Virus record (IMG/VR): IMGVR_UViG_3300031754_000003 | Coordinates: 5,826 to 69,825 of that record | Source of the DNA: a virus | DNA: 64,000 nt | Strand: one strand, 5' to 3' | Shown: in pieces, positions 1-64,000 of the stretch | Layout of the letters: each line of letters begins with the position of its first letter | Position numbering within the stretch: the first letter of the stretch is position 1 | The notes under the pieces: model-generated | Told to the model about the DNA's origin: nothing | The model's input: only the letters and a program-made list of their open reading frames with translations | Database searches by the model: none | Translations under genes and position numbers: made by a program

Positions 1-126
1 ATGATCGAGACCGAAACGTCGACTGGCGCGAACGTATTCGGAAGGCCCGAGTCAGCTAGTTACTGCTCGGGCCTTTCTCATTTACGACACCTTGAACCGG
101 AACGCAACGCCCCGCGTGAGATCGGC

Positions 127-1266
127 TCATTGCGTGCTCTCTCCGAGGTATGGTTGGCTATCCGGAGCGCGAATCAGCCAAGAGTCACGGACGTTGACCT
201 TCACCAGCTTGCCTTCCGAGAGAAGATGATCGAGCGCACCGACGATATCTCCCCAGGAAACGTGTTGCCATTGTCGCTGGCTCGCGAGCTTTCCCGGCAG
301 ATAATTTGGACTCAAGGGATCAGCGGCAAACTTCCAGCCTAAGACGTCGGTAGCGTGCTTGACGGCCTTTACGATTCGCAGCTGTAGATCCAACCTGCCG
401 AGTGAGTCTAGAGGGTCGGGTTCCTCGCTCTCTCGGGGCACGAGAACACCCGAATCGTTCCAATAGAGGCTAATGCCTCGGCGCTTCAGCGGATGGTTGT
501 AGGGAACATAATTGCCTTTCTCCACTTTCAGCACGAATTCTCCGTCAATATCTTTGCCGTTCTGATCCTTTATGGCTGAAAGGGATAGCGTGTGGCGAGC
601 CGAATCTTCCCAGCGCTGGATTCCTGAGAAGTAGCTCGATCGATCTTTAGGCGGGTTACATAGCAATACGATGCCGGCCTGTAGTTCTCTTGCGCGAGAA
701 TTGAAAAAACGGATGAACGAATTGACGTGAATTGGGTTGTTGTGATCTCCGGAAAATACATTCTGCGCATTATCTAGGATAATCAATGTCTTGCGTTCTT
801 CCTGACATCGTTGCTCGATTTGAGCCCATAGAGTCCGCGGTGTACCAGGCCCAAACTTTCTGAAGCAGCTGAAGAGTTCGAAATTGCCATCATCATTAGT
901 CATTACCGAGACATCTATCAAACTCGGATAGCCGATCTCATAATAATCGCATATCTTTTCTTGGCGAGGCTGCATCCTCGCTGCGGGATCTTCGGAATAT
1001 AGACCGAAGGATTTGCTCTGTTGCACGGGCTGCCCTAGCCACTCCCCGCCAATTGCAGCGGCGGTTTGCAGCATCTGGCTAAGAAACGTCTTCCCAAACC
1101 CCGCTCTCCCCGCCAGGAGCGTCACCATGCCTCGGGGGATCAAGAAAGGTACTATGTCGTCAGCTGGTTCAGGATCTACTCCCCACCAATCGATGAGGGA
1201 GGTTATCCGTTTATCGACATCTTCTACTGGGGTGGAGGGACGGAGTTTGAGTACGTTATTCGCCAT
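127..1266 (-). CDS. AAA_25 / RepA-like replicative helicase-type ATPase
   Basis: Walker A AGRAGFGKT after VTLL, SED motif, Walker B LIILDN, YFSG..WE motif typical of AAA_25. Confidence 0.8.
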   Translation of the reverse strand: MANNVLKLRPSTPVEDVDKRITSLIDWWGVDPEPADDIVPFLIPRGMVTLLAGRAGFGKTFLSQMLQTAAAIGGEWLGQPVQQSKSFGLYSEDPAARMQPRQEKICDYYEIGYPSLIDVSVMTNDDGNFELFSCFRKFGPGTPRTLWAQIEQRCQEERKTLIILDNAQNVFSGDHNNPIHVNSFIRFFNSRARELQAGIVLLCNPPKDRSSYFSGIQRWEDSARHTLSLSAIKDQNGKDIDGEFVLKVEKGNYVPYNHPLKRRGISLYWNDSGVLVPRESEEPDPLDSLGRLDLQLRIVKAVKHATDVLGWKFAADPLSPNYLPGKLASQRQWQHVSWGDIVGALDHLLSEGKLVKVNVRDSWLIRAPDSQPYLGESTQ

Positions 1267-1534
1267 TCTACTCGTCTCCTTTTAACAGGGCCGTCGCTCT
1301 GTAACCGGAAGCCGTTTAACCGAAACGATCCGCCATTCGGCACCCTGTCATCTGATTATCCCATTGCAGGCGATGCATCGCGAGGCGTTGGCGCCGTGCG
1401 TCAAAACTGCAGGACGCCCTCTTTTCACCCAACAGCGATCATCATCTGTGCATTCGATCGGGCGCCGCATCTTGCGCATCGGCAGACCCGCCATCACTAA
1501 TTCTGGCGGATCAACCGTGAGAGGATGTGGTCGC

Positions 1535-1876
1535 CTATTCACGAACTGGTGTCGGCTTTTTGGTCAGTTGCGCGCGAGCCCACCGCTCGATGTCGTCTAA
1601 CTCGGCCCGATAGATCCGGATGTCCTCAAGCAGATCCATGATGAGTTCCCGGTGGATAAAGTTGAGGGTGTCGTCATCAAGGCGCTCGGCGATTCTGAAC
1701 ACGTCTATGATATCGCCGACCCGCTTGCGGACTTCGTATGTCACGATGATGTGAGCCCGCGCCGAACGCGGCTGGCTCACATGCTTACGAACCGCAGCAG
1801 ATTCTACCGGAGACGGTTTCTCCTCGCGTTCGCGAATCCAATTTTCGATTTGATCGTCTCGCTGCTCGTCGCTCAT
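1535..1876 (-). CDS. hypothetical phage protein
   Basis: 113-aa ORF overlapping its neighbours in the leftward operon. Confidence 0.55.
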   Translation of the reverse strand: MSDEQRDDQIENWIREREEKPSPVESAAVRKHVSQPRSARAHIIVTYEVRKRVGDIIDVFRIAERLDDDTLNFIHRELIMDLLEDIRIYRAELDDIERWARAQLTKKPTPVRE

Positions 1877-2118
1877 CGGTCACGCACAGCGAGCAGAACC
1901 CAGCCTTTAGTTGCCGGTTCCCAGCGATCGATCTGATATGCGGTGGGTTCCTCGGCGAACAATTCCTCCGCCTTCTCCCTTGTATCGCACAGCCGAGTGT
2001 AAACATGGCGCTCATTCCCCGATGATAGCAACGATGGGAGAACGCCACGAAAGCTCACGCGGTGAATTACGTTGACATTCGGCGATAATGGAGTAGATAC
2101 GTCCTGATTCCTTAGCAC
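1873..2118 (-). CDS. hypothetical phage protein
   Basis: GTG start preceded by a GAGGAG RBS; 4-nt overlap with the downstream gene. Confidence 0.55.
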   Translation of the reverse strand: MLRNQDVSTPLSPNVNVIHRVSFRGVLPSLLSSGNERHVYTRLCDTREKAEELFAEEPTAYQIDRWEPATKGWVLLAVRDR

Positions 2119-2136
2119 GGGATCTCCTCTCTGTAG

Positions 2137-2170
2137 GGCCGCCGATGGCCACCTCCATCGGCGGCCTTTT
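2137..2170 (+). terminator. 12-bp GC-rich hairpin with T tail on the + strand
   Basis: GGCCGCCGATGG-CCACCT-CCATCGGCGGCC-TTTT. Confidence 0.6.
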
Positions 2171-2990
2171 ATGTTACGAAGCTTATAACCTGTTTAGGCT
2201 GGGCACGCCTGCTCCCGTCTTTCAGCGCCATGAGTTGCTCAAACACTGTCCCACGCCCCGTAGGACTGCTTGCAAGCAACGGAATGGCGCCACAAGAACT
2301 TGCGATCTTGAACAGTTCGTTCCATTCGGCGACACCTAAATTACCGCCACGTTTACATTGAATGAATAGCACCTGATGTGGTTTGATTGCAATAAGGTCA
2401 ATAGGCGATTTTGATCCTGGCGACCGAAGAGCGAAGTATCCTATCTTTTTAAGATGGTCTCGGACGCGATATTCCAGTTGTCGTCCTATCCGATACTTGG
2501 TTTGTGAAAATCGCTTAGACTCAATGACGTGCTCCCATTCGTCAGGAAAATGGCGAACCATGCACTTATAGAATCCGAGCTTATCATACCCTTTGTATCG
2601 GCAATATTGCCCTAACTCGCGTGACGATTTCTTAAAATCCTCAAAGATCGGTCTCGCATGCTCTTCGTTAACATATTTCCAAACTGAAATAGAAATACGT
2701 GTCCTGTTTTTATTCGTGAGGCCAAGTTCACGGGCTTTTTCGCAAACGACCGTCTTGTGGCGCCCGAGATCCTCCGCAAGATCCTTCAGCTTTCCCGCAT
2801 CGGCTGCTATGTTGTATTCGATTCGGAGCCTATCTAACTCTCCCTCGGTCCAACGCTTGACATTGATGGCGCCTAGCTTCGAGAGTCTTTCATGCGCCGA
2901 CGTGCCGCGCATGCCGAATCGCTCGCCGACCTTATGAACATTCCCCAATTCAGCATAGGCTGCAAGCAATTCCGCGTTTGTCGCCTTCAT
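2169..2990 (-). CDS. HTH-containing protein with C-terminal Hjc-like PD-(D/E)XK Holliday junction resolvase domain
   Basis: GRQLEYRVRDHLKKIGYFALRSPGSKSPIDLIAIK...LFIQCK matches the archaeal-type Hjc pattern; helical HTH-like N-terminus. Confidence 0.75.
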   Translation of the reverse strand: MKATNAELLAAYAELGNVHKVGERFGMRGTSAHERLSKLGAINVKRWTEGELDRLRIEYNIAADAGKLKDLAEDLGRHKTVVCEKARELGLTNKNRTRISISVWKYVNEEHARPIFEDFKKSSRELGQYCRYKGYDKLGFYKCMVRHFPDEWEHVIESKRFSQTKYRIGRQLEYRVRDHLKKIGYFALRSPGSKSPIDLIAIKPHQVLFIQCKRGGNLGVAEWNELFKIASSCGAIPLLASSPTGRGTVFEQLMALKDGSRRAQPKQVISFVT

Positions 2991-2992
2991 TG

Positions 2993-3205
2993 TTACCGCC
3001 CCCTACTGAGCTTGATGGGCGCATCGGCAAGGGCAGATATCAAGGTTTGTAGCACCGCTTTCATGCAGGTAATTTCGTGCCTGGCATGGTGCTCATTCAT
3101 TCTTCCCGACGTAACACGCGGCGGATATACGCGCTCACGCATTTCTATCTCGCGTTGAACGCATTTGATTTGCGCGTCAATAGAATAGTGGTCGCTCAGC
3201 ATCAT
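2993..3205 (-). CDS. conserved small phage protein
   Basis: QIKCVQREIEMRERVYP...GRM motif recognisable from proteobacterial phage hypotheticals. Confidence 0.65.
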   Translation of the reverse strand: MMLSDHYSIDAQIKCVQREIEMRERVYPPRVTSGRMNEHHARHEITCMKAVLQTLISALADAPIKLSRGR

Positions 3206-3966
3206 GCGGCTTCCGGCGGATCATCGAAATCATATCCGAGTACCTTAGCCCATCTCCCGATCAATTTACGCTTTGTGTGATCGGAAAGCGTCTGATTGCC
3301 AGCGTGGTTGTCCTCCGCTGCTGCAACCCAAATGTAGTAGGTGTCTTCGGGATCAGCTTTGAGACGGGCGCCGGTCAATACGATGTACTGTCCCCGAGAA
3401 TTTGGCTTGGCTTTGGCTTTCGTGGACTTTGTGCCAGGCTTGCGCCCGCGCTGCCTTCTTGGCGTCCCGTCTTTCCTGAGAGTTCTCTCGATACGATTCG
3501 CGGGGAAGACTAGGGGGGCGGAAGGATCAGTCTCCGCTATCTCTCGGCGGACGCTGGCAGCCGTAGCATGACTGCCGAGCCCGGCTTTCCTCGCCAGTTC
3601 ACGGTCTGTGATGGTGGGATCGTATTCGACGATCCGCTTGGCCAAGAGCCTACGCTCAGCGAGCGACAAATGCCGCCGGCGCTCATTAAGGCTCATGGCG
3701 TGCCCTAAAGGATCGGTGCCGTCGTATATTTTATACCGTGGCTCAACGCCTTCGGTGACGCAGGCTTCATTCCTGGAGCGGCCATCGAGGATGTAAAACT
3801 TCTTCTCCCCGCCGTTAATGGCATCCTCGTACAACCAAATGTCATGAAGCAAACCCCTTTTCCGAATATCGTTGGCCAACAAGCGCGCTTCCTCCGATGA
3901 GAGTGGAGGAGGAAGCAGCGCTATCGGGTGGGGCTCTAACTGGTCTGGGGGCGGAAGTGTATCCAT
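3202..3966 (-). CDS. ParB/Srx-like N-terminal domain protein with HTH
   Basis: PHPIALL...LANDIRKRGLLHDIWLY...ILDGRSR...SLNERRRHL. Confidence 0.75.
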   Translation of the reverse strand: MDTLPPPDQLEPHPIALLPPPLSSEEARLLANDIRKRGLLHDIWLYEDAINGGEKKFYILDGRSRNEACVTEGVEPRYKIYDGTDPLGHAMSLNERRRHLSLAERRLLAKRIVEYDPTITDRELARKAGLGSHATAASVRREIAETDPSAPLVFPANRIERTLRKDGTPRRQRGRKPGTKSTKAKAKPNSRGQYIVLTGARLKADPEDTYYIWVAAAEDNHAGNQTLSDHTKRKLIGRWAKVLGYDFDDPPEAA

Positions 3967-4320
3967 TTAGAGCGCTCCTGGAGCCTCTGCAGAGCGCGCT
4001 GCGGCCCCCCCTAGCGGGGTGGTAATATATTCGCCAAGGGCACGCCGAAGCGCTGCATCGCGCTCTAAACGGGCCTGGAGCACATCCTGCTTCATCAAAC
4101 TCTCGCGCGCGTGCCGGCGGACCTCGCTCCTGCTCGCCACGCCAGCCTCGTCAGCTTCAGCGCAGAGTTCTTTGAGTCGATCGCCGAGAGCTTTCTGCTG
4201 TCTCATGATCTCCCCGGCGCGCGCGACATATTGACCGAATGCTTCCGCGTCGATGTCTCCTGTGGGCTCGGCTCCGTTGCTCGGCCACTCCGAATCGAGA
4301 TCCTTCTTCCTACGTGCCAT
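3967..4320 (-). CDS. GapR-like (DUF2312) DNA-binding protein
   Basis: Start re-assigned to MARRKK (GGAG RBS). AFGQYVARAGEIMRQQKALGDRLKELCAEADEAG resembles the GapR helices; C-terminal TPLG motif. Confidence 0.55.
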   Translation of the reverse strand: MARRKKDLDSEWPSNGAEPTGDIDAEAFGQYVARAGEIMRQQKALGDRLKELCAEADEAGVASRSEVRRHARESLMKQDVLQARLERDAALRRALGEYITTPLGGAAARSAEAPGAL

Positions 4321-4528
4321 TTGCTTTCTCCTGTGTGTGATGACGCCTCCGCGGAGGACGACGGTCAAACGCTTCGCGATCAAAAGCAAATCCTTGGGCT
4401 AAAGCTTCGTCGACGATCGGCAATCGATACTTCCCCGGCACCCCTCTAATCCGCCACTTCATCAGCGTCCCATGGGTCACCCCGAGGTTCCTGGCCACGC
4501 TTTCTATGAAAGCCCATTGATCTACCAT
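4310..4528 (-). CDS. Cro-like HTH regulator (probably leaderless mRNA)
   Basis: IESVARNLGVTHGTLMKWRIRGVPGKYR HTH; first gene downstream of the leftward promoter. Confidence 0.7.
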   Translation of the reverse strand: MVDQWAFIESVARNLGVTHGTLMKWRIRGVPGKYRLPIVDEALAQGFAFDREAFDRRPPRRRHHTQEKANGT

Positions 4529-4534
4529 GCTCGG

Positions 4535-4605
4535 CGATATCGGACATTTCGTATTGAGTGTCAAGAACGAGACCCTTGACATCCGGACAAACCGTCCCTT
4601 AATCT
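4535..4605. promoter_or_regulatory. Back-to-back divergent sigma70-type promoters with operator(s)
   Basis: TGTCAA (4559-4564) and TTGACA (4576-4581) are opposed -35 boxes; CGGACAAACCGTCC (4584-4597) lies in the rightward spacer; a degenerate copy is at 4541-4554. Confidence 0.7.
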
Positions 4606-4628
4606 GCCCCGAGCGATGGAGGACAGAA

Positions 4629-4937
4629 ATGAGCATTTCATTTACGCAAATCCTGATGCCAGATGGGCGCCAGCTGCAAACGGAAATTGACATGCCACAA
4701 GAGATCGAAACTCTTGCCCATGAATTTATCAGGGCCGGCGGATGGTTTGAGGTTGAAATGCTGGACGATTACCGCGCGGTGGGCCTGACTGCGTGCTGGG
4801 ACCGAGAAGATGGCGACAACGATATCGCCATAGAAGTTGTGCCCAACGGCCCCGAAATTGTTAGTGCGGTTGAGCGAATAGTACGCTTTGCGCATCAGCA
4901 GATGAAAGAAGGCGCGTTGGGAAATGTCACCTTATGA
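4629..4937 (+). CDS. hypothetical phage protein
   Basis: ATG at 4629 with GGAGG RBS; first rightward gene. Confidence 0.65.
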   Translation: MSISFTQILMPDGRQLQTEIDMPQEIETLAHEFIRAGGWFEVEMLDDYRAVGLTACWDREDGDNDIAIEVVPNGPEIVSAVERIVRFAHQQMKEGALGNVTL

Positions 4938-5809
4938 CAGACGATCTTGAATCCTCAGACCTCGCGTCTGAGGAGCGGTCTCCGGCGGTCCCATCGCTTC
5001 CCCGTGGTGGCCGGATGCCCCCCATGCCGGCCTCCCCGCCGGAGACCGCAAGCATTAATGAAACCTCTGGCATGCTCGCTCTTATCGAACGCGTCGTGCT
5101 TGATCCGGCTGTAGACGTCGAGAAGCTCGAACGATTGCTGGCCGTCCAAGAGCGCATCTTAGACAGGAACGACAAGCTGGCTTTCAATGCAGCAAAGGGC
5201 CGCGTATTGACCGCGCTCGCCGGCATCAAGATCATCAAGAACAAATGGGTGCAATACCCAGTAGAGAAGAACAATCCAAGAGCCGGTCTTTACGATGCCT
5301 TTAAGTATGCGCCGCTGGAAGAAATCGACAAGGTGCTCGGCCCCTTATTGGCCCGCGAGGAAATGGATCTATCCTATTCGGACGAGCCGCAGTCAGACGG
5401 TAGGATAATGATCCGCGGCCGGCTAAAGCATCTGCCGGGTGGCCACTATGAAGACTCTTTCATGGCCGCGCCGCTCGATACCTCGGGCGGCAAAAACAAT
5501 GTCCAAGCAGTGGGCAGCTCGAATAGCTATCTGCGCCGTTACGTCGCCTGCAACATTTTCAATATAGTTGTGGTTGGCGATGACGATGACGGTGCGGGCG
5601 GCCCGATGACTGAGGAACAGGTCGATGAAATCCTTGAGCTGATCAAAAAAGCCAAGGCACCCAAACGGTTTCTCAACTATATGCATTGGCCAGATGTATC
5701 TACCGATCAACCGATTCAGGAAATCGTAAAGGCCGCTCCTGCGCGCGATTATCGCAAGGCGCTCAATGCGCTGGAGGATCTGATAGCCAAGCAGAAGGCG
5801 GCTCCATGA
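4934..5809 (+). CDS. ERF-family single-strand annealing protein
   Basis: DVEKLERLL, FKYAPLEEIDKVLGPLL and QAVGSSNSYLRRY..CNIFNI..GDDDDG ERF motifs. Confidence 0.85.
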   Translation: MTDDLESSDLASEERSPAVPSLPRGGRMPPMPASPPETASINETSGMLALIERVVLDPAVDVEKLERLLAVQERILDRNDKLAFNAAKGRVLTALAGIKIIKNKWVQYPVEKNNPRAGLYDAFKYAPLEEIDKVLGPLLAREEMDLSYSDEPQSDGRIMIRGRLKHLPGGHYEDSFMAAPLDTSGGKNNVQAVGSSNSYLRRYVACNIFNIVVVGDDDDGAGGPMTEEQVDEILELIKKAKAPKRFLNYMHWPDVSTDQPIQEIVKAAPARDYRKALNALEDLIAKQKAAP

Positions 5810-6006
5810 AACCAAAAGAAATGTCAATCACTGTGTCTCGTACAGTCAACCTGGGAAACTTCGAGTCATTGCGAGTTGAGGCTGGAATGGCGGCATCCGT
5901 AGACAATGGTGATGACCTAGAGGATACCCGATCAAAGATCATCGCCGAAATCAGGCGCTCTCTCTCCGCGGCCTATAAGGCCAACGTGCCGCCCAAGGAA
6001 GGCTAG
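5806..6006 (+). CDS. conserved small phage protein
   Basis: ATGA overlap with ERF; SRTVNLGNFESLRVE motif common in phages. Confidence 0.65.
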   Translation: MKPKEMSITVSRTVNLGNFESLRVEAGMAASVDNGDDLEDTRSKIIAEIRRSLSAAYKANVPPKEG

Positions 6007-6049
6007 ATACTTTTATGACTCCCACGATTGATAGAGAAGGCGAAGAGCA

Positions 6050-6517
6050 ATGGATAACGGAAATAAACATTGTTCATTCTGTGGGAAATCGGAATCAGAA
6101 GTTTTCTATTTGATCTATGGACCTAAGGTCCATATCTGCGACGAATGTATATTACTCAGCGGTGATATCATTCAAGAAGCGCGCGATAGAGTAGAGCGTG
6201 GTGAGCCGAAGCGAGTGTTCCTTCGCTCCATAGATACGCGTGTGGTGCCGATCATTAAAACCAAAGTCACCACAACCACGGAAGTGGAACTGGGGATTGA
6301 GACGGCGGCATCATGGTTCTGCGGATTGTCTGACGATGAAATGTCGCAATTCTTTTGTGCGGTTGCAAAACAGATGATCGACGCTGCCGGTCCATGCCGC
6401 GCTGGTATGATGTGGTTCGCGACGGGGCGCCATTTAGCGATGTGCGAGTGTTCCACAGACGAGGGCAGAGAGATGATCCGCGATATCTGGCTAGCGATCG
6501 ATGCCCCTAATTTATGA
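6050..6517 (+). CDS. ClpX C4-type zinc-finger domain protein (no ATPase domain)
   Basis: [27 protein letters not shown] matches zf-C4_ClpX. Confidence 0.85.
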
Positions 6518-7184
6518 GGTAGAGCAGCGATCGGAGGCATGGGATCGCCTTCGCCTCGGTATTCCAACCTCTTCCTGCTTTGAGAAAATCTACACGCCCG
6601 GCGGCAAGCCATCCGCGATGTGGAAACGGTACACCTACCATCTAATCGCCGAGCGGCTGCTACAGCGCGCCGTGGGCACATACACCTCGCCCGCAATGGA
6701 GCGCGGAGTCATCGTCGAGGCTGATGCGGCGGCATGGTACGAGCTTACCGAGGATATTGAGACTCAGAAGATCGGCTTCATCACGACCGATGACGGTAAG
6801 ATCGGAGCCAGTCCCGATCGCCTTGTCGGCGACGATGGGCTTCTGGAGATCAAATGCCCCGAGCCCGCCGCACAGGTTGAGTATCTGCTGACCGGCAAGC
6901 TTGACCGCACCTATTACCCTCAGTTGCAGGGTCAGCTCTACGTCAGCGAGAGAGCCTGGGTGGATATCGTGGCGTGGAGTGACGCTCTGCCGAGCGCGGT
7001 GATCAGAGTCGAGCGCGACGAGAAGTACATCGATGGTCTTGCGAAGGAACTCGCACGATTCAATGACGAGATTGAGCGAGTCATGGGGATGATTCGCACC
7101 GTAGCGCCCAAAGCCGGTGAGATGTCTCTGCCGCAACAGACCCTGAAGGCGGCGCTGCGCGCGAGCCTGGAGGGCGTTCCCTAA
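6501..7184 (+). CDS. YqaJ-like viral recombinase / lambda-exonuclease family
   Basis: EQRSEAW...[37 protein letters not shown]. Confidence 0.9.
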
Positions 7185-7469
7185 ATGACCGCGGGAGTCG
7201 TTTGCGAGGTGCGCCAAATCGAAGCGTTATACCCGTGGTTCCGCGCTGAGGATTGGTTCTTCGTGCGCGGACGAGGGGACGTCGCGATGACGACACTCGA
7301 TCGCGATACGAAAGACTTTGCGCATCTCATTGGCGAGAAAGTCCTCATCACCTCGACGCCTGACGAGCGATCCGGCCTATACCACGTGCATGGCGTTGAG
7401 AGGTTCGCTCACTCTCCGCCGTGGTATCGAGGCGAGAAGATTGGGCTATGGGTCGAGGTCGTGCCCTAA
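7185..7469 (+). CDS. hypothetical protein
   Basis: ORF abutting both neighbours. Confidence 0.55.
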   Translation: MTAGVVCEVRQIEALYPWFRAEDWFFVRGRGDVAMTTLDRDTKDFAHLIGEKVLITSTPDERSGLYHVHGVERFAHSPPWYRGEKIGLWVEVVP

Positions 7470-7591
7470 TGAAAGACCTTCTCACCTTATTCGGAATAGC
7501 CTTTGGAATTATTGCTATATCCCTTGTGATCGTGATCGGGGGGATGACTCTCGTTTACTTCACGATGGAGTTGAGGGGTTGCGCCCAGTAG
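7469..7591 (+). CDS. small single-TM membrane protein (40 aa)
   Basis: MKDLLTLFGIAFGIIAISLVIVIGGMTLVYFTMELRGCAQ; TAATG overlap upstream, abuts the next gene; below the ORF-track cutoff. Confidence 0.6.
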   Translation: MKDLLTLFGIAFGIIAISLVIVIGGMTLVYFTMELRGCAQ

Positions 7592-7945
7592 ATGTGGCCG
7601 AATAGGAAATGGCCGAAACATCGTAGCTATGTCAGTTCATTTCCTTGCCAAGTCACCCGGTGCCCCAACAAAGCCGAGTGCTGCCATCTGCGCACTGCAG
7701 CCAACTCTGGAACCGGGCTGAAGCCACACGATTGGTTCACGGTGCCACTGTGCCGGGAGCATCATCTTGAACAGGAGGGGCGAACCGAATCGTTCTGTCA
7801 GAAATATCGAGTTAACCTTTGGGCAATTGCATCAATTCTCGCACATCAGAGCCCAGACTTGGCTATGCGGGCTGCGATGCGCGAAGCGGAGGAGAGGTTC
7901 CCATGGCTAAAGAACCACAGCTACACAGCGAATGGTGGAGGTTAG
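7592..7945 (+). CDS. DUF968 / putative HNHc-like nuclease
   Basis: PCQVTRC...HLR...GTGLKPHDWFTVPLCREHHLEQ. Confidence 0.75.
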   Translation: MWPNRKWPKHRSYVSSFPCQVTRCPNKAECCHLRTAANSGTGLKPHDWFTVPLCREHHLEQEGRTESFCQKYRVNLWAIASILAHQSPDLAMRAAMREAEERFPWLKNHSYTANGGG

Positions 7946-8259
7946 AAAACCGTCTTGCGCGGCTTGAGGAATACCTCAACGACGGCGTGTCAGCATCAAA
8001 AATTGCTCGCCGTTTAGGCACAACCAAAAATGCGGTTATCGGCAAGATCCATCGACTCGGACTTGCCGCGCGAGATTGGAAACCCCCGCTGCCGCGCCGG
8101 TATGCTTTTAATGAAATTGGCCCTGCGTCGTGCGTGTGGCCTTACGGAAATCCAGATAAACCAGATTTCCATTTCTGTGGCGCATCTGTCGAGGGGATCA
8201 AGCCTTATTGCTCCGAGCATATGGCGATAGCTTGGTACAAACCGAAATTAGCTGTTTAG
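7903..8259 (+). CDS. gcrA: GcrA-family cell-cycle transcription regulator homolog
   Basis: GVSASKIARRLGTTKNAVIGKIHRLGL and CVWPYGNP...FHFCG...PYCSEH; start re-assigned to MAKE with GGAGGAG RBS. Confidence 0.88.
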   Translation: MAKEPQLHSEWWRLENRLARLEEYLNDGVSASKIARRLGTTKNAVIGKIHRLGLAARDWKPPLPRRYAFNEIGPASCVWPYGNPDKPDFHFCGASVEGIKPYCSEHMAIAWYKPKLAV

Positions 8260-8346
8260 ATGAATTTCAGTACAGTCTTAATCATTGCATTTCTATTTGG
8301 AGCGGCGCTTGGGCTTTGGTTCTCAGGTCTGCATGTGAATGGATAG
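8260..8346 (+). CDS. small hydrophobic peptide (28 aa)
   Basis: MNFSTVLIIAFLFGAALGLWFSGLHVNG; ATG immediately after the gcrA stop. Confidence 0.5.
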   Translation: MNFSTVLIIAFLFGAALGLWFSGLHVNG

Positions 8347-8553
8347 GCATAGATGATGGTCACCCGAAAGACGATCCGAGCCTCAGATCATGAGATCTGG
8401 ACGGTCACATTCGATGAAGACAACGTCACGTGCGTCGAGAGAACCGAAGTCGTATGGTCGCTCAATCACCCCTCAGCGAACACGATGATGAACGAACGGA
8501 TCAAGCGGATCGTTAAACTAGCGTGGCGCTCCAATGGGTGAGGGGAGCCGAAA

Positions 8554-8919
8554 ATGAGTAAACCAAACGAACGCGACCGTGAGAAAGCACTCGGCCATCT
8601 AACGAGGAGGTGGGGAACTTTCGAGGATAGAATCGAGAGCTTAGCCAGGGCTTTCGCAGCCGAACGCGAGGATGACGAATGGCAGCCTATCGAAACGGCG
8701 CCGATCAATGAAAGCGTGCTGATATGGCTCCCTCAGTGGGAACATTATGGGCCGGGGATCTATCGCGCTATTCTAGTAGACATGGGCACTGGTCAACATT
8801 GGCACACAACGGCGTGGTCATGTGGCCGCGACTTATCCCCTGGCGATTGGCCCGAACTCTGGATGCCTCTACCGAAACCCCCGGTCATGCGCCTTCCAGG
8901 CGCCGTGCCTGGTAAGTGA
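8554..8919 (+). CDS. DUF551-family phage protein
   Basis: WQPIETAP...VLIW...WMPLPKPP. Confidence 0.8.
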   Translation: MSKPNERDREKALGHLTRRWGTFEDRIESLARAFAAEREDDEWQPIETAPINESVLIWLPQWEHYGPGIYRAILVDMGTGQHWHTTAWSCGRDLSPGDWPELWMPLPKPPVMRLPGAVPGK

Positions 8920-8920
8920 G

Positions 8921-9331
8921 ATGTGGACAGGTACCTGGACGGCCACGCTTAATGCAGATGGCACCTACACCATGACCGGAGTATGGGAATCGAGCGCCCC
9001 GCCGCCGACTCCTCCACCCCCGACAGCCCCATTCCTGGTGAACGGGAGCGCGACACCGGCGCCTGTAGCGGCCGGCGGCAATATCACTATCACCATTACT
9101 GGCGATCTCGGCAATGACTACGTGCGCATCGTTGATCCGAATGGGAGTGAGATACAGCGAACCGCAACCACGGTGGCGGGTAATAACCAATTTATTATGC
9201 CGTTGACCGAGGAGAACATATTTCAGCAACAGTCGCCTGTGCCGCCCGGCGTGTACACGATCGAGTACGATCGGGGCGGCTCGAACGTGCCGACGCCGAT
9301 CTCGCAGATCAAGCTCACGGTGACCGGATGA
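8921..9331 (+). CDS. Pro-linker / Ig-like beta-sandwich protein
   Basis: Thr/Gly-rich beta strands, PPPTPPPP linker, PGVYTIEY motif. Confidence 0.5.
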   Translation: MWTGTWTATLNADGTYTMTGVWESSAPPPTPPPPTAPFLVNGSATPAPVAAGGNITITITGDLGNDYVRIVDPNGSEIQRTATTVAGNNQFIMPLTEENIFQQQSPVPPGVYTIEYDRGGSNVPTPISQIKLTVTG

Positions 9332-10563
9332 GCGGCGCCCCTGACTTCTACAGTGCGTCGGGTACCGTCACATTTGATGAGGCGTACGTGATATTGCCGA
9401 TGGTGATCAGGATGACCTCGGCAGGCAACATCGTAGTCGGCGAAGCGTGGTACAACATGATGGCGCGGGAGATCGATCTCGCCGCCCAGACGGTTCGACG
9501 GATCGGCCCAACTGGGAACCTTGCTGAGATCCAGCCAGGGGCGGACAGCTGGGGTTGGATGGACGTGGATGATGTTGGGGCTTGCGGCCCAGTTGACGAC
9601 ATCGTCCTGTTCAAGATGGACAGCAACCCTGGCTCGGCTGCGACCGCGTGGCGATGGTCGCTCGATGGCACTTATAACGGGGTGTTCCCTGGGCAGCAGG
9701 GCCACGACTTTCCCTCTGAGGGTCAGCCAGGCGTGGGGCATTACCCCTGGGCCTTTGCCTTCTCGAAGACAGAGTTCCGCATGCTCTCGGCGGGAAAGGG
9801 GATGACCGGGTACACTGGGTGGAGGTACCTTCTCCCTACCGACCCTAACCAGGCTATAGACGACGTGCTCTGGCCCGAACGGGACTACTCCGCGCCAGTC
9901 GCATGGAATAACGGAACATTGCCGTTCTTCCCGTGGCTGCTACGCCCGTCCTTCACCGCACTCTATGGGGACACGGGACAGCACTGGCTCGGGCAGAATG
10001 TCCTACCCATCCTCGATGACATCCCCCGGCTCTACCCGACCGACGCCGAGCTGATCGCGTTCATTCAGAGTGGGTCAGGGGGCATGGTTCCGCGCCCAGA
10101 GCTGTCTATCGACGAGACGGGGGCGCCAGGGCGCGCGCTAGCCTCAGCGATGTACTTCTGTCGGCGGCAAGCCATGTCCGGCAGCTTCCCCACGCCGCAG
10201 CCCTCATTATTCACGGCCGGCGACGGTTCCGGCGCTGGGATACTGGTAACACCAGGCACCTATGCGCTCGATTGCATCCGGCCGCAGATAAGCGGCGTGA
10301 CGATTACGCGGCAGAGCAACACTAGCATCCGCGTACAGTGGACGACGGATAAGGCGACCATAGGTCTCGTGGCGGCGGGTACGTCGAATTCGGCTGGTTC
10401 CCCCTATCCGTACAATCTATGGTCTCCCTTGGAGACAGGCTTCTCGACGAGCCACGACATCACCATCACCGGGCTGCCTGACGTCACGCCAATCCACATC
10501 AATCTCGTTTCAAAAGACGCATCAGATAACTGGAACTGCATCGCCGATGTTCCGGTGATCTAG
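9328..10563 (+). CDS. hypothetical protein with C-terminal FN3-like domain
   Basis: PQISGVTIT...SIRVQWTTDK...HDITITGL...VSKDASDN FN3-like pattern. Confidence 0.55.
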   Translation: MSGAPDFYSASGTVTFDEAYVILPMVIRMTSAGNIVVGEAWYNMMAREIDLAAQTVRRIGPTGNLAEIQPGADSWGWMDVDDVGACGPVDDIVLFKMDSNPGSAATAWRWSLDGTYNGVFPGQQGHDFPSEGQPGVGHYPWAFAFSKTEFRMLSAGKGMTGYTGWRYLLPTDPNQAIDDVLWPERDYSAPVAWNNGTLPFFPWLLRPSFTALYGDTGQHWLGQNVLPILDDIPRLYPTDAELIAFIQSGSGGMVPRPELSIDETGAPGRALASAMYFCRRQAMSGSFPTPQPSLFTAGDGSGAGILVTPGTYALDCIRPQISGVTITRQSNTSIRVQWTTDKATIGLVAAGTSNSAGSPYPYNLWSPLETGFSTSHDITITGLPDVTPIHINLVSKDASDNWNCIADVPVI

Positions 10564-10568
10564 GGCTC

Positions 10569-10886
10569 ATGGCCACTGGAACTCGATACCTCGGAAACCC
10601 GTGCAAACGGGGGCACTCTGGCTGGCGCTGGCGCGCAAATGGAACTTGCTGTGATTGCGCGCGCCAGCGTGAGGCTACCGATGGCGGTCCCGTCTACTGG
10701 GCTGCGAAGCGCCGTGCCTGGCGGGATCGGCAGATTGCCCAAGACCCGGATGGGTTCCATGCCCGCGATGCGGCAAAGTCCCGCGCTTGGTGGCATACGA
10801 GCCTCCGTGCAACTGCTGTGGCAGAAAGGCGAGCCGCCAAGCTACGAGACACCTTGAATCTCGTTTACCCGGAGAGTTTGCGATGA
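10569..10886 (+). CDS. Zn-binding protein resembling the N-terminus of phage HNH endonucleases, without the nuclease domain
   Basis: YLGNPCKRGH...CCDC and RRAAKL motifs; no H-N-H motif follows. Confidence 0.5.
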   Translation: MATGTRYLGNPCKRGHSGWRWRANGTCCDCARQREATDGGPVYWAAKRRAWRDRQIAQDPDGFHARDAAKSRAWWHTSLRATAVAERRAAKLRDTLNLVYPESLR

Positions 10887-10976
10887 TGTTCCCCTGGTGG
10901 CAGGAGCGGTTGAGTGAGTGATTATCGGGCATGGGGGCAATGGAACATGCGGGCGGGGGTTCGGGGGGAGATGACA

Positions 10977-11097
10977 TCGAGGGACTGGCGCAATCGGGTC
11001 CTGCGACTGCGTTTCCTTGCCAACGCGCGTCGGCGCCTGCTGAGAGCCCTCAAAGCGCGGAGCCGGTCGCGATCAGACTGCGCCGAGTGAGCCTCAT
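10977..11097 (-). pseudogene. Tat-signal ORF interrupted by an in-frame TGA (3' extent uncertain)
   Basis: TAAATG junction, then MRLTRRSLIATGSAL*GLSAGADA|RWQG; TGA at 11050-11052. Confidence 0.5.
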
Positions 11098-13461
11098 TTA
11101 TTTCGGCAGGAGCAGCCTGCGGCGGGTGATGATACCATTCTCCTGGACGGCTTTGCTCATTCTCCATGCCGCCGCTATTGGCAGCAATGCACCGACACCA
11201 AGGAGCGGGAGATTGGGATTTGCGCTAGCTGCCGTCGTTCCATCAAATGCGCCAATGTTGTAGCCAGAGCCCACACCGGTCGGTATCGAGTTGCCATAAA
11301 AGTCTTGTGGCCCAGGGTTGATCGAAAAAGTAGATAGCAGATCAATCCCCGTTCCTATCAACGGCGAGCCGGAGAGAAGATGGTAAGCAGTCGGGGCAGG
11401 AGGAATATACCCACCAACCGCTCCGCCGCTGCCGGCGCTCGTGAGTTGCGGGTTCCCTGACAAGCCGTGAGCTTCCTGGGAAGTTCCCGTCCGGATGGCA
11501 GCAAGAGTGGAGTACTGTGTGCCTTGCCACTCAAGAAGAAACCCGCCATTAGGGCTGTAATAACAATTACCATCCAGGACCCACGCATAGCTATCAGCGA
11601 TAACATTCACACTCGTCTGGGTGTTGTAAAAAATGTTGTTATATACTGACCCACTAACTGCGCCAGACGATTGGTTTCCATAAAAACAACTAGCCCCAAA
11701 CGTGCTGTTGTATACTGTATTATTGTAGACCTCGGCGCCACTTGTCGTGCCGCCAGACCCATAAACAAAGCATCCATAACTTGGGAAGTTGCCATTCGCT
11801 CCGCAGTTCTCTGATATATTGTAGCGAATAACGGCTCCGGTGTTGTTTGCGCCGGCATAAGAAAACGCCATAAGTCCCGCGCCGACGCATTCATGCGCAT
11901 AGCAATACTCTATGGTGCAGTTAACGCAGTCACCGTCCAGGTCGAACGCATCGCCATCTGTGCCGCTATTGCTGGAAATGTTGTACGCCTCGGAAAATTG
12001 CATGATGCTGCTGGTTGCATGACCAAATTGGAACCCAGCCGGGCCACTGGCCCCGGTGTTGTTCGCTCCGCAGTCGTGAGCTAGGCACCGCGTAATCGTC
12101 GCGCCGCTTACATTGATCAGCGCAAAGCCGCCGCCGCTCCAATAACCAACGGAAGTTCCGGAAACACCGGGGCAATTACTCACCGAACAATCCGAGATCA
12201 TCGGTGATGCAAAGTTGCGCGTAGTGCTTCCTACAACACCAGTAATATAAATACCGGATGTGGCTTGGTCAGCAATGGCAGTGCCGCCGCAACAAGCCGT
12301 GACCGTACAATTCGAAATCGTTGGACCGGTGATAGCCACGCTATCGCTAGAGGACGTTACGTAGATACCGCATTGTCCGAAACCAGAAACTGTTAGCCCG
12401 CTTAGGATTATATTCGTACCTGTCCCTACGCCGCCCGTGAAGCTAGACCACACACCATTTTTCCCCGACGTATTATCACCAGTTAACGTCAGGTTTTCTA
12501 TCGTATAGCAGCTGATGTCGACCATCTCTATGCCGTGAGCACCAGACGGTGCGATCGTCGCGTTCCCGGTGCCGTAGCTGCCAATCGTCAAAATGTTCGT
12601 TGCGTTCGGCGGGTTCGAGGAATCGTAATTACTCAATCCAAAGCTCAGCCCCGCGTCCGTAAACGTTTGGCCTCCGTTAAAAAGGATTTGATCTCCTGAC
12701 CGGAACATCTGGGAATTGACATGCCCAACAGTCTGCCACGGAGTCGATGTAGAAGTGCCATTGTTACTGTCACTTCCGGTCAATGACACATAATATGTGG
12801 TATCACTGGGAGGCGGGGGAGGCCCGGCTATGCCCAACGCGAATGACCACAGAGTGCCGCCGCTCGGGCTTCCTGTAGTCGCGGAAACGGCCTGTGTGTT
12901 ACCTGACGAAGCTACCCACTCTGACAGCCAGGTGCTGCCGACATTTTGCACTTGAGTAAGCCCGGCTCCGGCGGTCACTCCGCCCGAACCAAGATCAACC
13001 GCATACCCTACAGCGAGCGCTGTATTTGACGAAATAATCGATGTCGACAGGGTCGATGCGCTGGTTGCAAAGACAGCCTGTTGACCCAAGGCCGAGACGC
13101 CCCCTGACGGAAATCCTGACCAGGCATCGATAATGACTACCGCAAAGGCTGCCGGACTACCTGCATCATAAATTGTGCCGGTTATCGTTGACGGCCCGTT
13201 GGTGATGGTTTCTGATGAGTAGAACCCCGCCCAATAATAGTTTGCAGCGGACGACGTATTGTACTGGGTGCCTACGACAGTGTAATTATTACCCTTGTCG
13301 TCCGTTACACTCAGAAGGCGGGACGCTCCTGTATTCGGCCCAACCCAGCCAACGACTCCAGTTACTACCTGTCCCGAAGCAAGGGCGGAACTAAATGTCG
13401 CAGACGGAGTATCCCCACTCTGCCCGCTGTGCGTTGTACCCTGTACCCAAGCATACGTCAT
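11098..13461 (-). CDS. right-handed parallel beta-helix (pectate-lyase-like) fibre/spike protein with C-terminal ITRRRLL tag
   Basis: TYYVSLTGSDSNNGTSTSTPWQT start of helix domain, DGDAFDLDG, IRYNISEN repeats, DFYGN...NIGAFD end; no N-terminal signal. Confidence 0.75.
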   Translation of the reverse strand: MTYAWVQGTTHSGQSGDTPSATFSSALASGQVVTGVVGWVGPNTGASRLLSVTDDKGNNYTVVGTQYNTSSAANYYWAGFYSSETITNGPSTITGTIYDAGSPAAFAVVIIDAWSGFPSGGVSALGQQAVFATSASTLSTSIISSNTALAVGYAVDLGSGGVTAGAGLTQVQNVGSTWLSEWVASSGNTQAVSATTGSPSGGTLWSFALGIAGPPPPPSDTTYYVSLTGSDSNNGTSTSTPWQTVGHVNSQMFRSGDQILFNGGQTFTDAGLSFGLSNYDSSNPPNATNILTIGSYGTGNATIAPSGAHGIEMVDISCYTIENLTLTGDNTSGKNGVWSSFTGGVGTGTNIILSGLTVSGFGQCGIYVTSSSDSVAITGPTISNCTVTACCGGTAIADQATSGIYITGVVGSTTRNFASPMISDCSVSNCPGVSGTSVGYWSGGGFALINVSGATITRCLAHDCGANNTGASGPAGFQFGHATSSIMQFSEAYNISSNSGTDGDAFDLDGDCVNCTIEYCYAHECVGAGLMAFSYAGANNTGAVIRYNISENCGANGNFPSYGCFVYGSGGTTSGAEVYNNTVYNSTFGASCFYGNQSSGAVSGSVYNNIFYNTQTSVNVIADSYAWVLDGNCYYSPNGGFLLEWQGTQYSTLAAIRTGTSQEAHGLSGNPQLTSAGSGGAVGGYIPPAPTAYHLLSGSPLIGTGIDLLSTFSINPGPQDFYGNSIPTGVGSGYNIGAFDGTTAASANPNLPLLGVGALLPIAAAWRMSKAVQENGIITRRRLLLPK

Positions 13462-16158
13462 CTAATAGAACCGGAGCAGCCTGCGGCGAGTGATCCTAGC
13501 GTTTTCCGCAACCGCTTTGCCAAATTTCCACGCGGCTGCCCCAAGTAGAGCAGGACGCCAGCCGATCATGTTCCCAACGCCCACCTTCGGAACGCCTTGA
13601 TTACCGGCAGCTCCATAGGCCCCGACAGGGAATCCAGTATTCGATCCTTTTGGAATGCTGTTCCCGTAGTAGTCATGAAGACCGGGAGTTATGCTGAACG
13701 AGGTAGAAAGGTTGATACCGGCCCCGAACATCGTTGAGCTGGATTGAAGCTTGTATGCAGAAAGAGCGCCAGGGTTGTAGCCGTTGGTCGTGCCGCCGCC
13801 GCCTGGGCTGGTGAGCGCGGGATCGGTCGAGAAACCGCCATTCGCAGTTTCCTGACCGCTATTAGTCTTCCATGTCGAGAACGTAGTGTAATTGGTCGGC
13901 CCCGTCCAATCGGCCGAGAACGTACCACTAGCATAATAATTATTCCCGTCCAGGTGTAATCCTGCCACACTAGGCGTGCCGGTGAAAGCCACCAACTTAT
14001 TGGTACCAGTCGTGTAAAAGATGTTGTTACATATACGCCCACTTACGGTATTTGATCCAGATCCACCTATACCAAGCGCTGGATTTCCGGATGCGTATAC
14101 CGTGTTATTATAGATGGCTAAACCAGTAGTAGTATTGCTATCTGCCCCCACTAGTATTTCCGGGTTCCCACTAGAAGACCTTCCGTTATTCTGACTTATA
14201 CAATACCTAAACGTGATCCCAGAATTAGGAGCATAGCTAGAAAATAATAGAAACCCGTTTCCAGCATTATTATGGCTATAGCAGTACTGCACGACACAGT
14301 TAATAGATGCCTCTACATCGTATCCGTCACCATCGACGGTAAAGGAACCGTTTTTATTAAGATAACTCTCACAAAATTGTATCACTCCTCCGCTAACCGC
14401 CGCCAGGAAGATACCGACTGGACCCGATATAGAAAATCCTGCGTTTGATCCATTATCGTGTGCAATACAATACTCAATAAGACACCCACATGAATTGCCA
14501 TTCGCATCTGTTAATGCAGTGCCAGCAACTTGTTCCGCGAGAATGCCACCACCTGTCCAATCTGAGCTATTCGCTGCATTACCCGTGTTGTTGTACACAG
14601 TGCATCCAGTTATATGGACATTCGTGTTCGCAAATGACCCCGGAAGCCCCTGGATCTTAATCCCGCAGGTTTCATTCAGCGCTGACCCGCCGGTGTTATC
14701 GTGTGATATACAGCCGCTGATAGTGACACTATCAAACCCCGACGTGGTGCTATTCAACCAAATACCATTGCCGCCAAACGCGCTGACGGTAAGATTTATC
14801 AACTGGAAGAAAGACAGCTGAGAGGCAATGCTATTTGTTATAAGTACCCCATCCGTGGTACTAGTCGCTATCCCTGGTCCGGTCACTATCAAGTTCTGCA
14901 GTACCAGACCCTGGACATTTAATGCGGAAATGCCGTGAGAAGAAGTGCTACTAATCGATATGGTAGCACTACCCGTGCCGTAGGAGCCGACCGTGAATGG
15001 ATTGACGTTGGACCATGGAGCCCCGGTTCCGGCATTCGCAGTACCGAGAGCCAGCGCGGTAGTGAAGGTCTGCCCTCCCTGCAAGGATAGGGTATCACTA
15101 CCGTTATACGTCTTGGTGAGCGCGAAGGCGAGCGTCGCCCAAGGCCCATTGGTGCCACTGGTGAATGTCGGTGAAGTCCCATTATTGCTGTCGCTACCAG
15201 CCGAGCTATCTACGTAATAATTAACGCCGCTGACGTGTACTGGCGTGTAGGCAATGCGGATGGCGCCCTGAGCGCCATTACCGCCGGCGCCGCGTGTAGT
15301 CGCTGCGCTTCCAGACCCCGCACCGCCGCCTCCATAAAGCCCACCAGCTCCACCGTCGGACCCAGTGGCGATTCCAGCCGCACCACTACTACCGCCGCCA
15401 CCCCCGGAGCCATGAGATGCATCCCATTCTGTTCCAGCCCCTCCGGCCCCTCCGGCTGAAGCAAGGCTGGTAGAGTCACCAAACCCGCCACCACCGCCGC
15501 TTCCCGCAGATCCTGGCGCGCCGGCAACGCTAGAGCTACTCGATCCCGCTCCGCCGGGGGCGCCGATTTGATTTAGGAACGAGATAGAGGCGCCGCCGTT
15601 AGCCCCAGTGTTTGTCGCGCTAGTGGCACCATTGGCACCACCTCCATTAGCCCCGCCGCCAGCGCCACCGTTCCCGGTGGTCGCACCTCCCGTTCCTCCG
15701 GGACCGCCAGGACCGGCCGCTCCACCACCACCGGGGCCAGAGGCGCCACTACCCGCAGCGCCTGCGCCGCCCGTGTAAAGTGTGTCTCCGGTATGCCCTA
15801 CCCCACCAGCTCCGGGAGTAGCCCCCACGGTGCCTCCGCCGCCGCCAGCCCATACGCTCGCGCCAGCGCCTGTAGTCCCATTGAACCAGCTATCAGTACC
15901 CGCGGTGCCATCAATACCGGTAACCCCAGCAGTGCCGCCAACTCCTGGTGAGCCGATTTGGTAAGTGGCAGTTCCACCCGGAGTAAGGGATAGATTATTT
16001 TTTTTGGCGTACCCGCCTCCCCCGCCAGAAGAGCCGCCGTTACGTCCTCCACCGCCGCCCGCGATAACCTCTATGGAGTTGTTCGAGCTATTCCAATCGA
16101 CAGGAACATTCCAAGTTTGGTTGCTCCCGGTTGGCGAAGTTAAAAATATAACGGTCAT
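13462..16158 (-). CDS. glycine-rich domain + parallel beta-helix fibre/spike protein with C-terminal ITRRRLL tag
   Basis: Start at MTVIFLTS (ATGA overlap); IEVIAGGGGG...GGNGAQGAIRIAY Gly-rich domain; beta-helix paralogous to 11098-13461. Confidence 0.75.
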   Translation of the reverse strand: MTVIFLTSPTGSNQTWNVPVDWNSSNNSIEVIAGGGGGRNGGSSGGGGGYAKKNNLSLTPGGTATYQIGSPGVGGTAGVTGIDGTAGTDSWFNGTTGAGASVWAGGGGGTVGATPGAGGVGHTGDTLYTGGAGAAGSGASGPGGGGAAGPGGPGGTGGATTGNGGAGGGANGGGANGATSATNTGANGGASISFLNQIGAPGGAGSSSSSVAGAPGSAGSGGGGGFGDSTSLASAGGAGGAGTEWDASHGSGGGGGSSGAAGIATGSDGGAGGLYGGGGAGSGSAATTRGAGGNGAQGAIRIAYTPVHVSGVNYYVDSSAGSDSNNGTSPTFTSGTNGPWATLAFALTKTYNGSDTLSLQGGQTFTTALALGTANAGTGAPWSNVNPFTVGSYGTGSATISISSTSSHGISALNVQGLVLQNLIVTGPGIATSTTDGVLITNSIASQLSFFQLINLTVSAFGGNGIWLNSTTSGFDSVTISGCISHDNTGGSALNETCGIKIQGLPGSFANTNVHITGCTVYNNTGNAANSSDWTGGGILAEQVAGTALTDANGNSCGCLIEYCIAHDNGSNAGFSISGPVGIFLAAVSGGVIQFCESYLNKNGSFTVDGDGYDVEASINCVVQYCYSHNNAGNGFLLFSSYAPNSGITFRYCISQNNGRSSSGNPEILVGADSNTTTGLAIYNNTVYASGNPALGIGGSGSNTVSGRICNNIFYTTGTNKLVAFTGTPSVAGLHLDGNNYYASGTFSADWTGPTNYTTFSTWKTNSGQETANGGFSTDPALTSPGGGGTTNGYNPGALSAYKLQSSSTMFGAGINLSTSFSITPGLHDYYGNSIPKGSNTGFPVGAYGAAGNQGVPKVGVGNMIGWRPALLGAAAWKFGKAVAENARITRRRLLRFY

Positions 16159-18029
16159 GGAGAACTCCCCAGCACACAGGTGGGCCGCCAAGCGAACAGA
16201 CCTGACACACCATCACCGGTGTAGGAAGCAACCGGCCCAGTCTCCGCTAATCCTACCGTCATGTCAGCAGATCCGGCGCCAAGATTGGCCACGCTGATTA
16301 TGGCTCGCCACCACCCGCTTCCGATATTGTTGGTGCGCTGGACTAAACCCGTAGCCGTGCCACTGGTGCCAAAGTTAGCCATGGCACCACTCGTGTCTGC
16401 AAAAGCGTAAGCGCCACCAGTCGTTCCACCAATAGATATAAGGAGAAGACGTGTCGCTCCAGTTCCTAGCGCTTTGTAATATACTGCACAGGTGTAGGTT
16501 TGGTTATTTGGTATGGGTACGCTGCCATTATCTATCTCGTGGATGCCGTTTGCCGTGTTCTCTATTAATTTAACAGCGGTCGTCCCACTGTTTGGGTCTG
16601 TCTGCCCTCCTGTTGTGGCACTGTTGGTGGCCGTCCATCCGGTAGCGAAGCTATCGCCACCAGGGACAAGATTGATCGGCGGGCCGCTCGAATACGAGTT
16701 CCCCAATACTACCTGAGTCCCACTCACGGTGTACGGGTAGTATGTCGTAGCACCCGCTGCCGTGTCGGGCGCGGCTGCTCCGGATGATACCGTGTAGCCC
16801 GTACCCCAAGTGATTGTTCCACCGCCGCCCGCGGTGCCCTGCTGAACCTCCATGAAGCCATGCTGCCCGTCGTGCGCATATACCGGATTGGTGATCGTGC
16901 AGGGGACGCATGAAGCCGATAGCACAAAGATATGGTTTGGCGAAAACTGAAAATCTGGCGCATTTGAAGCAACTGTGGCTCCAGGCAGATCGCTGATGGC
17001 TTGTAGGTAATGCGTCTTTTGTGGCCGCTGCCAATCGAGGGACGCCTCTGTCGTCGCATTATCGTAAGCGGCCGTGGCGCTATCTGCCGGAAAACCCTGA
17101 TAATCAAGAATGCAATTACTGCAAGAGATCGAGCCGCCACCGCCGTTTGTGTTATCATATGTAGTGTTATAAAGGACCGAAACGTCTCGGATAATCACAT
17201 TGGACATACTGACGTTGTTGGTATTCCAAACTATGGCCGGACTCAAAGATACTGGGCCAGAGCACCTGGCGCTAAAGATAATCTGGTTACTACCAGACAC
17301 ATGTATACATATAATCTGACTGTTGTTTAAAGCAGTCATTATGTCATCAGTGCCGTCCGCAAAGTAATTAGAGTTATTATCTTCGGCGCGCGTATTGGTG
17401 AACTGGTTGTTGGTGCAACCAATATCACAATCTATTCCTTGAGGTACCGCTGGCGATTCATAATCGGCGATTTGATTGAACCTGCAGTTCACGCCGCAAT
17501 ACACCCCAGGCAAAGATCCCTCTAAGGCAAAGTTTGTTAGATTGATAAATCTGTTGTTCTGTGAACAGCACGACGCAGGATGGATGTTGACTGTCGTGGC
17601 GCAGCCAAAGTTCAGGTCCAGGAATAAGTTGCCGCTCGCCGGGTGGGTCGTCAGATCTAAACAGACGGTAGAGCTACCGCCGAAAATAGAAAACCCCCGC
17701 AAGACATTGCTATTTCCCAGAATAAAGCACGATGCGCCGGAGCAACTAACCGACGTATTCTGCGTGCCGCTAGAGCTGTCCCAGCCCGTTCCCACTTGGC
17801 TGCCAAGGATCGCACACCCCGGGTATGGGCTCAGATCAATTGCAGATCCCCCCGCGGCAAACCCACCAGGTAGAATGAAAATGGCCTTGCCGGTGGCGCA
17901 CGACGGTAGTGCCGCATTCATCGCCGCCATGTCCGTGGTCGAATTGCCTGTCGGCGTGATGTATTGATAAGGATCTGTCGCATAGGCAGCCGGTGCGAGC
18001 AGCAAGAGGCACACACAAAGGAACTTCAC
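16155..18029 (-). CDS. signal-peptide-bearing beta-helix protein with tail-fibre-like and head-spike/CBM-like C-terminal domains
   Basis: GTG start with GGGGA RBS: MKFLCVCLLLLAPAAYA|TDP; Cys-rich; paralog of the next two large genes. Confidence 0.7.
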   Translation of the reverse strand: MKFLCVCLLLLAPAAYATDPYQYITPTGNSTTDMAAMNAALPSCATGKAIFILPGGFAAGGSAIDLSPYPGCAILGSQVGTGWDSSSGTQNTSVSCSGASCFILGNSNVLRGFSIFGGSSTVCLDLTTHPASGNLFLDLNFGCATTVNIHPASCCSQNNRFINLTNFALEGSLPGVYCGVNCRFNQIADYESPAVPQGIDCDIGCTNNQFTNTRAEDNNSNYFADGTDDIMTALNNSQIICIHVSGSNQIIFSARCSGPVSLSPAIVWNTNNVSMSNVIIRDVSVLYNTTYDNTNGGGGSISCSNCILDYQGFPADSATAAYDNATTEASLDWQRPQKTHYLQAISDLPGATVASNAPDFQFSPNHIFVLSASCVPCTITNPVYAHDGQHGFMEVQQGTAGGGGTITWGTGYTVSSGAAAPDTAAGATTYYPYTVSGTQVVLGNSYSSGPPINLVPGGDSFATGWTATNSATTGGQTDPNSGTTAVKLIENTANGIHEIDNGSVPIPNNQTYTCAVYYKALGTGATRLLLISIGGTTGGAYAFADTSGAMANFGTSGTATGLVQRTNNIGSGWWRAIISVANLGAGSADMTVGLAETGPVASYTGDGVSGLFAWRPTCVLGSSP

Positions 18030-18039
18030 AGCCGTTCCC

Positions 18040-19389
18040 CTAATTATGAAATGACGGGCCGAGAACGATCGCATTTAAATCGGTCCTCACCACCCAGGGG
18101 AACCAGGTAGTCTTGTTAGCAGTTGACAGCGGCTGCGCGGTGTTCTGGTAAAAAGTGCCCCATGTAACCGTTCGGCCACCAGTCGAGTCCTGCGTGAACG
18201 CAAAGTATCCTCCCGTTCCATCCGCGAGGATGGTTGGGAATGGTAATGTACAGGGGCATGCAGATGTGAGCGCGAAAGTTTTGTTATAACCATTTTGGAA
18301 ATCTGGTACAGCGAATGCTGATCCAGTTAATGTTATTGGTGCATACCCAACCGGATGCGTATATCTTACATAGTCCATGTCCGCTTCAGCCTGGGTGTTG
18401 TTGTAGAGCGGGTCCGTCCCGTTCCATGTGATATCAAGGTTACAATTCGACGAACACCCACCAGAACCGGTCTCCGCTATGATACCTGATCCGCTCCCGT
18501 TGTAGCCCCCGGAACACACGATACCGACCATTTGCACCAGATTCGTGCTTCCAGGAAAATCTACACAGTATTCGTTGGTTCCCCCATCACCGGCACAACG
18601 TATTCCACCGAAATCATACGCCCCAATTTTGATACAGGTTCCCCCATCAACAGACACGTCAGTGACCGGCCCCCCCGAGCCACCTGACATATCAAGCCCA
18701 ATGGCGCCATGAGGAACACCGGTGACTGTTATTCTATTCCACGCATTAGAAAAGCCGCCGCCGTAAATACCGGCCGTAGTAGGCGAGATAACCGTCAAGT
18801 CCGAAAAGTACGCGTCCGTGGCATTGTCGTGGGTATACATCCCGTATCCATTATTGAGAAACGTTACGTCCACGACCCGCATATTTTGCGCGCAGCAACC
18901 TGATGGATTGCCGTAGTTAATCCCTGCTCCGCAATTGCGGAAGATCATATGAGTTATCACCACGCCGCCAGTTGAACTCTCCTCGTCGGCGCAATTAGTA
19001 TTACTAAGTGGTGTACTTCCATTTCCGATGATCGTAAACCCAGTGATCACAGCGCTGGTGTTTAAGCCAAAACACGGCACAGTATTGGCCAACCCTGAGC
19101 AGTCTACGACTGTGTTCTGCGTTCCAGCTGAGCTTGCCGTGGGACTTCCTGTAACTGGCCCAGATACCGTGCATCCGGCGGGCATATTGATAGTGAGCAC
19201 GATCTTGAATGTGCCCTCTCCTAGAAACACGGTCTTTGGGGAGGCGCAGCTGGCAACGGCAGTGATCAGGTTGATCGTATCAGTGGCCGGCACGCCGGTC
19301 GGCACGATGACATTATAGGGCTCTGTCGCTCTTGCCGGGACGACCGACAGCGCTATCCACATAAGGCTAATTATGAAACGACGGACCAA
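18040..19389 (-). CDS. signal-peptide-bearing Cys-rich beta-helix / tail-fibre-like protein
   Basis: TTG start with GGGAG RBS: MVRRFIISLMWIALSVVPARA|TEP; ends LGPSFHN like its paralog. Confidence 0.7.
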   Translation of the reverse strand: MVRRFIISLMWIALSVVPARATEPYNVIVPTGVPATDTINLITAVASCASPKTVFLGEGTFKIVLTINMPAGCTVSGPVTGSPTASSAGTQNTVVDCSGLANTVPCFGLNTSAVITGFTIIGNGSTPLSNTNCADEESSTGGVVITHMIFRNCGAGINYGNPSGCCAQNMRVVDVTFLNNGYGMYTHDNATDAYFSDLTVISPTTAGIYGGGFSNAWNRITVTGVPHGAIGLDMSGGSGGPVTDVSVDGGTCIKIGAYDFGGIRCAGDGGTNEYCVDFPGSTNLVQMVGIVCSGGYNGSGSGIIAETGSGGCSSNCNLDITWNGTDPLYNNTQAEADMDYVRYTHPVGYAPITLTGSAFAVPDFQNGYNKTFALTSACPCTLPFPTILADGTGGYFAFTQDSTGGRTVTWGTFYQNTAQPLSTANKTTWFPWVVRTDLNAIVLGPSFHN

Positions 19390-20866
19390 GATTGATACTC
19401 CCGTTATTGCCAACTGCGGTCCATGGCCACCAGGTTGTCTTGCCGGATGTGTTAAGCGGCGCCGATGTATTCACATAGATTCCATTCCAAGTGATGGCGC
19501 TGGCTACCGATGGAGTCGGCTGGGTGAACTCAATGTATCCGGTTTGACCATCGTGCACGTAGGGCGGCGCGGGCAATGTGCAGGGGCACGATGACGTACC
19601 CGTCAGGCTGATATTGAAGCCGTTTTTTAGATCGGGGGCAGCGAACGTGCTGCTCGTTAAAGTCACCGCCGCATACCCGATCGGGTGCATGAAGCGCTGC
19701 CAGTCGAAGTCCGTCTCGGCCTGGGTCGATCCGTAAAGGGGATCGGTCTGGTTCCACGATACATCGAAGGTGCAGTTTGTGCATCCTCCGGTAATCCCAG
19801 CCTCATGAAAGACGCTCGAACCCGTGCCGCTATACCCGGCGCTGCACAGCATCGCCGCAACCGAGATGGCGGAGGATGCGGCCGACTCGAAATCGAGGCA
19901 GTAGTTGTTTGCTGAAGCACTCGCGCCGGCGCAGCGCACCGCGCTGACTTGAATATTAGACGCCCCGTTAAACTGTATACATGAGCCCTGGTCAGCTATC
20001 ATGTTATTGATGACGTTGCCGGTGCCGAGCATCTTGATCCCGAAGCCGGTCCCGCCTAGCGTCTGCATCGTCAACATCGCGAAATTTGCTTTAGAGCAAC
20101 CAACGTCGCAGAATATTCCGACCGCTGGCGCAAGCATGGTTACGTTCGTCACCTGGAGGTTGGTGCAGGTGGTATGGCACCAGACCGGCGTTCCGACAGC
20201 CGCGAAGGTCACATCCATCAGCCGGTCGTTGAGCACCGCTCCGCTCGCCGACCCCACGTTGATCCCGTAGCCACAGTTCCGCATCACCATATGGAGCAGA
20301 GTGTTGCCACCGGTGTTCGTTGCCTCGTTGTCCACGCATACCGTATTCGACCCGGCCGTACTGCCGTTGCCGAGGATCGCGAACCCAGTCAACGTATCGC
20401 TGTTGCCAAACTTGAAACAGACAGTGGTCGTGCTAAGCCCAGAGCAGTCAACGACCGTGTTCTGGACTCCATTTGATCCAACGTACGGTGTTCCACTAAT
20501 TGAACCAACGATCGTGCAACCGTCATGCCCAGTCAAATCAATAGTGTTACTGATCGTCCACGTGCCTTCAGAGAGGAATATCGGGTTGGTATTAGTGCAT
20601 GTAGGAAGCGCGGCGGTAATAGTCGCATCAGTTCTTGGTGCCGCGCCGTTAGGAAGCACATTATACGTAGTCCCCCCGCCACCTGCCCCACCGCCGCACG
20701 CGCCCGATGCAAACCCCGTCAATACGCCGCTGGTATAGGTGGCGCATGATGGCCCCGTGGTGCAATTTGAGCCGCTACACGAACTTTCCAGAGTGATTGT
20801 ACCCGTAGTCTGGGCATTAGCCGTCGTGACAAACAACAAACTGAGAATGAGATAAAAGATCAGCAT
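19367..20866 (-). CDS. signal-peptide-bearing Cys-rich beta-helix / tail-fibre-like protein
   Basis: Start re-assigned to MLIFYLILSLLFVTTANA|Q; ends LGPSFHN. Confidence 0.7.
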   Translation of the reverse strand: MLIFYLILSLLFVTTANAQTTGTITLESSCSGSNCTTGPSCATYTSGVLTGFASGACGGGAGGGGTTYNVLPNGAAPRTDATITAALPTCTNTNPIFLSEGTWTISNTIDLTGHDGCTIVGSISGTPYVGSNGVQNTVVDCSGLSTTTVCFKFGNSDTLTGFAILGNGSTAGSNTVCVDNEATNTGGNTLLHMVMRNCGYGINVGSASGAVLNDRLMDVTFAAVGTPVWCHTTCTNLQVTNVTMLAPAVGIFCDVGCSKANFAMLTMQTLGGTGFGIKMLGTGNVINNMIADQGSCIQFNGASNIQVSAVRCAGASASANNYCLDFESAASSAISVAAMLCSAGYSGTGSSVFHEAGITGGCTNCTFDVSWNQTDPLYGSTQAETDFDWQRFMHPIGYAAVTLTSSTFAAPDLKNGFNISLTGTSSCPCTLPAPPYVHDGQTGYIEFTQPTPSVASAITWNGIYVNTSAPLNTSGKTTWWPWTAVGNNGSINLGPSFHN

Positions 20867-21090
20867 GGACCCGGAACGGTGTTGGTTAAGATGCCGTTCG
20901 TGTGAACCAGACACGTTGGCGCTGGGACGCAGTTGGAAGTGTCGCAGGCGCTGACCATCGTGATGTTTATGGTCATTCCAGACGGCGCCATATTTCCCCC
21001 GCCACCATGAGGGATTCTCGCCACGGCAGAGCCGGCAAGGCCTATGGCAATCAGCGAAAGCCAGAGCCAACGAATTAAAATTGTGCCCAT
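20860..21090 (-). CDS. small secreted 4-Cys protein
   Basis: RWLWLSLIAIGLAGSAVA|RIPHGGGG, then a 4-Cys module matching the N-terminus of the downstream gene. Confidence 0.65.
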   Translation of the reverse strand: MGTILIRWLWLSLIAIGLAGSAVARIPHGGGGNMAPSGMTINITMVSACDTSNCVPAPTCLVHTNGILTNTVPGPC

Positions 21091-21665
21091 ACGATGCTAC
21101 CGCTAACCTGGGCAGCGGAGCTAACAAGCAGGCATACATTATCAGCCAGCGTTGCCGTCCGTGCGACAATACCCTGCCCATTGCCAAGTGTTAGCCCGCC
21201 ATTAGATGCTAGATTCCATCCGGTCGCTGCGGTCGCTCCTCCCGCCATGCCAGCGACGCTAGTTGCACAGGCGCTGCCAGTCCCTTCAACAAGAGCAATG
21301 TTATCAGCCGTGCTCGTGATGAGGTTGATGCTGCAAACGTACGTCTGCTTACCAGAAGTCCCCGTGATGATCTGGCCGCTTGCTGTGATGCTAATCGGTG
21401 TCGAGGTCGTGTTCCCGACCGTGGCTCCGGCACACCCGGCCGTGATCGTAATCTGTCCCGACCCATTTATCCCCAGCGCGTTAACTCCGGCCGCATCGAG
21501 GATTTGATACTGAGGGATGAAGGCTCCGGAACTGCCACCAAAGCAAATCGTTTGTGTGGTGCCTCCGGCATCTTTAAGGGTCAAAGAAGTGCCGGGGCAT
21601 GCAGCTACCGCCGCACTGCTGGCAAGAATCCAGATCAGTATCGCAAGAGAGAGAGAGCGTTTCAT
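21075..21665 (-). CDS. secreted beta-sandwich protein, paralog of 45262-46110
   Basis: MKRSLSLAILIWILASSAAVA|A; GKQTYVCS...LVEGTGSAC...NGG...GNG...CLL motif. Confidence 0.72.
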   Translation of the reverse strand: MKRSLSLAILIWILASSAAVAACPGTSLTLKDAGGTTQTICFGGSSGAFIPQYQILDAAGVNALGINGSGQITITAGCAGATVGNTTSTPISITASGQIITGTSGKQTYVCSINLITSTADNIALVEGTGSACATSVAGMAGGATAATGWNLASNGGLTLGNGQGIVARTATLADNVCLLVSSAAQVSGSIVWAQF

Positions 21666-21826
21666 CGGACCACCGCCGTTATGCTGTTGCATATGTTTGT
21701 CCAATCAAAGACCAGGTTTGTAGAGCACGACCCGCCGCCGCCGCTCGTGGGTGCCATTGTAAGATTGGCATGCCCCAAGGCAATGCCGCTGAGGATCGCA
21801 GCAACTATGAGAAGCAAGCGTATCAT
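21662..21826 (-). CDS. 54-aa secreted 2-Cys peptide
   Basis: MIRLLLIVAAILSGIALGHA|NLTMAPTSGGGGSCSTNLVFDWTNICNSITAVVR; ATGA overlap downstream; not in the ORF track. Confidence 0.68.
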   Translation of the reverse strand: MIRLLLIVAAILSGIALGHANLTMAPTSGGGGSCSTNLVFDWTNICNSITAVVR

Positions 21827-21827
21827 A

Positions 21828-22772
21828 TTACTGCCATACCTGGATTGATTTGATCACAGTCGTCTGACCGCTACCGCTTGATACGTTGATACAGTTGTGC
21901 TGCGTGAGCGCTTGATTGATCTGATCGCCGGTCGTGAAGTTGACCGTGTTCGGTGTTGTGGGATTGAGTGTTTCGGGTGTCGAGGTATTCGCAGCAAAGT
22001 AGCCAGCGAAGAAGCCGGTCCCGCCATTTTGCGCCGGGGAGACGAGTAGCGTCCCATAGACTTGACCAGCGTGGTTGCCGCCGCCGCCTTGATCGCGTTG
22101 ATACGCATGATTGACCTGAGCTGGGGTATTCCAATTCGGGCTAGGTAACCAAGAGACGATGTCAGCTACCCACGAGCCATCTGCCAGTAGCGATTCAAAG
22201 GTATCTATCTCCGTCATGCTGGCCACCCCTGGTGCCGCAGCAGAATAGTATTCGGTCGGTAACATCCATGGGAACACCGGCCACCAACCAGTCCCCCCGG
22301 ATCTACCTGATGGAGCCGATCCTATCACGGTCTTGATATAGAAAGGCCCGGTGATGGTCGTGCCTATCCACTGCCCCGCGGTGCCGTTTGTGATGCAACT
22401 CGTGAGGTCGATGCCTGGGTTGCTGGTGTCGCTGCCGGTCGTTAAGATCTGGATGCCACCGCCGGCCGCGGCTGTGTACCAGCTTCCTGGCGTTGGAGGG
22501 TCTGTCTGTCCAGCGGTGTTTCCCGAGTAGAGTCCAGGCCATCCGATCCTCCTATAGAGCAAATACCCAGGATTGCCCGTATTGCTGACGTCTACTTGGC
22601 TGATATTATTGAGACAGTAAACCTCGTGTGTGTAGCCCCACGTTACGGCCGGTGCCGGGATCGAGTCGGTACAAGCCAAGGACGGCGCCCCTCCCCCGCT
22701 GAAAACCGTCTTCTCTTGCGCGATGGACGCAATCAGGAGCAAGCAAAGCGCGAGACCGAGTACCCTTAGCAT
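21828..22772 (-). CDS. secreted GH16/ConA-like (laminin-G) fold protein, possible glycanase
   Basis: MLRVLGLALCLLLIASIA signal; WWPVFPWML...EIDTFE resembles the GH16 WPAFW...EIDxxE catalytic motif. Confidence 0.55.
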   Translation of the reverse strand: MLRVLGLALCLLLIASIAQEKTVFSGGGAPSLACTDSIPAPAVTWGYTHEVYCLNNISQVDVSNTGNPGYLLYRRIGWPGLYSGNTAGQTDPPTPGSWYTAAAGGGIQILTTGSDTSNPGIDLTSCITNGTAGQWIGTTITGPFYIKTVIGSAPSGRSGGTGWWPVFPWMLPTEYYSAAAPGVASMTEIDTFESLLADGSWVADIVSWLPSPNWNTPAQVNHAYQRDQGGGGNHAGQVYGTLLVSPAQNGGTGFFAGYFAANTSTPETLNPTTPNTVNFTTGDQINQALTQHNCINVSSGSGQTTVIKSIQVWQ

Positions 22773-23737
22773 GAACCGCGGACTGCCGTTAAATAGGCAC
22801 ACAGCCGATTTGTGATGCCCGTGCCGCTGGCGACGTCGCTGCCCGTGCTGCTGATCTGCGCCGCAGTCAGATGCGAGCCGAAATGTGCCGCAGCAATCTG
22901 GTATGGAGTGCCGCCGTTACCGGCGCCACCAGTGGTGGAAAGGTTGAGAATATAGACGTTATTATTCGCAACTGCCGCAGGTGAGCCGCCTCCGGTCGCT
23001 ACGGAACCACCACGCCAATAAGCTGTCAGATTACCTGATCCAGACGCGCGATCACAATCAATTGCACCAAAACTATCAGCAGTACCAAACACTGTTCCAG
23101 TAAAAGCATTGTTTAGAAAGCACTGCAAATTGCTGCCAGCTGTAAATATTACCACTCCATCAGCGGTGGTGCCGTCATAACTACCCATCGAAAAATTGAC
23201 GTTACCCGTCGCCGCCGTCAGACTCCACAGCCCCATATTGGAGTTACCCAAGGCGAAGTGTCCGCCATCGGTCGTGGGGTTGCATCCCGTATCTAGATAC
23301 ACCGTGGTACTAGATGCTACCCCGGTATACCCGGCATTCGCGGCAAACGCGGGAGAGCCGTGGGCTGTGATAGTGCAATTACTCGATACTAGATTGAGCG
23401 CGGCAACCGCCGTGTTCGTCCCTGTCGCCGTGTCGGTGGCGAGCGTATAAAGACCGTCTAGGTTCGCAAATACGCCATCGGTCACCAGCCCGCAAATCAG
23501 CCTGTCATAGGCGCCTATATGACCGGTGCTTGGAACACTTCCATCAAGCGTCGCCGGCAACGCCCATACGCGCGCAAAGAACGTCGTCGACTGGGAGCAG
23601 CTACCGGTCGGCGCTCCGCCTCCGGGAGACGTCGGCGCGAGAGTGAGATTGGCACGTGCCGTCTCGTGTTCCCCAAGCGAGGCAAGTCCCGCAGCGACAA
23701 AGCCGACAATGACCGCGAGCAGTAAGCATCGCCCCAT
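22766..23737 (-). CDS. secreted ConA/LamG-like lectin-type phage protein
   Basis: Hydrophobic N-terminal signal; GLVTDGVFANLDGLY...ALNLV...YLDTG pattern seen in phage tail-associated proteins. Confidence 0.6.
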   Translation of the reverse strand: MGRCLLLAVIVGFVAAGLASLGEHETARANLTLAPTSPGGGAPTGSCSQSTTFFARVWALPATLDGSVPSTGHIGAYDRLICGLVTDGVFANLDGLYTLATDTATGTNTAVAALNLVSSNCTITAHGSPAFAANAGYTGVASSTTVYLDTGCNPTTDGGHFALGNSNMGLWSLTAATGNVNFSMGSYDGTTADGVVIFTAGSNLQCFLNNAFTGTVFGTADSFGAIDCDRASGSGNLTAYWRGGSVATGGGSPAAVANNNVYILNLSTTGGAGNGGTPYQIAAAHFGSHLTAAQISSTGSDVASGTGITNRLCAYLTAVRGSC

Positions 23738-23743
23738 TAGGGG

Positions 23744-25450
23744 TTACCTAAAGTTAAAGAAGCAGGTACCAGACCCTGTTGCAGAACTCCCGACCTGCTT
23801 CATCCCAACATACGTATTCGTCGCGATTTGCGTCGGCGACGTTGCTAACGTTAGAACCACCTCGGTTCCAGCCGCCGTAGTCATATCAAACGTGCCGCTT
23901 GACGCGATCAAGTTCGTCCCCGCATCTAAGAGCCCAGTATTGGTCTGCTCGAAGAAGCTGAGCGCCGAGGCCGAACCTTGGGCTATGTCATTGATACAGC
24001 GGATCGAGAGAAGCACTCCTGGTGACAGGAAGACGCCAGCGCGAATCCCGTGCGTCGATAAAGACATATCCTGCCCGACCGCCCAACTCAGCGCAAATGG
24101 TTGGGTCTGTCCTAGTGGAGCGGTAAAAGCCGTGGTGCCGGAGGCGCCAGCAGTCGTCAGGATCGTCGTGAGATTGTTGGGGATGGTGATCGCCGCCCCC
24201 ACTGGGCCGCCGTTGATGCCATCGGCTCCATTAGGAGTTAGGGTAGCCGTTACTCCTCGGGTCTCTAGTACCACGCAACCATTGGTGCTGAGCGTCGTTG
24301 CGACAGGCAACGTGATATTAATAGCCGCCGAGGTCAGCACGAATACTTGGCAAGCTCTCCACTCAGATTGGCTGACTGCATGCGGCGAGGTTGGGTTAAG
24401 GGTCGTTCCTCCGTTCGTCGTACCATCGATGACCCATGCCGATGCCGCCGCATTCGTAGCCAGGCACATCGAGAAAGCAGTGTTGGGTATCTCGCCCCCG
24501 CTCAGTACTAAGAAGCCGCCGACCACCGACTGTATGTTAATCGGTAAGGCTGGTGCTGTTCCGACCGCCAGCGTTGATGTACTCGTATTTCCGATCGAAG
24601 CCGCCCCAATCCCACAAACACGATAATATGCCGCGTTTGCCGAAACCGCGGGGGACGGCGAGGCCATCACATAGACATTGGCCGAACTCTGTGTGATCGT
24701 GCCAATGGATTGTGTCGCGGTCCCGCCACTAGAGCCATTCGACGCCGCTGTGACGCGCCCTTGCGCATCTAGTGTTATGTTTGAGTTCGTGAATGAGCCA
24801 ACGCCCGGCCCCGTGTTTGGCATCGAACAGGTGCCACTGGTGGTGATCGTACCACCGCTTAGGCCAGCGCCACACGTAATGGATGTGACCGTACCGCCGG
24901 AGCCCGGCGCTCCACCATCGATAGCGTTACCGTTAGCATCATAGACAAGTTGGTGTCCGGCGGTCTTCGTGGCACTTGTCGCTGACTGAACCTCCGTCGC
25001 ACCACTTGTCCCTGATAGCGGCAAGCTCGATGTAATTGTGCTGGCACTACCAGCGATAGGCACTTGCCCGGTGGTCATACCGCTTAGACCAACGGATGCC
25101 CAAGTCCCATCCCCCCGCCAGAATGTCGATGACGATGCCCCGGTACCAGAGTTGAGGTTCCCGACTGGAAGGTTGCCGGTAATGCCGCCAGCGCCTCCTA
25201 CAGCAAGATTTGCGGGACCGATCTTGGTTTGAAGATAGGTGACTAGTTGAGAATTGGTGCCGCGCACCATCACCGTGCCGCTGGCAGGGCAATTAGTCGA
25301 ATGATCCTGACAAATCCAAAAGGTATCGGCATCGGCCATCGCTGCGGCGCCGGTCGCAGCCCCAAGGTATAAGGTGCCGGTAGGCGCCTGCCCAAACGCG
25401 GACGCCGACACAACAAGCAGACAGAATGCGAGCAATATGCTCTTGCGCAT
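23744..25450 (-). CDS. signal-peptide-bearing tail-fibre-like protein
   Basis: [20 protein letters not shown]|Q; fibre motifs [64 protein letters not shown]. Confidence 0.75.
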
Positions 25451-25454
25451 GATT

Positions 25455-26264
25455 TCAGTTCCCTAGAGCTAAGCCGTTGCCTGTTGCCAACGCTTGACCA
25501 CTTCCTGTTGCAAGGGCGACGGTTCCGCCGCCACCGCCACACGATCCATTCGAAGCTGAGGTGATCTGCCCCGATGCGTTCACCGTGATCGTTGGACAGG
25601 TGTACGTCCCGGCCGTCACCCCCGTAGCCACAATCGTTGCTGATTGTGAGCCTGATCCTGGTCCCGCTACCACAGCGCCCGTAAGTTGGGTAATCGCCGC
25701 TGAGCCGCACGAGCCCGTGGCTATTGAAGTCACCTGACCAGCAGCGTTCACCGTCGCAGTCGGACAAGTGTAACTCCCCGGCGTAACCCCAGTCGGCGTA
25801 ATCGCCGTCGTTACCGAGCCTGGTCCAAGTCCTGTCACCGGCCCTGTTAAGGCGGTGATTCCTGTCGCCGGGAAATTAACGCAGACATTAGCTAAGCAGT
25901 TGATCGTCTTGTTTGTCAGCGTTTGCTGATCATTTAGGGTAGCGAGAATATTCCCAGGAATGTAGAGCAGAGAGCTGTCCGATGGACTGGGGGCGACGGG
26001 GATGCGCAAGCCCGAGGTTAGAGGAGTGGTTGCGGCCGGTGATGTGTAGACGTAGCTTTCTAATCCCGTGCAACCCAGCCCCTGCCCAAGCCCCGGTGGG
26101 CAACCCTGCACTGGAGCTGCCAGATGAGGCTTCGCCGAGCGCGTAGTCGGCGGTTTCAGAGTAAAGCTAGGCGGATGGCGGTGGTTTGTATCCGCAGCGA
26201 CAGAAGGTAATGCTACACCAAGACCGAGAGCAAAGGCGGTCAGACGTAAGAGGAGCCCTGTCAA
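25455..26264 (-). CDS. signal-peptide-bearing tail-fibre-like protein with two internal repeats
   Basis: TTG start: [24 protein letters not shown]|D; QTLTNKTI motif; two copies of TGVTxGxYTCPTxTVNAxGQxTS...GSC. Confidence 0.7.
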
Positions 26265-26349
26265 AATCCAGCCCGCCCTCGCATCGTAATGGCTAGAACA
26301 GCCAATTCTTCGCAGAAGACTACCGAAATCTCGACAAAAAATGAAGGGC

Positions 26350-28971
26350 TCATTGTTGAGTGTGAGCGAGGATGCCTGATGGAGGCCCAGCGCCCCCAAG
26401 ATACACATGTGGAATTCCCCACGGGACACCGGCGCCAGGCGTATATCCCGTCATCGTTCGCCCCTGTTCTTTTTGCATTCTGCGGTTCATTCTCTCCCAC
26501 CAGCCTGGGTGGAGTCCTTCGAAGACATGATAATAAAAGAGGTAATCAGCCGCGCCCTTGAGATAGAAAAGGTTCTGAAACGGAATATGGCCGATGGCCC
26601 ATCGCGCTAGTTCCGGCCATACATCGCCTTTTTGGGTGGTGCCAATGCTCTGTAGCCACCTAGTATAGATATCAGCCAGCGCACCCACATCGCTTGTCAC
26701 GGGACCACCTAGCGTCTGCGCTTTCGATCCTCCCATACGGTTGGCTTCGCCGAAGAGGAAATCTCCAAAAATACCGAGACCGCCGCCCTGCGCCAATGCC
26801 GCTAACGCTATCTTTGCTGCATCTCCAGGGTTCTGCGGCGTGCGGGGCGGCTGCCCATAGGCGAGGTCACGCGCCGTCATCCGAAGGTAGCCACCAAGCA
26901 TCGAGAGCGCCACAACAGCGCCTATGCCGGACGCGGCACGCCCCCAAGTCAGATTGTTATAGATCTCGCGACCGATCACTTGGTGCATTGCGGCGATCGG
27001 CCATGTCTTGAACTGCATCAGGCTCGATAGCATCTCGTCCTGCCACGAGCCTGGCTTCATGCTTCCTCGGAGCATTGCTTGCTCGCGCGGCCCAGCGGTC
27101 ACAGTCGCGTGGTCAGCCGCATCCTGATAGTACATCGCGAGTTTCTCAGCGAGATCCCGACCTCCAGGTGTCGCAAGTGCCGCATGGGGAGTCAGATATT
27201 CGAGGCCGTTGGGCGCACGAAGATCGGGACCATTGGCCCTCAGCATATCCCATTCTGGCTTGTCGATTCCGTAGCGCTTGAGCACAGTCTGCAAACTTGG
27301 GTGAAGATTCGTGAATTCCTTACCCGCCTGTTGTGCAAGATTGTTCGACAGCATCTCCCGCATACCGGCCTTGGCGTGACCGAACAGGTAAGGCAATCCC
27401 GTCGCTCTCATGAAGCGATTGTGCATCGCGGCGACGTAACCGGGAACATTCCTGCCATGCGCGAACGGATCTGCAGTGTATCGGGAGACTCCGTCTCCAT
27501 AAGCACCGAGCGAAGCCAGTCTGGAACGCCTCTCTACATCCGATAGGCCCTCGGGGATCATCCCCTTCACCATCTTACCGAGCGCCCCCAATGTGCCGAT
27601 ACCGTGTATCCGAGCCTCACTTGGGAAAGTCGCTACCAATGAACCGGCGTGCGTGCCTGCCACAAAGCCGAGGTACACCATATCGTAGAAGGCCCGCGCG
27701 GTTGAGCCGATACGATGCCACAGATCATTCTCTGGATTGTTCGCCCGTCCGTCGAGCCGCTGCATCAGATTGTCAAGGCCTGGCCGCACGAATGGCGTGC
27801 CCTTTACCTGCGACTGGAATCTGACCACGCCATCAGGATCGCTATCGCGGAACTGCTCCTCGATCCGCCTGATGATCAGAGAGAGATTGTTCGCTGGGTT
27901 CGTGCCGAAGAAGTGCATCAATGCCGATTGGCGTCCGCCGCGTTCTGCGGCATGGTCAATCAACGAGTACCAATTGGTGTGCGATCCATAGAGTTGCATG
28001 TACTCAGCCCACGCCGAGGCGCTGTTGGGTTGGATTACTCGGCCTTCTGATAGTCGCCGCGCCATATTGCCGCCAGCAATTTCGTAGCGTCCCGCAGCCG
28101 CGGCAGGAAGTGCGCCGCCTGGCGTCAGGCTTTCGCCAGTCCCCATATGGACTCCGGTAAGCTTCGCATTGAAGATCGATTGCCAGAAGCGCGTCGTGGC
28201 GTCCGCATCACTCTCGCCCTCGCGTGGGACGATCGGATCAATTGGTTTGAACCTGGGCTCAATGACGCTGCGCCATCGGCTGAATGCCTCATCGAAATCA
28301 GCGGTGGGCTCCATGCCGCGACCGCCGCGGCGCATCAGATCGCGATCGTGTGAGGTCGAAGCGATCCAATCATGAGCGTCGGCGATCCGCGCCCCCTCAC
28401 TGTTCTGAGTCACACGGATCGACTCTAGCAGCGGCCGGATGATATCCGCGATGTCCTGGAATGGCTTTGCGGCGGTCGGATAATCGATCATCAGCCCACG
28501 CTTTTGGGCGATCGCGATGGCGATATCGCGGAAGTTCGCCGGATCGGCCGCGGCTTTCAGGAGGCCGGCTTTGTGAAGTTCGGCGTCAGCTACAGAGATC
28601 CACGAATTGTGGCGCGCCCGCCCGAGTGTTGTGACGTTCTCGACAGGGTTCGTCCCAGCCGTCCAATCCATGCGAGAGAGGATCTGATTGACGCTTCCGG
28701 CGATCCCGCCTGTCGTGGCTTCTGTGATCCTCGCCTGCCGCACGGTAGCGTTACGGATCGCATCGATTCGGTTATTCGCGGCCCGCTGTTTCATGTCTCG
28801 TGCGAGTGACCACGCAGCAGTTACGATCGGATCTTCTACGCCACTGCGCCGTTGCCGCTCGCCACCCTCAGCCGTCTCTTCGAGTAACGCTCGCGCTTCT
28901 TCCTGGCCGATGGAACCGCGCGCCGCGATCCTTGCGATACAAGCAGAGAAATTCGAAATGTTGATGTCCAT
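26350..28971 (-). CDS. large internal virion (ejection) protein
   Basis: Position after other ejection genes; helical Ala/Gly-rich; MQFKTWP and GGLGIFGDFLFG motifs of podoviral ejection proteins. Confidence 0.7.
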   Translation of the reverse strand: MDINISNFSACIARIAARGSIGQEEARALLEETAEGGERQRRSGVEDPIVTAAWSLARDMKQRAANNRIDAIRNATVRQARITEATTGGIAGSVNQILSRMDWTAGTNPVENVTTLGRARHNSWISVADAELHKAGLLKAAADPANFRDIAIAIAQKRGLMIDYPTAAKPFQDIADIIRPLLESIRVTQNSEGARIADAHDWIASTSHDRDLMRRGGRGMEPTADFDEAFSRWRSVIEPRFKPIDPIVPREGESDADATTRFWQSIFNAKLTGVHMGTGESLTPGGALPAAAAGRYEIAGGNMARRLSEGRVIQPNSASAWAEYMQLYGSHTNWYSLIDHAAERGGRQSALMHFFGTNPANNLSLIIRRIEEQFRDSDPDGVVRFQSQVKGTPFVRPGLDNLMQRLDGRANNPENDLWHRIGSTARAFYDMVYLGFVAGTHAGSLVATFPSEARIHGIGTLGALGKMVKGMIPEGLSDVERRSRLASLGAYGDGVSRYTADPFAHGRNVPGYVAAMHNRFMRATGLPYLFGHAKAGMREMLSNNLAQQAGKEFTNLHPSLQTVLKRYGIDKPEWDMLRANGPDLRAPNGLEYLTPHAALATPGGRDLAEKLAMYYQDAADHATVTAGPREQAMLRGSMKPGSWQDEMLSSLMQFKTWPIAAMHQVIGREIYNNLTWGRAASGIGAVVALSMLGGYLRMTARDLAYGQPPRTPQNPGDAAKIALAALAQGGGLGIFGDFLFGEANRMGGSKAQTLGGPVTSDVGALADIYTRWLQSIGTTQKGDVWPELARWAIGHIPFQNLFYLKGAADYLFYYHVFEGLHPGWWERMNRRMQKEQGRTMTGYTPGAGVPWGIPHVYLGGAGPPSGILAHTQQ

Positions 28972-30323
28972 CAGCCACCTCCGGCCTTCAGGCAGTTGGC
29001 CGCTTCTTGATAAGCACCTTCCATGTCTGTCGCTTTTTGCAATTCGTCCTGTGTCGTAGAGAGTGCCGCGCGCTCCTCGGGAAGAAGCTGCGTTTGATCA
29101 ATACCAGCAAGCTCCTGCTCGGCAGCCGCAAGCTCAGGGAATTCGGTAAAGAGAGCAGTTCTTGCGGCTTCTTCCGGCGATATAGCGGGTTCGGCCTCGG
29201 CCATTTCTTTTTCTGCTTCTGGCTGCGCCCATCCCTCCGGCGGCTTTTCCACCTCCGGCACCGCAGGAGGTATCGGCGTCTTTGCAACATCGTCCTCTGC
29301 TACTCTCAGCGTGTCCTGGGCGATGCCTGGCGCATAGCCGGTCTCCGCGAGAGCCTTCTGACGCTCGGCGAATATCGGCAACGCGTCGGCGATCGTCGGC
29401 GGCAGAAACTCAAACCCCTCGATCGCCTCCGGCGTGCGCAGCTCGCGTCCCTGTGATGCGGCCCATGATGTCACCGGCGCCGATACTTCCGGCGGCACAG
29501 GAATAAACCCCGTGTCAACCGGCTTACCCTCGACGAGTTGGGTAGTCGCGGCACTCATCGCCGCATGCGTTTCGGTCGCCGGAAGACCGCGCATCCACCG
29601 CAGCGCCTCCAGCGGCAAGCCGATCGCGGTAGTGCCCAAGGCTGCCGCTAGCGGCGCTTGAAACAGCGTATCGTAAAGCGCCTGTCTCAGGCTGTAATCG
29701 GGATCAGCCGCAAGTTCCAGTCCCGAGATCGGAGCCTGCATCGTCGCACCAGCCGCGGCGCCAGAGATCCCGCGCGCAAGACTGCGCCCGAGAAAGCCAG
29801 TCAGCCCGAGTCGAGCTGCAATCGCTTCTTCCCCTAGAGCTGGGATGAACATAGTCGAGAGGTTCAGGGGATCGGCCATTCCCACGCCGATGTCCAACGC
29901 CACGTTCGTCGTCCATGCGTGTGCTTGGTTGAAGCGTTCGATCGCGCTATCGGCCGCGATCTTATCGGCTTTCTGTTGACCGAGAGTGCGCGCCAGGTCT
30001 ACGGGAATGGGCTTGTCTGACAGTGGTTTGTTATCTGGCGCATATTTCGCCGTCTCGGCTGGCTCAATCATCGGAGACGGAGGCGCCCGCAGGCTCTGCT
30101 CGGTGAGTCCAGCCTCTGGCTCAACGCCGGCCAGAAATGTTCGCATGAGCGTCGCCATCGGATCGTAGGCGGAGGCTTCGGCCGTCCGCTGGAGTAGCGC
30201 TGTCGGTTGATGGAAGAGCAGACCGGACGCAGCCTCGCCCAAAGTCGAAGGTGTCTGCGCGTATTTCTCGGCCGCCGATGCTTCTGGCTCGTCTTGTAAG
30301 GTTGAGAAGAGAAAATCGACCAT
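28971..30323 (-). CDS. internal virion (ejection) protein
   Basis: Position; MADPLNL motif and Gly/Ala hydrophobic stretches. Confidence 0.6.
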   Translation of the reverse strand: MVDFLFSTLQDEPEASAAEKYAQTPSTLGEAASGLLFHQPTALLQRTAEASAYDPMATLMRTFLAGVEPEAGLTEQSLRAPPSPMIEPAETAKYAPDNKPLSDKPIPVDLARTLGQQKADKIAADSAIERFNQAHAWTTNVALDIGVGMADPLNLSTMFIPALGEEAIAARLGLTGFLGRSLARGISGAAAGATMQAPISGLELAADPDYSLRQALYDTLFQAPLAAALGTTAIGLPLEALRWMRGLPATETHAAMSAATTQLVEGKPVDTGFIPVPPEVSAPVTSWAASQGRELRTPEAIEGFEFLPPTIADALPIFAERQKALAETGYAPGIAQDTLRVAEDDVAKTPIPPAVPEVEKPPEGWAQPEAEKEMAEAEPAISPEEAARTALFTEFPELAAAEQELAGIDQTQLLPEERAALSTTQDELQKATDMEGAYQEAANCLKAGGG

Positions 30324-33226
30324 TAGAACGGCGGCACAGGTGGTCCGGTCGGCGTCTCGGATGGAGTTGCCGCAGGCGCTGGCGTATTGAACGGGATCGA
30401 GACGCCCTTGCCATCCTTACCCAATACGCGCCGGCCGCCGTTGTCGATCAATTCGACTCCATCCCTTCCGTTTACCCACGTCGGATTCCCCTTGATCGCC
30501 TCAATGTAATCGGCCACTGAAGGTGCGCCGGGATGATCGCCGAACCCCGGAGGTACGCGCACGAAATCTGAACTCAACGTCTCAACCATCGCTGATGCTG
30601 CGCGCGTCACATTGTCAAATTGCGCGATAGGCACTCGCGCGCCGCCATTCCCCATGTAGCCATAGAGGCTAGTAAATGATCGTGCCGCCTTGTCGACTGC
30701 ATCGGCTTGGGGAAGTCCTTCGTGGACCATCAGCGAAAATGCCGTTGTGTTCACTGCGTGCAGGAATGAGTCCATCTCGGGAGCCGTGGCCCCACCTGTG
30801 CGCATCGAGGTCAGGAAGTCCTGCATTCCCGGTCCATTGCGTGTCGATTGAATCACCCCTGACGAGCCGGTCACTACTGGTGCTCCGAGGAGTGCTTCCC
30901 ACACCTGATTACCCTTCTTCGTTTCGTCACCCCGCTCATCGGCAAGCCCCTGGGTCAGCCGCATCGCCATGTGCGGCTCTATGATCCCCACGGCTTGGAA
31001 GGCGGTTGGCATTTTGCCGATGGTCACGAGATCATTCCATACATGCGGCCAGGCCGTGCCGTAACTTTCCTGCATCTGCCGCATCTTCTCTGGAGCCTGC
31101 GCAGGATCTGCCATCAAGCTTTGTACGATCCCTGGAGCCGCCGTCGTGCTTAGTACATGCTGAGCTGCCGGAGGCACCTGCAAACGATCCTCCTCCTCAA
31201 GGAGCGCCGAGGCGTACCGTTCGAATGCGGTCGGCTGGCCAGCAGAGCGTTCCTGAGCAGCGGAAGCCGCAGGCTCGTTGCTCGCCATCTGTCGCAACCG
31301 CTCAATCTCTGGATTAGCTCCGGACAGATATCCAGCAGGATCGGCACCGAGCGCCTTGAAATGCTGGTCGGACGCCTTGTCAAAGGCATCGGCCATGCGC
31401 TTCATCCTGATGTACTCACCGGGCGGCGCGTTCGCGAGTTGCGCGTGGTTTGCGGCTTGCTGTGTTAGTGCGTCAGAGAGTGACATGCCTTGCACCGCCG
31501 TCTTCTGCTGGCCCACGGCTTTCGCATCGGCAAGGAGGTCGATTGCGGTCTCGGCCTGATCGCTAGGTAACAGCGAACGGATCTGATTCTCGTCATAAGG
31601 AAAATCGCGGCCGTCCTCCAGCATAGGAATGCCGTTGCGGATCGATTGCTTGAGTTGCGCGCGGCTTGATGAAGTCGCCTGTTCCCAATGGGAGTAGAGC
31701 CGATTTACTTCTGTGTAGGCATGGGCATAGGCGTTATCCGACAAACCTTCCGGAATGCGGGCGATCAGTTCCTCGCGCGTCGGCGCATTAGCTAAGGCTG
31801 GCGGTTGCCCGGCGGATGCCAGCTGCGCGCCGGGGACGCGTGGCGCGGCCGTATCTGGAGCGCCGCCAGTGGAGAACCGCGATTCAACGCGAGCGTATCG
31901 TTGTTCCCAATTTTGAACGAACTGCGATGCAGGAGCGTTCGGATCACCAGCATTGTTACTTATGTTGACCGGCGGCACGAGTTGGCCCGCAGGCGTATTC
32001 GGATTATTGATCAGTTTCGTTGCGCCGCTGACGCCTTGCTGATGCGCAAGATATATCTCCGCATTCGTCGGCTCGCGCCCAAGGGATGTCGCTAGGTTTT
32101 GCTTAACCGTGGCTAACGTAGCCACTCCCTGCTTCACCTGGTCATCTAGCGATCCGATGCTCTCACGGGAACCGCCCGCAGCCGCGCGTTCATCTGGCCC
32201 GAGCTGGAAGATGCCTTGATGGCTCGGGGAGATCTTATTTTCGGCAGCAGATCCGTGACCGCTCTCAATCGCTGCGGTGGCGTTGGCCAGCTTCGGATCA
32301 ACGCCACCAGCCTGAGCCGCTTCCGATACCTGCTGCGGCGTGACCAATCCATGCGCTGGCGGTCCTACTGAGCCACCTCCAAGCCCGCCCCATGCTTGGA
32401 GCGCTGCGGCACGACCAGTGGCTTTATCATCGGCGGCATTCATCCGTCTACTGAAAGATTCAAAATTCCTGCCCGTCGATAATACAGCGAGATTGTCATG
32501 GAAAAGTTTCGCTGCCGCAGCCTGGGACTCGGGCGTATTACGACCCTCTAATGCGTTGATACGAGCCTCGGTAATATTGATCAAATTTTCGCGCTGTTCC
32601 CTATTAACTGCATCTGCATTGCCAGAAAGCCCTTGTAACTGTAATCGCTTGAAACTTCCTGCATTAGCTCTGCCTAATGCAAGATCTGCCGCGTCTTGAT
32701 TTTCGGGTCGTAATGCAGCGTCCGCGATTGATTGCGCAATTTGATCGCCATTGGTTTGAATGCCCCACGCCTGAGATTCCCTGTCGTAGTGCTGCCCGAT
32801 CTCCTGTTCGATGCGCGACTGGTAATATCGCGCTTCATTGTTGAACGCGATTTGGCTACGGCTTGTGTAAAGTTGTCCTGCGTGCTGCTCGGTGATCTCC
32901 CTGATCCGATCTAGTGTCGGCTGCTTAGCCTCCATGGCAGCTTGTCCGTGTAATCCATACAAGCCAACGGCTTCGGGTGAGCCGGGAGCGGCAGATGAAT
33001 CTCCGAACAGGAGTTTATTTGTCTCCTGCCGCCAAGATGTCACCGCCTGTTGTGCGGCGATCTCGCTATAGACATCGCTAGCCTGTAGAGCTTTCTGCCC
33101 GAGTTGCTCGCCAGCCTGCGCAACCTGTGCCCCAAATGCTCCAGGAGGTGCCTGGATGCGGAGATAATCTTCCGGCGGGGCACCCGCCGGCTGTACGTCC
33201 GGAACGCCCGTGTAAGGGACGCGCAT
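30323..33226 (-). CDS. internal virion protein with lytic transglycosylase (lysozyme-like) domain
   Basis: AAIESG...GIFQLG...EIYLAHQQGVSGA SLT-like motifs embedded in a helical protein. Confidence 0.75.
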   Translation of the reverse strand: MRVPYTGVPDVQPAGAPPEDYLRIQAPPGAFGAQVAQAGEQLGQKALQASDVYSEIAAQQAVTSWRQETNKLLFGDSSAAPGSPEAVGLYGLHGQAAMEAKQPTLDRIREITEQHAGQLYTSRSQIAFNNEARYYQSRIEQEIGQHYDRESQAWGIQTNGDQIAQSIADAALRPENQDAADLALGRANAGSFKRLQLQGLSGNADAVNREQRENLINITEARINALEGRNTPESQAAAAKLFHDNLAVLSTGRNFESFSRRMNAADDKATGRAAALQAWGGLGGGSVGPPAHGLVTPQQVSEAAQAGGVDPKLANATAAIESGHGSAAENKISPSHQGIFQLGPDERAAAGGSRESIGSLDDQVKQGVATLATVKQNLATSLGREPTNAEIYLAHQQGVSGATKLINNPNTPAGQLVPPVNISNNAGDPNAPASQFVQNWEQRYARVESRFSTGGAPDTAAPRVPGAQLASAGQPPALANAPTREELIARIPEGLSDNAYAHAYTEVNRLYSHWEQATSSSRAQLKQSIRNGIPMLEDGRDFPYDENQIRSLLPSDQAETAIDLLADAKAVGQQKTAVQGMSLSDALTQQAANHAQLANAPPGEYIRMKRMADAFDKASDQHFKALGADPAGYLSGANPEIERLRQMASNEPAASAAQERSAGQPTAFERYASALLEEEDRLQVPPAAQHVLSTTAAPGIVQSLMADPAQAPEKMRQMQESYGTAWPHVWNDLVTIGKMPTAFQAVGIIEPHMAMRLTQGLADERGDETKKGNQVWEALLGAPVVTGSSGVIQSTRNGPGMQDFLTSMRTGGATAPEMDSFLHAVNTTAFSLMVHEGLPQADAVDKAARSFTSLYGYMGNGGARVPIAQFDNVTRAASAMVETLSSDFVRVPPGFGDHPGAPSVADYIEAIKGNPTWVNGRDGVELIDNGGRRVLGKDGKGVSIPFNTPAPAATPSETPTGPPVPPF

Positions 33227-33784
33227 CTAGAAATCGGGGAGTGAATTCAGCGTGGCGGCCGATGGACCACTGCTGCCACTAGTCCCGACGCCAAGCGCCG
33301 ACGCGCCCGTCAAGAGACTCCCCATGCCTTTTAAGAACCCAGCCTGAATGTCTTGCCCAGCTTCTGCGGTCTTGAGTTGTGATTCCGCCTGATAGCTTGT
33401 CGCCTGCGTCCTATACCCATAGGCCTGCAAGGCTGCGCGCTGCCGAACCGTCTCGACATCCTCTTGACCGATCTCGGCTTGGCTTATCCTTACATCCGCG
33501 GCGGACCCGCTATTGACGTTGATGTTACCGGCCGCGATACCAGCCGTCACACCCTGCGCCTGCTGTCGCTCTCTGAGTCCCTGGATGAATGACTGCTGCT
33601 GCCCCGCAGCCGTTGCGTAATTCGCGTTTTGCCGAGCAATCGTCGCATTATTGGCCGCGACTTGAGCCTCATAAGATGCTTGTTTTGATGCGGCAATGCC
33701 GCTGCTGACTCCGCTGAGCGCGCTTATCGCTGCGCCGCCGATCGCCAAAAATGGCGCAGCCGCAGCCACAAACCCCACATTCAC
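33227..33784 (-). CDS. internal virion protein (T7 gp14-like)
   Basis: Hydrophobic Ala/Gly N-terminus, coiled region, GNINVNSGSA motif; position. Confidence 0.7.
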   Translation of the reverse strand: MNVGFVAAAAPFLAIGGAAISALSGVSSGIAASKQASYEAQVAANNATIARQNANYATAAGQQQSFIQGLRERQQAQGVTAGIAAGNINVNSGSAADVRISQAEIGQEDVETVRQRAALQAYGYRTQATSYQAESQLKTAEAGQDIQAGFLKGMGSLLTGASALGVGTSGSSGPSAATLNSLPDF

Positions 33785-34224
33785 TCCTTTCCTATGCTCA
33801 TACGACGATACCAGCCATTGCCGATTTTACACGGCTCTCCTGCAATTCGGAAGCCCAGCATCGTATAGAGTCGGAGAGCCTTGTGATGTGTCTCACCCAC
33901 ATCAACGATCAGCGAGCTTCGTATCCTCAGCCGCTCCCGGATTTGCTGATGCGCGGCTCGCACGAATGCGAGGGGAGCGCGCTCTACCGCCGCCGTCGTG
34001 AACATCCAAAGACGCCCCACGTCGTCAAGCAATTGGCTCTCGTCTCCACCGCACGCCGCTACATCTCCATCGATCAACATCGTCATCGGCTTATAGGATC
34101 GGCACCAAAGAGCGATAAGCGCATGGCGCGGCGCCCAACCGCAGGATTCCAACTCGGCGCGATCCTCGGGTTGCATATCCCGCGCAAGAGCTCGAAGGTG
34201 CGCTAAGGTGCATGGAAGGATCAC
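33781..34224 (-). CDS. T7 gp13-like / GNAT-fold virion assembly protein
   Basis: LARDMQPEDRAEL...WMFTT...ALRLYTMLGF; immediately after the nozzle gene. Confidence 0.7.
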   Translation of the reverse strand: MILPCTLAHLRALARDMQPEDRAELESCGWAPRHALIALWCRSYKPMTMLIDGDVAACGGDESQLLDDVGRLWMFTTAAVERAPLAFVRAAHQQIRERLRIRSSLIVDVGETHHKALRLYTMLGFRIAGEPCKIGNGWYRRMSIGKE

Positions 34225-37200
34225 GCCCGACGAGCCTGCGGTGGTTGATCCTGTCGCTGTCTCGGCTGAATTGTAGCTTCCGGGAGATCCCCTTCAAGCA
34301 GCTCAGGCACAAATGCCAACACTTGCAGAGGTTGAGGTAACGTCTGCTGGGCCGCAACCTGACCCGGCTTTTGCCAGGCGCTCGGAATAACAACCCGCAT
34401 ATCGCCTGTGAACAACGGCTGTACCATCATGGGTGTGGGGTTCATAAACGTTCCTGGACTCGGATAAGTCGGCGCTAACTGCGACTTCGGAATGCTCGCG
34501 AGGTTCGTCCATGTCGCGAATGTCGGCGGGGGAGCTTGCGCCGATGCATCAACCTGATTGGCTCCAGCCTGCATCGGCCCCGAAGTCTCGACTCGCACCG
34601 TGACCGCATTGACTGCTTTGCGCCGCCCTTGGATCGTCGGCTGGCCGGCATCGAGATAGACGCTCTGTACTTGCGCGGTGAAGCCCAAACCGAGTTTCAC
34701 ATTCGACGCAGGGAAAGGGAGATGGACAACCAGATTTTGGTTTATCGTTAGCGGGCCGATCGGAATCCCATCGGCGAGCCCAACAACCTGTTTCCCCTCA
34801 AAATCGAACGGCAGCGGGCCAACGCTCGTTAGCTGCGGCGCCAACGTCCAGTTTCCCGCCATCTGCCACATCGGCGTTCCGTTAGGGTCGTCCGGGATAA
34901 TCTGCTGACACGGATAGACCCACACTCCAGAGAGGGCTTGCGAGCTGACGTAGCCGGTGATCGCCGCGATCCCGCCGCCGAACCGCAGCGTCGACCCTAT
35001 ATCGCCGGGATTGAATACCGCCGCGGTTGCTGTAAAAATGACCGAGCCACCGCTTGTTGAGGCAAAGAGTGTTGCGTTGGGCTCCGGCAATACCGTCGCT
35101 ACACCACAATCCACACACCACGGATCTTCGCTCGACTCCCAGAGACGATTATCCATCCGCTCGATAAAGTAGCGTGTGCCACCTCGCGCGACCGGCCGCT
35201 CAACGCAGAGATAAAGAGCGTCTATCGGCAGTTCCGTTGTTGAGCAGAGCGCTCGTACAGCGCCTTGTGTCGTATGCTTAGCCCATGCGGCGACTTCCTG
35301 CTCTTCAAGGAACGTCATCGACAACAACACACCGTCATCTCGGACAGCCCAATAGAGATAATTGGGCTTCCGACACCATGCCGTATCTACGATTTGATGG
35401 TTCTGAGTCAGGTGCGATGATTGCCAGATTGTGTCGTTACCCGTGTAAAGATTGAACCAAATCTGGTAGGAGTATTTACGTAAGGTTGAGTTGTCAGGTT
35501 CCCATGCGAGCATGTTCCAATTGATGCGCTCAGGACGCAATGTGCTACTCGATCCATAACTCGATTGCGGCAACGCCTGTGCTGAGGTCGGCGTCAACGG
35601 CTGGGGGTTGAGTGCCGAGGCTCCCGAGGCTTGAACGGTCTGGATCGACGATCCGGTGAACGTGACCAAGCCGCCAGGCATTTCTAGCATCCACTGCACC
35701 CCGTTCACCTGCTCGGACCAGGGCGTTATCGTCAGCGCATCCGCATCCCCTACCGGGATCGATACGTCAAAATTGTTGAATGCCCCAGGCTGTGACCCCC
35801 ACATCGTATCGGGCTCATTGAGGCTGTCTGCAAATATCCTTCGTTGCTGGAAATAGTTCACAACCGAAGGATTGGTGCCGGTCTGCGGGCCGATCTTTAG
35901 AATGCCCGTAGCGCTGGTGCCATCTCCAAAAAACGAAATGGTATCGCCCGGTGAATAATTTCCTCCAGGATTGCTGATGAATCCCGCGACGATTTGATTA
36001 CTGGTGTTGATAATCGGCTGGATTACAGCACCTGAACCTGTCGATGTATTAATAACGGCATTCGCGACCGTCCAATCGTTTGATGAGCTAGTGATTATCA
36101 GGGACAAAATCTGTCCGTGCGCAAAAGGATTCCGATGCTGCGGAGGAGAGATCGAAAAGTCTGCCGTGATATTGCTATCAACGAATTGCGTACCTAGCGA
36201 CTCCCCAATCAATCCGAATAGAGAACCGATAGGAACCGGCAACGCGTTAGACGAATTGCCGGTGTTATATGAGGGCGGGGCGCGATAAATTTTAAATTGA
36301 ACGCTTCCAAGGCTAGCCCAGTTGATGACATTCGATCCGGCTGTTTCTGCGATATCAACACCATCGGTGATGTTTAATGGGACGCCGGTGTTGCTCTCCT
36401 CTCCCGTTGTCGGATCAATCGACGTAACGTTGTACGCATAGGCGCAAGGAAGCGTTGGCGGAGATAAACTGGAGTTTGGCCCGACTGTCGCATTCCCATA
36501 GAGCCCGAATGGCGTAGGCGCCGTCGTCCCGATCGCGAGCGGCGCGAATGACCAATTCGTCGTTCCAGACCGCGAGAGGTTTTGCGGCACATATTCCGTG
36601 CCGGTTATCTGATTGACACAGCAAAATGTCATCACATCGGCCGACTGCGCCCATTTCAAATACTGCAGATCGGTCATATGCAAGCCAGCAGACGCGGCGA
36701 AAGGTGTCGCGAAAGTGTAGATTCGAGCCGCCGTGCCGCCCCCTGTGTAAGCTGTGAAAGCCGTCGAGTCGACGGATATCCCGTCGAGGTCGGTGATCGT
36801 AAAATGCGTCGCAGTCGGGCTTGGCCCAACGATGTAAGTGTTCCCATTCAGAAGTGTCATGCCGCCGATCCCGGCCAATGCCACCCAATCTCCTGCAGCA
36901 AAGTCGTTGGCTGCCGTGATCTGTGCGGGGTTTGATTGACTTATCGCGGTAATGGTTACGGGGGCTTCAGTGACATACGCACCATTTGTGATGATCCGAC
37001 CATAGAAGTTGCCAAATTCTAGGCAATAATTCTGAAGCAAGCTGAAATTGAAATTCACCAGCCGCGGCGGTGGATCGCCTTCGAGGGGTGTCTGCCGCGA
37101 CATCCCCACGAAAGCGGTACCAGCACGAGAATAGGCTCCCCCTCGGAAATTCACATAGCAGTTGCGTAATGTCGCGGCGGCCGAATGCCATTTCGCGAGA

Positions 37201-37271
37201 TCAACCCTACCCCAGAGGGACGGAGAAATTTCTCCCCAACTAAACGCCGGATCGATGAGAGGGACGCTCAC
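34221..37271 (-). CDS. tail tubular protein B / nozzle
   Basis: FSWGEISPSLWGRVDL...NCYVNFRGGAYSRAGTAFV, PSVVNYFQQRRIFA, EQEVAAWAKHTT. Confidence 0.85.
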   Translation of the reverse strand: MSVPLIDPAFSWGEISPSLWGRVDLAKWHSAAATLRNCYVNFRGGAYSRAGTAFVGMSRQTPLEGDPPPRLVNFNFSLLQNYCLEFGNFYGRIITNGAYVTEAPVTITAISQSNPAQITAANDFAAGDWVALAGIGGMTLLNGNTYIVGPSPTATHFTITDLDGISVDSTAFTAYTGGGTAARIYTFATPFAASAGLHMTDLQYLKWAQSADVMTFCCVNQITGTEYVPQNLSRSGTTNWSFAPLAIGTTAPTPFGLYGNATVGPNSSLSPPTLPCAYAYNVTSIDPTTGEESNTGVPLNITDGVDIAETAGSNVINWASLGSVQFKIYRAPPSYNTGNSSNALPVPIGSLFGLIGESLGTQFVDSNITADFSISPPQHRNPFAHGQILSLIITSSSNDWTVANAVINTSTGSGAVIQPIINTSNQIVAGFISNPGGNYSPGDTISFFGDGTSATGILKIGPQTGTNPSVVNYFQQRRIFADSLNEPDTMWGSQPGAFNNFDVSIPVGDADALTITPWSEQVNGVQWMLEMPGGLVTFTGSSIQTVQASGASALNPQPLTPTSAQALPQSSYGSSSTLRPERINWNMLAWEPDNSTLRKYSYQIWFNLYTGNDTIWQSSHLTQNHQIVDTAWCRKPNYLYWAVRDDGVLLSMTFLEEQEVAAWAKHTTQGAVRALCSTTELPIDALYLCVERPVARGGTRYFIERMDNRLWESSEDPWCVDCGVATVLPEPNATLFASTSGGSVIFTATAAVFNPGDIGSTLRFGGGIAAITGYVSSQALSGVWVYPCQQIIPDDPNGTPMWQMAGNWTLAPQLTSVGPLPFDFEGKQVVGLADGIPIGPLTINQNLVVHLPFPASNVKLGLGFTAQVQSVYLDAGQPTIQGRRKAVNAVTVRVETSGPMQAGANQVDASAQAPPPTFATWTNLASIPKSQLAPTYPSPGTFMNPTPMMVQPLFTGDMRVVIPSAWQKPGQVAAQQTLPQPLQVLAFVPELLEGDLPEATIQPRQRQDQPPQARRA

Positions 37272-37274
37272 GAT

Positions 37275-38207
37275 CTAATAGACGCCGCCGCCTTGGCCGC
37301 CATAGCCAAAAGCTCCGTCCTCCCAGCCTAGCGCGAAATAACCGGCTCCCGAGCCATATCCCCCGCCCCAGCCGCCGTACCCATAGGCAGTGCGAGCCCT
37401 TAGCCAACTAGCCTCGTAGCTGGCAGTCTGCAGGAACCCGACTTCGTTGGCTGACGCCATCCGCGCCTTGCCGATAGCTAGTTCCGCCAGCGCTGTGCGT
37501 TGAGCAACGATGCCGGCGCGTTCCTTAGGGTCTGGGATTACGGTTGGAGCAAAGCGTATAGCAAGGACATCAACCATCGCTTGCGAGAAAAGCTCGTCCC
37601 AAGTCTCAATCTCCAATGCAAGCCGGGTATAGACCAGCCACGCATCGAAAACGTCCGTCAGGATAATTCTCCTGGTATTCGGGCCAACTCCTTCGATGTC
37701 ATCGAGATCGGGGATCTGATCCCATTGCTGCACTCCGATCTCTGTAGGGAATTGATCCGTTGATGACGACAGGAACCGCGCGGGCGTCTCCTCATGCCAA
37801 TGAGACGATGAGATGTTATCCGCGAACGGTGGAACCGGCGATTGGGTCAACGGAGGCGGAATAGTTAAATTCCCTGGAGGAAATCCTGGCGCGCTTTGCC
37901 GGTTCCAAGGCACCCAGCGTGGCCTCACACAATCGATGGGCCAAGCATAGGAAAACCGCCAAGGAGGTTCGACTAGCCCCGCACCAGGGAAGTCAGGAAC
38001 TTGATTGAGACGATCCCCGAGCAATTGCATCTTGCTGCGCTTGCGGGCGAACGACCAATGAGACATCCGAAGGAGTTGCCGCAACGTCTCCCCGTACCAA
38101 CGCCGGGCGAGTTCGCTCTCCGTGGTCCCATCTTCGAATGAACCGATGATCTTTCCTTGGCCGAGTTCATCCAACGCACGGTTCACCACGTCCGAAGGGA
38201 GCCTCAT
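37275..38207 (-). CDS. tail tubular protein A / adaptor paralog 3
   Basis: SDVVNRALDELG...IGSFEDG...WSFARKR...WRFSYAWPIDC. Confidence 0.75.
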   Translation of the reverse strand: MRLPSDVVNRALDELGQGKIIGSFEDGTTESELARRWYGETLRQLLRMSHWSFARKRSKMQLLGDRLNQVPDFPGAGLVEPPWRFSYAWPIDCVRPRWVPWNRQSAPGFPPGNLTIPPPLTQSPVPPFADNISSSHWHEETPARFLSSSTDQFPTEIGVQQWDQIPDLDDIEGVGPNTRRIILTDVFDAWLVYTRLALEIETWDELFSQAMVDVLAIRFAPTVIPDPKERAGIVAQRTALAELAIGKARMASANEVGFLQTASYEASWLRARTAYGYGGWGGGYGSGAGYFALGWEDGAFGYGGQGGGVY

Positions 38208-38909
38208 CTATCCCCTCCGCTTGTCTGCCATCGCAGCATCAACAGCGCTCTCTTGCGCCGCTGACTTCATCAAGTCGAGATTTTGCGAGAGCGGTACAGC
38301 GAGCTTTTCTTTGAGTGACGTGATCAAAACCCGCAAAAATGAGACATTCCATTGGGATGGATCAATAACCTGTGCGAGGTAGATCGCGATTGCATTGCGC
38401 ACATTCGCTAGGATCACCTTCGTCCCGGAGGCCAACGGGCCGCCCGAGCCACCGATCAATATGTTGTCTGCGCCCGTGAGTATCTGGCCACCGCCCGTCA
38501 GGATCTCACCACCGCCACCTAATGTGAAATCATTATCGATCCGCCATAGGGCTGGCTTCGGATCACGGTTCGGCAGCAGGAAAGGTTGCGGCACGATCGC
38601 ACGCAATTCTAATGCGTCCGATGGATAGCCGTACTCATAGAGCCAACCTGGCGGAGGATAGGTGGAGTTCCATGGAGTCTGCGGATTGTATCCACCTGGC
38701 GGCGGTGGACCTTTGAGAAGCGTCAGCGCAATTGAGCGCCTAGCGAAATCCCAATCCATCGAGCGGAGGAGTTCATCCCTGGTCTCGCCGTAGACTTCGA
38801 GGAAAGCCTTTGAAGCCTCGGAGCCGTCGTATGCTGAACCAATCCGGCGACGAACCCCCAACTCGCGGAGCACTTGGTTCCAGATATCTTCGACGCTCGG
38901 GACGGGCAT
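38208..38909 (-). CDS. tail tubular protein A / adaptor paralog 2
   Basis: EDIWNQVLRELG...IGSAYDG...WDFARRS...WLYEYGYPSDA. Confidence 0.75.
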   Translation of the reverse strand: MPVPSVEDIWNQVLRELGVRRRIGSAYDGSEASKAFLEVYGETRDELLRSMDWDFARRSIALTLLKGPPPPGGYNPQTPWNSTYPPPGWLYEYGYPSDALELRAIVPQPFLLPNRDPKPALWRIDNDFTLGGGGEILTGGGQILTGADNILIGGSGGPLASGTKVILANVRNAIAIYLAQVIDPSQWNVSFLRVLITSLKEKLAVPLSQNLDLMKSAAQESAVDAAMADKRRG

Positions 38910-39484
38910 TACACACTCCGCGCCACGCTTTCGTCACTCAGTTCCGCTAGCTGTTCATAGCGAGCCGCAGTCTCTAGCAACTCCTTAGCATAGTCCGGAC
39001 GCCCGGCAAGCGCCATGGCTAGCGGGTTGGCGAGCTGACGCACGACCGATTGTTCAAACACCGCGTCCCATTCATTCTCCGTTACCAACGATGTCGTGTA
39101 GACAAGCTCGGCGTTCGCCTGATTGGTCGCGATCAATTTCCCAGGATTCGCGAAGTAGACGAGACCGCGGATCGGGTAAGGATCGAAGATATTATACCGA
39201 CCGGATGGCGCTATCTGCCTCGCCCAGACGCAATCTCCGGGATAAACGTAAGCGTAGATCCACGGAGGCGGCACGGACGCGGGGGATACAGTAAGCGCTA
39301 CCGTAAAGCGCGCGAAATCTGGATTATTCTGGCGCAGCAACAACTGCACGGTCGGAGTGTAGAGAACAGTCGCTGCATTCGCCGCAGGCGGGAACGCCGA
39401 TGTTCCGTCGCCAAACGCCTCGATCTGGGTCTGGGAACCTATGAACTCCAGCGCTTGGTTAAACACGTCAATGGATGAGGTCAT
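38909..39484 (-). CDS. tail tubular protein A / adaptor paralog 1
   Basis: IDVFNQALEFIG...IEAFGDG...PDFARF...WIYAYVYPGDC. Confidence 0.75.
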   Translation of the reverse strand: MTSSIDVFNQALEFIGSQTQIEAFGDGTSAFPPAANAATVLYTPTVQLLLRQNNPDFARFTVALTVSPASVPPPWIYAYVYPGDCVWARQIAPSGRYNIFDPYPIRGLVYFANPGKLIATNQANAELVYTTSLVTENEWDAVFEQSVVRQLANPLAMALAGRPDYAKELLETAARYEQLAELSDESVARSV

Positions 39485-41662
39485 CTAACGGCATGACCAA
39501 AGCGTGCTCAATCCCTGACATTCGATAAACTGGCTAAGACCAAAAGAGGTCGGGACCGCAGCGATATTCCCGCCGGTGACAAAGGCAGCACCACCGCCAT
39601 TGACAAATCGCAGAACACGTCCCGGCCATATACTACCGATAGTCGAGACCGGCGTAGCGCCGGATAGAGTGACCAATGGTGAAAATCCAGGATCGATAGA
39701 GGCCGCTGCCGTCAAAGGCAATGACCTAGTGTCAATGTTGAAATTATTGACAAATATCGCTATCGCAGCGGGGCTCGCCCCCTGTATCGTCGTGTTTGGA
39801 TAATCGACAAAATGATTCCCCTGCACATTCAACTCTACATCCTTCGAATTATTCACAAAGTCTGTCAACACTGTGCTGACGGCGGTATCACAAGTGCCGC
39901 CTATCGTATTATTGAGGATGTCATGCCGGCCCATCCCGCCAGATTCTATCTCATATGCGGCGTATACACCCGGCGATTCAAAGCTGGCCCCGCAATCGAA
40001 GCCATTTATATATCTAACGTCGACTACATTTGCCCCGACATCTACGCCGATTGCTCCAGATAATTCCATCCGGTGTCCGTCGAATGCAATGTGTCCCACA
40101 TTGCCGCTGCCGGCCGTATTGAGTAGTTCCACTCCAACAGCCGGATTGAACACCGATACGCCGGGAGTACGACCATATCTGCCGCCGATCTGCCCAATCG
40201 AGCCTGTCCAGGTGTGGTCAAAAACAAGCTGCCCAATTTGGGCGCTAGAGGAAGTGGGGTTTATATAAATCCCATAGAAGTTGACGGTATCAAACGCGGC
40301 ATGCGTTATCCAGCCGCCGTCCACGACTTGGCCGGCCCCTGGATCGACCATGAACCCGACGTCCATATATAGCGCTTCCACGTTATCGCCGATGTAAGCG
40401 CCCCCCTCGTTTAGCAATTCGAAACCGGCTGTTCCGATATTCACGGTGCCGTTGGAAGACGGTCCTGCAGCAGCCTGAGCACCGATAGCTATATTAGAGA
40501 GCATTGCATCGATAGAAACGGCCCCAGGGCCAATTCTCACCAATCGGCAATTCGGTTGCAGCGCAGGGTTGGTGATACGCCAGTCTCGATAAGTATTCGT
40601 ATTTCCGTTCTCGTCCAATGCGTGGCACGCGTTGAGAATCACAAGGCGAGTGAGAACGGTTTGCTCGGCATTGTCGACGATCGCTGTCCCAGATGTCGCA
40701 TTGCTGCCGCTCGTTCCTGGCGAGACCGAGAAATTATCAAATTTACTCCCATTTGCTCCCGTATTTATGGTCAGCATCGTAGGATTAGCCGAACAGGCCA
40801 CGAAACCGCCATCGGCTGGGCCATTATCTGAGCCGCTCGCCGAGCCTTGCACAGTTATCGGGAAATTAAAAGTCAATGCGGTTATACAATATTCGTGCGA
40901 TCCAAGGATAACTTTGCCAGGATTGGAATTTAGCATTGCCGTAAAGGCCGCGTTATCATTGGTCACGCCATCGCCGACCGCTCCCCATACTCCCGGAAAG
41001 ACGCCTTCCGGGGGGATATGCAATAACCAACAACCCCCGCCCGATGCCTTTACTTGGGAGCCGTTATCACCATTGCCGCCGTTCAACGAACATGTGCCAG
41101 AAGAGTAATTATAGATCGCGGCCCCGCTATCGCCTGGAATCGTGAAGCCCTCACGATAGACGACCGAGGCTCCTGCCGTGCTCTCCAAAAGGAGAGCGGC
41201 GTTATTTGGAACCGCAGGTAGCCCCGTAACCGTAGCCCCAACGCATTGCGATACGATTCCGTTGATATCGCATTGTAATGGGAGTGGCGCCGCGCCCCCG
41301 AAAGCGTTGTAAGACAACAAACCGCCGCCCAAAGCGTTAGCATCGAAACTCAGCGCATGATAGCCATTTGTGCTATTTATCGGTGCGTCAAGTAAGCTTA
41401 CGTGTGTGCCGAATGGGCCGCTCCCAGGATCATGATTGACCTGTAGCAATTCGCTAAGCCCGGCTCCGGTCTGCGTTCCTGAAGCGCTAAGTCCGCTCGC
41501 AAACCCGCTATCCACGACGGCAGCGAAGCCCTGCCCTGGGCCAAGCTGGTACATCGGCACATGACCGCCGATCGCTGGTCCGGCTTGCAGCACGCTCTGC
41601 GCCCATGCCGGGGTATGGAGCAAAACTCCGACCAGTAGAGCCAAGGGCAATCTGATCTTCAT
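39485..41662 (-). CDS. tailspike-like pectate-lyase-3 beta-helix protein with signal peptide
   Basis: Start re-assigned to MKIRLPLALLVGVLLHTPAWA|Q; GFTIPGDSGAAIY...DNG...W and WGAVGDGVTNDNAAF tailspike motifs. Confidence 0.75.
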   Translation of the reverse strand: MKIRLPLALLVGVLLHTPAWAQSVLQAGPAIGGHVPMYQLGPGQGFAAVVDSGFASGLSASGTQTGAGLSELLQVNHDPGSGPFGTHVSLLDAPINSTNGYHALSFDANALGGGLLSYNAFGGAAPLPLQCDINGIVSQCVGATVTGLPAVPNNAALLLESTAGASVVYREGFTIPGDSGAAIYNYSSGTCSLNGGNGDNGSQVKASGGGCWLLHIPPEGVFPGVWGAVGDGVTNDNAAFTAMLNSNPGKVILGSHEYCITALTFNFPITVQGSASGSDNGPADGGFVACSANPTMLTINTGANGSKFDNFSVSPGTSGSNATSGTAIVDNAEQTVLTRLVILNACHALDENGNTNTYRDWRITNPALQPNCRLVRIGPGAVSIDAMLSNIAIGAQAAAGPSSNGTVNIGTAGFELLNEGGAYIGDNVEALYMDVGFMVDPGAGQVVDGGWITHAAFDTVNFYGIYINPTSSSAQIGQLVFDHTWTGSIGQIGGRYGRTPGVSVFNPAVGVELLNTAGSGNVGHIAFDGHRMELSGAIGVDVGANVVDVRYINGFDCGASFESPGVYAAYEIESGGMGRHDILNNTIGGTCDTAVSTVLTDFVNNSKDVELNVQGNHFVDYPNTTIQGASPAAIAIFVNNFNIDTRSLPLTAAASIDPGFSPLVTLSGATPVSTIGSIWPGRVLRFVNGGGAAFVTGGNIAAVPTSFGLSQFIECQGLSTLWSCR

Positions 41663-41666
41663 CTGC

Positions 41667-42116
41667 TCAGTCCCAGGAAATTGCGCAGATACCGCCCACA
41701 GGCACGGCCGATAAGACGACGCCAACTTTAAATGGCCAATCGAGTGGGAAGATTTTGCCCGCAAGATTATCGGCTGCGTTATACGGCAACGTCCATACAA
41801 GGTTAGCCGACGATACCGCCCCGGTTGTCGAACAGTCATTGAGCGTAAATGCCCCAGATGTTCCGCCTGGGGCGTTGACGATAACCCTACGTACTCGTCC
41901 TGGCCCAGCTTTGATGACGACGGCGGTCGAGAGATTCAGTGATGAATTGACGCCGCCAGCCTCGGTTGCGAGGTTGCCGAGCCCATCCGTGGTAGCTAGA
42001 CCGCCCGTGGCATCAGTCAGGATGACGTTCGGGATTAGCGCGCCTGTGCCGGTGACGGTCTCCACGAGCGATTGCGGCGTGGCGTTCGCATCGGTAATCC
42101 TGAGCGTACCCTGCAT
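41667..42116 (-). CDS. small beta-sandwich virion/decoration protein
   Basis: VIKAGPGRVRRVIVN...FTLND...DWPFKVGVV all-beta pattern; located in the structural module. Confidence 0.55.
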   Translation of the reverse strand: MQGTLRITDANATPQSLVETVTGTGALIPNVILTDATGGLATTDGLGNLATEAGGVNSSLNLSTAVVIKAGPGRVRRVIVNAPGGTSGAFTLNDCSTTGAVSSANLVWTLPYNAADNLAGKIFPLDWPFKVGVVLSAVPVGGICAISWD

Positions 42117-42449
42117 TTAGGTTTCCGGAAGAAACCGATAGGGCCAGCCTGCAAACAAGGCGGCGAAAAATAACGCGGGCGAGCCGAGACCAGCGCTGAT
42201 AGGTGGAGAGGGCGGCGCCGGACGGAACGGGTTCTGCCAGGAAATCGCGTTCTCAGGGCGCGGCGTGATGCCCCCTCGGTTCATTTCCGACGTCTCTTAT
42301 CAGGAACTTCCTCAACCTCAACAGGTCGAGGGCGCTCCCAGCCTGATGGTGACAAACCGGGGATATAGGCGGGGTTACCGCCGCCATTGATCCGTTCGAT
42401 ATGCGTCGCCCGCGGATGGTTGCTATCAAGTTCCTTGTGAAAGACCGCC

Positions 42450-42950
42450 TCAGCCATAGCGTCGGGTCTCCTGACTCTCGTCCTCAACATCCATTTCGAT
42501 GATCTGCAGGCGCACAGTGTCGCCACCCCATTGAGGGCTGTCTGTGCTCTCAACACGAGCCGTGCCGATCAAATGGATCGTATCTCCCTTCTCGCAGTCA
42601 TCATCGAGATCCAGCTTTTCGCAATCTCCGTCACACAGGCGGATCGCTACCGGCCGATCGAGCGATACGAATTCTCCATCGGGACCGGCCATTTCTCTCA
42701 ACTCAACCTCGATCCGCACATTCTCGCGGTCTCGGTAGACGCCGATCGCCGTCCCCATCGCGCCGAAGTGTAATGTCGCGTCAGGCTTTGGCTCGCCTTC
42801 GCAGATCTTGCTGAGATCGTCTTTATCGATCGAGAAGCTCAGGCCCTCCGGATAATCCGGGACATCTGGCGGAGCGCCCATCCCGAGCATCCGATCGATC
42901 TTCTCCTCGTCGTCGTACTCCATCGACTGATGTTTACGCAGGGCCTGCAC
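42450..42950 (-). CDS. capsid-staple-like protein with internal duplication
   Basis: DYPEGLSFSIDKDDLSKI and AIRLCDGDCEKLDL...GDTIHLIGTARV...VRLQIIEM are two similar halves. Confidence 0.5.
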   Translation of the reverse strand: MQALRKHQSMEYDDEEKIDRMLGMGAPPDVPDYPEGLSFSIDKDDLSKICEGEPKPDATLHFGAMGTAIGVYRDRENVRIEVELREMAGPDGEFVSLDRPVAIRLCDGDCEKLDLDDDCEKGDTIHLIGTARVESTDSPQWGGDTVRLQIIEMDVEDESQETRRYG

Positions 42951-43269
42951 CGCCGCCCTCTCCAGGTTCTGCCGAGGCGTTCTCAGCGGCCATCGGCTGA
43001 TCCCCGCCCATTTCCGACATATGGCGCCGGTTCATCGCCTCCATGCGTTCCATCTGCCGTTTGTGAAGCGCGTCGTGCTCGCCGCGGTGTTGACCGTGCA
43101 GATCCATGCGCTCGCGGCGCTGTGTTCTGAATTCGGTCTCCCGCTCGTCCGCGTGCCGGCCTTCCATCTCTTTGTGACCGCCTTCGCCATCACCGCGCTT
43201 CTCGCCAGAATCGCGCTCTTCGCGCTTGGCATAACGGCGTTCCGAACCAGTCTTTTCCTCAGCCATCAC
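42934..43269 (-). CDS. charged His/Met/Glu-rich small protein
   Basis: ORF with GGAG-type RBS in the late operon; low-complexity charged sequence. Confidence 0.55.
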   Translation of the reverse strand: MMAEEKTGSERRYAKREERDSGEKRGDGEGGHKEMEGRHADERETEFRTQRRERMDLHGQHRGEHDALHKRQMERMEAMNRRHMSEMGGDQPMAAENASAEPGEGGGAGPA

Positions 43270-43484
43270 TTGCTCTTTCGGTTGTAACGCCGCTCGACTC
43301 CGCCGTGGTGCCAGCCTTCCATCGTTTGAGCGCGGATCGCATCGCGGCGGATCTCGGGATTACTCGAATGAGCGGCAGCCGCGAGCCGATCTTGCGGGAT
43401 CTTCTCATCTTCAGAGATCCCTAACTCCCGGTGTAATTTACCCCGCTCTCCTCCGGGATTCCATTTGTGGCGACGTTCGGCCAT
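43266..43484 (-). CDS. conserved small basic phage protein
   Basis: GKLHRELGISEDEKIP motif. Confidence 0.6.
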   Translation of the reverse strand: MAERRHKWNPGGERGKLHRELGISEDEKIPQDRLAAAAHSSNPEIRRDAIRAQTMEGWHHGGVERRYNRKSK

Positions 43485-43503
43485 CGCTGGTTTCCGAGCT
43501 TGA

Positions 43504-43824
43504 TCAATCAGGGTCAGCACGTTGGGCAGGCTTTGTTGACTCAACTAGTTCGTAACTTCTGAGAAACAGGGTCGCCGAAGTCACCATCTGCGTGCCGTCC
43601 GCCAGGATCACGAGATAATCCCCCTTGTCCACGTCCCCGGAGCGAGCAACCGTGGCTGGCACGGTATGGGGAAGAAAGCCTTCGAGGATCAAAAGAGACC
43701 CACCCGTAGGCTCCGGTTTCGCATCTTCGATCTTGACCGCGCCAACGGTCCATGTGGCTCGATAACGAGGAAGCTCCGCAAGTGGATCATCGACCTGTAC
43801 ATCATCAACCTTGGATTTGCTCAT
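43504..43824 (-). CDS. hypothetical phage protein
   Basis: LPRYR...VGAVKI...GDYLVILADG...FLRSYE pattern. Confidence 0.6.
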   Translation of the reverse strand: MSKSKVDDVQVDDPLAELPRYRATWTVGAVKIEDAKPEPTGGSLLILEGFLPHTVPATVARSGDVDKGDYLVILADGTQMVTSATLFLRSYELVESTKPAQRADPD

Positions 43825-43830
43825 AGCAGA

Positions 43831-44043
43831 TCACCCAACTCCTTGACGTTCATTTCGGTCGCGATAGCGTCGGCTTGCCTTCTCGTCGCTGCGCTTCTCC
43901 GCATCAGAGAGAAGCTGTGTTCCGGTATCGGCTTTATTGAATTCTTTTGCTACGGATTGCGAGATCTTGTTCCGCTTGGCAAACGCCGGATCATGAGCTG
44001 CCGCCGCCATAAAGCGTGCTTGTTTTTCACTACTACTCGGCAT
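43831..44043 (-). CDS. conserved small basic phage protein
   Basis: MPSSSEKQARFMAAAAHDPAFAK...QSVAKEF; GGAG RBS. Confidence 0.65.
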   Translation of the reverse strand: MPSSSEKQARFMAAAAHDPAFAKRNKISQSVAKEFNKADTGTQLLSDAEKRSDEKASRRYRDRNERQGVG

Positions 44044-44235
44044 CTCCGCTCTCCCGTGCGATAAGCTCATCGGCTTTGCGCACGAGATCCTCGCCGAGAG
44101 CCCGCGCGGCGGTCGGGGTAAGCACTACAAACTCATCCATACGCCGCCGCCAGATGACGAGTCGAATAACCATCCCATCAAACTGCGCCTCGGCATGATC
44201 CTCATAATAGCTGGCCCCTTTTGGGGGCGCTCCAC

Positions 44236-44724
44236 TCACTGGAGTCGATACCATGTGCTTGTCAGCGAGATGTAGCGCCAGCAATAGGAGGTCCCCGCCA
44301 CCGTGGCTGCGACCGCCGTCCCAACGAGCGACTGCCCGGTGTTGGCCGATACGGTCAAGGTGGTCACGACTCCACTATCAAGGAGACAGAATTCCTGCCC
44401 ACTCCCCGGATTGGCAGGCATCGTGACCGTGCCCGTCGCAAGCGGCGTGGTCGCAGGGTTCAGGAAAAGCAGCGATGTAGTGTTGAGCGGAGTGATCGAG
44501 AACCCGGTCACCGGGACCGCGTCCTGCTCGTTCAGCATAGCGCCAATCTGTCCTGGATTCACAAACGGCTGCGCTGCTGACGGCGCCCCACCTGGTACGA
44601 TCGGCACGAGATCGGTCTGGGTCACCTTTCCGGGATTGGATGCCGGCGGGTTGAGTTGGGCAAAAGCCGGGCCGGCGAGCATCAGTGCGAATGCTCCCAT
44701 AGCGGCTATTTTACGGAATTGCAT
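44236..44724 (-). CDS. signal-peptide-bearing fibre/decoration-like protein
   Basis: MQFRKIAAMGAFALMLAGPAFA|Q; LATGTVTMPANPGSGQ...WRY...TWYR phage fibre-like module. Confidence 0.7.
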   Translation of the reverse strand: MQFRKIAAMGAFALMLAGPAFAQLNPPASNPGKVTQTDLVPIVPGGAPSAAQPFVNPGQIGAMLNEQDAVPVTGFSITPLNTTSLLFLNPATTPLATGTVTMPANPGSGQEFCLLDSGVVTTLTVSANTGQSLVGTAVAATVAGTSYCWRYISLTSTWYRLQ

Positions 44725-44744
44725 AGTAGGACTCCAAAGAAGGT

Positions 44745-45251
44745 TCAGTTAGGGTTCGACGGGCCTCCGTAAAGCGGCTTGCAATAAATCCGAACATCTA
44801 CTGTAGCCCCGCTTTGGCTGGTTCCGACGTTGAAATACACTTGGCTGAGGTTGAATGCCTCGGTGGTCGCCGCGACGGTTGGCGAATAGGCACTGCCGGC
44901 AGCGTTGAGTGCGGCGGCCGTCAACGTCGAGAGCACACCGTTGGCAACAACCGTAACACCCGTGGCACCTGCGGCGGTGAAAATCCCGGCCGCAGCCGAG
45001 CTGAGGGAGACGTTGGCGTTCGCGTAGATGACCTTGTCGATATAGTAGCTGCCACCGCCATTCAGGACGCTTGGTGCCGAGATCGGAATGATCTTATCGC
45101 CCGTGGCCGCGAGGCTCACCCCAAAAGCTTGGCCACATTGTACGCTACCCGGCGCATAGGCTTGCCAAGGTGTCGTCTGGAATTGAAATTGGGTTTGCGC
45201 CTCGGCCGCTATGGGGAGCAAGAGGGCAAACAAGAAAATGCGGTGTTTCAC
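44745..45251 (-). CDS. signal-peptide-bearing beta-sandwich protein
   Basis: MKHRIFLFALLLPIAAEA|Q; all-beta mature part ending TVDVRIYC. Confidence 0.68.
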   Translation of the reverse strand: MKHRIFLFALLLPIAAEAQTQFQFQTTPWQAYAPGSVQCGQAFGVSLAATGDKIIPISAPSVLNGGGSYYIDKVIYANANVSLSSAAAGIFTAAGATGVTVVANGVLSTLTAAALNAAGSAYSPTVAATTEAFNLSQVYFNVGTSQSGATVDVRIYCKPLYGGPSNPN

Positions 45252-45261
45252 CTGAAGCCTT

Positions 45262-46110
45262 TCATTGCTGCACGTAGGTCAAATTCCCCGCCAGCGCCGC
45301 GGTGCCAGATTGAAGAAGACAGATACCATTTGCCGCCGTCGCCGTCACGCCGACAGTCCCGGCTCCGTTCCCGTAAGCCATACCCCCGTTCGCCGCATAA
45401 CTCTCGCCGCTCGCCGCTGTGGTTGAGCCCCAGACGGCTGCCTCATTCGCTGTCGTACACGCCGCTCCGGTTCCTTCGATCAAGCTAACTACCGCCGCCG
45501 TGGCCGCGAGCACATGATAAGAGCAGACATAGACTTTCTTGCTTGCGCTTCCGGCGACGAGTTGCGTATTCCCCGAACTGGTCGCGATCGCCACGTTAGT
45601 CTTAGCCGCACTCGTACATGGATCACTCGTCGTGACCGCAACCGTACCGCCCGTCTGTTGCATCGGCGAGCCGAGCGTGGTGTTGATCGTCGTTAGCGCA
45701 GTGTTTCCGGTCGTCTGCAGTGTGCTCGTAGCGGCTAATGCCGGGAGCGGAAGTGAGGTAGCCGAAATCGGAAAGACCGCCCCCGTGCCAGGCTGGACAT
45801 ACCAGGAATCGGCCGCAGCGTCGGTGCCTTTAGCCCCCTGAGCTACGGTACCGACCGTGATCGTTCCGCTGAAAGTCGCGCCGGTGCAGAGGTTGCCATT
45901 CACGTCTTCCGTAAGCGGCGCTTGGGTTAGGGCCGTGTATGGCCATTGCCCAGATGAATATGGGGCAGTCCCGCATGACGTGACGACGATGGCAGTCGAA
46001 AAAGGCGTAGTTATTGTTTGCGCCGATTGTACCGAAATGCTCGCAACAATGCCGGCAGTGACAACCGCCGCCGCTATAGCCGGGATTGCGCGAGAGAACC
46101 TCAATATCAA
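45262..46110 (-). CDS. signal-peptide-bearing protein, C-terminal domain paralogous to 21075-21665
   Basis: Hydrophobic N-terminus ending VQSA|Q; KKVYVCS...LIEGTGAAC...NGG...GNG...CLL. Confidence 0.7.
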   Translation of the reverse strand: MILRFSRAIPAIAAAVVTAGIVASISVQSAQTITTPFSTAIVVTSCGTAPYSSGQWPYTALTQAPLTEDVNGNLCTGATFSGTITVGTVAQGAKGTDAAADSWYVQPGTGAVFPISATSLPLPALAATSTLQTTGNTALTTINTTLGSPMQQTGGTVAVTTSDPCTSAAKTNVAIATSSGNTQLVAGSASKKVYVCSYHVLAATAAVVSLIEGTGAACTTANEAAVWGSTTAASGESYAANGGMAYGNGAGTVGVTATAANGICLLQSGTAALAGNLTYVQQ

Positions 46111-46922
46111 TCGATCCGATACGGCTGCGCCGATGTGGCGATCTCATGCGCAGCCTGAGGCGGGGAGCGCGGATCGAACTTACGTTCCTCGGGAGGATCG
46201 GCAACAATCTGCACCGGCGAGTTTTCGGGCAAGCCCGCCCTCTGGAATGGTGTAGTTCCCGGAATCTGCCCGCGCTGCCGCCGCTCTATTTCGGCCTCAT
46301 AGACTCGCTCGGCAATCCCTTGTTGCGGACCTCCGATCCATTGCATGAATGCTCGATGAACAGCAGTCGCGGCTTTCGTCAGCGGCTGCATATGCTCGTT
46401 TGGATAGAGAAAAGTGACGATTTCGCTGCCCGGCCGATATTCGATCTCTCCCGCGAACAACGGCTGCCCTACCAAGCGATACCGCAATTCATCGCCATCT
46501 CTGCGGGCTTTATCGATCAACGCCTGCATATCAACAAACCCTTGCGCGCGCCGGTCTATTTCATCAGCGGGTAAAGGTTTGTGATAGCCCGGCAATTGCG
46601 CCGCGTGAACCGATGTAGAGCGTTCGATTGCCGTGACTAACGCCATCATGGTGGCATTGTTCGGATCAGGAGGTGCCGCGCCTAGTTCAGCCAGACGCTT
46701 GCGCACCGCAGCCTCAACCAGCGCCTCAATTTGAGGGCCGATCTCATTATCTTGTTGCCCGATGCCGAGATCTGCGTCCGAAGGCTCTTCAGGCAATCCA
46801 CCGGTGGCGTTTTCTTCGGCGCGATCGCGCTCCACCACCCCATCACGTGCCAATTCTGGAGGTGGAGAGGCGGGCCGAAGCGGGCCGAGACGAATTTCGG
46901 ATTGAACCATCCTACCCGCCAT
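46107..46922 (-). CDS. hypothetical phage protein downstream of the capsid genes
   Basis: Long ORF in the late operon. Confidence 0.6.
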   Translation of the reverse strand: MAGRMVQSEIRLGPLRPASPPPELARDGVVERDRAEENATGGLPEEPSDADLGIGQQDNEIGPQIEALVEAAVRKRLAELGAAPPDPNNATMMALVTAIERSTSVHAAQLPGYHKPLPADEIDRRAQGFVDMQALIDKARRDGDELRYRLVGQPLFAGEIEYRPGSEIVTFLYPNEHMQPLTKAATAVHRAFMQWIGGPQQGIAERVYEAEIERRQRGQIPGTTPFQRAGLPENSPVQIVADPPEERKFDPRSPPQAAHEIATSAQPYRID

Positions 46923-46927
46923 CAGGC

Positions 46928-47479
46928 TCAGTAGCTCGCGGGATAGGTCGGAGTATCATCCAACCCGGTCGCTATACCCGCATATGCGATCGTGCCCGCA
47001 GTGAAGGTGTTCACAACCAAATAATTGAGCCGGAAAAACCGCGGAAGGTTTTGACCCGGCGCGCGTGGTGGGATCGTGAACTCGGCAATCTTTTGTGTTT
47101 GAAGATTGCCTGTGAGCGCTCCAGCGAGCTGAGCGACGGTCAAGGCGCCGGTCTCGGCAATCGTCGTCCAGGCGTTCGGGCTATAGGGTGGAGTCCCGCT
47201 TACGCCGCTATCGATCGATTCCTGCAATTGGACATTCAGCGTGGCGCCCGAACCAGCGAACGCCGTGCCGATGATGCACATGATCTTCGGCGGGCTTACC
47301 CCGTCGCCGATGCCGATATCCTCGCCAAACACCGCGTTTGAAACCCCAAACCAGTTCGGCGGCGCATTGCCGACACCAACGCCAGCAAAATCGATGATGC
47401 CAGTTGATGGGGCGCCTGGCGCCGCAATGGCAAGGCTTTGATTGCTCGAAAGTGTGAGCTGGCTGTCGAGTATAGCCAT
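46928..47479 (-). CDS. capsid cement protein (Bbp16-like)
   Basis: MAILDSQLTLSSNQ...LNVQLQ...RFFRLNY...FTAGTI; immediately after the major capsid gene. Confidence 0.75.
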   Translation of the reverse strand: MAILDSQLTLSSNQSLAIAAPGAPSTGIIDFAGVGVGNAPPNWFGVSNAVFGEDIGIGDGVSPPKIMCIIGTAFAGSGATLNVQLQESIDSGVSGTPPYSPNAWTTIAETGALTVAQLAGALTGNLQTQKIAEFTIPPRAPGQNLPRFFRLNYLVVNTFTAGTIAYAGIATGLDDTPTYPASY

Positions 47480-48538
47480 TTAGACAACCCTCGCTTCCGT
47501 TGAAAGCATCTTGTCGACGACACGTAGAGGTACACCGTTGATATCTGTCACCGGGCCGCCGGCATAGTCGCGGGGGCCAAGCAGGACGTTTCTGTCACGG
47601 ATCGCTTGGATATCCATGTACCCGCGCACAGTGCGGTTTGCGTAAAACGCCGGCCGCACGACGAGACCCGCTTCGGCTCGCGCATCTGTTTCGGTGATGC
47701 CGCTGATATTGCGCGCCATCTTGGGCAAACGCAGGACCATTTTACGCATGGTCGCGTAAATGTCCGCCGCATTCGGGCCACCCAGACCGGCGTTCGTCAC
47801 GTCGAGGTTACAGTACCGGCATCCCCACCGCCAATCCTCGACGCACAATCCCGCTTCCTGCCGGAACCACGTGACGACTGCTCGATAGGGATTGCCTAGC
47901 GAGTCGTAAGCGAGCTGCACATAATCGAGCGGCTCAACCGTCAAACCAGCTTTGGCGCCCTTCGGGAAAACGCCGTACATCGACCTGGGGGACCAACCGG
48001 CAAGGAACAGCGAAGCGTTGGATGTTCCCACGCCTCCGCCGTCGAAAACATTTGCCGCGACCGGGGAATTCGCCGGGTTCACGGTATTATAGAATGCCGT
48101 GAAAAATCCCGAGAACGACGCTGGGTTGGCCGGCTGATTGCCGTAAAAGAATTGCCCGGCGATGTTCTGCGCCATGCCTTCGAGAATGCCGTTGTCTTCC
48201 TGGTAACGCATCCGGTTCTGCTCGCGGGAGCCCCCAGCCATTTCCAAGAGTTTGCGGTCAATAGTCGAGTTCTCTTCAAGCATCCCGGTGTTGACCCGGC
48301 CCTGCGCAGTAGTGGTCTTCGCCATCGGCACGCCTTGCCCGATGAAACGCCACCATCCCTGCGGAATCGAGGTTCGCACGGTAAAGACGTGGCCCGTATT
48401 AGTGTTGCCTTCTTTCCATACGAGATCATCGTAAATCTCGTCCGCCATGGATAGAAGCTCAGCAATCTCGGCCGCCTCCCCACTCGGGTCGGTGCGTCGG
48501 GCTAGGTCGATCAGACTAAGTTGCGAACCAGTCGCCAT
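47480..48538 (-). CDS. major capsid protein (BPP-1 Bbp17-like, HK97 fold)
   Basis: IAELLS...EGNTNTGH...RTSIP.GWWR, GLCVEDWRWGCRYCNLD, GVPLRVVDKMLSTEARVV. Confidence 0.88.
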   Translation of the reverse strand: MATGSQLSLIDLARRTDPSGEAAEIAELLSMADEIYDDLVWKEGNTNTGHVFTVRTSIPQGWWRFIGQGVPMAKTTTAQGRVNTGMLEENSTIDRKLLEMAGGSREQNRMRYQEDNGILEGMAQNIAGQFFYGNQPANPASFSGFFTAFYNTVNPANSPVAANVFDGGGVGTSNASLFLAGWSPRSMYGVFPKGAKAGLTVEPLDYVQLAYDSLGNPYRAVVTWFRQEAGLCVEDWRWGCRYCNLDVTNAGLGGPNAADIYATMRKMVLRLPKMARNISGITETDARAEAGLVVRPAFYANRTVRGYMDIQAIRDRNVLLGPRDYAGGPVTDINGVPLRVVDKMLSTEARVV

Positions 48539-48621
48539 CTAGTAGGGCTCCATCTAGGGAGAGCGGCGTCTCGCGACGCTGCCGGAAAGCCGTTGCCCAA
48601 GCGGCAATCTATGTGGGCTGT

Positions 48622-49497
48622 CTACTCTCTTCCTATACCGTAACGCCGATCGGCTGGGTGCAAAGGGTCCATCACCGGAGTCGGGGTTGGCCGCGGACCA
48701 GGTCGGGCTTCGCGAAGCGGGTTGCGGAAATCAGCAAGCGCGCGTTGGATCGCCGGGCGGTCGGCAAAACCCTCGGCCTGTAAGGTAGCCTCCAATCGCT
48801 CGAAGCGGCTGATCGCGTTATAAAGTAGCCTGATCGCCGCCGGGTGATTACCCGTACCCGACGAGAGAAGCATTTCTCTCGTCTCTTGTGCCTGTTCTGG
48901 CGTCCCGCCGAAGAGATCGATTGCCCGACGCGCGTCATGGAGAACGGTTTCGAAGCGGTTTTCCCATTCGGGTTCTTTTTCCGACTGTTCTTTCCAAGCG
49001 TTGACCGTATTCGCAAAAACATCGAATTGCCGTTGAACGAGGCTCTGTTCGAGATTGCGAGCATAGTTGGTTGCAGCTTCGCCGTAAAGATCAACCAGGC
49101 TTTGCGCTTTTTCAGGCGCCAAGCGTAATTCATTCGCGGTTTGGGTGAACCTAGCAAGTAGAGGATCGTCTGCCGGGACATTAAGTCCCTTGGCAAACTT
49201 TAAATCATAGGTGATCGATTCGGGAGTAGGTGCTGGTGCTGCTTCCGGTTCAGCTTCGGGTATTGCTTCAGGTTCTGGTGCTGCTTCCGGTGGTTTCCCA
49301 AGAAGATCGCCGGTCGCTTTCGTCGGCTCGAATGGGACTGCGGGAGCGACCGGTGGCTCAGATGGTGTAACAGACTCCGCGGGTGGCTCGGTAGGAGAAA
49401 TGACCGGCTGTTCCACAGATGGCACAACAGGAGTAACAACCGGAGGCTCTACGGGAGCAGGCGTCTCTGGGACAGCTTCGGGATGGGCTTCGGACAT
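48622..49497 (-). CDS. capsid scaffold/assembly protein
   Basis: Pro/Glu-rich N-terminus, QSLVDLY, GTGNHPAAIRLL; directly upstream of the capsid gene. Confidence 0.75.
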   Translation of the reverse strand: MSEAHPEAVPETPAPVEPPVVTPVVPSVEQPVISPTEPPAESVTPSEPPVAPAVPFEPTKATGDLLGKPPEAAPEPEAIPEAEPEAAPAPTPESITYDLKFAKGLNVPADDPLLARFTQTANELRLAPEKAQSLVDLYGEAATNYARNLEQSLVQRQFDVFANTVNAWKEQSEKEPEWENRFETVLHDARRAIDLFGGTPEQAQETREMLLSSGTGNHPAAIRLLYNAISRFERLEATLQAEGFADRPAIQRALADFRNPLREARPGPRPTPTPVMDPLHPADRRYGIGRE

Positions 49498-49847
49498 TAT
49501 TTATTCCGGCGCATTGCTGAGGCTAATTCGGGGGAGGCTTCATCCAACTCCGCCCAAATCCGCCATCCCGCTTTAGAGAGACCGCTAAGAAATGCCGTCG
49601 CTATCTGATCGGGATGTCCCGTTGGCGTTGTCGCCGATTGCATCGGCCCAAAAACATTCCAGTCGCGCATCAACTCCATAATCCATTCGCGCCCGTCAGG
49701 ATCGCTAAGTAGACGGACCAGGAAATTCTCGCGCCGAACGCGGCGAATTTCAACGTCTTTCTTTTGTTCATCATCCTGCGTGCGATCGGAGCCATCGAAA
49801 TCGCGTACCCGATTAGCATCATCCTCTCGCGGAGAAGCGCTATTCAA
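49497..49847 (-). CDS. Bbp19-like protein
   Basis: LLSDPDGREWIMEL...TAFLSG; position between portal and scaffold. Confidence 0.65.
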   Translation of the reverse strand: MNSASPREDDANRVRDFDGSDRTQDDEQKKDVEIRRVRRENFLVRLLSDPDGREWIMELMRDWNVFGPMQSATTPTGHPDQIATAFLSGLSKAGWRIWAELDEASPELASAMRRNK

Positions 49848-50260
49848 TGGATTATTCGCTTCGGTTCAAACCACGGACTGATGTCGCCAGGGAGGATGAA
49901 TTTCTCGATTCCACGACCCGTTGGACGCTCGGCCAGATTCATCAGCCGGCGAAAGCCGATTCTATAGATATACGCTAGATCCCCGAATTCTTCCCAGCGC
50001 TCACCAAGATAGAGTCGCGCCATCACCTTGAGGGCTTTGGCATAAAGGCTCCCTAACCTCAACCACCTGGCGTCATCGCCGCGCCAGTGGAACATCTGCC
50101 GGCAAGTGCCCTCCAATTCCTTGTTTGCTTGAACCAATTTTGCGTAAACGGCCCCCCTTGGTGCGGGCTCAACGGCGTTCATCTTCAGCGTTTCGCAGCA
50201 CTCTTCCGCCACCCTCAACGCGTCCAGGTGTTTGGTAATAAATTCGGGCTCCCGGCTCAT
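49844..50260 (-). CDS. hypothetical phage protein
   Basis: ATGA overlaps on both sides. Confidence 0.6.
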   Translation of the reverse strand: MSREPEFITKHLDALRVAEECCETLKMNAVEPAPRGAVYAKLVQANKELEGTCRQMFHWRGDDARWLRLGSLYAKALKVMARLYLGERWEEFGDLAYIYRIGFRRLMNLAERPTGRGIEKFILPGDISPWFEPKRIIH

Positions 50261-50507
50261 GTTTGAATTGCTGGTTCCAGAATGACAGCCTGAAATATTC
50301 CTCCCGGATAGCCCAAATAGACGCGTGCCCCGCGATCGCTTTGCAGATAAGGGTCAACCCAATTGTCATAACCCCGCTTTGAGTCCATTTCCTTTATATA
50401 CCCTGTCCACGCCTCTATAGCGGCACTCTCGGAGCGGAACCAAAGCACAACCTTATGATTCACCCCATGGAACATTATTGTCAGGGAATAGGGCACGTCT
50501 ATCGGCA

Positions 50508-52301
50508 TCATGCTCCTCCTTGTTGCCCGCCACCTACCAAGGCGCCGAGCGCGTTATTCGGTGCGATTTGTGTCTCCGAAAGTCCCTTGGCCGCCCCGAC
50601 GCCGGCCATCGCGAGTTGCGCGGCTTGTGCCTGTTGCGCCTGTTGAGCCATTTGGGCTTGGAGTTTCTTGACCATCGCCGGCGCCCGCACGATGCGCGCC
50701 GGCACACCTAATAGTGTCGCCATTTCACGTACCGATTCATCCGGATCGAGATTGAGATGCGCGGTAGGAGCCAATGGGTTCACGTTCTCGGCGAACGCCC
50801 ACGCCCTGGTAATTGCCGCAGTCGCCGCGGCGCGTTGCGCCATCGTCAGCATCGAGATGAAATCGATTTTGAGAGGGGTGCGGCGCAGGCTCTCCGGTAC
50901 GGGTTTGATCCATCCGGCTCGGTGCATGATCGCCAATTGCCTGCGGATGCGCCCCCGAATCGCCTCGTAGACACGGCCGATCACCGGCCCGAGCTGCATT
51001 AATTGTTCGGCCTTCAACGCATCGATCTCGGTCGCGGTGACGTTGCCACGCACTTCCTGCCGGAGCATCTCGATCGCGCGGAACAACGGGTTATAGAAAA
51101 TGGTCTCTATGCGTTGTCGGATCTGTACGAGGTTTTCCGTGATCGGCGCCACGGCCGCCGCGGGGGGCTCATAGATCGGATAGGCCAAAGGTTTCCCGGT
51201 CGCCGTGTTGACCCAAGTGATCCCATCCGGCCGGGTCGAGGTCGGTTGATTTTGCAGCTGGATATCGAACGCCATCGATGGCCGGGCGATCTTCTCGATC
51301 AATTCCGCCTGACGTGCCGTCTCTAGTTGTAGTTGGATCGTAGCCCCGAGCGCATCGGAACCTGGTCCTCTATAATACGGATCGTTGCTGACGCGATGCC
51401 ATCCCATATTACTAAAAGGTATCTCGCGGAACCCCGCCTCCGAGAGCGGCCCGTCGCCAGCCTTTCCTCGAAGCCAGAAGATTTCGCGCCAGGTAAACCC
51501 CCCTTTGACAACCCCCACTTCTTGACCCGCCGGCCCGCGCACTGGGAAGTTTGGCTCGATCGCGTGCCCGATAATGAATTCATTCTCTAAGGCGCCACCC
51601 TTCTGCGCCCACATCCGGCGGATCTCATCAGGGCATTTCTCGATCCCAAAGCGCTCGACAATTTGCCCAACTGTCAAGCGGAACTCGGCATACAACACCA
51701 AATCGGAGAAGTCGAAGCCGACACCCAAAAAATACTCTCCAGCGCAGTAGTTTACGCAGTGAAGCCCGTTGGCGTCATGCTCGTAATCAATCGTTACCCC
51801 GTTGCCGAAGAACACCAAATCTTCATAGGCGACAGCTAGACTCTCGTAGAAATTCGAGTGCGCCTGCAGATAGCGAAGAGCATCAGCCGTGTCGTCGAGC
51901 CATTGCTGGCCAGCTTGATCGATTTCGATATTTGGCATCGCTGGCCCTAGGCTCACCCACGGGCGATCAGGGTCCGTCAACCCTGACATCATGCCCGCAG
52001 CGCAGACCCGCCCGGCAATAGTTGCCGTTTCATCAACGATCAGATTATCCTTACGCAACCCTCGATCAAATGTATTGGCAGTGATGAAAGCATGCCATCG
52101 ATAGGGTAACTCATAGCGCGCGATTTCGCCCTGCGCCTCCCACCACGATAGGCGCCAGGTATAGAACGCCGCGATCCGCGATTCGAGATGCTGATATAGG
52201 ACATTCCAATTCTCGTTCGGGACCGGCCTACGTGGAGGAGGATCGGCCGGGGTTAAGGCTAAGAGTGACGGCGATGCCCGTTGATAAAACGGCTCAGCCA
52301 T
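50508..52301 (-). CDS. portal protein (head-tail connector, T7 gp8/Bbp21-like)
   Basis: AAGMMSGLTDPDRPWV, SNFYESL...DLVFFG, YYRGPG, VTATEI...LGPVIGR. Confidence 0.9.
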   Translation of the reverse strand: MAEPFYQRASPSLLALTPADPPPRRPVPNENWNVLYQHLESRIAAFYTWRLSWWEAQGEIARYELPYRWHAFITANTFDRGLRKDNLIVDETATIAGRVCAAGMMSGLTDPDRPWVSLGPAMPNIEIDQAGQQWLDDTADALRYLQAHSNFYESLAVAYEDLVFFGNGVTIDYEHDANGLHCVNYCAGEYFLGVGFDFSDLVLYAEFRLTVGQIVERFGIEKCPDEIRRMWAQKGGALENEFIIGHAIEPNFPVRGPAGQEVGVVKGGFTWREIFWLRGKAGDGPLSEAGFREIPFSNMGWHRVSNDPYYRGPGSDALGATIQLQLETARQAELIEKIARPSMAFDIQLQNQPTSTRPDGITWVNTATGKPLAYPIYEPPAAAVAPITENLVQIRQRIETIFYNPLFRAIEMLRQEVRGNVTATEIDALKAEQLMQLGPVIGRVYEAIRGRIRRQLAIMHRAGWIKPVPESLRRTPLKIDFISMLTMAQRAAATAAITRAWAFAENVNPLAPTAHLNLDPDESVREMATLLGVPARIVRAPAMVKKLQAQMAQQAQQAQAAQLAMAGVGAAKGLSETQIAPNNALGALVGGGQQGGA

Positions 52302-52526
52302 TCACTGGCCCGTCAATGCTTTCCCGGCCGTCGTCGGAGTAGCGGCACCCTGGCCGCTGGTCAGGAGCGTCTGATTGAACCCAGCACCGGCAGCCGCGGT
52401 CATCGCCGCTTGCGATGCGGCTCCGGCAGCTCCCACCGTCGCCGTGCTGGGTGAGGGAGGAGAGGGAGGTGGAGGAGGCGGGGGAGGAGCAGCTATGCTG
52501 GGACCGCCGCCAAATATCGCCCCTAT
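52302..52526 (-). CDS. small Pro/Ala-rich pre-portal virion protein (T7 gp7.3-like position); apparent ATA start
   Basis: GGAGG-5nt-ATA, reading (M)GAIFGGGPSIAAPPPPPPPP...TLLTSGQG...KALTGQ; stop abuts the portal ATG. Confidence 0.65.
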   Translation of the reverse strand: MGAIFGGGPSIAAPPPPPPPPSPPSPSTATVGAAGAASQAAMTAAAGAGFNQTLLTSGQGAATPTTAGKALTGQ

Positions 52527-52696
52527 GACCGCCTCCCCATCAGATTAAGAACCCCCGATACGCGTTCCATTTTAGCTAATTTCTGTTTTACCCCAGGAGG
52601 AAACTGAAATAGAGACCCATCCGCTCGGCGCCATACCGTAGGACCAATCTTGACCCACCCATCTTCCTCGGGATCGATCTCACGAATGACAATCAA
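52523..52696 (-). CDS. hypothetical 57-aa protein
   Basis: TTGA overlap with the terL stop, GAGGA RBS; ends in TAG overlapping the next ATA. Confidence 0.5.
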   Translation of the reverse strand: MIVIREIDPEEDGWVKIGPTVWRRADGSLFQFPPGVKQKLAKMERVSGVLNLMGRRS

Positions 52697-54288
52697 TGCA
52701 TCGTCCTCTGGCGGAAGGGATCATAATCTCTCTGCCGCGCGATACCCCGATAGGAGCCAAACGGATCATAGCTTTGTTGCGGCGGGAGAACGGATTGCTG
52801 CTCTTGGGGCTTCGGCCAAACCACTCTTAGGCTCGGGTCGGTGATGCGCGAAAGCATATCCAAGAGATCGTCATGCAACGAGACGGGGAATGCCCGATAC
52901 TCATCGAGCAATTGAGCCAAGACATCGACCGGACGGCCTTCGTAATCGATCCTCGCTATTCTCTCGGGGAGAACGAATCTTCCAGCTTCGAAGAGCGGGA
53001 CTAATCGGCGAATTCGATCGGGTTTCGAATGGTCGGTCGGCATCCACGCAAGTTCGGTGATCTCGAAACGATACGCTTCGTCAGCCATCCGCTCCTTATA
53101 ATACTCGATGTCGGCCTGCATACCGTATTTCTCGTATCCTACCCCGTTCGGTTTCCATTTCCGATGCAAGGCAAACAGCGCGTCGCCACGCTCTTTCAGA
53201 TTGAGCCGGTCGCGGATCGCGTCAAGTAAATAGTAGTTTGCGTCCTCGCCCAACCCGACAACTCCCATCGCCGTGTAGTCGCTCGTCGCTTTCTTCGCAC
53301 TCGCCGGATCGACCAAAATATATTTCGTCATCCGGCTAAAGCTCGCGTCCCGTCCGGCGCGGTAATACCGCAGCCACTCGTCGCGGAAGCCTTGGGTTCT
53401 ATCGGCGGTTGGATCTAGAAGCATCTGTGACGCGAAAGTGTATGGGCCTTGCGATCTACGGCGCTCCGCCACCCGTTCCCTCGTCCATAGGACTGGCTCA
53501 CCTTCAGCCGTGCCTTCTTTCGTCACAGGATGGCGCCGCTCGATCGCAGCGCCCCTTTCGAGGATCAACCGATAGGTATCGTTCAAATTCCATCGCGTGC
53601 CGATGTAACGTGATACCCCATTCTCGGTGCCGAGATTGAGTGAAGCTTCCCATGCCTCGTTCGTCTTCGGGATCATTCCATGCGTAACCGTATCCCGGGT
53701 CACGACATCATCATAAATCATTATCTGAAAATGCTTGGACGTTGGCTGAGCATCCACGAGCCCCCACGCCTCAATTGAACTCTCTTTGGGATTGCCCCGG
53801 CGACGCAGAATGATCCCCTCCTCCTCCGACCATTTCGGCGCCTCCTGGGATGGATTGCGCCAAATGATATCGGGGAAGAGCGACCTTAGAAGCTCGTTCG
53901 TCTCAAACTCGCGCTTGATCTGCCGTAAGAACGCCTTCGCAGTCGGCCGGTTGAACGAGAAAATCCCGATCGTCACTTCCGGGTCATGCAGAATATCGAA
54001 GATCGTCAGCGCGAAAGTGATAATGGTCGATTTGTAGTGCTCTCGCGCCCAGAGATCGAGATAGCCGTTAGGAGCAGCCTGCACTTCTCTACACCGGGCG
54101 AAAATCCAGTCCCGGTTCGCGTCGCCCCGATCCAAAACCCCCACAAGAAGAAAGAAGAGATCCGCGAGAGCGAGTTGACGCTGCGCTTCCAACAAACGCT
54201 GGACTCTGTCCTCGCCCTTCGCGGCCTCCTCCATAATCTCCGCGTAAGCGGAGATCGCCGCCTCACGAGTCGGAGGTAGGCGCATCAA
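52693..54288 (-). CDS. terL: terminase large subunit
   Basis: LWAREHYKST Walker A variant, HFQIMIYDDVV Walker B, IGTRW, ILVDPA...SDYTA, HDDLLDML nuclease motifs. Confidence 0.9.
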   Translation of the reverse strand: MMRLPPTREAAISAYAEIMEEAAKGEDRVQRLLEAQRQLALADLFFLLVGVLDRGDANRDWIFARCREVQAAPNGYLDLWAREHYKSTIITFALTIFDILHDPEVTIGIFSFNRPTAKAFLRQIKREFETNELLRSLFPDIIWRNPSQEAPKWSEEEGIILRRRGNPKESSIEAWGLVDAQPTSKHFQIMIYDDVVTRDTVTHGMIPKTNEAWEASLNLGTENGVSRYIGTRWNLNDTYRLILERGAAIERRHPVTKEGTAEGEPVLWTRERVAERRRSQGPYTFASQMLLDPTADRTQGFRDEWLRYYRAGRDASFSRMTKYILVDPASAKKATSDYTAMGVVGLGEDANYYLLDAIRDRLNLKERGDALFALHRKWKPNGVGYEKYGMQADIEYYKERMADEAYRFEITELAWMPTDHSKPDRIRRLVPLFEAGRFVLPERIARIDYEGRPVDVLAQLLDEYRAFPVSLHDDLLDMLSRITDPSLRVVWPKPQEQQSVLPPQQSYDPFGSYRGIARQRDYDPFRQRTMH

Positions 54289-54751
54289 TCAGTTTGAACC
54301 GGGCCTCGATCATCTGCGCCATCTGATCCCGTCTTAAAGAGTGTTCGACGCGGATCGGATTGTCCTTGTCACCGGAAATCCTCCACACGTCGCGCCAATT
54401 CTCGGGATCTCGGTTCTTCAGCCAAAAAATACACGCCACCGTCTCCGGAGGAAGATGCTCCACATAATCAACGACCACGGGACCATCCTTCGATGGCACC
54501 ACTTTCTGAGTCTGATGGCTGTAGCCGGTTGCCCGCGCCCACAACCGGCTCTCCACAATCTTCGTAGACTCAGCCCTGCTCAACTTCAGCGCAGCCGCAA
54601 ACTCCGGGTAACGGACCTTCCAATGACCAATCGTCTTATCCGTAACCCCGAAGAACTGTCCCAATTCAGCGTCCGTCGCCCCCAGGATCTGACGGATCTT
54701 CCGAGCCTGCTCCGGGAATTCCGGTTTGTAAACTTTCTCCGTCTTCGGCAT
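54263..54751 (-). CDS. terS: terminase small subunit
   Basis: Start at MPKTEKVYKPEF (TAATG overlap); GATDAELGQFFGV...WK..YPEF, RATGY, PPETVACIFWLKNRDPENWRD. Confidence 0.85.
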   Translation of the reverse strand: MPKTEKVYKPEFPEQARKIRQILGATDAELGQFFGVTDKTIGHWKVRYPEFAAALKLSRAESTKIVESRLWARATGYSHQTQKVVPSKDGPVVVDYVEHLPPETVACIFWLKNRDPENWRDVWRISGDKDNPIRVEHSLRRDQMAQMIEARFKLIDAPTSDS

Positions 54752-55353
54752 TACGGACCAGTGATCGTCGCCCCTTGGGGATTGAAGTCGCCAGTCTCCG
54801 CTACCGGAACCGGAACCACCGTCACCACCATCGGCGCCACCTGCGCCGGGCCAACATCCGGCGGCGCGCTCGTCCCCGTATAAGTGCAATTCGCCGCCGC
54901 CGTCGTTACCGAAACCCCATGGCAATGCCAAGTTATAAGGTCGGCATCCAAAGTGATCGTAACCGCCGGGCTGTCACTCACCACAGCCCCATCTTGAGGC
55001 GGAGTCGTTTCGCTAAACGACAGCGTACCCGTCGCCGTTTGACCAACTTCCAATTCTAAAACACTCACCGTAACCTCCATCGGAACGGATTTCACAAGAC
55101 CCGCCGGCGGGTTGAACATCCCAACCGACGGCGCCGCCACCAATTGCTGTAATGTCGCGTCAATCGCCGCTAGCTTCTGAAGGATCTGCTGTACTACCGA
55201 ACTTATCGTCGCAGCCGAGATCTCCAAGGCCGCATCACGCACGCTCACAGCAAAAGACGGCATACCCATCTCGTACCACGAGATCACTCTACTAACAAGG
55301 TTTCGGTTTCGGAATGATCCCCTCCGGAGTCGCAATCGCCGGCGCCTTCCCAC
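54751..55353 (-). CDS. hypothetical protein with Ig-like C-terminal domain (true start probably downstream of 55353)
   Basis: Coiled segment, then LEVGQTATGTL...beta-rich region. Confidence 0.5.
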   Translation of the reverse strand: MGRRRRLRLRRGSFRNRNLVSRVISWYEMGMPSFAVSVRDAALEISAATISSVVQQILQKLAAIDATLQQLVAAPSVGMFNPPAGLVKSVPMEVTVSVLELEVGQTATGTLSFSETTPPQDGAVVSDSPAVTITLDADLITWHCHGVSVTTAAANCTYTGTSAPPDVGPAQVAPMVVTVVPVPVAETGDFNPQGATITGP

Positions 55354-55593
55354 TCCCGCTGCACCGATCGCAAAACTTCGGCCATGGCTCCGCAGGCACC
55401 CTCCCCAACCCCTTGCAGTCCGGACACTCGATCTGCAACTCTACGTGCCTCACTACTCCCTCCCTAAGAAAAGCGCCCCCCGGCGGCGTGGAGAGACTTA
55501 TCTCCCTCAGGGGGCGCACCAGCAGACCATCCGCTGGATACAAATCCAAAACCTCCGCCGTCGAATTGCTCGGCATCCCCCATATCACCTTGA

Positions 55594-56019
55594 TCACCCT
55601 TCGTCCCTCGCTCGGTAAGCCTGCTGCCGACATGCGTCCGAGCAATACACCGCTCGTGGGTGCCTCGGCACAAACCCAACTCCACACCTAGCACAATTCC
55701 GCTCGGCAGGTTGCGTGACAGACTCATCAGGTTGCGTGACAGACTCATCAGGTTGCGTGACAGACTCGGCAGGTTGCGTGACACGACCAGGTTCGTCACG
55801 AACCCTCACCACCCCCGCGAGCCGCGCCGCAGCCCGTAGCTCATCACAGCATTCGATCACCGGAACCCCGCCGCGCATCACCGTCTTCGGCCGCGGTAGC
55901 TTCCCATCCCTGATCCTACACCCCCATTCGCACGAACAATCCCACCACCCGTTCCCTACCCCTCCGCAGAACAAACACCGCGATACCTCCGCCCCATGAA
56001 TCCCGCCAAAATGCGCCAA
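55594..56019 (-). CDS. Zn-ribbon protein with 4x heptapeptide repeat
   Basis: CLFC, CARC...YCSDACRQQAYR; VTQP(A/D)E(S/R) repeats. Confidence 0.55.
   Translation of the reverse strand: MAHFGGIHGAEVSRCLFCGGVGNGWWDCSCEWGCRIRDGKLPRPKTVMRGGVPVIECCDELRAAARLAGVVRVRDEPGRVTQPAESVTQPDESVTQPDESVTQPAERNCARCGVGFVPRHPRAVYCSDACRQQAYRARDEG
55702..55783. repeat. 21-bp tandem repeat x about 4
   Basis: CTC(GG/AT)CAGGTTGCGTGACAGA units at 55702, 55723, 55744, 55765; followed by near-palindrome GGTTCGTCACGAACC (55790-55804). Confidence 0.95.
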
Positions 56020-56264
56020 TTCCTAAGCCTTTCTACCCAAACCACATACACTAACCAAAACCTAACACCGCTCCGCAAAATCCCCAAAAATTTTCAAAAA
56101 TCTGAGTCGCGACACACAGGCGGGGGACGTCGATGGAGCGGGAGAGCCCACGATTGCCCCCTCCCCCCGGCACTCCGCCCTCGCGGCCAAAAACTAGGGA
56201 CAGGCTAGAGACAATTTGGCCATCTCGCCACCTACGTGCTTGATATCGCTCGCTAAGGAACAGA

Positions 56265-56633
56265 TTACGTGTCTGTTAGGCTTGATGCGCGCGTTTTCGT
56301 TTGCCGCTGCGCCCTGGTTTGTGTGTCCCTCTCCTCTTTCTTTATGTGTCGGCGTTTTTGGCATGCGTTTGTATCTGGCTCAGAGTCTCTTAGCGTTAGG
56401 GGGTAGGTGTTATGCTCATTTGGGCGGATTTTCGCTTCGGCTTGCATTTGGCGCATGGTCTCGCGGTCCTTGGCTTTGAGGATGAGCATGTGCGCTTGTT
56501 TGAGTGAGACGCATCCATCGCCATCGAGGCGTTCGATGCGCGCGGCTATGTCTGATAGCGTGTATCCTTGGCGTTGCAGATCAAGCGCATAGTCTTGACG
56601 CTCTTGGTGTATCTGTTTCATTCTTCCGAGCAT
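56265..56633 (-). CDS. HTH DNA-binding protein
   Basis: ALDLQRQGYTLSDIAARI HTH-like; basic C-terminus. Confidence 0.55.
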   Translation of the reverse strand: MLGRMKQIHQERQDYALDLQRQGYTLSDIAARIERLDGDGCVSLKQAHMLILKAKDRETMRQMQAEAKIRPNEHNTYPLTLRDSEPDTNACQKRRHIKKEERDTQTRAQRQTKTRASSLTDT

Positions 56634-56830
56634 TGTTTCACCGCGAGTTCGACGACGTGGGGGAATTGGCAGATGGTCGCGAGTAGCACGTTTGCGGCTC
56701 GATCGGGCTTTCGTGAGCCGCGTTCCCATTGCGCGTAGGTGATCGTGATCAGACCGAATTTTCGGGCGAATTTAGCCTGAGATAAACGCATCTCTCGACG
56801 CTTGATATGAGCTGCTTCGATCGGCTCCAT
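56618..56830 (-). CDS. XRE-family HTH protein, HigA/NadS antitoxin-like
   Basis: RREMRLSQAKFARKFGL...YAQWERGSRKPDRAANVLLATI. Confidence 0.8.
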   Translation of the reverse strand: MEPIEAAHIKRREMRLSQAKFARKFGLITITYAQWERGSRKPDRAANVLLATICQFPHVVELAVKQCSEE

Positions 56831-56983
56831 AAAGGCTGAGATAGCGCGTCGAAACCGCTATTCAACGGCACAATTTAGGGCTGTTTTGAGCACGATTCGG
56901 GAACATGCAGCAATTTGGCTCAGGGAATACGCGGGAGAACGTAGGATTCGTTCTCCGTGAGGTTCCCATAGGATTATTTCTGA

Positions 56984-57012
56984 TTGCGTTACGGACAAAG
57001 CGTCCTTATGTT
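56984..57012 (+). promoter_or_regulatory. sigma70-type promoter with operator in the spacer
   Basis: TTGCGT-17nt-TATGTT; spacer holds CGGACAAAGCGTCC. Confidence 0.7.
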
Positions 57013-57081
57013 CATGGTCGAGGGCGAGACGCGATCGCCAAACTGAATCGGGAAGGCCAGCAACCCAATGCAAATGGCACT

Positions 57082-57133
57082 TAGGGTAGCGCCGTATGAG
57101 TCGGCGCCTGACGAGCTTAGGAGCGAAACCCTA
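57082..57133 (+). ncRNA. type III hammerhead ribozyme
   Basis: UAGGGUA^ / stem I GCGCCG-UAUGAGU-CGGCGC / CUGACGA / stem II GCU-UAGG-AGC / GAAA / CCCUA pairing back to UAGGG; all core nucleotides present. Confidence 0.92.
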
Positions 57134-57240
57134 TGAACGATATTGCCTTCTACAGCAGCATCCTAGGACCGATGCTTATTATGATGGCGATCAGCGTTTA
57201 TCGCGTCGTTCGCGACGCTCGATCGCGCATATGCACCTGA
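57133..57240 (+). CDS. 35-aa single-TM peptide
   Basis: MNDIAFYSSILGPMLIMMAISVYRVVRDARSRICT; AGGAG RBS 9 nt upstream; stop overlaps the next RBS. Confidence 0.6.
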   Translation: MNDIAFYSSILGPMLIMMAISVYRVVRDARSRICT

Positions 57241-57251
57241 GGGAGTGGAAC

Positions 57252-57518
57252 ATGGTTGATACTACAACTGAAATCACATTCGATGATGGCGATGCGCTCT
57301 GCGAAAACGTCTGGATTAACGGACATCTTATCGGCCGCATTTGGACTGATGGCGAGGGATGCGGCTATCAAGCCCGCGCAACGTCGAATATCTCCGGCTA
57401 TTGGACGTCTATGACAACCGCATTTGAAACACGGACTAGCGCGTTACGTGCGCTCACGGCACAAGCTCGATTCGAGCGCGAACCGTATTTGCTCAGTGAT
57501 GAAACCTATGAATTGTAA
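57252..57518 (+). CDS. hypothetical early protein
   Basis: GAGGGAG RBS before MVDTTT. Confidence 0.6.
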   Translation: MVDTTTEITFDDGDALCENVWINGHLIGRIWTDGEGCGYQARATSNISGYWTSMTTAFETRTSALRALTAQARFEREPYLLSDETYEL

Positions 57519-57566
57519 TCCCCTCATTCTTCGGTCGTAACCCATTCATTCAGAGAGGCAAATCAA

Positions 57567-57722
57567 ATGACGAGTGCAGGCGGTATTCCACAAGGTCGAC
57601 CAAAATCACACAAGCTTTACGATCGTTCTGCCATAGGCAACGGTAGCGATGGCTTAGCGTCGCTTGGCGGAGGAGTTATAGCGGCGCTTGCTTTCCTAAT
57701 CCTTTTCGCCTTAGCGCTTTAA
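57567..57722 (+). CDS. 51-aa protein with C-terminal TM helix
   Basis: GAGAGG RBS; ends GGGVIAALAFLILFALAL. Confidence 0.55.
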   Translation: MTSAGGIPQGRPKSHKLYDRSAIGNGSDGLASLGGGVIAALAFLILFALAL

Positions 57723-57943
57723 TTCGGAAGGGCGAACAAGCCAGGCGAACCTATGAGGTATGGAAGCTAGATATTTCTGCTCCACATTCCTGCGTCTATT
57801 ACGAAGGTTCGTGGTGCAATTTCTGGACATCCCCAGGACTATGGGATGATAGCGGCATGCCAACACATGCTATGACGCTGACAGCAGAACTGCGTCGTCG
57901 CGGTCTAAATCGATAACCCCTAGCATTCGGGAGCGGAACCCAA

Positions 57944-58519
57944 ATGACAGACAAAATCACCTATGGCTTGCAGATTTACACCAGGTATTCTCACGGCTGC
58001 CATCATGTGAGCGCGATGGTCATGCGTCGCGAGCATTCGGGTGATAGGCAGGATCAGCCGCTTGGCATATCGTCCGATGATCAATATCGCGCGTATCGGG
58101 ATAACGAGCCGAAACACCTAGTTGGTCTTCAAATGCAGGGTCTCGGGATGGATGGGTTTGTCAGCGCAGAATATGCGAAATCGCCTGACGACATCCATTT
58201 CATCGGCCACGATATCGAATATCGCGATGTCTATTCGATTGATCTTGATGATGCCAGCAGGATGTTGAAGACGCTCAAACTCGTACACAAGCGGGCTGAA
58301 ACCGATAACTCGCACGAGCCAGGAGATTTGTTCGCTAGCCTTTGCGTGGCCCTTAAGCTGTCGTGGGTTTGCGAGCTGCGAGACAACGATACATCTCGCC
58401 GGTTCCCAGAATGGCGTTGGATGAGCGTCGGCGAAGGGCGTAATCGTTATCGCCAGCTAATAGCGGAAGCGGTGTCAACTGCCATCGCAACTAAGTTCCA
58501 GAATAGCGTCGCAGCGTAA
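57944..58519 (+). CDS. hypothetical early protein
   Basis: GGAGCGGA RBS, 191-aa ORF. Confidence 0.7.
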   Translation: MTDKITYGLQIYTRYSHGCHHVSAMVMRREHSGDRQDQPLGISSDDQYRAYRDNEPKHLVGLQMQGLGMDGFVSAEYAKSPDDIHFIGHDIEYRDVYSIDLDDASRMLKTLKLVHKRAETDNSHEPGDLFASLCVALKLSWVCELRDNDTSRRFPEWRWMSVGEGRNRYRQLIAEAVSTAIATKFQNSVAA

Positions 58520-58558
58520 CGAACACTGACGCCAAGCTCGTAACCAGGAGCAGAACTC

Positions 58559-58747
58559 ATGATTGAGATTAATCAACGTGGCGAGCGAGACTGGGCTGTG
58601 TACGTAGATGGTGAGTATAAAGGTACCGTCTCGGAAATCGGTATTCGGCAATTCGAGTACGTTTGCACGCATAGCTTTGCGCGCTACGACACACGCGAAC
58701 AGGCGATTTCCTTTCTCGTGGCCAGAAATTCCACCGGATGGCTGTGA
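58559..58747 (+). CDS. hypothetical early protein
   Basis: AGGAG RBS, 62 aa. Confidence 0.6.
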   Translation: MIEINQRGERDWAVYVDGEYKGTVSEIGIRQFEYVCTHSFARYDTREQAISFLVARNSTGWL

Positions 58748-58852
58748 GCAACTTCACAGCATAATAGCATCGGGCCAGATAGGGCATGCATCCCGACACG
58801 CGCGTTTCCGCCGCGCTTCTGGCCCGTCATAGCGGACATAGGAGCGGAGACT

Positions 58853-59035
58853 ATGACGTATTATCCGGAAGGCTACTTCAAGAGCGACGCGTTCAAAGCA
58901 TCTGAACGCGGTTACGAGACCGAGGAGGGCGCGCGGGAAGCGCGAAAGCTCCAAGCTCACCCTGGAAACTGGTACGTCTGGCAAATGAACGATGGCCGCT
59001 GGCATATCAGCCTCATGACCAATCGCGATATTTAA
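58853..59035 (+). CDS. hypothetical early protein
   Basis: AGGAG RBS, 60 aa. Confidence 0.6.
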   Translation: MTYYPEGYFKSDAFKASERGYETEEGAREARKLQAHPGNWYVWQMNDGRWHISLMTNRDI

Positions 59036-59056
59036 CCCAAGCTGGAGCGAACCGAA

Positions 59057-59233
59057 ATGAAAAACTGGATTGATATAGAGACCAAATCCGATCAATCGGC
59101 TGTCATTTTGACCCTTATAATCAAGGAAAAGCCGCTAGCATGGATCACTTATGACCCTGTTCAATTAGATGAGCTAATCAGACTCCTCGAAAACCATCGC
59201 CGAGCATTGGTATTGCCGGAACCCGTGCCATAG
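59057..59233 (+). CDS. hypothetical 58-aa protein
   Basis: GGAG RBS; MKTGLDIETKSDQSAVILTLIIKEKPLAWITYDPVQLDELIRLL... Confidence 0.55.
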   Translation: MKNWIDIETKSDQSAVILTLIIKEKPLAWITYDPVQLDELIRLLENHRRALVLPEPVP

Positions 59234-59244
59234 GAGCGGAGATT

Positions 59245-59577
59245 ATGAAACTTACAGCTATATGCGCTGCGGCATTAGTCGCGGCATGCGCCGGACGCGA
59301 TCCGGCGCCCGTGCCATTGGTTCAACCGCAAGATAACCAAGCATCATGCGCCACCATTCGCGCCGAGCTAGCGGCGGGAGACAGGCGATTGGCCGATCTT
59401 GCCTCCGAGCAAGGTGGCAAGGTAGCGCAGAACGTCGCTGCCGGACTCGTGGGCATTCTAATCTGGCCTATATGGTTCGCTATGGATCTAAAGGGCGCGG
59501 CTAGCACTGATGCGGCCGCACTTGAAGATCGCCGCGCTTATCTCGGGCAGCTATACCAAGAGAAGCGTTGCGCCTAG
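59245..59577 (+). CDS. lipoprotein
   Basis: Lipobox LVAA|C; internal hydrophobic segment AAGLVGILIWPIWFAMD. Confidence 0.75.
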   Translation: MKLTAICAAALVAACAGRDPAPVPLVQPQDNQASCATIRAELAAGDRRLADLASEQGGKVAQNVAAGLVGILIWPIWFAMDLKGAASTDAAALEDRRAYLGQLYQEKRCA

Positions 59578-59581
59578 TTCC

Positions 59582-59617
59582 CCGCGTGCAGCGGCTCTGC
59601 ACAAAATCAGGAGAGAC
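59582..59617 (+). repeat. 36-bp hairpin+RBS repeat, copy 1
   Basis: CCGCGTGCAGCGGCTCTGCACAAAATCAGGAGAGAC; 35/36 identical to 60244-60279. Confidence 0.9.
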
Positions 59618-59623
59618 GAGAAG

Positions 59624-60226
59624 ATGAAAAACCTCATGTTAGCGAGCGCCGGATTGCTTGCGGCCGGGCTTGCCATGCCTGCGCTAGCCGACAACTATGG
59701 CTATATTATTCCCGGCATGGGACCGGGCAATATGTGGGCGCCAGGCTCTGTCTATCGTACTGCGGTCGTCGATAACTCCGGTTATGTCGATTATATGTTT
59801 GTTGAGCAAGGTCAGAATTGGCTTTGTGAGAATAGTTCCTACAGCACCACAGACACTACCGCCTATCCGGAAATCGGGTTATACGATCTCGGGGCCGCGA
59901 GCGGGTGGACCGGTATCGATCTCGTCAACAATCCAATTACGCTATCCAGCTACAGCGGCGATCTGATAGCCAGCTCCACAGCCAAGGTTGGCGGTACAGG
60001 CGATTTCAATACAGCGCATTTCTACGTCACCGCTGGTGATCTGCTCGCTTGGGTCAGCATTCAAGGCAATTCAACAGGTGGCGTAACGGCATGTCCCGGT
60101 GCCTTCGCTTACAATGACAACTCCCACGCTTATAAAGACCACAATGGAACGCTGCAAAGCCAAACGATTGCCACTCCCGGCGGAGAACTCGGCATTTTAA
60201 TTCACGTAACTCCCGGCGCTCCCTAA
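59624..60226 (+). CDS. secreted protein
   Basis: MKNLMLASAGLLAAGLAMPALA|D. Confidence 0.72.
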   Translation: MKNLMLASAGLLAAGLAMPALADNYGYIIPGMGPGNMWAPGSVYRTAVVDNSGYVDYMFVEQGQNWLCENSSYSTTDTTAYPEIGLYDLGAASGWTGIDLVNNPITLSSYSGDLIASSTAKVGGTGDFNTAHFYVTAGDLLAWVSIQGNSTGGVTACPGAFAYNDNSHAYKDHNGTLQSQTIATPGGELGILIHVTPGAP

Positions 60227-60243
60227 AATAACCGTTTAAATTA

Positions 60244-60279
60244 CCGCGTGCAGCGGATCTGCACAAAATCAGGAGAGAC
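60244..60279 (+). repeat. 36-bp hairpin+RBS repeat, copy 2
   Basis: CCGCGTGCAGCGGATCTGCACAAAATCAGGAGAGAC. Confidence 0.9.
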
Positions 60280-60281
60280 AA

Positions 60282-60623
60282 ATGAAAAAAGCTTTATTTG
60301 CCAGCGCTATGCTGGCGATCGGAGCGTTGACGTTCCCAGCCTACGCCGATCAGGGCACAATCAACAATGTCCATGTAGGACTCGGAGCTCAAGGCGGTTT
60401 GGCAGTAGGTGGCTGTGTGGCATTCGACCTAGTGCGATCGGATGGCACTGTTCAGCGCTATGGCATGGGCGGTAGCCAGCAAGCCGGGCCTCTTTATCAA
60501 GAGGCAATCTTGACAGGCAAGGGTCAGTTGGTCGGTCTTGATCCCGCAACCGCACCATCAAACTGCGGCGGCGGATTACCTACGTTCCTAAATCTCAATT
60601 TCCCGCCTAAAGAAGGCCAATAA
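60282..60623 (+). CDS. secreted protein
   Basis: MKKALFASAMLAIGALTFPAYA|D. Confidence 0.72.
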   Translation: MKKALFASAMLAIGALTFPAYADQGTINNVHVGLGAQGGLAVGGCVAFDLVRSDGTVQRYGMGGSQQAGPLYQEAILTGKGQLVGLDPATAPSNCGGGLPTFLNLNFPPKEGQ

Positions 60624-60701
60624 ATAAACGTCGCTTACTAAAACGGTTTCGAGGGGTCCGGACAAAACCCCTTAATTTCCCAAAACATGGAGATATCAAA
60701 A

Positions 60702-61034
60702 ATGAAAACGCTTCTGGCTAGCGTTTGCGCACTAGCTCTTACGATCGGATCGGCCAAAGCCGATCACGTTATAAGCTATGCCTTTTATGATGAACCAGGC
60801 ACTACGAAGGTACTTTATGTCATAACTGATCTCAATGGCGGAACGTGGTACGAGATTGATAATTTATATCCACAATACGGTAATGCACCTAACCCTGACT
60901 TTGACGAAACCTATGCGGCCATAGTCCACGCCATGACGAACGGTTACCTCGTAGGTGTTGGCACTGGCCAATGGGGAGTGGGTACAGGAGGGTTGCCTTT
61001 CATCGCTTGGTTTCAGGTCTATAGCCACAATTAA
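60702..61034 (+). CDS. secreted protein
   Basis: MKTLLASVCALALTIGSAKA|D; GGAG RBS. Confidence 0.7.
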   Translation: MKTLLASVCALALTIGSAKADHVISYAFYDEPGTTKVLYVITDLNGGTWYEIDNLYPQYGNAPNPDFDETYAAIVHAMTNGYLVGVGTGQWGVGTGGLPFIAWFQVYSHN

Positions 61035-61080
61035 TGATCCCGAGTCGGATCAACTATCTGAATAAACTAAGGAGATTGTA

Positions 61081-62202
61081 ATGACCATCACTCGACGGCG
61101 CCTGATTACGGGCGCCGTCGCGGTGGGTGCTATCCCACCTACCGCGGCGCTCGCGCAATCAGCGTTTCCGCAGAAGATGCTAAGCTATCTAGTTCCGACC
61201 ATTATTTCACCAGCAAACGCAGCAGTGAAATTCCCCGGAAACCCCGGAGATGGGTCGTTCCCCGCCGGCTTAGTCAATCTATCCGGCACCGGCATCTTCA
61301 CAGCCAACGCTCACGAACTTGACTTCTATACGACACCATGGGGGTTCACGACCTTTATGATGCAGTCGATCACACCGCCGGGAATTGGACAAACGCGTCC
61401 GATCTTCGGACTCAACGGGGTTCATGGGGAAGTCTTCAAGGTGTCGATCCTACCGCCGGGATCGTACCCAATCTATCCTCCCGGCGGCAATCCACGCAAC
61501 GGCCCAGTATATAGGAACTTCGGCGGTTCCGTTCTGGATGTATATGTCGCCAATCCCAATGGGGCACAATCTCTGTTTCAGAGATGGTACGCGGCTATCC
61601 CATATCTATTCGACGGGGTAATTCACATCGTAGAGAGTTTCCTTAACTCGAACGATGATCCTGTGGGTGGATCAACCCCTTTTGGACATCGAGTACTCGT
61701 GGATAATCAAGAGTTTAATGTTTACATGGGGCCGGGGCAAAATCCGCGCGCATTAAATTCCCCATTCGAGATCCCTTGGGGAGAAGATGGCGGTAATCCG
61801 GCTCCATACGCTTGGGTAGGTTCCGATTACCCTATCTACGGTGCCCCCCCAAACGCCGCTACAGCGTGGGCTAACACTTATATCGGGGATATGGATCGCC
61901 TCATGATTGATCCAAAAGCACCGGTTCCACCCGAAAGCATCCCCAACGTGTTCATGTCGCCTACGGGTACAGTCAAGATCCTGCCCCCAGACGGGGCTAA
62001 TGTATTGTATCCGGGGCAAAAACCGCCAGGGGTTTACCTCCACGGTAGTACATCGCCTCGCGGCTTCCGATACAACCAAGGCGGAAGCTATTACGGGGAT
62101 GTTGGGGGGCCGCTGGATACTCGGTTTAACAACCCATCCGGAGAGCCGCAGGTAATCATAGAGCATATTGATATCGGCGGCCCCGGTGGGGGCGATCCAT
62201 AA
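61081..62202 (+). CDS. Tat-exported Pro/Gly-rich protein
   Basis: MTITRRRLITGAVAVGAIPPTAALA|Q twin-arginine signal; AAGGAG RBS. Confidence 0.72.
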   Translation: MTITRRRLITGAVAVGAIPPTAALAQSAFPQKMLSYLVPTIISPANAAVKFPGNPGDGSFPAGLVNLSGTGIFTANAHELDFYTTPWGFTTFMMQSITPPGIGQTRPIFGLNGVHGEVFKVSILPPGSYPIYPPGGNPRNGPVYRNFGGSVLDVYVANPNGAQSLFQRWYAAIPYLFDGVIHIVESFLNSNDDPVGGSTPFGHRVLVDNQEFNVYMGPGQNPRALNSPFEIPWGEDGGNPAPYAWVGSDYPIYGAPPNAATAWANTYIGDMDRLMIDPKAPVPPESIPNVFMSPTGTVKILPPDGANVLYPGQKPPGVYLHGSTSPRGFRYNQGGSYYGDVGGPLDTRFNNPSGEPQVIIEHIDIGGPGGGDP

Positions 62203-62261
62203 GCTTCAGTAACAACGGTTTTGGCAGTTGAGCCTTATCAACTGCCTCCTCGGAGGATGTC

Positions 62262-62612
62262 ATGAACCGCACAAGCTCTTTCGGCCTCGGCCTCGTCACT
62301 GTCGGCTTATTCGCGTGGGGCATACTCGGAGGCGAAGACGTGCAAAGCGGGGGACCACCCGCCGGCTTTTTCCCAAGCGGCATGTCCAATGTAGCTTTAA
62401 GATACGAGACATATTGCCTGGCTGGCATATGGCCTTGCGTAGAAGTCTTTATCCCTGAATATGGGCAAACCTGCCACGCCCCAGTTAAAGGCGGAAGCCC
62501 ATATTACGACGGATTCATTCCCCCTGGATTCACCTATGTCCGTTGGCGCTGTACGCTATCTCCAGAACAAGCCGTTGGTGGCGTAAAGGTTCGCGGCGAA
62601 GGTTACGAATGA
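62262..62612 (+). CDS. membrane-anchored Cys-containing protein
   Basis: N-terminal hydrophobic helix; GGAGG RBS. Confidence 0.55.
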   Translation: MNRTSSFGLGLVTVGLFAWGILGGEDVQSGGPPAGFFPSGMSNVALRYETYCLAGIWPCVEVFIPEYGQTCHAPVKGGSPYYDGFIPPGFTYVRWRCTLSPEQAVGGVKVRGEGYE

Positions 62613-62961
62613 GCGATTGGGAACGCGAGCGGCGCCGCATCTTGGCGCTACTCAACTACCGCTCTCACCGATCATCGATGCTGTACCTGCGAAAGAGAGC
62701 ATTTCGTTGGGTGGATCTGTTGCCCACGCCCGAAGCGCAAGAGCGCGCTACCGCCGCAATCGCAGATGCGTCCACACCGCACGAGCTGCGGCTCATACTT
62801 GAGGAGTTCTGAAATGGATCTGGAGACTTGGGTTAGACGCGAAGAGCAAGAGTATCTGCTCTCAACACGGAACCGTTTCCTCATAACCACGATCGCGGCT
62901 CTTAGCGTGTGGGGCTTGATTTTGGGGATAATGTGGCTTGGCGCTTGGCTCTTCCTTTGAC

Positions 62962-62990
62962 TTGACCTAAGTGCTAGGTAAGCGTACTTT
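62962..62990 (+). promoter_or_regulatory. promoter copy 1
   Basis: TTGACC-17nt-TACTTT; spacer similar to copy 2. Confidence 0.6.
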
Positions 62991-63055
62991 CCTACGTGGA
63001 AGTGAGAAGTCCTGCACGGCCTCAGTTCTAAAGGCTCTCTCCGATTGAGATCGGC

Positions 63056-63094
63056 AACGCCCGGAAGCTCGAACCTTCCGGGCGTTCTTTATTT
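63056..63094 (+). terminator. rho-independent terminator
   Basis: AACGCCCGGAAG-CTCGAAC-CTTCCGGGCGTT-CTTTATTT. Confidence 0.8.
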
Positions 63095-63122
63095 GACCTG
63101 AGTGCCTTGGTAAGCGTAATTA
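63093..63122 (+). promoter_or_regulatory. promoter copy 2 (lysis cassette)
   Basis: TTGACC-TGAGTGCCTTGGTAAGCG-TAATTA; ATG about 10 nt downstream. Confidence 0.55.
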
Positions 63123-63131
63123 CCTGATCGT

Positions 63132-63431
63132 ATGATGAATGGCTGGACGCATATCGCTGCCTTAGCAGTTTCGGCCGCCATGATAATCGGCTCAGCCACT
63201 TGGCTAATGTCGAGCCAGATTGCGAGCGTTCGCGCTGATAACACGGCTGCGATCTCTTCAATCGTCGCAAAGGAGGTGGCTAACGAGGAGCGGCTTAACG
63301 CGCTCGAAAAGATGGAAGCCGGCCACTATAGCGACGATATAGCGTTCCGCTCCGAAATGCGGACGGCTATCGGCTCGGTACTCACCGGCTTGGGCGATTT
63401 GCGTGTTGATGTTGGCCGCGCCAAAAGATGA
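63132..63431 (+). CDS. N-terminal TM + coiled-coil protein (holin- or i-spanin-like)
   Basis: IAALAVSAAMIIGSATWLM TM, then helical; upstream of a lipoprotein and the lysin. Confidence 0.5.
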   Translation: MMNGWTHIAALAVSAAMIIGSATWLMSSQIASVRADNTAAISSIVAKEVANEERLNALEKMEAGHYSDDIAFRSEMRTAIGSVLTGLGDLRVDVGRAKR

Positions 63432-63676
63432 ATGTTTGGCTCGCAGCTTTGCTCATTCTTTCAGCGTGCTCTGATGAGGCTACCTCGCAGGCACCGCAAC
63501 CACCCGCTCCTTCGCCTCCTCAGATTCAAGATCGTCAGATTGAGCGGGCACCGCCTGCCAAACCGGATAGACCCATTTCCGCCAATCCCGAAGCGCAACA
63601 AAAGAAGCTCCACTCGATAACCAATCACCTCGAATACATGCAACGGTACATCGGCCTGCCCGAAGATGAACATTAG
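63428..63676 (+). CDS. Pro-rich lipoprotein (o-spanin-like)
   Basis: Lipobox LSA|C, then PQPPAPSPP; in the lysis context. Confidence 0.5.
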   Translation: MNVWLAALLILSACSDEATSQAPQPPAPSPPQIQDRQIERAPPAKPDRPISANPEAQQKKLHSITNHLEYMQRYIGLPEDEH

Positions 63677-63726
63677 ATGGAGCTCGATGTTATGGTTATT
63701 TCAGTCATTATCGAGGTGATCTCGGC

Positions 63727-64000
63727 ATGATCCCAGCCACCATGATCACCTTCCCCGACCTCTCCCATTATAACAAAGTCACGGTTGACCCGTTCGCTCT
63801 AGGCCCCGCGCTGATCAACAAGACGACCCAGGGCAACTCCTTCGTTGATCCAACGTGGCTCCATCGCGCGCAAGATGTGTTCTGGGGCGGCAAACTCATC
63901 GGGGGATACCTGTTCGCAACCGGCGACGACCCTAACTCACAGGTGACATTGTTTCTGAGCACGGTTGAGAGCGCTCTAGGTACGATGGCGCACCCTCGAC
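63727..64000 (+). CDS. GH25 lysozyme endolysin (runs off the window end)
   Basis: GAGG RBS; PDLSHYN...INKTTQGNSFVDPTW...LIGGYLF GH25 N-terminal motifs; not in the ORF track because it is truncated. Confidence 0.78.
   Translation, partial: MIPATMITFPDLSHYNKVTVDPFALGPALINKTTQGNSFVDPTWLHRAQDVFWGGKLIGGYLFATGDDPNSQVTLFLSTVESALGTMAHPR

Follow-up and report, generated by a model that had tools for sequence, protein, structure and literature searches.

In an uncultured podovirus-like phage that infects a diderm host and has a 69.8-kb genome, complete by the CheckV estimate, the late (virion) operon encodes 14 fibre-, spike- or decoration-like proteins carrying Sec-type leaders. That these proteins are exported and disulfide-bonded is well supported by sequence statistics and by conservation. 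We infer that the fibre and spike proteins among them dock on particles after the holin has opened the inner membrane, a reading to which we assign a probability of about 0.45.

Leader-bearing genes of the late operon

All coordinates refer to the window, that is, the whole 64,000-nucleotide stretch of DNA that was analysed. The virion genes follow the podovirus order of portal, capsid, adaptor, nozzle and internal ejection proteins, as in T7- and Carin-1-like modules. Matches to Carin-1 were found within 34221-39484 for the connector (2e-5) and for the nozzle (1e-63), the latter being enlarged (1016 aa here, 1061-1337 aa in relatives). The ejection proteins are poor in Cys, with 0-1 residue in 873, 450 and 967 aa.

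46107-54288, minus strand: head module (large terminase, portal, protease, major capsid protein, decoration-like protein, 271-aa protein)
44236-46110, minus strand: three small leader-bearing genes between capsid and tail genes (282, 168 and 162 aa)
39485-41662, minus strand: core family gene, 725 aa; leader, conserved ~130-aa N-domain and variable beta-helix
38909-39484, 38208-38909 and 37275-38207, minus strand: three adaptor paralogues in tandem (phrog_394 three times)
34221-37271, minus strand: tail nozzle (phrog_376)
26350-34224, minus strand: internal virion/ejection proteins, one with a transglycosylase-like segment

The initial annotation had assigned signal-like leaders to 14 genes, ten of them consecutive. 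By inspection, all 14, which lie on the minus strand, were found to encode an n-h-c leader with a short, often basic n-region, an uncharged, hydrophobic h-region 7-15 residues long and, at -3 and -1, small residues. The ten consecutive genes (16155-26264) comprise eight large ORFs and two small ORFs that fill gaps between them; the four others are 39485-41662, 45262-46110, 44745-45251 and 44236-44724. Predicted cleavage falls mostly between AxA and Q, one or two leaders are of the lipoprotein type, and K/R residues are absent from two (19367-20866 and the leader read from the TTG start at 26264). GGAG-like Shine-Dalgarno sites precede several of the starts that give leaders, and two starts deviate slightly from the longest ORF (TTG at 19389, GTG at 18029).

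25455-26264, minus strand: fibre-repeat protein with leader, 269 aa, 8 mature Cys; first gene after the internal virion proteins
23744-25450, minus strand: tail-fibre homologue with leader, 568 aa, 10 mature Cys; bears a motif of 20 protein letters
22766-23737, minus strand: protein of unknown fold with leader, 323 aa, 8 mature Cys
21828-22772, minus strand: leader-bearing protein, 314 aa, 4 mature Cys; weak homologue in L035
21662-21826, minus strand: small leader-bearing ORF, 54 aa, 2 mature Cys
21075-21665, minus strand: protein of 196 aa, leader with a lipobox-like VAAC
20860-21090, minus strand: small leader-bearing ORF, 76 aa, 4 mature Cys
19367-20866, minus strand: beta-helix paralogue with leader, 499 aa, 22 mature Cys; Cys-rich N-terminal insert
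18040-19389, minus strand: right-handed beta-helix protein with leader, 449 aa, 16 mature Cys
16155-18029, minus strand: beta-helix paralogue with leader, 624 aa from GTG 18029, 20 mature Cys

The fibre motifs quoted from the mature parts were located in 23744-25450 (both GTVTSI...GLSGGTIT and FWRGDGTW), in 25455-26264 (a motif of 23 protein letters) and in 39485-41662 (GAVGDGVTND). The 25455-26264 protein contains two TGVTxGxYTCPTxTVNAxG repeats and matches the phrog_38058 tail fiber (4.5e-6), and 23744-25450 has more than 590 matches in IMG/VR, with a leader-bearing homologue in L005 that is 45% identical. A leader-bearing homologue of 22766-23737 is present in L005/G005 (33% over the full length), and the mature N-terminus of this protein resembles that of 21662-21826. 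The C-terminal ~120 aa of 21075-21665 are 41% identical to 45262-46110. The AF2 model of 18040-19389 (pLDDT 71) gave GH55, the RbmB lyase, AlgE4 and tailspikes as top Foldseek matches, and 16155-18029 ends in a GTA head-spike-fibre domain (NF048003, 1.2e-10, 42 bits for a cut-off of 36). The fibre or beta-helix folds and the motifs of tailspikes and tail fibres are represented among the leader-bearing proteins.

Cysteine pairing and conservation of the leaders

The proteins flagged by the leader heuristic described below contain 2.5 Cys per 100 aa, compared to 0.40 in 16 core virion proteins, and the conserved Cys spacing reported earlier corresponds, for 18040-19389, to 12 invariant Cys columns in eight homologues. 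An even number of mature Cys was counted in all 14 leader proteins, compared to 17 of the 43 proteins without a signal (Fisher p = 3.4e-5); in the 39485-41662 family, 109 of 133 representatives have an even number (p = 2e-14). Among 82 fibre homologues from 80 other viral loci, the median Cys content was 1.47 in those with a leader (n = 16) and 0.32 in those without (n = 66), a difference of about 4.6-fold (p = 2e-7).

The survey of related phages advised in the initial annotation was carried out, and leaders proved to be kept in diverged orthologues. All five orthologues of 18040-19389 at 42-69% identity retain a leader of drifting sequence, the orthologue of 19367-20866 (P0014) has kept its own, and the L001 and L002 orthologues are also leader-bearing. 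In the 39485-41662 family, a leader is present in 127 of the 149 best cluster representatives; at the syntenic loci of related contigs (n = 66) it was called automatically in 43 and was seen by eye in 15 of 20 that were re-inspected. With leaders retained in orthologues, Cys counts even in 14/14 and leader presence tracking Cys content, the export and oxidative folding that had been deduced from the letters are corroborated.

It is very improbable that these hydrophobic N-termini are not working signal peptides but result from mis-called starts, or act as uncleaved inner-membrane assembly anchors or as membrane-active segments during infection. Some starts are indeed uncertain (TTG at 26264; 18029 or 18074 for 16155-18074), and a public gene caller placed the start of 18040-19389 inside the leader (P0009). 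However, diverged orthologues preserve the n-h-c pattern with AxA before Q in frame even as their h-regions change in sequence, and without export it would be difficult to account for the even-Cys rule or for the association of leaders with Cys content. Furthermore, when called genes of at least 100 aa in the 69.8-kb genome (the gene calls being crude) were scanned with our own strict but crude hydrophobicity/AxA heuristic, 16 of 70 were positive, compared to none of 73 out-of-frame shadow ORFs; the heuristic missed some leaders that are readily recognised on inspection, among them those of 19367-20866 (no K/R) and 44236-44724.

A core spike-like gene and its possible place on the virion

The 39485-41662 gene lies directly upstream of the adaptor genes, and in related loci with room for it a gene of this type precedes the adaptor homologue in 52 of 56 cases, within 50 nt in 27. 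As in tailspikes, a conserved N-terminal part is followed by a variable distal part in a gene of the virion module: the N-domain (QSVLQAGPxxGGHxPMY..., with two near-invariant Cys) is conserved throughout the family, and the C-terminal part and the length vary (about 170-1100 aa). The N-domain model is beta-rich (pLDDT 78). Comparison with known tail-anchoring domains returned no sequence match in the PDB and no Foldseek match at E <= 0.001 in the PDB or BFVD, the only lead being a weak one to Mtd_N in the Atlas (0.81). The domain was found solely with tail genes of the phage's own family, a pattern scan of 185,579 species genomes yielded no relative of it or of the capsid protein, and the leader-gene families were found in viral contigs only. 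The three capsid-proximal genes (45262-46110, 44745-45251 and 44236-44724, with 6, 2 and 2 mature Cys) are patchy among relatives.

The initial annotation had also stated that no signal-less fibre gene is evident, which is wrong for this genome.

11098-16158, minus strand: two large signal-less beta-helix-type proteins

These two proteins, 11098-13461 (Pfam Beta_helix) and 13462-16158, are encoded directly downstream of the leader block and are 38% identical to each other over their C-terminal ~600 aa. No homologue of either was found in the six complete relatives examined (G001 and five others). In these six CheckV-complete relatives, nearly all non-core proteins of the virion module are leader-bearing, fibre and spike candidates included, and in four of these genomes the ejection proteins are not followed by a fibre gene. 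In G001, a Peptidase_S74 chaperone, seen only in this relative, is carried by a leader-bearing protein at the fibre position.

The presence of secretion signals and paired Cys on fibre and spike proteins suggests maturation outside the cytoplasm. According to the model that we favour, the fibre-, spike- and decoration-like proteins would be made as Sec precursors and exported to the periplasm, where signal peptidase would cut them and disulfide bonds would lock them. The receptor-binding and depolymerase set would include at least the core 39485-type spike, 23744-25450 and 25455-26264. DNA-filled particles with adaptor and nozzle would meanwhile be built in the cytoplasm without fibres or spikes. 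Both pools would meet at large holin lesions of the inner membrane, at a time when the spanins have yet to break the outer one, and the conserved N-domain may then dock on the tail with its three adaptor paralogues. The lysis genes (63132-64000) are as follows; the soluble endolysin needs large lesions of this kind.

63132-63431, plus strand: i-spanin-like gene
63428-63676, plus strand: lipoprotein o-spanin-like gene
from 63727, plus strand: soluble GH25 endolysin, spanning the genome ends
L085:464-661, outside the window, after the endolysin: holin-like protein of 65 aa with two TM segments

Docking is made more plausible by the 39485-type gene being a core gene that adjoins the adaptor genes, and by complete relatives having almost only leader-bearing fibre and spike candidates. 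Homologies that speak for a virion role are those to the phrog tail fibre, the Bcep781 tail fibre, FWRGDGTW, beta-helices, the GTA domain and S74 (G001); that soluble endolysin, holin and spanins are all encoded agrees with this role. Some observations point away from docking: the two signal-less proteins of 11098-16158 could be the virion spikes here, host binding could be the work of the enlarged nozzle, no similarity of the N-domain to known tail-anchoring domains was detected, and the small leader genes near the capsid genes are present in some relatives and absent from others. As cytoplasm and periplasm are joined only for seconds around lysis, assembly would have to take place late, possibly with low efficiency.

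Leaders are not restricted to the noted 14 genes. At least ten further leader-bearing genes (59245-62612 and L085:995-3405) encode small proteins, predicted to be exported, without fibre likeness, which indicates that export is a general habit of this phage and not proof of a virion role.

59245-62612, plus strand: another cluster, made up of six small genes with leaders, of which one has a lipobox and one is Tat-like (TRRRL); it carries on past the window end in L085:995-3405

The 14 proteins might be exported and disulfide-bonded and yet never be part of the virion, serving instead as soluble, environmentally stable depolymerases or adhesins, which we hold to be rather unlikely. They would act from the periplasm on the envelope polymers of the infected cell (receptor destruction, superinfection exclusion, freeing of progeny from debris) or, released at lysis, strip the capsule or matrix of neighbours. 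Such a role fits all the evidence for export and disulfides and the many other small proteins that the phage exports, requires no new assembly route, leaves the signal-less beta-helix proteins on hand as virion spikes in this genome, and suits a beta-helix fold closest to secreted polysaccharide lyases and hydrolases (RbmB, GH55, AlgE4); exported bacterial enzymes of tailspike fold exist, such as the Tat-exported WceF (as described in a passage of PMC7949094). However, a core gene fixed beside the adaptors, with a conserved N-domain and swapped C-termini, has the pattern of an anchored receptor-binding protein, and a soluble role would leave the six complete relatives almost without a recognisable one. 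In addition, canonical fibre features (FWRGDGTW repeats, S74 chaperone) are found on leader-bearing proteins. A distal domain held in common with a signal-less paralogue, which one would expect of a decoy or of a copy that destroys receptors, was seen in none of them.

Comparison with known systems and meaning for the phage family

The known podovirus tailspikes and fibres, such as T7 gp17 and P22 gp9, lack a signal peptide, and both their folding and their assembly take place in the cytoplasm. Together with Dpo31 of Carin-1, they resemble the proteins described here by a tail-binding domain at the N-terminus with a variable beta-helix or fibre behind it, by genes located in the virion module and, in some, by a C-terminal auto-cleaved chaperone; the adaptor and nozzle of Carin-1 are homologous to those of this phage. 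By contrast, all 14 proteins bear leaders, predicted to be cleavable, have even numbers of Cys, and the 39485-41662 N-domain matches no known anchor, whereas the Dpo31 anchor starts at residue 8 (stated in a passage of PMC13317679).

Exported beta-helix proteins are also encoded by bacteria. Pantoea WceF (Tat signal; described in part in PMC7949094) and Vibrio RbmB (PDB 9OZL, a Foldseek match) combine a signal peptide with a right-handed parallel beta-helix and act on exopolysaccharide outside the cytoplasm. They are however single host genes in polysaccharide or biofilm loci, compared to at least 14 phage genes in a virion operon here.

Tailed phages do export accessory proteins through the host Sec or lipoprotein pathway, including lambda Lom and Bor, T5 Llp, spanins and signal-peptide or SAR endolysins, some of them encoded among tail genes. 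These are small, unrelated to fibres and not of core structural type, and no known example is homologous to fibres or spikes and has a conserved anchor-like domain. An endolysin with a signal peptide is the subject of a passage of PMC8951688. Moron or lysogenic-conversion genes of the lambda Lom/Bor type have a promoter and terminator of their own and are patchy among relatives; set against them, the leader genes give a mixed picture, with promoter- and terminator-like sites not above shuffles, patchy small capsid-proximal genes and a 39485-type gene that is core. Spikes can join finished particles in vitro, as docking needs. Free tailspikes complete P22 heads and free fibres complete T4, although both partners are cytoplasmic in vivo.

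We know of no tailed-phage virion protein that matures in the periplasm, and the literature searches yielded no described tailed-phage system of exported fibre or spike proteins. Within the scope of these searches, the earlier statement that no such system is described stands for tailed phages but not beyond them, as the mosaic adhesive trimeric (MAT) fibres of Bdellovibrio bacteriovorus share this architecture. According to passages of PMC10769870, all 21 MAT proteins have a signal peptide, an invariant beta-rich N-domain of ~130 aa without PDB homologue and a variable trimeric fibre, with S74 in some. The likeness covers the signal peptide, the ~130-aa N-domain, the variable phage-fibre-like shaft and tip and the many paralogues per genome; it is one of architecture only, and Cys pairing is not mentioned in those passages. 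MAT genes are chromosomal genes of a predatory bacterium whose products are on its surface, whereas the genes described here belong to the virion operon of a phage family and are fixed beside tail-adaptor genes.

This likeness raises the improbable alternative that the infected or lysogenic cell displays the phage proteins on its surface, the N-domain binding a cell-surface element and the variable tips binding polymers or other cells. Such a display could serve adhesion, help to capture new hosts or block rival phages. Besides the agreement with all 21 MAT proteins described, the N-domain is of similar size (~130 aa), beta-rich and without PDB or BFVD match, S74 occurs in G001, and two relatives (G011 and G012) are classed as proviruses. 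However, the genes form part of the late virion operon, where promoter-like sites (11 vs 11.9 in shuffles) and terminator-like sites (7 vs 14.8) do not exceed shuffles and give no hint of promoters or terminators that belong to these genes alone, and the N-domain, confined to the family's tail genes, has no counterpart in the 185,579 species genomes scanned by pattern. Display would need some route across the outer membrane.

Returning to docking after holin action, we consider it possible, though somewhat less than an even bet, that a widespread, as yet uncultured family of 60-85-kb tailed phages matures its receptor-binding proteins outside the cytoplasm, and that its combination of leader, ~130-aa N-domain and swappable trimeric tip may be the source of the MAT fibres with which predatory bacteria recognise prey. 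If true, virion assembly in this family would run as a line through two compartments, with spikes added between the opening of holin lesions and the rupture of the outer membrane.

Predicted leaders and cysteines of the virion module

The initial annotation had assigned N-terminal leaders (predicted Sec-type signals) to 14 genes, named here by their first coordinate. All 14 proved to carry a hydrophobic core with small residues at -3/-1, and at the predicted cleavage sites AxA predominates, with Q, T, D or N as the next residue. The fibre-type motifs quoted in that annotation were likewise found in the sequence. GGAG-like ribosome sites are present at several of the starts that give a leader; the start of 18040 was placed at TTG 19389, and GTG 18029 was preferred for 16155. 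A strict heuristic of our own (hydrophobicity and AxA), which misses some leaders obvious by eye, flagged 16 of the 70 called genes of at least 100 aa and none of 73 out-of-frame control ORFs. Leader genes also occur outside the named span, in a second block beside the lysis genes.

Features of the leader-bearing regions (L085, a locus outside the window, past its end)
16155-26264, minus strand: ten consecutive leader genes, comprising eight large ORFs and two small gap-filling ones (21662-21826 and 20860-21090)
21075-21665: leader with a lipobox-like VAAC
39485-41662: leader, N-domain of ~130 aa, beta-helix with GAVGDGVTND
44236-46110: three leader genes
59245-62612, plus strand, and L085:995-3405: second block of small leader-bearing genes, six in the first interval and at least three past the window end
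59245-59577 and L085:995-1633: lipobox
61081-62202: Tat-like TRRRL leader
L085:2037-2546: Cys-rich, 8 mature Cys
L085:2563-3405: DUF4082 (7e-38)
L085:3929-4609: CAP domain preceded by an internal hydrophobic segment

The leader genes abut or overlap each other and neighbouring virion genes, and promoter- or terminator-like sites among the genes were not above shuffles. The 54-aa ORF 21662-21826 (minus strand) has a predicted mature N-terminus, NLTMAPTSGGGGSCS, which mirrors NLTLAPTSPGGGAPTGSCS of the 323-aa protein 22766-23737 (minus strand), and looks like a truncated duplicate of it.

Leaders are conserved while their sequences drift. An n-h-AxA leader is present in all five homologues of 18040-19389 from outside the window (42-69% identical), and 12 Cys columns are invariant across eight sequences of this family. 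The 39485 family comprises 937 protein clusters at 50% identity; leaders were seen by eye in five of the first seven homologues, and 127 of the 149 best non-self cluster representatives (of 937 hits at E <= 0.001) were flagged, the unflagged remainder mostly having a leader after a later start or being truncated. The number of mature cysteines is even in 14/14 named proteins (8, 10, 8, 4, 2, 6, 4, 22, 16, 20, 12, 6, 2 and 2; were 21075-21665 a lipoprotein, its +1 Cys would be lipidated and five would be left), as against 17/43 signal-less proteins of the same genome (Fisher p = 3.4e-5), and it is even in 109 of 133 leader-bearing representatives of the 39485 family (p = 2e-14). Leaders and cysteines also covary: among 82 fibre-motif ORFs in 80 other IMG/VR loci, the median Cys content per 100 aa was 1.47 for the 16 strictly flagged and 0.32 for the other 66 (Mann-Whitney p = 2e-7), and two of the three Cys-rich unflagged ORFs show leaders by eye. 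Leader genes were also commoner in the vicinity of a leader-bearing fibre (26/251) than in the remaining loci (41/1004). In the studied genome, core virion proteins have 0.40 Cys per 100 aa and flagged proteins 2.5. These values match what would be expected of periplasmic proteins. Conservation, parity and covariation form three independent lines in support of export, and the proposal that these proteins are exported and oxidatively folded is well supported: sequence statistics show them to have the character of precursors of the exported, disulfide-bonded kind.

The phage genome and its signal-less proteins

The window covers 64 kb of a single virus record of 69,825 bp. Because this record has a terminal direct repeat of ~156 bp (1-156 and 69670-69825 of the full record, one mismatch between copies) and a GH25 endolysin gene that runs over the genome ends, the phage genome is complete or nearly so. 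A search for tRNA genes in it gave none.

Late and lysis genes
54288 to 11098, minus strand: one long late operon
within 54288-11098, minus strand: head genes (large terminase, portal, protease, major capsid protein, decoration-like protein)
within the late operon, minus strand: tail genes (three tandem adaptor paralogues and a 1016-aa nozzle)
within the late operon, minus strand: T7-like internal ejection proteins
lysis set: i-spanin-like gene, overlapping lipoprotein o-spanin-like gene, soluble endolysin, 65-aa holin-like protein with two TM segments

The adaptor and the nozzle match the connector (2e-5) and the nozzle (1e-63) of Carin-1, to which 8CK1 corresponds according to PMC13730344. 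The adaptor paralogues (37275-39484, minus strand) all belong to phrog_394, and the trio, which is unusual among podoviruses and could supply several docking rings, is kept in relatives. The nozzle (34221-37271, minus strand) is enlarged relative to the 830 aa of the Carin-1 chain, and reaches 1326-1337 aa in several relatives (G001, G006, G008 and G009); a segment inserted in it matches phrog_584, and host binding by the nozzle itself is conceivable. The ejection proteins of the studied phage are three separate proteins of 967, 450 and 873 aa; those after the nozzle in G006, G008, G009, G012 and G014 are giant (1603-4548 aa, with 0-2 Cys). A membrane-containing virion was ruled out because the phage encodes the usual set of podovirus parts. 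The spanin-like pair (the DUF2570 match of the i-spanin, at 17.6 bits, lies under the Pfam cut-off of 26.6), the soluble endolysin and the holin-like protein indicate a diderm host.

Scans of 185,579 species genomes with a few peptide patterns, for the capsid protein and for the N-domain of 39485, gave no relative, and the 873-aa internal protein, used as a query against viral contigs, returned nothing. In a cultured-phage collection, the nearest hits were distant tail-gene matches, a Bcep781/Bcep43 fibre and, for the fibre motif, four metagenomic records.

The statement of the initial annotation that no signal-less fibre gene is evident is wrong for the studied genome: two large genes at the module end, 13462-16158 and 11098-13461, lack a leader. 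Their products are 38% identical over ~600 aa and contain 12 and 17 Cys, respectively, and 11098-13461 matches Pfam Beta_helix (1.3e-9). Homologues of the two were not found in the six complete relatives, and they could be virion spikes of the studied phage. The N-domain of 13462-16158 (minus strand) is Gly-rich with GGGGG runs; its numerous homologues lie N-terminally in large proteins, several with PF21722 and some labelled by their source as candidate-phyla-radiation bacteria (Paceibacterota); as this domain dominates the homologues of 13462-16158, they gave no clue on virion attachment.

Related phages and the N-domain of the core spike-like gene

A survey of related phage genomes extends the observation to a family: leaders occur on fibre or spike homologues in at least 90 related viral contigs (not de-replicated). 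As a caveat, genes were called as greedy longest ORFs, in DNA whose 47-64% GC suggests hosts of different groups. The relative G001 (84,249 bp, CheckV 100%) has a capsid protein 69% identical to that of the studied phage, and all four non-core large proteins of its virion module have leaders (519 aa; 425 aa, by eye; 675 aa, of the 39485 type; 629 aa). The 629-aa protein occupies the fibre position, behind the ejection proteins, and its C-terminus is a Peptidase_S74 intramolecular chaperone (4.8e-5); the remaining large ORFs of G001 are replication genes and one 504-aa protein of no assigned kind. Ten further relatives are 60-68 kb long and 97-100% complete; two have terminal repeats and two, G011 and G012, are classed as proviruses by IMG/VR, and the family may therefore include temperate phages in sequenced bacterial genomes.

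Leader-bearing candidates in five complete relatives
G006: 454, 444 (by eye) and 546 aa
G008: 338, 475, 668, 781 and 295 aa
G009: 539 and 253 aa
G012: 163 and 767 aa
G014: 429 (by eye), 658, 223, 117 and 945 aa

The only signal-less non-core proteins of at least 200 aa in these five genomes have 240 aa (G008), 293 aa (G009) and, distant, 606 aa (G012), and in four of the five the ejection proteins are not followed by a fibre gene. Before its adaptor genes, G014 (47% GC) has two N-domain genes, which encode proteins of 658 and 945 aa. A distant complete phage of 46.8 kb, G005, has six leader genes in a run, a Tat-like 932-aa protein and one signal-less fibre-like protein of 304 aa. The 411-aa early-strand protein 9328-10563 (plus strand) of the studied phage is 33% identical to part of this 932-aa protein (24982-27780), which lies at the end of the leader-gene run.

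The N-domain of the 39485-type proteins has the consensus AxA|Q..VLQ.GP.TPGH.PMY... and two near-invariant Cys, and the region past it varies in length and sequence. The diversity of 34 aligned N-domain proteins was too great for scanning, and a narrower alignment took their place. Two scans of IMG/VR with N-domain alignments gave 14 and 79 loci (overlapping sets, not de-replicated). In the first set, at least ten contigs and the contig L002 share one gene order: capsid, decoration, 271-aa protein, small leader genes, small conserved genes, N-domain gene, three adaptors, nozzle and ejection proteins. In the second, the N-domain was located in 66 loci, 56 of them with room downstream; an adaptor homologue follows within 6 kb in 52 of these 56, and within 50 nt in 27. 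The leader was flagged automatically in 43 of the 66, and rechecking of 20 unflagged or unlocated loci revealed a classic leader directly before LQxGP...GHxPxY in 15, the other five lacking the motif by the pattern used.

The N-domain model (pLDDT 78) had no fold match in PDB or BFVD, its sequence had no match in PDB, and comparison with the Atlas gave weak leads only. A complex prediction of the adaptor 38909-39484 with the N-domain (residues 22-150) scored 0.00 and carries no weight either way.

Possible roles of the leader-bearing proteins

Docking of the 39485-type spike and the fibre-type proteins on the virion is plausible, and we give it a probability of about 45%. It is favoured because the 39485-type gene is a core gene with a constant place next to the adaptors, because its protein is built like an anchored receptor-binding protein, and because the relatives have little else for binding the host. 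P22 heads can be completed in vitro by tailspikes. In canonical holin-endolysin lysis, a soluble endolysin requires large holin lesions. Before the spanins come into play, such lesions would connect the cytoplasm with the periplasm and so leave a short interval for docking. Against docking stand the missing precedent, the brevity of this interval, the enlarged nozzle as a possible binder, and an N-domain for which no match to known anchors was found. The nearest virion counterpart, Dpo31 of Carin-1, is described in PMC13317679 as signal-less, with an N-terminal beta-sandwich anchor.

Genes 16155, 18040 and 19367 are paralogues. In its AlphaFold2 model (pLDDT 71), 18040 forms a right-handed beta-helix followed by a C-terminal beta domain; the closest structures, all with low TM-scores, are GH55 glucanases, the RbmB polysaccharide lyase, AlgE4 and phage tailspikes. 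A bacterial tailspike-fold enzyme, WceF, is Tat-exported, according to PMC7949094. The C-terminus of 16155 is a GTA head-spike-fibre domain (NF048003, 1.2e-10), and 23744 and 25455 contain classical fibre repeats. Genes 21075 and 45262 have a common C-terminal domain that resembles viral clusters only, and most of the 14 have no match in Pfam, PHROG or NCBIfam. We regard a second reading, in which the proteins are soluble or envelope-acting enzymes, as rather unlikely. A decoy copy of a virion spike was ruled out because no paralogue pair with and without a leader is present.

In described architecture, the 39485-type proteins come nearest to the Bdellovibrio MAT family. In PMC10769870, a signal peptide is reported for 21/21 members; behind it lie a conserved, beta-rich N-domain of ~130 aa with no PDB homologue, presumed to bind a cell-surface element, and variable trimeric fibres, with S74 in 13 of the 21. 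We regard display on the host surface in the MAT manner as improbable. A survey of phage DGR targets describes these as lacking signal peptides, and uses this absence as a mark of phage origin (PMC6199706). In a search of the full-text literature, supplements excluded, no description emerged of tailed-phage virion modules whose fibres or spikes bear leaders.

The textbook view of tailed-phage assembly is wholly cytoplasmic, and to our knowledge the fibres of these phages are assumed to have no export signals. If the leader-bearing proteins are on the virion, phage morphogenesis would have a second compartment, and the Sec, signal peptidase and Dsb machinery of the host would become necessary for it, with new host factors, new resistance routes and a new constraint on host range; this would also explain the origin of disulfide-hardened phage spikes. 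If they are not, viromes would contain a large class of exported enzymes or adhesins annotated as 'tail fibre', and the prediction of receptor-binding proteins and host range from metagenomes would be altered. The two relatives classed as proviruses suggest that a cultured lysogen for experiments may exist. In either case, the signature of a leader and an even number of cysteines is a simple, testable marker.

Follow-up and report, generated by a model that had tools for sequence, protein, structure and literature searches.

Cleavage by a hammerhead ribozyme yields a downstream RNA with a 5′-OH, together with a 2′,3′-cyclic phosphate, and it is from a type III satellite-RNA hammerhead that the design of RiboJ derives. 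Natural hammerheads have been described in phages and prophages (Perreault et al., 2011; PMC3088659). Prophage hammerheads occur there in clusters that flank the genes of polycistronic transcripts, and HHphage, the hammerhead of the haloarchaeal viruses HF1 and HF2, stands 13 nt ahead of the first ORF in an early, polycistronic, non-structural transcript, where the mapped 5′ end falls within 3 nt of the cut site and the ribozyme was interpreted as the maker of the mRNA 5′ end (PMC3088659). A processing role, in which long transcripts are trimmed into shorter messages, has been proposed for phage hammerheads (PMC3088659; PMC6765202), and the second source describes hammerhead roles in bacteria and phages as still largely elusive. 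Two further systems place a self-cleaving ribozyme ahead of a coding region: RiboJ, a hammerhead joined to a hairpin that normalises 5′-UTRs and for which uncleaved mRNA is modelled as decaying faster (PMC7536230), and linear RNA viruses of fungi and plants, in which cleavage is tied to translation (PMC13725137).

Here we describe a candidate hammerhead that probably belongs, judging by its sequence, to the known phage hammerhead ribozymes and that is distinguished by a compact overlap with a translation start. It lies in the DNA of an uncultured soil phage whose sequence closes on assembly into a circle of ~69.67 kb. The window analysed—the whole 64-kb stretch—comprises bases 5826–69825 of a 69,825-bp IMG/VR virus record rated 100% complete, and a 69,668-nt contig from soil metagenome run X2 covers 54500–60500 in two head-to-tail pieces. 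Two soil DNA runs that contain the phage show no difference in the element, and a third contains only fragments; the runs listed for this phage include none of RNA.

The genes of this phage fall into two divergent blocks. A leftward, minus-strand block runs from an XRE-like regulator through the small terminase, large terminase and portal genes into a long structural block. A rightward block sets out from the ribozyme region with small ORFs and continues through several secreted proteins, an endolysin (lying across the contig ends) and Erf-like and exonuclease genes. The candidate falls where these blocks diverge and heads the rightward one; the divergent control region bounded by the XRE-like gene is 56831–56904 or 56831–57132. 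The features at issue are as follows.

56618–56830, minus strand: XRE-like helix-turn-helix gene, 70 aa (HTH_3 at E = 2.4e-4; 21.5 bits, where the cut-off is 23), annotated by the source gene callers.
56905–57084, plus strand: 59-codon ORF, called in the source records; codon score 0.079 (ambiguous) and no homologue outside this phage.
57082–57133, plus strand: candidate type III hammerhead ribozyme, 52 nt, with the predicted cut between A57088 and G57089.
57082–57087, plus strand: 5′ strand of stem III (UAGGGU), its opening triplet, TAG, doubling as the stop of the 59-codon ORF.
57086–57088, plus strand: cleavage triplet GUA (G57086, U57087, A57088), an allowed N-U-H.
57089–57107, plus strand: stem I hairpin, GCGCCG (57089–57094) with CGGCGC (57102–57107) around loop UAUGAGU (57095–57101); prospective 5′ end of the downstream product.
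57108–57114, plus strand: core CUGACGA, positions 3–9.
57115–57124, plus strand: stem II, 3 bp, GCU (57115–57117) with AGC (57122–57124) around loop UAGG (57118–57121).
57125–57133, plus strand: core GAA (57125–57127; G12, A13, A14), followed by the 3′ strand of stem III, ACCCUA (57128–57133).
57133–57240, plus strand: 35-codon ORF (MNDIAFYSS...), with AGGAG 9 nt upstream and a TGA stop adjoining the GGGAG of the next gene.
57252–57518, plus strand: 88-aa gene, function unassigned, with its own GGGAG 5 nt before ATG; codon score 0.269.

All core positions and the three stems were read directly from 57082–57133, as UAGGGU-A / GCGCCG-UAUGAGU-CGGCGC-CUGACGA-GCU-UAGG-AGC-GAA-ACCCUA, where the slash marks the predicted cut. 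An earlier, sequence-only reading of this DNA had proposed a type III hammerhead here with a GUA site at 57088, and the consensus is indeed matched at every core position: C3, U4, G5, A6, N7, G8 and A9 are all in place, U57087 (16.1) pairs with A57128 (15.1), and G57115–C57124 supplies the G10.1–C11.1 closing pair of stem II. The stems contain 15 Watson-Crick pairs (six in stem I, three in stem II and six in stem III) with loops of 7 and 4 nt, and the topology is that of type III: loops cap stems I and II, and stem III is left open. By reading, loops 1 (UAUGAGU) and 2 (UAGG) have no Watson-Crick complementarity, a statement that does not extend to non-canonical contacts, which cannot be judged from sequence. 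Two further observations of the earlier reading hold on direct inspection: the Shine-Dalgarno (SD) motif AGGAG (57119–57123) falls within stem-loop II, spanning loop 2 and the 3′ strand of the stem, and A57133 is at once the closing base of stem III and the A of the ATG that opens the 35-codon ORF. The spacer between SD and AUG consists of the GAA core and the 3′ strand of stem III.

The candidate resembles the phage and prophage hammerheads of Perreault et al. (2011) in its canonical core, phage location, position in a stop-to-start gap and proposed transcript-cutting role, and differs from them in being a single copy, whereas those are often clustered (PMC3088659). Like HHphage, a close precedent in print, it lies directly upstream of an ORF, but in HHphage the core is a variant one and the host an archaeon, whereas 57082–57133 has a canonical core and a start region that overlaps the ribozyme (PMC3088659). 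The likeness to RiboJ is that a hammerhead stands between the promoter or upstream RNA and the ribosome-binding site (RBS), with the ribozyme body kept as a structured 5′-OH end; RiboJ, however, is engineered and carries a separate 23-nt hairpin with the RBS outside the ribozyme, whereas the natural candidate has its RBS in stem-loop II and no extra hairpin (PMC7536230). The fungal and plant RNA viruses share with it a self-cleaving ribozyme ahead of an ORF, in a setting that is eukaryotic and cap-independent, with mostly type I hammerheads, whereas the present case is bacterial and SD-led (PMC13725137).

Searches against Rfam lent the candidate no support. At gathering thresholds there was no match to 57082–57133, RF00008 (Hammerhead_3) being absent from that position in a search of the whole record, and at E ≤ 10 over 351 nt around the site there were 0 matches. 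RF02276 (type II hammerhead) gave nothing usable, and no other Rfam ribozyme was found in the 69,825-bp record. The Rfam check put forward with the sequence-only reading thus came back without a usable match, the best being RF00008 in a 72-nt search, at 12.8 bits against a 48.5-bit cut-off and in a different register. That register, which uses GAGUC of loop 1, was rejected, leaving as it does a one-pair stem I and a mismatched stem III. The gathering threshold is the curators’ cut-off and not a biochemical criterion; the candidate has the same consensus core and open stem III as RF00008, and its stem-loop II is 10 nt long where that of the consensus is longer. Folding of the 52-mer put the hammerhead structure at −18.6 kcal/mol, 0.5 kcal/mol from an alternative minimum free energy fold at −19.1 kcal/mol; the stability of the 52-mer is not unusual (z = −1.59), and the three hammerhead helices make up 1–6% of the nearest-neighbour ensemble. 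As nearest-neighbour models ignore the tertiary core, this low share is weak evidence either way.

Such results count in favour of a chance look-alike, in which the G+C-rich hairpin at 57089–57107 and its flanks would happen to fit the consensus with no relevant cleavage rate. That explanation draws on the want of Rfam support and of any homologue or covariation, on the small ensemble share, on a stem II of 3 bp and on the lack of evident loop-loop pairing. It also draws on PMC3088659, according to which 14 of 18 consensus hammerheads tested were active and 4 inactive, and whose authors caution that consensus matches arise by chance in large databases; the same paper records that a stem II as short as 2 bp is common among natural hammerheads.

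Against chance stands the rarity of the pattern. A descriptor scan with minimum stem lengths (4/3/4, 5/3/5 and 6/3/6) was run on the 64-kb window and on the 69,825-bp record. The candidate was the sole match in the window and, at sensible thresholds, in the whole record, where minimal thresholds added three obviously loose matches; the record therefore holds one credible hammerhead of any type, with no clustering. Across 300 random Markov-1 windows, there were two matches at stems of 4/3/4. In a planted-core simulation of 200,000 random contexts, the expectation per window was 0.007 at 4/3/4 and 0.0008 at 5/3/5, and the 6/3/6 quality seen here was reached by none of the 200,000 planted cores. 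By extrapolation from this simulation, a few chance matches near the quality of 57082–57133 could turn up across a scan of 250,000 windows.

The genomic setting also speaks against chance. Phage contigs often carry hammerheads: a core pattern search of viral contigs returned at least 118 stretches, and the matches listed contained at least 45 hammerheads that fit the descriptor. Of these, 42 are distinct, 38 being type I and 4 type III, and several often occur in one phage; this comparison sample was picked by descriptor and lacks experimental validation. In 30 of the 42 among the matches listed, an open frame upstream reaches its stop between −10 and +4 nt of the 5′ edge of the ribozyme, compared with 56 of 840 control positions (7%). 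For an SD-led start between −8 and +30 nt of the 3′ edge, the counts are 21 of the 42 and 73 of 840 controls (9%). Our candidate has both, with a stop at its 5′ edge and an SD-led start at its 3′ edge, and it lies on the coding strand of the downstream genes. This match in context with phage hammerheads gives greater confidence that the element is genuine. Weighing the low chance expectation and the shared setting against the points above, we regard a chance look-alike as unlikely, and 57082–57133 as probably a genuine hammerhead that would cut a rightward phage transcript.

Within the same sample the candidate stands apart in two respects: it belongs to type III, unlike the 38 type I ribozymes among the 42 phage hammerheads listed, and it contains the next SD and the first base of the start codon, whereas the next start lies a median of 21 nt after the ribozyme in those 42. 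A start at or before the 3′ edge was seen in at most 2 of the 42 among the matches listed, both apparent artefacts of the start finder. The inclusion of the next cistron’s SD and first start base inside the ribozyme is thus an unusual compaction. A literature search found no natural hammerhead with an embedded SD among the papers it listed, which is not proof of absence from print.

The sequence-only reading had set the ribozyme in a 5′ leader, about 70 nt downstream of a sigma70-type promoter. A promoter scan of 56500–57600 found 0 sigma-70-like sites; the best candidate at about that distance upstream, TTGCGT-17-TATGTT at 56985–57013, agrees with 7 of 12 consensus positions by our own count. 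Since no sigma-70 promoter was found, the release of a leader RNA of ~70 nt, which that reading had also expected, is left unsupported. Its early operon is likewise unproven, for the block runs on to secreted proteins, endolysin, Erf-like and exonuclease genes. Because the TAG that ends the 59-codon ORF provides the first bases of stem III, the ribozyme may instead be intercistronic, and the stop-ribozyme-start layout suggests an intercistronic position over one in a 5′ leader.

Several sequence features accompany this upstream region. Inside the 59-codon ORF, 56934–56981 contains an 8-bp hairpin (GGAGAACG / CGTTCTCC) with loop TAGGATT and a second TAGGATT..TTCT 27 nt later; together these might serve as a pair of operators or as a structured RNA element 5′ of the ribozyme. 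The 8-mer GGAACATG occurs at 56900–56907 and 57247–57254, forming the start context of the 59-codon ORF and the 88-aa gene alike. In addition, CATAGGATT (56967–56975) can pair at 8 of 9 positions with AACCCTATG (57127–57135, the 3′ strand of stem III plus the ATG), so that in longer transcripts it may compete with stem III.

The downstream side of the element raises the question of which ORFs are real. The source gene callers are split, giving a 140-aa product starting at 57096 on two contigs and the 88-aa product on one. Were the 140-aa ORF (57096–57518) the real gene, a hammerhead-like pattern would simply cross its start. The frame is open from 57096, and the protein collection includes the 140-aa product, contributed by two contigs. 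Yet the extension (57096–57251) has a codon score of −0.13, in the non-coding range, against 0.269 for the 88-aa part; no SD precedes 57096, GGGAG stands 5 nt before the ATG at 57252, and the caller chose the 88-aa start on the third contig. The 140-aa reading from 57096 was rejected on the codon score of its extension, and a protein-coding origin of the pattern is, to our minds, highly improbable.

The 35-codon ORF is less clear-cut. The sequence-only reading saw in it a transmembrane peptide of 35 aa, and the ORF itself, its SD spacing and a membrane-like core are in keeping with this: the best 19-residue Kyte-Doolittle mean is 1.91, and the peptide ends in a basic tail. Its codon score is 0.148 per codon, against 0.204 ± 0.12 for in-frame and −0.088 ± 0.16 for off-frame stop-free 35-codon stretches, from which we calculate a coding likelihood ratio of roughly 3.5. 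On the other hand, a search of 1.84 billion representatives gave no homologue, the source gene callers passed the ORF over, and the protein collection does not include it. A predicted gene at 57133–57240 is plausible, with modest support.

Taking the element as genuine, we propose that once the polymerase has passed 57133 the RNA would fold and cut itself between A57088 and G57089, parting the upstream RNA—a leader or the message of the 59-codon ORF—from the genes that follow. With stem III as the open helix, nearly the entire ribozyme would stay on the downstream RNA. That RNA would begin with a 5′-OH and the G+C-rich stem I hairpin, with AGGAG 31 nt and AUG 45 nt from the new end; the hairpin-capped 5′-OH RNA foreseen by the sequence-only reading is just what established hammerhead chemistry leads one to expect upon cleavage. 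That reading also held that the leader, secured by the 6-bp stem III, would then be released, which is reasonable given a computed −8.7 kcal/mol for the isolated duplex. The role we envisage is that of cutting a long transcript between cistrons so that the downstream message receives a defined, structured 5′ end, its stability and translation being uncoupled from upstream sequence, in what would be a natural counterpart of the RiboJ insulator. This account as a whole—a genuine type III hammerhead whose cut separates off the upstream RNA, with a processing or insulating role—is on balance the one we favour.

The embedding of a translation start in the ribozyme invites a bolder interpretation, in which the ribozyme fold hides the SD and start codon of the 35-codon ORF until self-cleavage and loss of the 5′ fragment switch translation on, making the element a gate or timer as well as an insulator. 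In its fullest form, the catalytic fold would be built from the gene’s own translation start, with the SD in stem-loop II, core and stem III as spacer and the AUG at a helix end; self-cleavage would compete with 30S binding, and the cut would both make the 5′ end of the operon and license a small membrane peptide. The geometry is suggestive, as is the unusual overlap with the start in comparison with other phage hammerheads, and the isolated stem III duplex is weak enough that the 5′ product should leave. The 35-codon ORF contributes its correct SD spacing, membrane-like core, stop beside the next SD and a codon score nearer to coding, and in eukaryotes some RNA-virus UTRs need self-cleavage for translation (PMC13725137).

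Folding, however, tells against masking. Opening the 30S footprint would take 9.6–11.4 kcal/mol in the cleaved RNA and 10.2–13.9 kcal/mol in uncleaved RNAs, a difference of 0–2.4 kcal/mol; the unpaired probabilities of SD and AUG are no higher after cleavage; and of the three AUG bases just one is paired, by an A-U at the end of the helix. The proposal in the sequence-only reading that cleavage exposes the start codon is therefore not borne out by these calculations. Nor does the ORF that would be gated have a homologue or a call in the source records, and selection on the overlap is without support from conservation, no relative having been found. We accordingly consider a gate of this kind improbable, and its fullest form, with a licensed membrane peptide, is to be doubted to the same degree. 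Were it true, the element would act as a kinetic gate that needs neither protein nor ligand, a natural parallel to the hammerhead switches engineered to mask an RBS.

Whichever role applies, the arrangement offers an experimental handle. Most phage copies among the matches listed lie ~20 nt before a start, making effects on processing and on translation hard to separate; with the RBS and start codon inside a 52-nt ribozyme, a reporter with an active or a dead core would separate translation from effects on the mRNA end and its stability. If the element cleaves, it would also provide a natural insulator part of very small size; if not, it would show that a consensus-perfect singleton is insufficient for activity.

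No relative carrying the element was found in the viral, metagenome or genome collections searched, and hence there is no covariation to draw on. By exact look-up, the clusters that contain the called ORFs have no members from outside this phage. Neither viral nor metagenome contigs gave a relative of the 88-aa protein, viral contigs gave none of a 191-aa protein likewise encoded downstream of the element, and blastn of 2 kb against a phage database gave no match. Distant relatives were recovered for the 154-aa ORF (two loci), the large terminase (five loci, 51–55% identity) and a 110-aa protein (one locus), and in these loci both a hammerhead and a common gene order were absent. Across five whole related records the core pattern occurred 11 times, never in a form that fits the descriptor. 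Searching with the exact core as a DNA pattern yielded 0 matches in viral contigs; six matches in genome contigs and one in metagenome contigs were set aside as not hammerheads, stems I and III not being formed. The core and stem-loop II string recur in one metagenome contig (L134, 518–539, minus strand), there with stems I and III of 4 and 5 bp; this match carries G at positions 16.1 and 17 and was rejected as a decayed hammerhead or a chance match.

Among the viral contigs, the loci L010, L026, L044, L045, L076, L090, L104, L108 and L123 each contain between two and four hammerheads, separated by a few hundred bases. Every one of these lies directly 3′ of a stop codon and ~20 nt before an SD-led start, and stem I sequences are common to the copies within a phage.

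Some features of the surrounding genes deserve mention. On the leftward side, the 70-aa XRE-like gene overlaps the 5′ part of the 154-aa ORF (56265–56729, minus strand) in a different frame. The source callers picked the 70-aa gene, and the 154-aa and 122-aa readings are absent from the protein collection, so the gene downstream of the XRE-like gene starts at another internal codon. Assemblies are interrupted within a short repeat at 55707–55757, which corresponds to tandem ‘ESVTQPD’-like peptide repeats in a minus-strand ORF at 55594–56019. On the rightward side, 59245–62202 holds five consecutive ORFs with signal-peptide-like or lipoprotein-like N-termini, none with a Pfam family and one (61081–62202) with a twin-arginine-like start; the 110-aa protein of this run matches phrog_13472 and has one relative at 57% identity (L136). 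The endolysin, which has a GH25-like N-terminus and matches PHROG endolysin families, is cut in two where the linear record happens to begin and end, its parts lying at 63727–64000 of the window and 33–479 of L135.
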